Source: Carcharhinus amblyrhynchos | Lineage: Eukaryota | Assembly: GCA_965287045.1 (NCBI GenBank) | Contig: OZ336903.1 | Coordinates: 186,001 to 250,000, forward strand | Reading direction: 5' to 3' | DNA length: 64,000 nt | Part shown: piece after piece, positions 1 to 64,000 of the stretch | How positions within the stretch are numbered: position 1 is the first letter of the stretch | Layout of the letters: each line of letters opens with the position of its first letter | Notes under the pieces: generated by a model | Database searches by the model: none | Seen by the model: the letters and a program-made list of their open reading frames with translations, nothing else | What the model was told of the DNA's origin: nothing | Position numbers and translations under genes: made by a program

Positions 1-1119
1 CCAACACCATGCTCAATTCGACCTCTGGACACCAACATTGAGAACACCGACCCGGATTTTCCGGCTCATCTACTTTCTTATGATCCCTCCTTGCTCCGCA
101 CCGTCTCCCTCTTTCCACTACGGGGTCAACTGTTATCCTGTACCCAAACATCACCCACCTCCGCCCTGCCTTCCGCCATTCACAGTTCCCAGCTCCCGGA
201 AGTCAAGCTTTAGCTGCTGCCAACTTGTGCCACAGAGTTCAACCGGATTTGCAAGCTGCAGAAACACGATGGGACTTTAATACATGGTGAACTGATTCTT
301 ATGGATTCCTTAATTTATTCCGAGTGTAGGGTTTTATTGTAGAATGCTGGCCATAATGCAGCAATAAAGCCTCCCTGCAGCTGGACTTAGTGCAAATGTT
401 CCGCCGCCCATCCCTCGGAAAATTAGCATCCCATGACGAGTGACGTCAATAAAAATTGACAACAAATTTTGGCCAGGTTGGGTACACTCCAAAAGACGAA
501 TAACTAAATAAATTACAATGATTGACAATATATTTCTCGGCCAACCCGCACCAAGGAATGAACGTGCACAGCGCCATCAGGCGGTTATTTAAGAAGGAGC
601 ACCCCGATTTCCAAGGGTCAGTATCAAGCGTGTCCAACTCTGTCAGAGCCCGACTGCTCTCGGAACACTGCACTGGCAGGAGGTTTGCGCTCAGTATTAC
701 TCTAGCAGAGAGTCAGTATCCAGCGTGTGCGCCACTACCAATGTGTCAGCACTATAGGGACACTGCACGAGTTGAGGGTCTGAACTGAGGGGGTACTGCT
801 CTGTCCGAGGGTCAGCACTGAGAATGGGTCTGCAATGTCCCGGGTTCTGCTGAGGTAGAACGATTGGGTACCTCGGTGAACTGTGGAATTGGCAGTATCT
901 GCAGAAACTTCCCTCAGCCATTGTTCATTTTCTAGCAGACCCACTCAACCAGATCACCTGGTATGTGCCTACAAGTCCCAACGTATGTTTGGTACATTAG
1001 CACCTCCTACGATAAAATTTATGCAGCAACGCTTCCCAAATCCTAATGAACCTGTGATGTTTTCCATCCATTCAACACATTGCCTGGAATATGTCGTCTA
1101 ACCCTCCCTGAATTGGGTG

Positions 1120-1402
1120 AAATAATGGCACAGTAGTTCGCACTGCTGCATCGCAGTGTCAGGAACCCAGATTCAATTACCGACTTGGGTCACTATCTGC
1201 ACATTCTTCCGTCTGTGTGGATTTCCTCCGGGTGCTCTGGTTTCCTCCCACAGTGCAAGTGAAAGCTTGTTTGGAGCATTGGCCATGATAACTTATTCCT
1301 GAGTGTAATCTAACAGGCACTGAGTGTGTCGACTAGGGGATTTTCAGACCAACTTCATTGCAGCGTCCATTAAACCTACTTGTTGCAGTAATTAATAAAC
1401 TT
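1120..1402 (+). mobile_element. V-SINE (tRNA-derived, HE1-like), decayed
   Basis: tggcacagtagtt..cactgctg head and V-domain tttcctccgggtgctctggtttcctcccac; positional counterpart at 56776-57078. Confidence 0.75.
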
Positions 1403-1904
1403 TTAATACATGTAGCAAGTGACATCACAGCAGACAGTGCACATGGAATATCTGTCCCGTTTCCGTTGATTATGTTACAGCAAATAAGCTCTCTGGAATA
1501 CCAACATCCCCATGCAACAATTAGCCATAACCAACAGTGAGGCACCCATTATCAACCACATCATAATTCTACTTCCGACTTAATCCTCCCGTGGCACATG
1601 GCATCATTCCAAATTCCCTCCCCCTGAAAGTCTATTGGATCAAAACAACATAACCAGGTGCCTGACATATTAACGTCCTTTCCCTGGTTCTCTGTTACAC
1701 TCACTTCACTTCCTGACATTATTTCTCTACTTTTGTTGTGTCAAATTAGCAACTATCGGATCCAGAGTACTTTATGATAACAGCAGGGCCTCGCTATCCC
1801 TAGAACAGAGATCAGCCATGAGTTTACCATTAGAACAGCAGCATTTGTCCATCAGTAGATTTGAAGCAACATTTTGAAATGCTTGATTGAGTTATAACCG
1901 TCAT

Positions 1905-2788
1905 TTATTTACAGATTAAGGGATTTTTCAATGCAATTTTCAACTGCTCTCTGAATTTCGTCTGTGTCACTGCATAAATACATGTATTTGTGCAGCAACT
2001 CAGGAGCTGCAACATGAAACCTAATTCCTGTACAAACAAATGCAGATACATAGATTCATATCCTAAATAATACATCCGCATCCATACTGAATGAAACATA
2101 AACACGGACCATAGTATAATGAAATTGGCCGAAATAACAAATAATAAAATGATTGATTTCCTTCGAGCCTCCATCTCTGGGTCTTTGGTACTCTCCCCAC
2201 TTTTCTGAGCCCACAGTCTTCTTCGGGCTTTGCTGGAGAGTAGAATGTGTCTAATGGAATAGATGTTAAGCAGCAAAATCAAGACAAAGGGAATTGCTGG
2301 AGTTAAAGTGTAATGAATAATCTCAATAATTCCCCAGACCAAAGAAGACATATCTCTGATGGGTACCTTACAAAACCAAGGTTGATTTCCCTGCCAATAC
2401 GTGTCTGCCTGCATAAAATACCAGGAAATATCCTTCAAACAGCTCAGTGCTGTCACTGTTACTAAAACAACTGATGCTGTTTTCTCGGTGCAATATTTTG
2501 TTTTCAGCTGCTTACAGCAAATGGCTACAAATCGATCGACAGTGAAAGTGACAGTGAACCAGACAGAACAGTCGGTGGCTGAATAAAGAAGGACGGCGTG
2601 AATGTTGCACATGGGAATGGACAGCAAGAAATGAAATAGCTCCCGAAAAACGATTGGAATTTGCCTCAATATGAGGTCGAATATAACAACCATTAGATCC
2701 GCCGCTGCCATGGCGGTAAGGTAGCGTGTCACACATTTAGAAAGACCACATTTTCCTCGGGATAGAATCACAATCGTCAGGATATTAA
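1905..2788 (-). CDS. GPCR-A exon 2 (end of TM1 to C-terminus)
   Basis: ORF 1905..2771 extended to the acceptor AG at 2789-2790; stop TAA at 1905-1907. Confidence 0.93.
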
Positions 2789-5700
2789 CTGTGGGGAAGT
2801 GAGAGAAATACAGTTATTCACAATCAGGCTCAAAGCAATATTACCACGTTGATTGAGTACTAATTTCACCGCCAAATATGGAGATACAAGGATTACACTT
2901 GATGCATACTGGTTGGCATTCAGCAAGAATTTCAGCAAGATTCCACATGGGAAACTCGTCAGTAAGTTCAGAAGACATGAGACCAAGACCACTAAACAAT
3001 TAAACAATGAAGGTACAGGAGTCGGAGTGTCATATTGAATCTAGTTCTTGTACTGGGAATCTGTGACAAGTGATGAGAAACAGTAATGCAAGTAGGCGCT
3101 TTACTGTTTTCAGTGAACATTACTGTTTACTGTTTGCAGTGCGGTAGACAGAGGGGAACCGGTGGATGCGATGTTTCTAGATTTTCAAAAGGCGTTTGAT
3201 AAGGTGCCTCACAAAAGCTTACTTCAGGTGGTTAGAGTGCACAGAGTTGGGGGTAAGATGTTAGCGTGGATAGAGGATTGGTTGTCTAATAGGAGGCAGA
3301 GAATTGGTGTCAATGGGTGCTATTCTGATTGGCGGTTGGTGACTAGTGGAGTGCCGCAGGGATCGGAGCTGGGGCCTCAGCTATTTACCATTTATATATA
3401 TGATTTGGAGGAGGGGGCTGAGTGTAGGGTGATGAAATTTGCTGATGACACAAAGATGATTGGAAAAGCAAATTGCGCGGAGGGTGTGGAAAGACTGCAG
3501 AGGGGCCTGGATAGGCTGAGCGAGTGGGCGAGGACCTGGCAGATGGAGTATAATGTTAGCAAGTGTGAGGTTATCAACTTTGGAAGAAATAATAGCAGGA
3601 GGTATGACTATTTAAAGGGCGTAAAGCTGCAGCATGCTGCGGTGCAGAGGGATGTGGGGGTCCTTGTGCTGGAGTCGCAAAAACCCAGTCTGCAGGTGCA
3701 GCAGCTGATCAAGAAGGCGAATGGGATGCTGGCCTTTATAGCGAGGGGGATAGAATATAAAAGCAGGGAGGTCTTGCTGCAACTGTACAGGGCACTGGTG
3801 AGGCTGCAGCTGGAGTACTGTGTGCAGTTTTGGTCGCCGCACTTGCGCAAGGATATATTGGACTTGGATGGAGTGCAGAGGAGTTTCACTAGGCTGATAC
3901 CGGAGATGAAGGGGTTGGACTATGAAGATAGACTAAATAGACTGGGTCTATACTCGTTGGAGTTTAGAAGGATGAGGGGGAATCTTATAGAGACATATTC
4001 GATAATGAAAGGGATGGATAGGGCACAGCTTCAAGATGTGGGGGGTGCAGTTTAGAACGGAGAGTGGGAAAGTGGAACTGATCCACTTCAGATCAGCCAT
4101 GATCTTATTGAATGGCGGGGCAGGCTCGAAGGGCTAGATTGGCTTAATCCTGCTCATAATTCTTATGTTCCTATGTTCTTATTAATTAATATACATATAA
4201 ACATTGAAGGTATGATTAATAAGGCCGCAGAAGACATGCAAATTTCTAATCAGGAAAGTTGTTAGGAAGATTACACGAACATACAGACAGACTGGCCAGG
4301 CCCATACATAGTCTACAACTTAATTTAAATTTAAGAAATGCAAACCAATACATTTTTGGTGATCGAACAAGGCAAGGGAATGCAGAGTAAATGACAAAAT
4401 GCTCAGAAGTACAAAGGGCCAGATGGAATGTGCGATGTAAGCACGAAAATTCGTAAGTCTGTTGTACAGGCAGTGAAGGGGATGCTGAGCTACATGGGAT
4501 ACTTGCCTTCATTATCCACAGGACATAATATAAGTCCATGAAAGGTATAATGGGGATAAAACACTCGCTGGGCTACGCGGAATCCCTAGAAAACAAAGTC
4601 ACCTACAGCCGAAAATTTAGTGATGACAACTCAGCCTTCAATGCCATTATCCCTCCAAAACTCATCACCAAACTCAGTGACCAGGGCCTCGGCTTTTTCC
4701 TCAGTGACCAAATCCTGAACGCCCCATCCAACGGCCACAATCAACAAGGAAAGGCAAAATCACCTCCCCAGTACCACCGTCAAAGCCAGTGCTCCACAGG
4801 ACTGTGTTCTCAATCTCCTACTCTACTCCTTATACATCTATGACTGCATGGCCAAAGTCCCCTCCAGTTTCACTGTCTATTTTGCTGATGATACCATCGG
4901 GTCTCAAGCAAAAAGAAGACATGGAGCAGGATTGAGACAGAGCATCTAGTGAACTGAGGTAATGACAATAATCTCTCTTTTAATGTTATCAAAATGAAAG
5001 AGTTTATCATCCACTTCAGGAAGTGAGAGAAGAATATGTCCCCTCTCCTCCTCATCAATGGGGATGAAGTACAAACAATCGTGATCTTCAAGTTTTAGGT
5101 GTCCAGATGACCAACAGCCTGTCATAATACCACCGCCCCCCCGCCCCACTAAAATAAAATCCGACATTTGAGTAAAGAATGCCGACCAACGCTTTTATTT
5201 TCTCTGAAGAATAAGTAAAGTGATATGTCACCGACTACGCTCACCAGCTTTTAGAATTGCAGTATAGAAAACAATCTTTCTGGTTTCATCGAATCTTGGT
5301 ATGGTTTCTGCTCTGTCTAAGAAAACAAGAAAGTACAGGAAATCTGAAATGTAGCCCAATCCATCACGCAAACCAGCCTCCCATTCATTGACTCTGTCTA
5401 TCCTTCCCGCTGCCTCGGCAAAGTACCTAGATTTAAGGACTTCACACATCCTGGACATTCTCTTCTCCATCTTCTTCAATCAAGAAAAATAGACAAAAGA
5501 TTGTGGTTACGAACCAACTGACTCAAAAACTCTTCTGTGTTGCCGTCAGAGCATTGAATGGAGCTGCTTGCATTTTACACCTTACATATTACTGTAGCAC
5601 TACATTCTGCACTCTCTCGTTTTCTTCTCTTGAGTGGCATGCGTTATCTACAGAGCGCACAAAAATGTTTCACCGGATGATAAAACATGCGACAATAGTA

Positions 5701-7376
5701 AATAAAATCAAACTTGGAGAACCGTGTGCCATTGTCTTTGCCACACCGAAAATCGCATGTGATTGCATTCCAAAACGTGCACTGGAGATTTTCCAGGGGA
5801 TTGTCTGTCGCAAGTATTTTTAGACGTGAAGACATAATGGTTAATCAGGGGCTGTTACCCTTGAAGGAAAGAAGGCTGAGCAGATGCTTCAATAAAGTAT
5901 GCTCAATCACGAGAGGTATAACAATTGTAGATCAGATGGAAATGTCACCTCGAATAGACGGGATAATTACCAGGGACATAGATGAAATAAATGCAGCATG
6001 AAAATTCGAAATTTGATGAAAAGCATTTTCAACAAGAGGACAGTGGGAATCTGGTGCCCGTTGCCCATATGGGTGATAGAGACGAACCCCATCAGGACAT
6101 TTATGAACCCGTTAGATGGGCATTTCAAACAACAGAACAAACAAAACTGCGGGCCAAGTGAAGTGAAATAAAATCATCATATATGTTTGATTGATGACTG
6201 ACACCGGCACAATGGGCCGAAGGGCCACCTTATTTTCCAATATTCTACTACCTGACAAATTGATTCGGATCCAAAATATATCAACAAAGTCTGGGATAAA
6301 AGTGGTATGGTTGAACTAGAACACGGGTAACAACTTGATTTACAACTGATAAATTGTTGGCAGAAGTGATTATGGACATCCGAGCATGGATGTAACAAAT
6401 CATGGGTTTATTTCCAGAAAGAGATGAGATGAGACTGGCAATGTTCAGAATGGTTATAGAGCTGGACATGGGCGGCCATGATACCGACACACATATGAGG
6501 TTGTGATACTTTGGATGCCAAATTAGCTCCGAGATTCTGACTGTGTGATCCATTCTTAGCGAAGAATGTTACGGCAGGCTTTCTGACCGTCATTGAATGA
6601 ACAGCTTTGAGATTATACAAAACAAGACTGAAGGAGTATCTGAACGTCTGCCATCACATACATCATAGTTAACTCAAATTCTGCCAGGGATCAGGGGTTA
6701 TACATTTACATGCACAGACTGGGGAAGGTGGGAATGATATCTATCCGCAGGCAAGATAAGCAGATTTTTTTGTGAAGGGTTTAACACTACGTTGTGTTTT
6801 TATATCTGTAATATAATGTTGATATTACCAAGATGCAATTAAGCAACATTTATAATTGAGAGGATGTGGAATTTAAACTCAGTTCAGTGTTAACAGGGAG
6901 ACCTCAGTTGTTGCCCTGGGAGAGGGCTGGATTCAGTGTGGCTGTGAGCTCAGATCGTGAGGTTAACTGAGGACAGCGCATACAAAATACAGTCAACAAT
7001 AAATCAATAGAATATTAAAGCAAAATGTGCGGATTCTGGAATCTGGGCAAAAACAGAAAATCTCACCAAGTCGGACAGCGTCTGTGGAGAGAGAAGAGAC
7101 AATATTCCGAGTCTGGATGTTCCGACGTCAGTAAAGACACAATCAATTCAGTTCAACATTGTTCATAAATCAAAAAAACGGTTATAACTACTTACGTGGC
7201 ACGCCAATGATCGCGAGAAATGGATAGTAACCAGCTTGAATGACTACAAGGATGCATCCGAGCCGCCATAACGGTGACATATTTTCGTAAAACCTAAAAA
7301 GAGAGTAAAGAGCCGCGGATAAAGATCTGTCCGATGCTATAACATTCCAGGCTGTTATATTCAGATTCTCATCCAT
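1905..7376 (-). CDS. GPCR-A: two-exon class A GPCR, GPR139/GPR142-related, 354 aa; join(7196..7376, 1905..2788)
   Basis: Exon 1 (ATG at 7376 in aaaATGG context, ending ...YYPFLAIIGVP, donor C|GTAAGT) is 181 nt. Exon 2 (acceptor ttccccacAG|TTAAT) is 884 nt. Total 1065 nt, in frame. Seven hydrophobic segments with AxADL, DRF, LWSV, NTCIY and helix-8 KFREQL. Confidence 0.9.
3133..4180 (+). mobile_element. CR1 LINE, 5'-truncated, with RT ORF2 fragment and 3' tail
   Basis: ORF 3162..4055 with LDFQKAFDKVPH, SGVPQGS.LGP.LF, KFADDTK, LEYCVQFWSP and SLEFRRMRG; tail tcttatgttcctatgttctt. Confidence 0.95.
4585..5712 (+). mobile_element. Decayed Rex1/Babar-like LINE 3' fragment
   Basis: Translation D.NSAFNAIIPPKLITKLSDQGL resembles Rex1 RT (DYSSAFNTIIP..L..KL..LG); tttgctgatgatacc (FADDT); ends aataaaatcaaa; absent from the paralogous intron. 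Confidence 0.65.
7020..7130. mobile_element. Penelope-like terminal repeat relic (counterpart at about 60525-60650)
   Basis: gcggattctggaatctg..aaaacagaaaat..cagcgtctgtggagagagaa, recognised from memory as a chondrichthyan PLE-derived repeat. Confidence 0.45.
7196..7376 (-). CDS. GPCR-A exon 1 (N-terminus with N-glycosylation sequons NIT and NMS, start of TM1)
   Basis: ORF 7188..7376; phase-1 GTAAGT donor after GVP; near-identical exon at 60715-60895. Confidence 0.88.
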
Positions 7377-8261
7377 TTTGTTTCACTTCCCAATCAGTTG
7401 TTCTCAGATTCTGATCCGCTGTTGAACCATTCAATCGACTGTCCTCAGATCCTCACCCGATGTTGTAAAATGCGAGTCTGTCGCACTCAGATTCCGAACC
7501 ATCCCTCATTCTTCGAACTATTAATAGGCGTGACAATCTCTCCAGAGGCACAGCTGGGTTCCAGGGAGAATGGCATTAATTACAGGTACTGAACAAACGG
7601 GTTTGGTTATCACCTTACAATCTATTTTGTACCAACATAAACAATGGTGGATAATGTATTCACTGGCAAACTGGGCCAATGTGAATTTATACAGATTATT
7701 TTAAAGGATGTGAGTGTTTGTTTTTAATGGAGAGATTAAAGGTTATGGAACTTGTGAATTCAGCCTGTGGGTCAAATGTTGCTGATAAAGCTCGAGAGGC
7801 CACAAATAAACGCAACAAGATTTTGTGTTTGTAAAGGAAATGTAATAAATGGAAATCATCACAAATATGTGAATGGAAAATTATTTGATGAACTTAGTTA
7901 AGTCACTATTATAGTACCTGACATGGCTGACAGGGAATGAGATGTTCATGTTCTGTGTCTGGGCTTCGCCAAATTGTGCAATTAAGACCAACATAAAATA
8001 ATTGTCACGGAAACAGCAATGTATCGATTCCCAGGCACTGTCCGTGAAGATGTGATTTTGACAATAAAAAGGGAAGATCAGAGGAATGGGTAAGGTCCAT
8101 TTTTCATATGACATCAGCATTGCTTAAATGATAAACAGTGAGCAGTTGGAGCTGTGCATCAAGAAAAACTAAAGGAAAAATAAGTTACGTTGGAGATAAT
8201 GGGAGATACGTGGTAAAAATATATCAGATTAATATATTTGTAATGACTTATTAGGTTTCTG

Positions 8262-8414
8262 AAAGACAGAGGAATTAAGGGTGATGGGGAGAGAGCGGGA
8301 AAGTGGAACTGATCCACTTCAAATCAGCCATGATCTTATTGAATGGCGGGACAGGCTCGAAGGGCTAGATGGCCGACTCCTGCTCCCATTTCTTATGTTC
8401 TTAAGTTCTTATGT
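8262..8414 (+). mobile_element. CR1 3' end fragment (similar copies at 4060-4180, 22655-22803, 61815-61965)
   Basis: ggaactgatccacttcaaatcagccatgatcttattgaatggcggg..tcttatgttct tail. Confidence 0.85.
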
Positions 8415-11400
8415 CTCAGCTGGAATGGTGCGCCTCATTCTAAATACAAATATATTGGAATAGCATATTTTTATTAGTCACATGTAAGGCTTACATTACA
8501 CTGCAATGAAGTAACTGTGAATTTTCCCTATGTGCTCGGTATATGTCGGTCGTGAATACTTCCTTCCAGCTGTGAGGTATGATATACAGGGAAGAAGCAA
8601 TGCGCTTCATTAAACGCTCTTAATTTATTCCACCATTGCTGATGTCAGTCAGGACCAATATTTGAGAGGTAGATCCCACACAAACTGCGATATTGACGCT
8701 GTCAATTGACATGACTGGTTTTAATATTTGACTTTGGTGCCTTTTCCCAAGGTCCTACAATCACTGCCAATTGCCATGATGGACACCACCTCAAACGCGG
8801 TGTCAGCACTTCGCTATTTCTACAGGTATATTCGGCATTCGTAAATGTTTGGAGCATTAACGTCTTTTATGTCTTTTGTGACTGACTCGCTGGGCAGGAG
8901 GTCACATTTATGCAGAAGTCTTCCATCCCGTGGCCATACCTGATCCTCCTAAGTTGTCTCGATATGATAATTCCCACTAAAAGTCTCAGATCTTCCTTTG
9001 TTAGAGTTCTGAATGTATGATTGATTTCCATTTGGCATAGACCCATCGCCAGCCAGAAGATTAGAACACAAAACAAAATGAAACTCTAGATCGCTATGTG
9101 TGGCCAGTTTTCCATAGCTATTGTGTTTGAGGGCAAGAATCTTAAAGAAGATAACAGGGATCTTCAGCAGGCAGTTAAGGAGGGAAACGTCATTTTGAGC
9201 TTTATTGCAAACGAGTTGGGTATTAAAAATTGGGAGCTTTTGTTGTAATTGCACAGGGTGTTATTGAGGCCTCACCTGGAAAGCTGCGCACACATTCGGG
9301 ACCAGACCTTAAAAGGGAGTCTTAACACTGGGGGCAATCCAAAGGAGTTTCTCAGGGAATGTCTCCTCATCCTTCCACATTCCAATGAGTACAAACACAC
9401 AACAGTTCCTCATGTGACAAACTCTTAACTCCTGGGACCATTCCTGTGAACCTCCTCTGGACCTTTCCCAAGACCAGCACATCCTTCCTTAGATAAGGGG
9501 CCCAAAACTGCTCACAATACGACAAATAGGGTCTGACCAGAGCCGTCTCACAAGTACATCGCTTGTCTTGTATTTTAGCCCTTGCTACGTGAATGCTTAC
9601 ATTACATTTGTGTTTCTAACTGCCGACTGAATCTGCACGTTAAGCAAATCTTGGTCAATAACTCCCCTTAATATAGTTTCCAATGGGGTACCATGAGCAT
9701 AGACATGGGTCAAGGGTGGAGGAGGAAAAACGCAATGTTAAGATGGTGGCGCGGGCTCGTGGGCCGAAGGCCCTGTTTCCCGTGTTGTGTTGTTCTTTGT
9801 TATGTGTTCTTTGTTCAAGTTTGTTTGTGTTTCTGATTTCCTGAGCAATCCCCATTTAGAAAGTAGTATATGTCTCCATTCCTTCTTCCAAAGTGCATGA
9901 TCTCACTTTTTTTCACACTGTATTTCACCTGCAATTTCTTTGTCCACTCTCCGAACCTGCACTCATCCTTTGATATAAGCTGTGGAATTTAAGTTGCTGC
10001 GCAAACCCACTCATTTCTGCGGTGAAACAATCGAACTTCAGTGAGCAGTTGAAGAGCATGTTTAAATATCCGATAACATCAAATATTGAATTAATTGACA
10101 ACCAAATGTATGAAATAAAATCAGCTTAAACATTCTGTGGTGCCAGAGGAGGCTGCTGGAAGACCGGGAAGTGAGGGCCTGGCGAATTAAGCATTTTCAA
10201 GGACCAGATAACGATGGACTGGAGGGAACAGAGAATGGGGACGTGAAGAAAATTCGGCGCAGACATGTTTCATCGAATACAAATAATGGCAGGAAATGGG
10301 GAAATGACAGCCCTTTAGTGGACCAGAAGCAGCGGTAAATAGAAATACCACTGAGCAGCAGGAAGAGTGCACTGGAAACTCTCGGATGATCTGGAATAAT
10401 TCCTCAGGTGGGATCTCACAGCGGGGCATGGTGAGGGGTGACATGCTGTTTCTACCAGAAAATTGACAGGAGGAATGTGGCGGGTCAGGAAGAGTTGACC
10501 AAAGGGTGAGAGCTGAGATCTGGAGAAATTGAGACAAAGAAGTCAGAAGGATAATTGAAACACGCTGTGAAATATAGGCTGGAAGATGATAGACACAGTC
10601 TCTTCTACACCACCTCCGGTTCCATTCCCAGCTCATCGTAGCTTCTAAGAAATAAGAGGAAACGAGTTGTTTAAAAAGCAAAATGTTGCAGATGCTGGAA
10701 ATCATGTTTTTTTCAATATGCCAGTCATCGTTTCATTTCGTAACTTGTAGAGATATTTGATGGAATCCGTGCCCTCTGAAATATCTGCCTGATCACTGAC
10801 AATCTCTATCTCTCCCCAGGCACTCGGGCCCCAATACAGACTGCGATCAGGTCTGGTCAAACCCAGGCCAGGGTCCAGGTGGACACACAGGCCTGCGGCC
10901 GAGGTTGAGAGCATTATTTTAGCTTCTGAAGGCCTCCACTATCGCATTGTTTTCTCTAGAACCGCCAACCCCAACGCACTGCTGCCCAGTCTCCGCTATC
11001 CACTCTCTACGGTCATTACCACAATCGTCCAGTTTTGTGATGAAAATCTCTCAGTCCCATTTACCCAACAGTCTCTTCACTCGCTGAGTGGTACTTGTTT
11101 CTGGACAGCTACAACACCATTTAAAAACAAATATTTGATTTTGCAACCCTCCATTTCTTCAATCCTCACTTTCTATGCAAACTTCTGCAGCCCGACAAAG
11201 TTACAGATGTCTCTCATGTCTTAGAACCTGCAAGACTGCTCCCCATCCCAAATCGGTAAATTACTCCATGACCCACCATCCCTCCAAATTTATATAGACT
11301 ATAATCTCACTTTACATTGCCAAATCGTGGCTCAAGACAATTTCCAAACGCTACCAGATGTGTCAGACAGCTCCTTAAGGCTCTACAAATTGCTTCAGGT

Positions 11401-11719
11401 TGCGAGAGAGTGGATGAGGGATGGACAGTTGGTGGAGTGAGAGGGAGGGAGAGATGGAGGGAGAAGGAGACTCTCGTTCTTCCTCCCTTCCTGCCTCTCT
11501 ATCCCTCACCTGATCTCTGCCTCCTCCCTGTCTCTCCCTCCCTCCACTATCTCTACATTCCTCGACCTGTGTCTGTGACCCTGACACCATCTCTCCCTCC
11601 ATTAGCTTTCTCGGCCTCCATCTACACAGCTGTCCTTTCCTGGCCCCAACTCTCCCTCCCTTGTCCCGCCTCTCCTCGGTCATACTGCCTCCCCATCCTT
11701 CACAACATTTGTCTCCATT

Positions 11720-12064
11720 TGGCCACCTCTCTCTCCTCTCTCTCTCGCACATTCTCGCTCCCTCTCTCTCCTCTCTCTCTCACTCGCTCTCCCTCTCACC
11801 CTCTTGCTCTCTCTCTCTCTCTCTCACGCTCGCTTTTTATCTCTCTCTCTCTCTGTTTTGCTTTTTCTCTCTCTCTCCATCCCTCACACCATCTCTCTCT
11901 CTCTCCCTCGGCCAGCCTCTCTCTGTTTGCCCGTCACTCTCTCCTTCTCCCTATCCCTCCGTGCCTCAAGCTGTCCCTCTCTTACCCGGTCACTCCCTTC
12001 CTGTATTAGTTCCGAAACCGCGCCCCCTCGCCCCACCCTCGCCGCCCCCCCCCCCCCCCCCCCC
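11720..12064. repeat. (CT)n-rich low-complexity tract ending in poly-C
   Basis: Direct reading of the sequence. Confidence 0.9.
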
Positions 12065-12189
12065 GCCAATTCCAGGAATTCTCCAATCCACAGCGCCCAC
12101 TCTGAAAACATAAACAAGGACTGTGAGATTTAGAAAACAACTTTATCACGGCCAGGGACTTTGAATTTCACCATTCCTTAGAAAGACCG

Positions 12190-12480
12190 AAATTAAGGGG
12201 GGAACTGATAGAGGTGCACAAAATAATGAAGGGTCGAGATAGAGTCAACAGTGGAAGGCTTTTTCCTAGATTGGAGACAACTATCATATTGGGTCACGAG
12301 CTCAGGGTGAGGGGGGAGAAGTATAATTTGGATACTAGAGGGAGATTTTTCACACAGAGGGTCGTGGGGATATGGAATGCACTACCAAGTAAAGTGTTGG
12401 AGGCAGGGACGCTGGACTTGTTTAATGTTTACTTAGGTAGGCACATGAGTGAAACAGGGATGGAGGGTTATAGGAGACGG
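12190..12480 (+). mobile_element. CR1 ORF2 C-terminal fragment
   Basis: KIMKG.DRV...LFP, GRFFTQRVVGIWNALP. Confidence 0.88.
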
Positions 12481-12689
12481 TTTGAAAAAGGGTCAAAACC
12501 TCGGGACGATACTGGAAATGTAATGCTACATGTTAATGTCTTGTCTCTTTTAATCCGCGTGTGTGTCGGTCCACCTTGTTGTCTAACGAGGGGCATGCAC
12601 TCCGGGGTTGTGCGTGGGCTGCTCTTGGATATTTCAAGAGTGGCCTAGTACATTGCGTCGATGTGTGTGCTTAAATCTGGACCAGCAGA

Positions 12690-13030
12690 TGGGCACCACA
12701 ACAGCTCAGTGACTATCACTGTTTGCTGTGCAGATACATGGATTAGGGCCATTGTCAGTGGGAGTTTGCGCATTCTCCCTGTGGTTGCGTGGGTTTCCTC
12801 CGGGTGCTCAGGTTTCCTCCCGCACCCCAAAAATGTGCTCTTAGGCTGATTGGTGTACCAAATTGACCCTACACTATTCTCTCCTGAATCTGGTAACAAT
12901 AGGGGTACCATACGCATACACACGGGTCAAGGTAGGTGTAGGAAAATGCTTTGTTAAGATGGCGGAGCGGGCTCGTTGGGCCGAAGGGCCTGTTTCCCGT
13001 GCTGGGTTGTTCTTTGTTCTTTGTTTTTGT
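12690..13030 (+). mobile_element. V-SINE with CR1-type 3' tail; shorter family members at about 9680-9815, 22194-22272, 28572-28720 (-), 29403-29521 and 63090-63166
   Basis: V-domain core plus shared tail aagatggcggcgcgggctcgttgggccgaagggcctgtttcccgtgctg..(gttcttt)n. Confidence 0.8.
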
Positions 13031-13389
13031 TTATCTGATAGTTCAGTGATAGTTATCACTGAAGGAATCTGGGATCGAGAGCAAGGGCTGATGGTGTTTG
13101 AGACAACAGCATGTATCCTCTTTGTATTAGCTGATAAATGTGATCAACAGAATCCTGTATTTGGAAAGAGGTAAGGCAATCTAAAAATAAATATATTCTA
13201 CCCTAAACTGAATGACGTAAACTTTGTTCGCATACATACATTCATATTTTTGTTCAAACCATGATGCCATGTCAAAGTCCCTGAGGTGATCCCAGAGTGC
13301 ATCATTAAAGGCTTTGGGGAAATGCAACCTCAGATTTAAAGACAGAGCCGCTTGCAGCCGCACAAAGGGACTCATCGCTTCAAACTGAA

Positions 13390-13456
13390 ATGCATCTACC
13401 AGTAGCTAAAGCTGAGAAAATATTCTATCCAACCATTGCTGTTATTGGTGTTCCTG
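13390..13456 (+). CDS. GPCR-B exon 1
   Basis: ATG CAT CTA...GGT GTT CCT G|GTAAGT; FYPTIAVIGVP is homologous to YYPFLAIIGVP of A and C. Confidence 0.82.
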
Positions 13457-16400
13457 GTAAGTGATGAGAACCGTTGACGTTGGGTAAATCTGTGTGCGCG
13501 TGGCTCTCTGATTTTAAGCTCTGACTGATAAATTCCTATACAGATCTCATGATTACTATTTTTCAAACGTCAGCATGGCGATGATATTTGTTAAAATCAA
13601 ACGACTTACAATATCTCAATGGTTTTAATCCTTTTCATCAACCAACAAACAAATTCACGGAACTCACAGGTTCTGTGATCAATGAGTTTGTTGAATTCCG
13701 TGGAATATTTTGTATTGTTAGATTGGACCTCAGTGACAGCAATCTCTCAGAAATAACATTCAGTGGCAGTAAGAATAAGATCAAACTTCTGATGCCATTG
13801 AACAAACATTGCTGATGTTTTTCTCAGTGTAGAATCGTATTGAAGTGTTTTTTTTTCAATCCAGAGTGTAACCTGTCATCTAAGTATCCCTCTTTTTTTT
13901 TGCATTATCTGTCCATGTCGGTTTGCAGTTTGTCTGAGGAATGGACTGGAATAAAATGAGTTGGTTGAATTTATTTATTTATGTTTAAATTGTTGAGTGA
14001 GATTTCCATTCAATTGAGTTGTCTTCGTCTTTCACCTTTGGAATCGCTTGAAAACAGGAAAAGTTTGGTTTTGTTTTAATGATGTTTTGAGGTCTTTGTA
14101 TAATATGAAATTTCTCGATTAGTCTTTTATTTATTGAAACGAACCATACGTGAGCTTGTTCCCGACATTTAAACAACCTAACAACAAAAGTCCACATTTT
14201 GTGACTTTGCAATTCAAAAACCTGTTCTCGTTTCTATTAGTCAAGAAGTAAACTCCAATGATTTTTTTTTCCAAATTGTTATAATTCTGTTTAAACCCTC
14301 TTGTTGCTTCAAATAATTTGTGAATCAGATCAGCTGAACACGTGAACTCCTTGAAAGCATTCAGGAATTTGATATCGAGTGATTGGGGCATATGTTGTTC
14401 TGATGAAAATGCAGTACCTGCCACAGAACTTTCGAGAAATTAATTTCCAACTCAAATATCCAATTAGCATGCTTCTAATATATATTTTTTAACGTGTTCA
14501 TGCATTTAGCTGTGTTCTCCCATTATGGTTATTTTCATTCCCACTTTGGATTTGCTGATGCATTTTGCTTCCTGTTTCCTTATCGTTGATGTCAATGGTG
14601 ATGGAGAGAGAGATATCCCATTGCTGACCATTGTGGAAAGTCTCTTCCCACCTTCCAGGAATCAGAGTAAATCCCTTAAATCCTCGCCCCTGTGTTCAGG
14701 CTTTGTAGCCATTGGCCCATTCTGCTGCTTGTCCTATAACTCCACTTGCTATGAATTTACACATCAGTCTTTCAGGTCTTTAATTACTGAAGGCATTTAG
14801 AAATTCAAAGTGTCTGGCATCGATCATATTGATCTCATTCCTGATAATTGATAAAGTAATTCAATGAGATCTGTCAAGGAAGATCTTATTTTCGGAAGAA
14901 TTGCTGGCTGCTCTTTGGCACAGTCCGTGTTACATTTTTTATAACTCGTATTTTTTTTACCTTTACTTACTTTCATAGTCTTGACTTTCTGACTGGAAGA
15001 TTGATCTTTAGTTTTTTTTATTTCTTGACCGTTTGTTTCTTTCCATCACTTGGTTAACCCCTGATGATCAGATGATTAACAAGACATACATGATAGTAAT
15101 CTTTATTAGCTGAGGCATATAAGATAGGAGCGGGGTAGTTATGAGGGAACTTTAAAAAATGGTTATTTGCCCTCAGCTAGAGCAATGTGAGGATGTCCTT
15201 AATAGAAGGAGTATATGATTGCCCTGGAAGTGATGCAAAAGATACTCACGAAGATGTGGCCTAGTTTAAGTGTTTCTGCAATGAAGGGAGGCTTCTTGGG
15301 CTTGAGTTGCTTTGCTGAGAACAGTGAACGCTGAGCGTGGACATATAAAATTATATGGGACATCGGGAAAAGGATCAGAGAAAATTACAGCGAAAATTAC
15401 AAACTCTTCGCCCCTCCAAGCCTGCGCCAAAAAATGCTGCTTGTGTGCAAGGAAGCCTCTGCACCTCTGGAGGTCAGATAGATTTAATCCTACCTTATTC
15501 ATGTCTAGAACGATACGTCTTTTAAAAGACACTGTAGTATATGTTTCCACTACCTCCTCCAGCAGCGAGTTCCAGGCGCCTCCCACCCTCTATACAAATA
15601 AGGATGCCTCGTGCATCTTGTTTCGACCTTGTCTCTCGCATTTTAAACATATCCCCCGAGTAACTGACTCTTCAACTCTGAGACAATTCTTACGGGTCAA
15701 GCTAAGGAGAAATGTTTTCCATGGAGCAGAGCCGTAAATATCCAGCCTGAATAGATATAAGGTGAGGAAAATGTGATTTAGAGGGGATTTGAAGAAAAAG
15801 AAAATGCCCCGGGGTCCTATCTCTCTCTCTTCTCTCTCTCTCTCTCTCTCGCTCTCTCTTCTCAAAGACAAATGAGATATTCCTTTAAAATATTATAAGA
15901 AGCAACATGGAAACAAATTGATGGAAGAGAGAGAGAGATAGATCTGGAGTGACAGAGACATTGACATTGAACTTCTCTCCTAACCCTTTCTATCCAGAAA
16001 TTCTCCAATCCACAGCACCCTCTCTGCAAACATAAACAAGGACAGTGAGATTTAGAAAACAACTATATCACGGCCAGGGACTTCGAATTTCATCATTGTC
16101 CCCTCCCTCCCGTGAGCTTTAAGTTCACTGGTTTGGTCTGATTTTCAAATTGTAACATGTTGTAGTTCCCGAGAAGGCTGTTGGACATTTTATGCACAGC
16201 AATCTCCCATGGACAGCAGAGTTATCATGATGTGGAGATGCCGGCGTTGGACTGGGGTAAACACAGTAAGCATTCTGACAACATCAGGTTTAAGTCCAAC
16301 CGATTTATTTGATAGTAAACTCACAAGTCTTAAACGCACAGGACATAAAGCTGGTGTTGTCAGACTTCTTACAGCAAAGTTATCCCCAGCCCACCCCAGT

Positions 16401-19400
16401 AAAGATGGGTCAAACTTCAAATGTGTGGAAGTTCTTCATTCCATCAGGAGGCATTTTAAAACAGACCATCTCAGGATTGGAGGTTTTGGACGTCACACTT
16501 CCTGGAATGATATGAGAAGGGCCTGATTAGTGACTGTACACAGGATCCCCCAGCATCTAATCCGAAATCGTTTGTACCCTATCACATTTCAACACTCGTT
16601 TGCTGCCTCTGTCACTATTGGTTATGATCCTCCCTTTTCTTTCTCACTTCCACAGTGTACAACACTAGCCCCTCACCTCAGCAGCCTCTCCCCAATTTAT
16701 CACTTTCTCGCTCTCACAAACCAGAAAATGAAGATAGAGAGAGACAGAGAGAAGGACAGTCATAGAGACAGACAGTGAGGCATTCAATAAGACAGGTAGA
16801 GGGAGATAGAGAGACAGGCAGCGAGCGAGCACACCGACTATCACCACCACAGCAAACTGAATTCAAATATCCCCCATCACGTTTCATTTCACCACCGCAT
16901 TTATTTCACTGCCTCAGGCACAAGTTTTGTTCCACACTTTTCCCTGCTTCAAGTTAAGTGACTATGATTCTCGGCCAGAAGGTATTAGCTGCAGTTGATA
17001 AGGTTGATTTTTAATGTGACCTCACTATCGTTAATGCAGAGAATTCTGCAGATAAATTGTGCAGAGGAAGATCCAAATCACAGTGACAAAACCAACATAC
17101 AGCTCAGNNNNNNNNNNNNNNNNNNNNNNNNNNNNNNNNNNNNNNNNNNNNNNNNNNNNNNNNNNNNNNNNNNNNNNNNNNNNNNNNNNNNNNNNNNNNN
17201 NNNNNNNNNNNNNNNNNNNNNNNNNNNNNNNNNNNNNNNNNNNNNNNNNNNNNNNNNNNNNNTAATGTACAAACGACGCTGGAATATTGGTTGCACTGTA
17301 TAATTCCACAAGTAACAATGTGACATTGTCTGAATCTCCCTTCAGTCCGGGCAGGAAGTGTGAACTAACATTCTCAGTCCCATCTTTCTATTTTAAGACT
17401 TGAAAGACATTGCCCCAAATCTGGAGACTTCCCTTCATTCCAATCAAAAGCTGAAACTGCCTCTTAAAACTGAGAGAATCTTTCAAAACAAATTCGACAG
17501 CAAAACCCACATGGCACCATTAACAGTGTGGCGTGTCTTTTAACTTTGGAGAATGCTCTATCCTCCATCCAGCTTCCTGAGACAAACCGAATTACAGCCC
17601 GGTGGCTTTGTTCAGTATGATACCAGAAGGATCTGCCTCACCCCTCGGGTTTCCTCATTCTACCTCAAGATCTTGCTTTCTCCAGTTCTTACCGCACAAG
17701 GCAGAAGGATTTAAATGGAAAGAGAGAAGAAAATCTACTGAATTTGTATTAAAATGTCCGCCCCGTCTCCCCTGCCCAATCCCTCTTTGACTCCAGAAAT
17801 TGCCCACCTCCACCTTTCAGTTTTAGAAGGGGCTGCTGATTCCTTTAGGATTCCTTTTAAAATCACCCTCCCAGGAGGTTTCTCCTCATGTCAGACACTC
17901 TGAGGTAATTTCAATGTAGATGAAGCCAGTTAATGCACATTGGAGACCATCACATCTTGTGTATCTTTCGGTCCCTCACGACTTCAGCTTTGACCCTCCA
18001 GCCCCCTCAGCTTCCCTCTGCCCCTTCCCTTCTCACTATTTTTGAGTGATTTTCCTATTTAGGTAGATGTCCCTCTGCATCCCAATTTCTCCACCTATCT
18101 TTCCCAATCGTACACACTGTCATTGTATCAGTTTCTGTCTCTCTCACACAAGTATGTGCTCCGCGTTGAAATAAACAATGGAATAACTTGTTCACCCAGT
18201 GTGTGATAATCACAAATTGCTTTGTTTTTTTTGTGGAAATATTTCACTGATTAAAGGATTAAAACACTCAAAGAAGTTCGAGAGAGAGGGAAAAAAGGAG
18301 TGAGGTAGACAGATGTGGGGAGAGAGTGTATGGATATGAGATTGAGAGGACTATTGAATGAAGCTGAATGAGAGAGAAACCTGGAGATAGGGAATAAAGT
18401 TGGAAAGAAAGAAGGGTCAAGAAAGTGATAGATAAGGGAAAAAAGAGAAAGAAATAGAGACAGAGAAGAATGGAATGAGCGACAAACAGAGAAAGAATCA
18501 GGAGAAAAAAAAACAAATAGAAAAGCTGATGGGAGAGGCTAAATGGGGAATTAATTTGGCAAAGTTAAGATAAGGAGAAATCCTTATAGTGAGATCCAAG
18601 ACAATCAGCTCTACAGGCAGGGGGAGATATAAATCCGGGGTGGGCTCTGGTAATTCGTTGTAGGGAGGGATGGTTATTTTCTATTGCAAATCTCTGGCAT
18701 ATTTCTTTCCACTTTGGGCCGAATTGGGAAATGCATTAGCTTTTAATCAATCCTGTGAAGAAATGTTTTCAGAAATGCAATATTTCAGAAACATTTGCCT
18801 CATCAGAATTTGCAGAATGCCTCATTCAGAGTGAGACCTGTAATTCACAGTGTTATGTCCACCAACCCCTGCTGAACCAACATTGTTACATTCACTACTT
18901 TCCAGTTTGCAATGTTAATCTCTAACATAATTCCTCTAACAACACCAGCTCCCCAAAAACTTATCTGTCCATAGGGTTGATGCTGAAATCAGACAAGGAA
19001 AATGCTTATGCATAATTTTCCTGGTGCTTATCTCTTTTTCTCTGACAGTTAATATACTGGGAATTGTGATACTGAGTCGGGGAAAGTGTGGCCTCTCCAC
19101 CTGCACCACTCGCTACCTGATGGCCATGGCAGCGGCGGATCTACTTTTCATCATCATCAACCTCATTCTCAACTACATTAATAAACATTACATGCCATGG
19201 AATTTCCTGCACTTCACCTCTGCATGTTGTGTTAAACTTGTCTTAGGATCTGCAGCCAGAGACTGTTCTGTCTGGTTTACCGTCACTTTCTCTTTGGATC
19301 GAATTGTGGCCATTCGTTGCCAGGAACTGAAAACTAAATATTGCACCAGGAAAACTGCAACTGTTATTCTGGCAACAACCAGCATCTTGCTTTTTGTAAA

Positions 19401-19950
19401 AAATATCCCTTGGTACTTTACAATGGAACCCAGGTGGATAATTGGCAACGTGCAGTGGGACTGTCAGAAAAAGACAAGCTATTTCATTGATCGTGGTTGG
19501 GTTGTATTTCACTGGTTTGATCAGGTTTTAACCCCATTGCTCCCATTTGGTTTAATCCTGTTGATTAACGCTCTGACAGTCCAGCACATTTTAGTGACCA
19601 GCAAAGTCCGGAAGACACTGAAGGCTCAGGGTCACGGAAAGAATCACAGAGATCCCGAGATGGAGAGCAGAAGGAAGTCAATGATTTTACTCTTCAGCAT
19701 ATCCGGGGCTTTCATTCTCCTCTGGTCGGTCTACGTTGTATTTTTTTTCTACTCGAGAGTGAAAAGAAAAATTGACATCACTTCTCCTGATTACACATTT
19801 CAACAAGTCGGGTTTATGCTGCAGGATTTAAATTGCTGCACAAATACATTTATTTACACAGCAACTCAATCCAAATTCAGGGAGCAGGTTAGAATCATCG
19901 TGAAATATCCAGTTACATCAATTAAAAAATTACTGAAGAAACAAAACTGA
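13390..19950 (+). CDS. GPCR-B: two-exon class A GPCR, GPR139/GPR142-related, 322 aa; join(13390..13456, 19049..19950)
   Basis: Exon 1 reads MHLPVAKAEKIFYPTIAVIGVP then G|GTAAGT (67 nt, too short for the ORF track). Exon 2 follows tctctgacAG (902 nt). Total 969 nt, in frame, with the same intron position as A and C. The intron contains an assembly gap. Confidence 0.85.
16225..16373. mobile_element. Penelope-like repeat, internally deleted copy of the 36053-36367 element
   Basis: tcatgatgtggagatgccggcgttggactggggtaaacacagtaag...; short inverted arms remain. Confidence 0.7.
17108..17262. other. Assembly gap (N run)
   Basis: Run of Ns. Confidence 1.
19049..19950 (+). CDS. GPCR-B exon 2
   Basis: ORF 19024..19950 with ILSRGKCGLS, AAADL, DCSVWFTV, DRI, DPEMESRRKS, NTFIY and KFREQ shared with A and C. 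Confidence 0.93.
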
Positions 19951-20440
19951 GTGACAAGCAATCAGAGACCAGGATCGATAACTAACAGTCTTTGCGAATC
20001 AGAAGGGGTTTCATAACTGACAAATCATCAATGTTGCACATTGACTGACAACACAGTCCGCCAATCAATAGCCTCTGCAATTAAACTGACAGCAGGTCCG
20101 CCAATCAGCAACTGGGGATTCTGACTGACAGCCGTGCCCAGCAGTCAGGACACCAACCGGCCAGTCATGTAATATTGACCAGCCAGTCAGTCCCTGCCTT
20201 TTCTTCAATCATAGGGCTCAGCTCACGGACCAGCTGAAGCTTCGGCCAATCAGGCAGCTGGTGACTCTGACTGGCAGCGCCGGAGCCAGTCACATACTCG
20301 GCTTTCAGACCAATTGCTGCCTGAGCGAATCACGGAGCAGTGCCAGTTGTGAAACAGCCAGCTCAACCAATCGGGAAGTTCCAGTCACTGAAGGACAACC
20401 TGCCCAGCCAATCAGGGAGCAGAAATGTTACATCAGAACA
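19948..20440 (+). repeat. Degenerate ~40-bp repeat array of TGACTGACAG...CCAATCA units
   Basis: CCAATC at 20061, 20101, about 20246, about 20367 and 20409; TGACTGACA at 20042 and 20122. Confidence 0.65.
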
Positions 20441-20589
20441 NNNNNNNNNNNNNNNNNNNNNNNNNNNNNNNNNNNNNNNNNNNNNNNNNNNNNNNNNNNN
20501 NNNNNNNNNNNNNNNNNNNNNNNNNNNNNNNNNNNNNNNNNNNNNNNNNNNNNNNNNNNNNNNNNNNNNNNNNNNNNNNNNNNNNNNNN
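20441..20589. other. Assembly gap (N run)
   Basis: Run of Ns. Confidence 1.
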
Positions 20590-21064
20590 AAGCTACATTG
20601 CACTTTTCAAACTGTCTCTCAGTTTTTCTCTCCGTACAGAGATGTTTGAGAACGAATGTTTTGCATTTATCTGAACTGCTCTCTCAATCTCTCTGTGGAG
20701 ATTTTTGGTAAAGTGACATTGCTTTTATGTGAACTGCACCCTCTTCCCCCCACCCCGACTCTCTCTCTCCGTCTCTCTCTCTCTCCCCCCCTCTCTCTCT
20801 CTCTCTCTGCAGAGGTGCTTGGCAAGGCACATTGCATTTCTCTTATCTACACTGTCATCCCTCTCTTACCTGCAGAAATGCTTAATAAACGAATATTTTT
20901 TTTATGTTATTTGCATTCTCATTCTCCCTGTACAGAGAAACTGCGTAAAAATGCATTCCATCAAAACTCTCACTCTCCTTCACTGACTGGTCATGTAGAA
21001 ATAGTTTTTTTGAAGGAACATCGCAATCATAAAATCACAGAAACACAAAATACTCCAGTGCAGA

Positions 21065-21392
21065 AGAACATAGAACATAGAACATTACAGCGCAGAACAG
21101 GCCCTTCGGCCCACGATGTTGCGCCGACCAGTTAAAAAGCAATAACCCTCTTACCTAAACCAATCCCTTTCCATCCATAAACCTATCCACGGATCTCTTA
21201 AACGCCCCCAAACTAGGCGCATTTACAACTGCAGCAGGCAGGGCATTCCAATCCCCCACCACCCTCTGGGTAAAGAACCTACCTCTGGCATCCTTCCTAT
21301 AACTACCTCCCCTTAATTTAAAGCTATGCTCCCTCGTGCTAGCTTTCTCCATCCGAGGAAAAAGGCTATCACTGTCCACCCTATCTAAACCT
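21065..21392 (-). mobile_element. CR1 3' end (young)
   Basis: ORF 21155..21379 GRFFTQRVVGDWNALP; (ttctatg)n tail at 21066-21084. Confidence 0.9.
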
Positions 21393-21429
21393 CATTTGCA
21401 TTCGAGTCTACATTGACGCATGACGTGAC

Positions 21430-22410
21430 GTAGCCTGCCCACTTAATCTCACTTGCCAGCACTTGGTCCATAGCCTTGAACGTTATGGCGTGTCAAGTAC
21501 TCATCCACTTACCTTTTAAAGGATGTGAGGCATCCCAATTCCACAACACTTTGCAATCCAGGGTTTTCCTGAAATCACTCCTGAGGCTCACACCACTCAC
21601 TTTCATCTCATGTTGCCTCGTAACTCATCCTTCAACAGGGCCACATTCGCTCCCTATCCAGCCTGTCCCAGTTTCTCATCATCTTGAACACCTCAGTCAA
21701 ATCAACACTCAGTCTTCGCTGCATCAGACAAAAGAACGCAAGCCTATCCAACATCTCTCTATAGCGATGTTGCCCATGTCCATCCTCGGCAACATCGTGT
21801 TGAATCTTTTCTGAATCTCTTCCAGCTCGATGACATCCTTTCGATAATGTGGCGATCAGAAAAGCACAGTCCTCCAGCTGTGCCCTCACAACATTCCTAT
21901 ATAACTCCATCATGAACTGTGTTTTTTTGTAATGCTTTCCCCAACCAAAAAAGACAAGTGGATCATACGCCTTTTTCACTACTTTATTTGCCTGTCTTTC
22001 TGCCTTCAGAGATTTATGGATAAACATACTCAGTTCCCTTTGTTCGTTGGGACTTCCCAGTATCAAGCCAATCATAGTAACGTTTCTTGTCAAATTACTT
22101 CTTTCAATGTGTATCACCTCACACGCTTCAGGGTTAAATCCTACCTGCCATTTATCCGCCCATTTGACCATCTTGTCTATGGGGGTGACTCATAATGTTA
22201 AAATGGCGGCGCGGGCTCGTTGGGACTCAGGGCCTGTTTCCCGGGCTGTGTTGTTCTTTGTTTGTTCTTTGTCTTGCCACAGCCCAAGATACTCGACTTC
22301 ATTGTTAACAACTTGGCCAATCTTTGCGTCTTCAACAAACTTACTGCTCCTTCTGTCCTCATTGTCATCTGTGTCTTTTACATAAATGACAAAAGATCGG
22401 CAGCATAACA
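21430..22410 (-). mobile_element. Decayed CR1 ORF2 fragment interrupted by a SINE tail
   Basis: KF.EDAKIG, WADKWQ..FN..CEVIH, MELYRNVVRAQLE, DLTEVFKMM. Confidence 0.85.
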
Positions 22411-22416
22411 CGGATC

Positions 22417-22459
22417 CGGGGTGGGGGGGGGGGGGTGGGGTGGGGGTGGGGGGTGGGGT
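22417..22459 (+). repeat. G-rich tract with G-quadruplex potential
   Basis: Multiple runs of at least 4 G separated by single T. Confidence 0.7.
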
Positions 22460-22519
22460 GAAATTTCATGGAGATCTGTCAATTGTCCATCATTGTGAGA
22501 TCTTTGAACCCACACCTGT

Positions 22520-23600
22520 CGCTTACTAGGCCCACTTTTTTATGCTAATGCCCTCATTGAGACAAAGAACTCCAATTTGCAGAAGGTACAACAAAATCCT
22601 TCATGCTAAATTAATTCCCAAATTGAGGGTCTGGGCAAATTGAACAACACAGACAGGGGAAGACAGGGGAATTAAGGGTTATGGGGAGAAAGCGGGAAAG
22701 TAGAACTGATCCACTTCAGATCAGCCATGAGCTTATTGAATGGCGGGGCAGGCTCGAAGCGCAAGATGGCCTACTCCTGCTCCTATTTCTTATATTCTTA
22801 TGTAACACAAGTTTGACGGCCAGAATGACCTGTCAACGGTTCTGTTAAAGAGTAGGCGTTTTCCTGTCCGCTAAACCCACTAAGATTAACTGAGGCCGGT
22901 GAGAGTTTAAACCCGTGTTGCTGTAGACATGAGGCGTCTATTGTTGATGTGGTGACCCCAGAGTCAATCATAAAGGGAATTCCTACACACTATATAGTTA
23001 AATCAACCTCCTCCTCCGGAGGCTCCTCCTCCGGATCTCTAGTCAAAACGGGCTTAATATGGGGTGAGGGTAGTCAGACCGAAAAGGGGTTGCGAGTGGA
23101 AAAGGGTTCCTTACTGCCTTGGGGGTCTCCCCTGAGGCTGGTTTTGAGGGCAGTCCCGTTTTCAATGGTCTCGACTGCCGCAACTAAAACATCCTTGCGC
23201 AGGACGGGGTGGTCCGCCGCGTGACAAGGGAGCGCTTGGTCCATGGGACGGGTGCTTCCGGTGGTCCGTGCTGGGGGCAGTGGGACCATTCGGGTGAGTC
23301 AAATGCCTGTTGTTATAAACCATCCAGGAACACAATATTGGGGTTCTATTTGATATGTCCTTGCTAGTTCAGGGCCGGAAACTGGAGGGGTTGGGTTTCT
23401 GGCCCTGGGTTGGCGCGGGGGTCGCTGTACCAGTTCATATTTAACCCTGGTCGGTTTGGGCTCGTTAGCAGTGTTCCTGTAATACGTTAAGACCCTTCTC
23501 TTCCGGTGGTGATTATTATCTGGCCAATCCATGTTATTAGTACGGGTGGCAGTTCCCACAGCCTCAGGGTGAATGACAAGTGTTCAGATAATGAATATTT
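22520..23600 (-). mobile_element. Endogenous retrovirus relic: gag 3' end, TGA, then aspartic protease (epsilon/gamma-like), split by a CR1 tail
   Basis: Continuing in frame past the stop of ORF 23074..23289: LPSPHIKPVLTRDPEEEPPEEEVDLTI*CVGIPFMIDSGVTTSTI...VNLSGFSGQ..YSLTEPL. After the CR1 insertion: GINLA*RILLYLLQIGVLCLNEGI. Confidence 0.8.
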
Positions 23601-23950
23601 CTGTTTTAATGGCCGTAACGACCGAAGGATGGTTAAAATTGCCGGACGATGATGCAGGGGCTTATCCGGAGTAAATGAAAACTAACGGATTACTGGACAC
23701 AAATATTGTGGAATTAAAACGAAGAGGAGACATGGGAATCTGACCAGCATCTTCATACCTCCTGCTACTCAATGGCCTCTAGTGTTTCGTGTAGTGCTGG
23801 GATGCAATCGGGTTGTATTTATTTGCTGGTGAAAAGCAGTGGACCCTCTCCACCAACCACCACCCACCCCTCACACTCCGCCTCCATGGCGATTTGGAAT
23901 GAAACGAATGAAGAAAACGGAAACAAGCCATGTCGTCATCCGCCCTAATC

Positions 23951-23956
23951 TTTATT
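23951..23956 (-). terminator. Candidate polyadenylation signal AATAAA of the SRCR gene
   Basis: tttatt on the + strand, about 355 nt past the predicted stop. Confidence 0.45.
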
Positions 23957-24310
23957 TAATGACATAAGAAAGGAAGCTTTTACAAAATAAAGTTCAAATC
24001 CGTTTGACAAAAAAATACGCATCAAAACTTGACTGAGAATAACGGTTCCGTTCCACAATGCAATGCAATGTTACAGCTTTAATATGGACAGTGCAATACT
24101 CGATACACATTCCATGTTGTTTTCATTATTAATTGAACAAAACGTTGACTCTTTCATATAAAACAAGGAAAGAAATAATAATTCACAAATTACACAACAT
24201 GAAATAATAACATATTGATACAAAAACAACTGCGTATTTATGTGAGATGAAAGCATATTCGACATGGCGATATTTGTGGAAAACTTAATGGGCGTCCCCA
24301 TTGATTTCAG

Positions 24311-46901
<22,591 letters not shown>

Positions 46902-47161
46902 CGTCCCGACTGTCGGTTACTGCGATCAGACTTGACTATTCACCGAGTTTTGTACACCGGTACCGCGCTGTCCTTCCAACACTTTCTAAAACACCGAACG
47001 CTGCAGGAATGAATTCTTTGTTCAGAAAATAATATTTCCTCCCATCTGGTTACTTAATGCTCCCAAGTGTGAAATATAAATTGCCGTTTGATAAAAGATA
47101 CCAATGACAGTTCTATCCACCTCCTTCCCCTGTGAGGCTAATGGGGCCTACATTTTTGATA

Positions 47162-47174
47162 AGGAAGTGAGTCA
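47162..47174. promoter_or_regulatory. Composite ETS/AP-1 site AGGAAGTGAGTCA
   Basis: Overlapping GGAAGT and TGAGTCA about 260 bp upstream of the SRCR gene ATG. Confidence 0.4.
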
Positions 47175-49529
47175 CTAACCCAGCATCGGATCACCGAATC
47201 ATCATATCTTACAGCACAGACACAGGCGAGTGAAGGAAATGTATATGGAAAATGTTTGCAAATCATATTCGGCCTGCACTGGATTTTGTACATTTTTGCA
47301 CTGTTTTACCACTTTTTTCAAAGAACAATTTCCGAGGAACAATTGAAGGCCGGGGAGAGGATAAGGGTTAAAATTTCCAGGTTAAATCCAGGGGAAATGG
47401 ATTGCTGTGATGTGGAGAAAATGCATAAATTGCATGTCAGATCCAATCACTTTCATCAAGAAATCTGTGAGTGAGTGTTCTCACCGACACGTCCAATCCA
47501 ATCGGCTGTTTAAGAATCCTATGGAGCCCGAATACAGCCTGAATTCACAACCTGATTTTCACATCTTCACAAGGGAAAAGTGTAGACATTTCACTCCAGC
47601 AGCAACTCAAGCAAGAAGTTCAAATCTGTAACACCTGGAATTAAACAAGAAGTTTTTTTTTCCGAGTAGAAACAGACCTTTTGCTCCTCGCTCTGAGAAC
47701 AACCTCCAAAGTTTTTACTGTCTTCTATTTGGAGAACAATATTCTCGAAAGACAGAAAGCCCAATTTATGAATGTTGTTAATATGTTACATCTCCATACG
47801 GAAATATTCAATGAAATGTTTCTGTTAAAAGACTGTTATTTTCTATTTGAACTTAATTACTTTTTGAACATACTTTAGAAGCACCATTACATATCCGGGC
47901 GAGTTTGCTGCCTCCGCCCAGTTTAGAGTGACAGAGTTCGGCGGGACTGTGCCGCTCAGAGATATTTCTTATTTGTTGTACAAATGTAATTTTATTTTCA
48001 TGATCAACTTGAGATTCATTTGAGTGAATGTCTTTACAGAGCCGCGTTTAGAGAAGGGAAGCCCACAAATGTATTTGTTCCATACAGGAAGAAATGATTC
48101 CTGAGAAGCTAAGCAATTGGTATTGAGTGATACTCTGTGTCATCCCGAAGCAGCTCACTGTCTGCGCAGCCTCAGAACACTCGCTGCGCAGTTGCTGAAC
48201 CGACCGGAAGCACCTGGCCTTGTGGTCAGGTCTCTGCTCGCATGTTAGTCGCTGCTACACTTCAACATTGACAGATTGCAATTGCACATTGGAACTTGTG
48301 TCGGGCAGTGCCAAAGACATGTAAAACTTCAAGTACCTTCATGAATTCTCCAGCAGCATGTGACAGAATGGCATCTACAAATAGTTATCGGGGACTCCGG
48401 GAAGAGTGTGTCGCTAAACCTTATTAAATTTCACTTGAGTTCAACAAATTTGAAATCAATGGTGTGAGATTAAACCGATTGCCTGGGCTGTATAAATCAA
48501 TATACTACACATAGACCTTTGACACGCTTCGACGCGGAGGGTCCACCATTCAGCTCCATATCTATTATCCCTCAGTGCTTCCCCCGTGAACACAGCAGAC
48601 CGGGTGCACAAGTTCACTCAGAGCATTGAGATGAGAGCAGATTAGAACTTGAGATACTGGGTACAGCTCCTCCTTTATTTCCATAATATCTTGACAGTTT
48701 TTGGTCAGTTTCAATGTATTTCAGTTCTCAAAAATGTGTCCAATCTATGAAATGATAAACTACAAACACGGAGTGATTTCCATGTGAGTAATTTTGTGAC
48801 GTTGGCATCCCTGACTTCCTTTATTACTGAGAGGGCGGCTTAAGCACTGTAGTCACTTTGTGATGTGACAAAGTCTTAAGCAGGTACCGGGTGCCATGGA
48901 AATTAGAGATTCAGATTTTGATTTGTGATCTCGGATGGAGCCTTATTACAGATTGGTTATTTGGGAAATACTGCGGGTATCGAGTCAGTTTATGGAGGTT
49001 GAATGAACAAACATTGGTTGGTCTTTGATATTATTATCATTCATCTTTCCATTTGCAGCACCTGTCTGCAAAACATATTTTTTCAGGATAAAATTTCTAA
49101 CGTCTCACATCTCCAAGCAAAAATATATTGATTATTTACTGTTTGTTTGATCCTGTGTCCAAATACCTTGGTGAAGAATCTTATTTACCTGAGCATTAAC
49201 TGAAATCCCAACATATCTGCATTAATTCCAATCCCAGAACTCACAGGTTAACACTCAGTGATTGAACCATAGGATCCCTATTTTGCAGCAGAAGGTCATT
49301 CTGCTGAGTCTGAACTGACTCTCCAACAGAGCATCTTCCTCGTGCTTTATCCCCGGGACTCCACATTTTTTTATGTTGGTAAAACCCTAATTTATACATC
49401 CTGCGACACTAAGGGGCAATTAATAATCGACCTAACCCGCCCACCTTTGCACTGTTTTTTTTTGAATAGTTCAATTCCTTTGTACAAAGGAACGTTCAAT
49501 GTATCTCTCTGTCATCTACATCCTGACCA

Positions 49530-49737
49530 CTATGTGGGGATGTCGGCGATGGACCGGGGAGGGCTCTGTCAGAAGCCTCACAGCACCAGATAAAAGTCCA
49601 TCATGTTTATTTCGTATCACGAGCATTCGGAGCACTGCCCTTTCATCACTCATCTGATGAAGGAGCAGTGCTCTGAAAACTCCTGATACCAAATAAACCT
49701 GTTGGACTTTAACCTGGTTTTGTGAGAATTCTTGCGA
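49530..49737. mobile_element. Older palindromic Penelope-like element
   Basis: Degenerate inverted arms around about 49650; ctgatgaaggagcagtgctctgaaa core; head homologous to the 36053 element. Confidence 0.7.
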
Positions 49738-50029
49738 TATCCTGCCCATTATCGACCTGACAATTTTGCTACTTTGAATACTGCCAAATATTTAATGATC
49801 TCCTACTTGTCTTTTTCTGTACAGATATTTATTTGTATACACCTACTTATATCATGAACTCACACTGATCCTTGTGGTACACCTCTGAACACCAGCCTCC
49901 TTTTCAACAAAACACCCTCTACCTCCAATTTCTGTGTCTTAACATTATGTCAGTTATGGACACAACTTGTCATTTTACCCTGGATCCAATGCACTTTTAA
50001 CTTATCGATCAGTGTCCTTTGTCATTTGT

Positions 50030-51422
50030 CATTCAGCGCCTGACACCTGTCTGGAGTCACTCTGTCCTTTCAGATTCATTCTAACAGACCTGGCTGGGGT
50101 CAAACTGTCCTTTGAAATTCAGTGTCACAGGCCTGGTTGGATAAGCTGTGCCCTTTGACATTCAGTGTCATAGAACTGCCTGGATAAATTGTGTCCTTGG
50201 AGCTTCAGTGTCACAGAACTGCCTGGATAAACTGTGTCCTTGGAGATTCAATGTCACAGACCTGGCTGGGTAAACTGTGTCCTTTGAGATTCAATGTCAC
50301 AGACCTGGCTGTGTTCGAACTGTTACTTGAGATTCAGCGTCACAGGCCTGTCTGGGTTAATTCTGTCCTTTCAGTGTCAGTGTCACAGCCCTGGCTGTGT
50401 TTGAACTATTATTTGAGATGCAAATCTCATGCCTGGCAGGGTTCAGGCTGTTCTTTGAGATTCACTGGCATAAGCCTTTATTGCTTCACTCTGTCTTTAA
50501 ATTCAGTGTCACAGACCTGGCTAAATACACTGTGCCCTCTCAGATTCAGTGTTACAGGCCTGGTTCTGTTCACTCTGTCATTTCAGATTCAGTGTTACAG
50601 GTCTGGTTGTACTCACACTGCCCTCTGAGCTTCAGTGTCACAGGCCTGGCTGGAATCACTCTGCCTTTTGAGATTCAGTGTCACAGGCGTGAGTGGGTTC
50701 AATCTGTCCTTTGACAATCAGTGTCAGAGGCCGGGCTGGATTTACTCTGCCTTTTCAATACAGTGTCACTGAACTGGTTGGGCTCACTGTGTCCTTTTCA
50801 GTTTGAGTGTCACAGGTCTGGCTGTATACATTGCATCTTTTGACATTCAGTGTCGCAGGCTCTGTGCTCGAAATGTTATTTGAGATTAAAGCTCTCAGAC
50901 CTGACAGTGTTCACTCTGTCCATTGAGATTCAGTGTCACACGCCTGGTTGGGATCAATGTGCTCCTTGAGATTCAATGTTAGAGGCCTGGCTGGTTTCAC
51001 TGCGTCCTTTCTGATTCAGTGTCGCAGGCCTGGCTGGGATCTGTTTGCCTGTTGAGATTCAGTTTCCCAGGCCTGGCTGTGTTCAAACTGTTACTTGTGA
51101 TTCAATGTCACAGACCTGGTGTATACACTGTGCCCTTCGAGATTCAGTTTCCCTGGCCTGGCTGTATTCACTCTGCCATTTGAGATTCAGTGTTACCGGT
51201 CTGGCAGGATTCGTTGTGTCTTTTGAGATTCAGTGTCACGGGCCTGGCTGAGTTCGAAAATGTTATTTGAGATTGAGTATCACAGACCTGTTTGGGTTCT
51301 CTCTGTTCTTTGAGAGTCAGTGTCACAGGCTTGGCTGGGTTCACTTTGCCTTTCAGTTTCAGTGTCACGGGCCTGTTTGGCTTCACAGTGTCATTTGAGG
51401 TTCAGTGTCACAGGCTGGTCTG
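50030..51422 (+). repeat. 43-bp minisatellite, about 32 diverged copies (GAGATTCAGTGTCACAGGCCTGGCTGGGTTCACTCTGTCCTTT-like)
   Basis: ttcagtgt recurs at 50588, 50631 and 50674 (period 43) and throughout the array. Confidence 0.92.
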
Positions 51423-51424
51423 GA

Positions 51425-51685
51425 CATGGAGAGAGTGTGGTGGCTTACTGAGTGCATTGAGACAGCATCACTACCTGATGGAGAGTCAGGTGCTGAGTGC
51501 ACTGAGACAGCATCACCAGCAGATATAGTGTGAGGTGGATCACTGAGTGCTGTGAGATAACATCAACAGCGGATAGAGAGGGTGGGGGATAACTGAGTGC
51601 AGTGATAGCATCAACAGCAAATGGAGAGAGGGGTAAATGAGTGCATTGAGTCAGCATCACCAGCAGATGGAGACAGTGAGTATTC
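51425..51685 (+). repeat. 45-50-bp minisatellite, about 5 copies
   Basis: tgagtgc...gacagcatcaccagcagatggagag recurs about every 45-50 bp. Confidence 0.8.
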
Positions 51686-51689
51686 TAAA

Positions 51690-52665
51690 CTGAATGTGGT
51701 AAGTCAGAGACAACAGGAGATGGAGACAGTGAGGGGGTAACTGAGTGGACATGGAAAGATTGCTGTAATGTGGTAAACAATAAAGGTGTTTGTGTGATGT
51801 GGCAGGTCACAGGTTGGGAGTTGAAACTGGGTAAACAGAAGGATAGCAGCAGGATGTGTGAGGTCACAGTTTGGTGAAGTTTCGCAGTAAATGAGGATGT
51901 AGGGTAGATTTTGGAGGACACAGACAATGTTGTGAAATGTAGAGATGACTAAGGGTAACAGAAGGTCTTCCTAGTACAAAGAAAGATTGTTGATTTGTCG
52001 ATAGCAGTGAGGAAAATAACAGTGTTTGGGGGACACAGAGATGTGTGACAGGCCGAATGAGTGAGGATAACAGTTGGATATGAGAGGACACAGGTACATT
52101 GGTGAGACATAGTCAGCAGTATAGATAATAGCAGGGTTTGTGATGCCCGACAGATTGCTGAAATGTAGTAAATAATGATGATTATCATCCAATTTTGGAG
52201 GACACAGAGAGATGGGAGAATGGCAATAGCAAAGAGAGTGACAACAGGAATTGGCAGGACACAGACAGAATGGTGCAATGTTGTAATGAGTGAGGATAGA
52301 GCTAGGATTCTGGAAGACAGGCAGTTTCCGTTAACGCAACAAAGAATAAGGATAACGGGAGGAATTGTCAGGATTGTAACTGTTAGGGATATATCCAGGA
52401 TTTCTGTGGACACTGACTGATTGGATATCAGTAAGCTTTACTGATTAGATATCAGTAAGCAGTGAGGATATCGGTCAGCTTTTGGAGGATAGGGATTCGT
52501 TTAAAATATCACAAACAATGTGGGCAACAGCAGATTTCGGGGGGATAGTGAGAGAATGTTGAAATGTAGTAAATAGTGTGGAGAACAGCAAGTTTCGGGG
52601 GGATGCAGACAGAATGGTGAAATGTGGTAAACAGTGTGGATAACAGTAGTTTTCAGGGGAATCAG
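51690..52665 (+). repeat. Highly degenerate ~58-bp tandem repeat
   Basis: gaaatgt at 52561 and 52619; recurring gaggataacagca..ttttggaggacacagacagaatg. Confidence 0.65.
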
Positions 52666-54210
52666 GCATCTGTAGATCCAGGACGGATAGGGCTGGAGGG
52701 GGAGGCAGGAATCATTGGCTGATCTGCTGTGGTCTTGTCCGTGCCCAGCTCGATCTGATCAGTGCAGCCCAACACACTGGAGAATGTTCGGTAGGAAATG
52801 AAGATTAGAAGTCTAACTAAAGTGTCATCTCCTTCAGAGGGTCACACACTGTATTCTAACAAACTGAACTGGATTACACTGAATGGGAAGTCATGTAATG
52901 TGACCCTCACAGACTTCATGAATGAAGTGCATTTTTTTAAGAGGGGTGGGGGGGTTGGGGAAATTAGTTCCAACTCCAGCCTGGTTGTTCCTTTAAACAG
53001 GAACTGATGTTTATCTCTGTGTATGTGTGACTGTGTCCCTGGGTACAGTTCCCAGAGAGTTGAAAATACTGCATCTCTCTCTCTCTCTCTACAGAGCTGC
53101 TGCTTAAAGACACATTGACAACATTTATCTGACGGAAACATCTCTCTCATTCGCTTCGTCTCCTCCCCCAATGAGTGCTTCTACTCTCAAAATAGTCTAC
53201 ACACTTTTTTTTGCAGTTCTGATCTGTGGTGACTCATTAACCATTAAACACAGGACACACACATTCAGACACCGAGACAGACAACAACAGAGGTTGTTTT
53301 GGAAATCAGAAATTGAATTGTAAATACAACAACAAATAACTTGCAAAAAAATTGTTTGCAAGCTGAAGCATAAAACGAACTTTGCACGAATCAGCAAAAG
53401 ATGCAAACCTGAAACTGCTGGAGTTTTGGATGAACAAATTGTATAATCCACATTCAGGCCTGGTCCCTCCCTGCCTGGGCAAGGCTGCAAGTTACTTTAA
53501 ACCCATTTTCCCTCAGCTCCCAGTATGGGTGATGTGAAGGAAGAGCCCTGGGGTAAACTGTTTGCCTGCTGCTCAATAACCCACCCACCTACCCACTCTC
53601 TCTCTCTCTCTCTCTGTCTTTCCCTCCCTGAAATTAAATTGTCACAATTCACATTGGGGTTTTCCTTCACATTTTATTGAAAGATGAAATATAGATAGGA
53701 ATGTTTTGGGGCAGAGAGAGGGGTGGGGTGCCAGGATTGGTAAGAACACTGGAGAGAGAGAGAGACAGAGAAATTCTAAACCCTCCATCCAAATATAAAT
53801 TCCTGGGGAAAGAGAGGGAGGAAAAAATAGAGTCACACAGCAGAGGAACGGGCCACTGAGCCCACCAGGTCTATGCTGGCCATCAAATCCCAATCTATAC
53901 TGCTCCCATTCCCCAGCACTTGCTGCAGAGCCTACGATGCCTCAGCGATTGAAGTGCTTGAATTTACCCGACCCCGTTTCAACTTGCTGTTTTCCTTCGA
54001 AACACTTTGTGGCCCGTCAGCAAGATATTGTTTCAAAAAAAACGTGTCCTCACTGTTGCAGTGCGGGCAAAGGCCCCAGGCCCAGTGTGTACACAGGAAG
54101 ATCCCACAGCAGCAGCAGCCGTGTGAACCTAGATCAGATGGGGCACAGTCCCTCCCATCACACCCTCACACTCTCATCTGCTGTGAGCCCCCTCCCCCAC
54201 TCAGTACCCT

Positions 54211-54251
54211 GAGTGTGTGTGTCTGTGTGTGTGTGTGTGTGAGAGACAGTG

Positions 54252-54303
<52 letters not shown>
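54211..54303. repeat. (GT)n microsatellite
   Basis: Direct reading of the sequence. Confidence 0.95.
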
Positions 54304-54540
54304 ACTTTCCAAGTTTGCAGAAAGTGTAGAACTTCATCTGAAAAAGAAACCAAACCATTTTAAAAATAAAACCTCTGCGGTGCGCAGCAAGATCCCTGAA
54401 TTTCCTGTCAGTTGTTTTAAACCTTCTTTTCTAATTTGGTAAATCTTTATACAGAGAGAGAGTGAGGCAGAGAGGGGCTGAGACAGTGAAATTCACCCCC
54501 TCCCCCCCCGGCACCCTCAGAATTGAATCATAACATGTAG

Positions 54541-54623
54541 GGCAGCACGGTGACACAGTGGATTAGCGCTGCTGCCTCACAGCTCCAGGGACCCGGTTTC
54601 CATTCCTGGCTTGGGGCACTGTG
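54541..54623 (+). mobile_element. SINE tRNA-like head fragment
   Basis: gggcagcacggtgacacagtggattagcgctgctgcctcacagctccagggacccgg. Confidence 0.75.
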
Positions 54624-55475
54624 ATCCTGTGTCTCTTCCCAATCCCTCGCTGCAACCTACACACCTCGCATCATGCCATCGTTTCCTGCTTTCCACTGTC
54701 TCTCCCTCCCTTTTTTTCACCACCCCTTCCCCGTCTGTCTTTCTCTCCCACCTTCCCTACCTGTCTTTCTATTTCTCTCTCCCCCACTTTACGTGTTTGT
54801 CTTTCTCTCATCCTTCTCCTCCCTCCCTGTCTTGTTTTTTTCTCTCGCCCTCCCTCCATCTTTCACTGATGTCTCTGTCTCCCACTCCCTGAACCTTCCT
54901 CTGCCTTTCTCTCTCTCTCTCTCGCCCCCCCTCCCCCATCGCAGCCATTCCCAAAGTAACCCGCACACTCTCGCCTGCTGTGAGTCCCCTTCGCTACTCT
55001 TTACCCCGTGTGTGTCAGTCTGTCTGTATGTGACATCCCAAATTTCCATAAATTCTTGAACTTCCTCTTAAAACTAAGCCAAACTTTTTATTAACAACAT
55101 TCCTGTAATGCACAGCAAGCTCCCACAAGGTGCAGTCAGCTGGGTTGAGGTAGAAGGTCCTGGTCACCCCATGCAGAACAACACACAGTTTACAGAATAC
55201 TGATCAGAATGCTAGTCTTTGCAGCTTACCTGCTATTCAAGTCTTAAAGATGCAGACAATGTGAGTGGAGATAACATTAGCATAGGGTAAAGAGATGTGT
55301 GATAAATCACCTCTTCCCAGGTATGGTCAATCACCTCTTTCTGCATGACAGGTATGTAAACATATTTCCCTTGTGTACCGGCTGTTTTGACTCATTTTTT
55401 CTCGTGTAGAAGAGATAAGACCCTATTATCCAACGCACTGAGATGTGATCCCATTCCCGATTGGAACTTGGATAT

Positions 55476-55812
55476 CATAGAATCCATTCCATATAACCCT
55501 GCACAACAGGAGAAAACCATTCAGCCCATCGAGTTTCTAATGACAACAATCTCACTTCGGCCTTATCCCCGTGACCCCACATATTTATCCCCCTAATCAG
55601 TCTAACCCACACATCCCGGGACACTGAGAGGCAATTTAACATGGTCAATGCATCTTACCCGCAAATCTGCAGACTGTGATAGGAAACCGGGCAGCCGCAG
55701 GTAACACATGCAGACACGGGGTGAACCTACAGGATCCACACAGACAGTAACCCAAGCCGGGCATGGAACACAGGTCCCTGGAGCTGTGAGGGAGCAGTGC
55801 TTACCACTGTGC
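55476..55812 (-). mobile_element. V-SINE
   Basis: Reverse head (tccctggagctgtgagggagcagtgcttaccactgtgc) and V-domain. Confidence 0.8.
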
Positions 55813-56219
55813 TAACTTATCTGCTAATATATTTAAAATAACTGAATCTAGCATGATTGTGTCAGGTTGTATCTTGAGATGTGAATATAGAGGCACTTTT
55901 GTTGTGTGTGCACAGCATCTGCAGCTGAGAGTCCATCTCTGCATGTTCTCAATGATCTTTGACAATTTGTATTTTGCCTGGAAAGCGAGCCAGCATTTAT
56001 TTCCTCTCGCCAAGACATTTCCTCCAAAAAAGTGTGTTTTTTTCTGTTTTTTTTAATGCTTCACGGAGTTTTTTTACTTTCCCGTTGAAGTTTTTTTTTC
56101 TTTTTCTATTTCCTTGCAGGGGTTCCATAACATGATAGATTCTGAGTAGAACAGTCACTTCGAATGCCTGCCTGGGTTCGGTACTAAGGGACAATTTAAC
56201 GTAGTCAGTGTAAGTTTTT

Positions 56220-56497
56220 GTTTAAAGTTTATTTATTACTCAGAAGAAAGGCTGAAACTAACAATAAGTTTGTAGTGAAATTCCACAAATCGCCACAGTG
56301 TGGCGGCGGTTCAGGTCAATGAACCGAACCATCATGTCTTTCAGAATGTGGAACGGAAGCGGGGTATACGGGGGGAAACCCATGCAGACACGGTGAGAAC
56401 CTGCGGGCTGCACACAGAAGATGATACAAGCCAGGAATAGAACCAAGCCCCTGGAGCTGTGAGGCACTGCTGCTAAACGTGTCATCGTGCCGTCCCA
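56220..56497 (-). mobile_element. V-SINE, decayed
   Basis: gggggaaacccatgcagacacggtgagaacctgc reverse V-domain and head. Confidence 0.7.
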
Positions 56498-56775
56498 TTT
56501 TTTACATCTCGGCCAGCACATTCTAACAGTGAGATTTACCCTTCTCTCTTGCCCAGGGGCAGGATATTCCTTCCCTCCGTTACTGTTCATGATGTAGCAC
56601 ACCAAGTTATCCACACCACTGATGTATACCCACATACCCCAAGATGCATTTCATACCTTAGCACCACCTCCGATGCTATGTAAGCAGCAACTCTTCCCTC
56701 CCTCTTATGTACCTGCGATGTTGTCTCTCCATTCAGCAGTTTGCCAGGAATAGGTCGTCCAATCCTCCCCAATTG

Positions 56776-57078
56776 GGGCGGCACGATGGCACAGTGGTTA
56801 GCACTGCTGTTTACAGCGCCAGGGACTCGGGTTCGATTCCAGGCTTGGGACAATGTCTGTTTGGAATCTGCACTTTCTTAGCTTGTCTGCATGGAATTTC
56901 TCCGAGTGTTCTGATTTCCTTCCATACTGGGAAAGACGGGCTGGTTGGGTGCTTTGGTCATTCTAATTCTATTCTGGAGTGTAAAGGAACAGGCACCAGA
57001 GTGGGGTGTCTGGCGGATTAACACAGTAACTCCATTGCAGTGTTAATGTTTGCCGATTCCTGGCGCTAATTAATAAAC
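56776..57078 (+). mobile_element. V-SINE (counterpart of 1120-1402)
   Basis: gggcggcacgatggcacagtggttagcactgctg..gggttcgattcc with A- and B-box-like sequences. Confidence 0.8.
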
Positions 57079-57571
57079 CTTATGAAACGCAGCAATATCA
57101 CAACAGACAAAGCACATGTAATATCGGCCCAGTTCCTTGCTGCAGATGTTACAACAGACTGTTTTCCTGCAACATCAACTTCATATCCAATATCCATATC
57201 CAATAGTGCACCACGAATTATCAGCCATGCTATAATATTAAATGTTAATCCATTCTCTTGATGCACCTGGTATCACTTCAAATTCCCGACGCCACGGAAT
57301 TTATTCGATCAAAACGTCAAAACTGAGGAACCTCATATATTTTTCTGGTGTTTCTGGTTACCTGGCATTCATATTTCACTTCCTGAAGCTATTTTCTACT
57401 TATTTTATGCCCAATTGGAGACTATCAAATCTTAGTGTCTTCTAATAAGAATGGGGCCTCACTATGCCTGAGAAAATTAAAATCAGCCTCGAGCCAACAT
57501 TCAGAACAGCAGCACATACTGATCATTACATTTAACGCAATTGTTTTGATTCCGTTATGCCCGTCAATGAA

Positions 57572-58452
57572 TTACAGATTAAAGGGATTTTTCAATGTAT
57601 TTTTCAACTGCTCTCTGAATTTTGTCTGTGTCACTGCATAAATGCAAGTATTTGTGCAACAACTCAGAAGCTGCATCATGAATCCCAATTCCTGCACAAA
57701 CCAATGGAGATACATGTATTCATATCCCAAATAATCCATCCGGTTCCATATCGTAAATAGCATAATCACCGACCATAATATAATGAAATTGGCTGAAATA
57801 ACAAACAGTAAAATGATTGATTTCCTTCGAACTTCCATCTCTGGGTCTCTGGAGCTCTCCCCACTGTTGTGAGCCCGGAGTCTTCTGCGGGCTCTGCTGG
57901 ACAGTAGAATGTGTCTGACGGTGAAAACATTAAGCAGCAAAATCAGGACAAAAGGGACCAGAGGGGTTATAATATTATGAAGGAACTCAATTGATCCCCA
58001 GACCGAAGAAAACATATTCTTGATATGTACTGTACAAAACCAAGGTCGGTTTCCCTTCCAATACTCGTCTGTGAGCATAAAATACCAGGACATGTTTTTT
58101 AAGCAACTCAATGTTGTCACTGTCCCTAAAACAACAGTTGCCATTTTCTCAGTGCAATATTTTGTTTTTAGCTCTTTGCAGCAAATCGCTATAAATCGAT
58201 CGACAGTGAAAGTGACAGTGAACCAGACAGAACAGTCAGTGGCTGCAAAAAGAAAGACGGCGTGAATGTTGCATGTGGGGATGGACAACAGGAATTGAAA
58301 TTGTTCCTTAAAAACGATTGGAATGTGCCTCAATATGAGGTCGAATATAACAACCATTAGATCCGCTGCTGCCATGGCGATAAGGTAGCGTGTCACACAT
58401 TTAGAAAGACCACATTTTCCTCGGGACAGGACCACAATTGTCAGTAAATTGA
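57572..58452 (-). CDS. GPCR-C exon 2
   Basis: ORF 57572..58435 extended to the acceptor at 58453-58454. Confidence 0.93.
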
Positions 58453-60895
58453 CTGTGGGGAAGTGAAAGAAACGCGGTTACTCACAATCAGGCTGAAAGT
58501 AAAATTACCACATTAATTGAGTACTAATTGCATTGTCAAATGTGTTGATGTAGGGCATTGCAGTTGATGCATTCTAACTGGATTTCAGTCAGGATTTTGG
58601 CAAGATCCCGCACGGGAATCTGATCAATAAGTTAAAAATACATGGTTAGAAGGGCACGCGACATACTAGAAAGGAATATGCAGGAGTGAGAAGATCATAT
58701 TTGAAGCTGGTTCTTTTACTGGAAACTTGCGTGCATTGGTGTAAAATAATGATATGTGCGGGCTCTTTGCTGCTTGTAGTGAACGTTAATCATGTTCGCC
58801 TTAACAGTGAAGGTATGAACTTGAAGTTCACAGAAGGTATGCAAATTTATAATGGGGTCAATCGTGAGGAAGATTACAGAATCATACAGACGGGTTGGGA
58901 AGTTTGATAAACCAGTGGCAACTTTAATTTAAACTTGGCACGCCCGAACAGACGCATTTTTGCTTTCCAACAAGGCAAGAGAATGTACAATGAACGACAG
59001 AATGCAGGAAGTACAAAGATCCAAATGAAAGGTGTGGTGTATGTAGGAAGATACACAAGGCTGTGGCACAGGTTGTTAAGAGGGCGCCTAATTTATTAGC
59101 CATGGAAGAGAGATTTAGTGGAGGGAGGTATGATTGGGCTATCTAAAACAACCATTAGCCCACAAATGGAGAACGGTGTGCAGTTCTATTCGCCATGCTG
59201 GGCGGAGCACGTGATTGCATTCCAGAGGGCGCTGTAGCGACTTTCTAGGAGATTGCTTGTGTTAATTCGTTTCAGACATGAAGAGAGAATGAGTAGGCTG
59301 GAATTTTTATACTTCCATTAAAGTAGGTTGAACAGGTACTTCACTAAATTTGCAAAATCGTGAGAGGCAAAACACTTGTAGATCAGAAGGAAATGTCACC
59401 CCAAGTAGTGGGGCCAATTACCAGGGGCATAGACTAAAGGAATGAAGCTGAATACCTTTAATGCCGTGGATTCGATGTAAAGCGTTTTCACCAGAAAGAC
59501 AGTGGGAATCTGGAACCCGCTGCCTATGTGGGTGGCAGAGGTGGAAACATTCAGACCATGCATGAAGTATTTAGACGGTCACTTCAAACAGCACATCAAC
59601 CAAGGCTATGGGGAAAAAGGCGATAATTGAGATTGCAATATACAGTTGGCTAATGGCTGGAGGAGGCATAATTGACCGAAAAGCCACTTTGTGTTCTAAT
59701 ATTCTATGATCTGAATAATTGACCGGGAGCCAAGATATATCAGCAAGATCTTGGATAACAGAAGACATGCGTGAGTTAACACACAGACCTGATCTAGGAC
59801 TCTGATATTTTGTATGCAAGTTTGCGAATGGTTAAAGTCGGAGTGTTTTCAAATATCCAGGGATGGATGTTAAAAAAATAACTTCAAGCAACAGATGAGG
59901 TGAGACAGGGAAATGGCACAGTTCAGAGATCTTACAGTGTTGGACATGAACAGCTATGGTCATGGGACACATGACAGGTTGGGTGATATTTTGGATGCCA
60001 GATAGGCACTGAGATTCTGACAAAGTGATGCATCCTCGGCACACTTTCAAAGATGTTACGGCAGGCTTTCTGACGGTGGGTGAATGCACTGTTTTTGAAC
60101 ATACGAAAAAATTGAAGGAGCTAAACGTTTTGCAGAATGTGCATGTTTGTTCTCTCAAATTATTCCAGGGAACAGGAATTATGCAGTTAAATGGACAAAT
60201 TGGTGAATGTGGGAATGTTATCTCGCCGCAGGGAAGAGAAGCAGAGCGTTTTGTAAAGGGTTTAACGTCACGTTGTGTTTATATATACACAATACAATGT
60301 TGATTTTGCCAAATGCTATTTAGCGAAATTGATGATTGAGATGATCTGGGATTTAAACTCAGTTCAGTGTCAGAGGGGGGGACCTCAGCTCCTGCTCTGC
60401 GACAGGACTGGAATCAGTGAGCATGAAAGCACAGATTGTGAGGATAACTGAAGACAATGGATACAGTGTTCCCAAAATCTAACCCTAAACCTACACCTAA
60501 CCCAATAATTCAATATATTGTTAAAGGCAAATCTGTGGATTCTGGAATCTGAAACAGAAACAGAAAATGCTGGGAAATCTCAGCAAGTCTGGCAGCGTCT
60601 GTGGGGAGAGAATAGATCCTACATTCCGAGCCTGGGTGATCCATCGGCAGGAAATACACAAACACTGTAGTTCAACATTGTTAATAGAAATAATGAATGC
60701 TTATAACTACTTACTTGGCACACCAATGATCGCGAGAAATGGATAGTAACCAGCTTGAATAACTTTAAGGATGCATTCGAGCCGCCATAACGGTGACATG
60801 TTTTCGTAAAAACTAAAAAGATCGTAAAGAGCCCCGGATAAAGATCTGTCCAATGTGGTAACATTCCAGGCTGTTATATTCAGATTCTCATCCAT
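57572..60895 (-). CDS. GPCR-C: two-exon class A GPCR, paralog of GPCR-A, 353 aa; join(60715..60895, 57572..58452)
   Basis: 181 + 881 = 1062 nt in frame; donor A|GTAAGT, acceptor ccccacAG|TCAAT; about 78% aa identity to GPCR-A exon 2 by hand count. Confidence 0.9.
60715..60895 (-). CDS. GPCR-C exon 1
   Basis: ORF 60707..60895; phase-1 donor after GVP. Confidence 0.88.
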
Positions 60896-63167
60896 TTTGT
60901 TTCACTTCCCAATCAGTTGTTCTCAGATTCTGACCCGCTGTTGAACCATTCAATCGACTGTTCTCAGACCCTCACCCGATGTTGTAAAATGCGATTCTGT
61001 TGCTCTCAGATTCCGAACTATCCCTCATTCTTTGAACTATTAATAGACGTGACAATCTCTCCAGAGGCACAGCTGGGTTCTCGGGAGAATGGCATTAATT
61101 ACAGTTACTGAACAAACTGGTTTGGTTATCCCCTTACAATCTATTTTGTACCAACATAAACAAGTGGTGGATAACATAGGATTGCTGAGGGAAAGGATAT
61201 AGTAAATACTGTATCCTCTGGCAAACTGGACCAACGTGAATTTATACAGTTTTTTTTTTAAGGATGTGATTGTGTTTAATGGAGAGATTAAAGGTTATGA
61301 AACTTATGAATTCAGCCTGTTGGTCAAATGTTGCTGGTGAAGCTCGAGAGACCACAAATAAATGCAACAAAATTTTGTGTTTGTAAAGGAAATGTAATAA
61401 ATGGAAATCATCACAAATATGTGAATGGAAAATTATTTGATGAACTTAGTCAAGTCACTGCTATAGTACCTGACATGGCTAACAGGGAATGAGATCTTCA
61501 TGTTCTGTGTCTGGGCTTCGCCAAGTTGTGCAATCAAGAGCAACATTAAATAATTGTCATGGAAACTGCAATGTATCGATTCCCAGGCACTGTCCGTGAA
61601 GATGTGATTTTGACAAAAAAAGGGAAGATCAGAGGAATGGGGAAGGCCTATTTTTCATATGACATCAGCATTGCTTAAATGATAAACAGTGAGCAGTTGG
61701 AGCTGTGCATCAAGAAAAACTAAAGGAAAAATAAGTTACATTGGAGATAAGGGGAGATACATGGTAAAAATATATCAGATTAATATATTTGTGATGACTT
61801 ATTAGGTTTCTGAAAGACAGAGGAATTAAGGGTAATGGGGAGAGAGCGGGAAAGTGGAACTGATCCACTTCAAATCAGCCATGAGCTTATTGAATGGCGG
61901 GGCAGGCTCGAATGGCTAGTTGGCCGACTCCTGCTCCCATTTCTTATGTTCTTAAGTTCTTATGTCTCAGCTGGAATGGTGTGCCTCATTCTAAACACAA
62001 ATATATTGGAACAGCATATTTTTATTCGTCACATGTAAGGCTTACATTACACTGCAATGAAGTAAATGTGAATTTTCCCTATGTACTCGGTATATGTCGG
62101 TCGTGAATACTTCCTTCCAGCTGTGAGATATGACATACAGGGAAGAAGCAATGCGCTTCATTAAACTCTCTTAATTTATTGCACCATTGCTGATGTCCGT
62201 CAGGACCGATATTTGAGAGGAAGATCCTACACAAACTGCGATATTGACGCTATGAATTGACATGGCTGGTTTTAATATTTGACTTTGGTGCCTTTCCCCA
62301 AGGTCCTACAATCACTGCCAATTGCCATGATGGACGCCATCTCAAACGTGGTGTCACCACTTCGCTATTTCTATCGGTATATTCGGCATTCGTAAATGTT
62401 TGGAGCATTGACGTCTTTGACGTCTTTTGTGGCTGACTGGCCACACAGGAGGTCACATGTATGCAAAAATCTTCCATCCAGTGGCCATACCTGACCCTCC
62501 TAAGGTGTTTCTATATAATAATTCCCACTAAAAGTCCAAGTCCTTCCGTTGTTAGAGTTCTGAATTTATGATTGATTTCCATTTGGCACAGACCCATGGC
62601 GAGCCAGCAGATGAGAACAAAAAACAAAATTAAATTCTAGATCGCTATGTGTAGCCAGTTTTTCATAGCTATTGTGTTAGGTGTCGGGAATATACACGTC
62701 ATAAAACAGCAGTTTGGTCTTAAGTCCCAGTTTCATGTTATCCTGCACGCGTGTTCGAGTTGTTCGAAGATTTTGGCTACTTTCCCTATAGATGTTTCGA
62801 GCTCTTCTTCAAGGGTACTGATGTCTTTCACCCCGAACCCAACTTATTTCCATTGGCTAACGTCTTCTAGTGGATTTACATTTGGATTAATCATTGGCAC
62901 AAACACAATAAGAAAACTGGCCTCATCATTAGTGAATTAGTTACAAGTCTATTCGGGAAGAAACAGTCCAAGTGTACCAGAGAGGGACTCTGTGAGCCAT
63001 TTTCGTAGAAAGTTTCCATTGTCCCTAAATTAATTTCCCTAAATAATTCCTAAACAATAGATAAGGGTCATGAGTGGAGAGGGGACTGGTAATGTTAAAA
63101 TGGCGGCGCGGGCTCGTTGGGCCGAAGGGTCTGTTTCCCGGGCTGTTTTTGTTCTTTGTTCTTTGTT

Positions 63168-63241
63168 TCATTCGTGTAACCGTCAAGTCTCCTCTTAAAC
63201 GTAGTCATTCGTGTAACCGTCAAGTCTCCTCTTGAACGTAG
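63168..63241 (+). repeat. 37-bp tandem duplication next to a SINE tail
   Basis: tcattcgtgtaaccgtcaagtctcctcttraacgtag occurs twice. Confidence 0.9.
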
Positions 63242-64000
63242 TTATCCTACAACCTCCACTGACCATACATTCAAGAACCTACCCTCTCCCCCTCCCCCGT
63301 GTAAAGAAATTACCTGTTACATTTCCTTCAAACAGTCACCATTTTGCCTTCAACTTCGGTACCCTAATAATTGACGCTTTTTTTTCCCCCTGGAAAACGA
63401 CTTCGACTGTCCATTTTACCCACGACTCTCTTAATTTTGCAAAGTTCTATCAGATACCCAATTCTCCAAAGTTCAAGTGAAATCGAACAATCTCTGCCCA
63501 AAGTCTCTTCACAGCTAATACCTTCCGAAGCAGATAACTGTTAAATGTTTTCTGTACCCTATCCAAATCCATCACATCCTATCGTGTGCCAAACAGAACT
63601 GTACTCTGTGTTCCCTATCTGATTAAAGTTCAAACTAGCTGCAAAATTCTTCTCCTCCAGACACCGACAGATAAAGGCAGGCATGACACGTATTTTCTTG
63701 GCCAATTGCTCCTCTCCTGCTGCCACTTCCAGGAAACTGTTGGCTTGCAGTCCTGGATTAATCTGTTAATGTTTCTAAGAGTTCTGCCGTTTCGAACTTC
63801 CAAAATGAACTTTGTTTAAAAGATGAATATTCGCTCGGAAATATATCAGTTAATTATAAATATCCAGTCTGGTTTTGTCAGATGGATGTCATGCCGAACA
63901 ATTTTGGTCGATTTTTTTTTGTGTGTGGTCAAGGGAAGTTCAGTTCTGATAGTTTTGTGGACCTTTGCAAAATATTTGGCAAGTTCCAACTTGGGAGATT

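Follow-up and report, generated by a model that had tools for sequence, protein, structure and literature searches.

A large, clustered receptor family related to GPR139 in Carcharhinus amblyrhynchos: a possible chemosensory repertoire of sharks and rays

Receptor genes and their neighbours in the window

The window analyzed here comprises 64,000 nucleotides of Carcharhinus amblyrhynchos (contig OZ336903.1, positions 186,001 to 250,000) and contains three intact two-exon genes for class A G-protein-coupled receptors, here called A, B and C (Table 1). Gene A encodes 354 aa on the minus strand with an intron of 4,407 nt, gene B 322 aa on the plus strand with an intron of 5,592 nt, and gene C 353 aa on the minus strand with an intron of 2,262 nt. 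As the original prediction had it, they are intact paralogs with a single phase-1 intron after GVP, and all three introns are bounded by GT..AG. A and C are 79% identical to each other, while B shares 49% with A and 50% with C. In four of six sequencing runs aligned to gene C, intron and exons are equally covered, and no exon 1-exon 2 joint is found among the joints listed (89 further ones exist), a pattern that speaks neither for nor against expression. A clear exon 1 is absent from the three Logan proteins checked.

Membership in class A is indicated by a Pfam 7tm_1 match in all three proteins, by the seven-helix fold and by the residues D2.50, DR3.49-50, P5.50, W6.48 and Y7.53; the predicted model of a family receptor (pLDDT 85) displays seven helices and an ECL2 hairpin. 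All seven signature patterns occur in each protein, among them the previously noted LSRGKCGLS, DCSVWFTV, LKTKYCT and DPEME.RRKS. The claim that both the TM3 and the ECL2 cysteine are kept is likewise borne out, with C3.25 in A, B and C and the ECL2 cysteine in 45 of 47 aligned members. A fourth copy survives only as a degraded TM7/helix-8 remnant with in-frame stops upstream.

Table 1. Features mapped in the window
Feature	Position	Strand	Remark
Gene A, exon 2 (TM1 end to stop)	1905..2788	-	
Gene A, exon 1 (ATG to GVP, phase-1 donor)	7196..7376	-	
Conserved family upstream block before gene A	7561..7614	-	PWM built from other loci, score 47.2
Degraded TM7/helix-8 remnant, fourth family copy	9974..10105	+	tblastn E 1e-5 against gene B residues 278-321
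Gene B, exon 1 (short N-terminus)	13390..13456	+	
Gene B, exon 2 (subfamily with extracellular positive selection)	19049..19950	+	
CD163-like membrane SRCR gene, 7 SRCR exons and TM exon (about 32413-32529)	32413..41351	-	mapped span without signal and tail exons
Gene C, exon 2	57572..58452	-	
Gene C, exon 1	60715..60895	-	
Conserved family upstream block before gene C	61080..61133	-	PWM score 46.9; beyond the range of the original prediction

Between B and C sits a membrane SRCR gene with seven domains, which the original prediction did not include. The 36 best SRCR matches (at least 75% identity) lie on contig 34 at 0.16-2.05 Mb, the same interval that holds the 13 A/C-clade receptors, and within the first 450 kb four of five SRCR genes follow a family gene of their own strand at a distance of 13-22 kb downstream. 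Duplication has copied CD163-like SRCR genes along with C-type receptor genes, an association that is new here. On contig 7, family genes and a second group of SRCR genes form overlapping clusters, and another SRCR cluster adjoins V2R genes on contig 3. At the family clusters on contigs 9, 13, 33, 39, 41 and 52, no SRCR gene turned up in the 150 candidates scored out of 423.

A sister lineage of GPR139 and GPR142

GPR139 and GPR142 are class A orphan receptors, of which GPR139 responds to Trp and Phe (PDB 7vug/9m42; PMC5430874). The family shares with both a phase-1 intron at the identical TM1 position, as had been proposed for GPR139, and this intron, together with tree support for a clade that excludes other class A receptors, places it in a GPR139/GPR142 superclade. 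Like them it has no Pro7.50. GPR139 is also the best PDB match by profile (E 5e-17 versus 4e-12 for the next) and the top fold match to the predicted model, and A and C retain F/Y3.33, H5.42 and W6.48. Taken together with the names given in databases, these likenesses could suggest that A, B and C are orthologs or recent duplicates of GPR139 or GPR142 that sense Trp or Phe. Yet the same genome carries true GPR139 and true GPR142 as separate single genes; shark GPR139 is 87% identical to its human counterpart, whereas exon 2 of A, B and C shares only 29-32% with the genome's own GPR139. In a rooted tree of 22 family, 6 GPR139 and 5 GPR142 rows, with nine shark aminergic and peptide receptors as outgroup and without invertebrate rows, the family is the sister of GPR139/GPR142 (support 100/99), and an AU test rejects a clade of the family with GPR139 (p-AU 0.003). 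The genes do not group with GPR139 to the exclusion of GPR142, the genome has another GPR139, and the combination of WAPR in TM6 with R6.51, N7.39 and a missing TM3-ECL2 cysteine pair is not seen in them. The polar anchors by which GPR139 binds Trp and Phe are lost: R6.51, N7.39 and E3.32 are all replaced, and position 6.51 is indeed F in A, Y in B and I in C. The cysteine pair is present in the family and missing in GPR139, and a long ICL3 with the DPEME motif sets the family apart from both receptors, which are single conserved genes rather than more than 1,000 diverging copies. Separate loci, the AU test and the replaced anchors refute orthology to GPR139, as the original prediction had concluded, or to GPR142, and leave next to no probability for it. 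Judged by their sequences, family copies named after GPR139 in databases are mislabelled.

The description of the motifs as rewired was more than they bear out. They are present, but NPxxY occurs in none of 120 GPR139/142 homologs (118 of which have NF.LY), so its loss is no change relative to GPR139, and the disulfide is what class A receptors have in general. Similarly, the absence of Pro6.50 holds for A, B and C, where the residue is V, but not for the whole family: the contig-41 clade, locus L211 and 17 of 239 family homologs of other species retain the proline.

Size, selection and a common upstream block

Two independent DNA motifs, one for TM3 and one for TM7, have 1,220 and 1,296 exact matches in the genome (controls 0 and 8), which substantiates the predicted expansion where a few copies would have contradicted it. 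As 41 of 60 TM3-motif loci also carry the TM7 motif, the overlap suggests about 1,900 copies (1,600-2,300), a count possibly inflated by haplotype duplicates on small contigs. Exon 2 is unbroken in 44 of the 60 sampled copies and broken in 16; the invariant D3.37 was set aside as evidence because the sample had been selected on a motif containing it. Clusters lie on contigs 7, 9, 13, 33, 34, 39, 41 and 52, with near-identical young arrays on 33, 34 and 52, and deep subfamilies (42-50% identity) remain intact and are common to other sharks and rays. All named sequences among the best 120 homolog matches come from sharks or rays. With intact and broken copies in this genome and members across sharks and rays, the proposed birth-and-death family is supported. 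Literature searches aimed at it found no description; the supplement of PMC13200729 has a true GPR139 row and no family entry, that of PMC13188829 holds nothing on the family, and that of PMC8455134 gives a single GPR142 orthogroup label.

Whole-exon dN/dS of 0.32-0.65 in four gene sets indicates that function has been retained, and on the inner face the ratio is 0.26-0.40 in all four (L022, which has an internal stop, was excluded from codon tests). Among 47 members, entropy reaches 2.04 bits at 30 pocket positions compared to 0.66 at 21 positions on the G-protein side (p 6e-7). For 29 B-type genes, comparison of M2a with M1a assigns 13.7% of codons an omega of 3.5 (2dL 172), and 19 of the 21 sites with posterior >0.95 are extracellular, mostly in ECL1/ECL2 (Fisher p 1e-6). 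Three observations count against a chemosensory role: outer TM positions away from the pocket are equally variable (2.06 bits, p 0.36), so that variability is not pocket-specific; dN/dS at pocket positions stays under 1 in three of the sets (0.36, 0.20, 0.19) and does not exceed 1 in the remaining one; and merely 0.8% of sites are selected in the A/C clade.

Part of the family is preceded by a conserved block, found before A and C and not before B. A 25-base pattern from it occurs 305 times in the genome (control 0), and each of the 20 sampled matches has a family gene downstream of it in the same orientation. The block is conserved across subfamilies and combines what we take to be forkhead-like, homeodomain-like and weak O/E-like elements. 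V2R genes of this shark do not share it: across 200 kb of their cluster the block is missing, with a best score of 11 versus 46-47 at A and C, and eight V2R upstream regions have no comparable common block. Against a chemosensory role, only 10 of the 29 family promoters sampled have it (exon 1 was called in 31 of 40 upstream regions, and two low-score calls were dropped), and its strongest element is forkhead-like, which is not olfactory-specific. Homeodomain plus O/E was taken to define an olfactory-type promoter. Promoters are not richer than introns in bare forkhead words (27 versus 22 of 29) or homeodomain words (21 of 29 in each), and O/E-like words are found in 4 versus 0 of 29; a strict O/E pattern has no site in 11 contig-34 upstream regions.

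What the receptors may detect

As observed, the family is large and clustered, mixes intact and broken copies, is sister to GPR139/GPR142, has a conserved inner and a variable outer face and in part carries an upstream block; it thereby has the make-up of a large clustered birth-and-death family with a variable ligand face. More than 1,000 copies, the separation from GPR139 and the fast-evolving outer face of one subfamily point to a likely overlooked set of chemical sensors. We give slightly less than an even chance to a chemosensory repertoire, probably for peptide-sized ligands, to which size, retained function, outer/inner polarity, extracellular selection, peptide-receptor ancestry, the upstream block and the few V2R genes contribute. 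Each receptor would read a different outside ligand, probably peptide-sized, and signal through the shared G-protein interface into a presumably common pathway, with expression expected in sensory cells dispersed through the nose, mouth, gill or skin. OR, TAAR, V1R/ORA and V2R families are likewise large, clustered birth-and-death families of short genes with a variable outer and a fixed inner face, although of unrelated lineage and unlike the shark family with its coding intron in TM1. PMC11979771 gives the catshark no more than about 32 V2R genes and a handful of OR/TAAR/ORA genes. In the present genome, about 33 V2R-type loci are clustered on contig 3, and intact genes of an apparently undescribed family outnumber them roughly 40 to 1. 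A further step, slightly less probable, is that sharks and rays, reportedly among the vertebrates with the smallest smell-receptor repertoires, carry an additional chemoreceptor family of mammalian-odorant-receptor size (about 1,000-1,400 intact genes here) that arose from a GPR139-related peptide-receptor lineage and was hidden by automatic annotation. Expression in nose or skin would explain how sharks can have a good sense of smell despite so few known receptors.

The main rival to this chemosensory reading, though in itself unlikely, is immune or barrier surveillance: microbial or damage peptides would be sensed through the family in leukocytes or epithelial sentinel cells, in the manner of formyl-peptide receptors and MRGPRs. 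Selection focused on extracellular loops, as at host-pathogen interfaces, fits such a role, as do the CD163-like genes co-duplicated and interleaved with C-type genes, the overlapping clusters on contig 7 and V2R promoters that do without the block; expression in leukocytes would reveal an unusually large innate sensing system. However, the SRCR link is local, with most family clusters free of SRCR genes among the scored candidates, and a neighbouring gene can simply be copied too when segments duplicate near a contig end. An SRCR cluster stands beside V2R genes as well, and SRCR proximity is therefore no tissue indicator. To our knowledge, more than 1,000 genes also far exceed any immune GPCR family. 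Improbable in our view is a role in self or mate recognition instead of environmental or immune sensing, with the receptors binding endogenous or social peptides in gonad, gamete, gut or nervous tissue. Peptide-receptor ancestry, the disulfide and ECL2 hairpin retained in the predicted model and the frequent expression of catshark V2R and OR genes outside the nose (PMC11979771) agree with this, but we know of few cases in which endogenous signalling requires more than 1,000 receptors. Lower still we rank mostly genomic drift, whereby a two-exon unit prone to duplication proliferated close to chromosome ends and on small chromosomes, and few copies do distinct work. Young near-identical arrays, the broken quarter of the sample (16 of 60), long segmental duplications and possible haplotype duplicates would all follow from it, yet inner-face constraint in all four sets, intact deep subfamilies common to other sharks and rays, spatially biased selected sites and an upstream block conserved across subfamilies would not.

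The peptide-receptor ancestry invoked for the chemosensory reading agrees with the protostome relatives of GPR139/142, which are peptide receptors: PMC8514136 places MIP/sex-peptide, FMRFamide, proctolin and myosuppressin receptors and nematode Srw with GPR139/142, all of them outside the trees built here. Among fishes, GPR210A/B and a third coelacanth/gar set are listed under GPR139;GPR142 by Rinne et al. (PMC6504862), and, likened by description, these orphan clades near GPR139/142 may be bony-fish relatives of the family; in the portion of that survey at hand few genes are reported and the word 'shark' does not occur. Atlas look-alikes of the family include Srw-type and echinoderm clusters (0.94-0.96).

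A large receptor family in sharks and rays

Six-frame reading and splice-site checks bore out the predicted three intact paralogs, here genes A, B and C, each with one GT..AG phase-1 intron after GVP and all the family signatures named in the original prediction. All three proteins match Pfam 7tm_1, and structure prediction gives that of gene B a seven-helix receptor fold (pLDDT 85). Identity is 79% between A and C and about 50% between B and either of them. Remnants of LINE reverse transcriptases were also observed, one of them inside the intron of gene A on the opposite strand.

Features of the window (1-based forward-strand positions)
Feature	Position	Strand	Remarks
Gene A	7196-7376 + 1905-2788	minus	intact, two exons
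Gene B	13390-13456 + 19049-19950	plus	intact, two exons
Gene C	60715-60895 + 57572-58452	minus	intact, two exons
Membrane SRCR gene, between B and C	32413-41351	minus	7 domains and TM exon
LINE remnant, in intron of A	3117-4055	plus	Pfam RVT_1
LINE remnant	12127-12648	plus	judged by eye
LINE remnant	21632-22189	minus	judged by eye
Second upstream block, before A	7811-7864	plus	score 15.5
Second upstream block, before C	61363-61416	plus	score 16.7
Minisatellite	50045-51413		43-base unit, degenerate, 32 copies

The window corresponds to bases 186001-250000 of contig 34 in a 2.92-Gb genome, in which an exact 23-base TM3 pattern has 1,220 matches against 0 for its control and an independent TM7 pattern 1,296 against 8, confirming the proposed expansion. 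Sixty loci were drawn from the 100 TM3 matches listed, which lie on contigs 4-13 only and so give no random sample; the TM7 pattern is present in 41 of them, and exon 2 is unbroken in 44. These counts, taken together, give roughly 1,900 copies (1,600-2,300), 60-84% of them intact, although haplotype duplicates on small contigs could have inflated the counts. On contig 41, the TM3 motif occurs in 0/10 and the TM7 motif in 10/10 members of the deepest-branching clade, which forms a dense array at 0.25-4.2 Mb (L203-L214; at least about 95 matches listed), retains Pro6.50 and has no DCSVW motif.

A protein search returned 1,496 clusters with E 1e-10 or better; in the best 120, named matches come from sharks or rays throughout and are nearly always labelled 'probable G-protein coupled receptor 139'. 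When a member of the deepest clade served as query instead, the best 120 matches gave the same outcome, with opioid-, melatonin- or C5a-receptor-like as extra automatic names. The family is real and very large: a functional, diversifying group of elasmobranch receptors, misnamed in databases. Birth-and-death GPCR repertoires are known; the lineage giving rise to this one is new. On the family and shark olfactory transcriptomes, our search, which subscription papers largely escaped, found no paper that, by its listing, describes the family. PMC6504862, which includes no shark, places bony-fish GPR210A/B near GPR139/142.

Relationship to GPR139 and GPR142

The GPR139 motif has a single genome match; the gene at that place shares 99% identity with a shark GPR139 and 87% with human GPR139. 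One GPR142-type gene lies on contig 21, the other matches listed scoring far lower. A maximum-likelihood tree of 42 rows, with no invertebrate rows and no bony-fish members of the family, was rooted on nine other shark class A receptors. It recovers the family (100/99) as the sister group of GPR139 plus GPR142 (100/100), and grouping the family with GPR139 alone was rejected (p-AU 0.003). The separate loci, tree and test uphold the view that these are not GPR139 orthologs. As the original prediction stated, the family has its intron at the same position as GPR139, and GPR142 shares it as well. Both by sequence and by fold, GPR139 is the closest solved structure.

According to PMC5430874, GPR139 agonism involves F3.33, H5x43, W6.48 and N7x38; a contact with R6.51 was modelled, and mutants of this residue failed to reach the surface. 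With residues numbered by offset from anchor residues, A and C retain the aromatic floor and the His and have R6.51, N7.39 and E3.32 replaced; gene B additionally has 3.33 and the His replaced. 'Rewired', as the original prediction put it, is too strong a term, since the absence of NPxxY is common to GPR139/142 (present in 0/120 homologs) and the Cys pair, absent from GPR139 but kept in the family (46/47 and 45/47 aligned members for its two Cys), is the general class A state.

Selection and shared regulation

Over 47 aligned members, entropy is 0.66 bits on the inner face, which is conserved, against 2.04 bits at pocket and 2.06 bits at non-pocket positions of the variable outer half; dN/dS in four sets is 0.26-0.40 inside and 0.38-0.91 outside. 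For 29 genes of gene B's subfamily, an M1a/M2a site test (own code, fixed topology, no recombination screen) assigned an omega of 3.5 to 13.7% of codons, and 19 of the 21 high-posterior sites there are extracellular, chiefly in ECL1 and ECL2 (Fisher p 1e-6). In the 13-gene clade of A and C, selected sites make up just 0.8%.

Of 29 genes sampled on contigs other than the window's, 10 share a conserved block of about 50 bases, found 230-450 bases upstream of the exon-1 donor. The matrix derived from these 10 gives a score of 47 ahead of A and C and of 5 ahead of B. The block core has 305 genome matches (control 0), and a family gene follows all 20 sampled. The block was absent from 200 kb of a V2R cluster and from eight V2R upstream regions, a comparison that lends no further support to an olfactory reading. 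It comprises elements that we take to be forkhead-like, homeodomain-like and weakly O/E-like, and it points to regulation shared by part of the family, not to any tissue. Weaker copies in opposite orientation occur about 200 bases beyond the main block at A and C. On contig 33 (19.6-22.5 Mb), some 49 near-identical blocks recur at about 60-kb spacing, with a family gene after 7/7 sampled; this array is very young.

Possible roles and the SRCR neighbours

Among the roles considered, a chemosensory one ranks first, though tentatively. Loop-centred change would suit large ligands more than small odorants, in agreement with the peptide receptors related to GPR139/142 (PMC8514136). PMC11979771 reports small shark chemoreceptor repertoires and no GPCR among the top 50 olfactory genes, and its main text yielded no 'GPR' match. 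Immune or barrier sensing ranks second and is rather unlikely. It is raised a little by the neighbouring SRCR gene, whose closest solved protein is CD163 (score summed over its nine domains): close paralogs (36 close domain matches) are limited to 0.16-2.05 Mb of contig 34, the interval of the A/C-clade receptors, and are interleaved with them, receptor and SRCR gene having duplicated as one. This co-duplication is, however, possibly passive.

The contig 34 SRCR genes may constitute a shark scavenger-receptor array, notable in itself. On contig 3 (137.9-138.5 Mb) an SRCR gene cluster adjoins a V2R cluster, and the minisatellite of the window recurs in paralogous cassettes.
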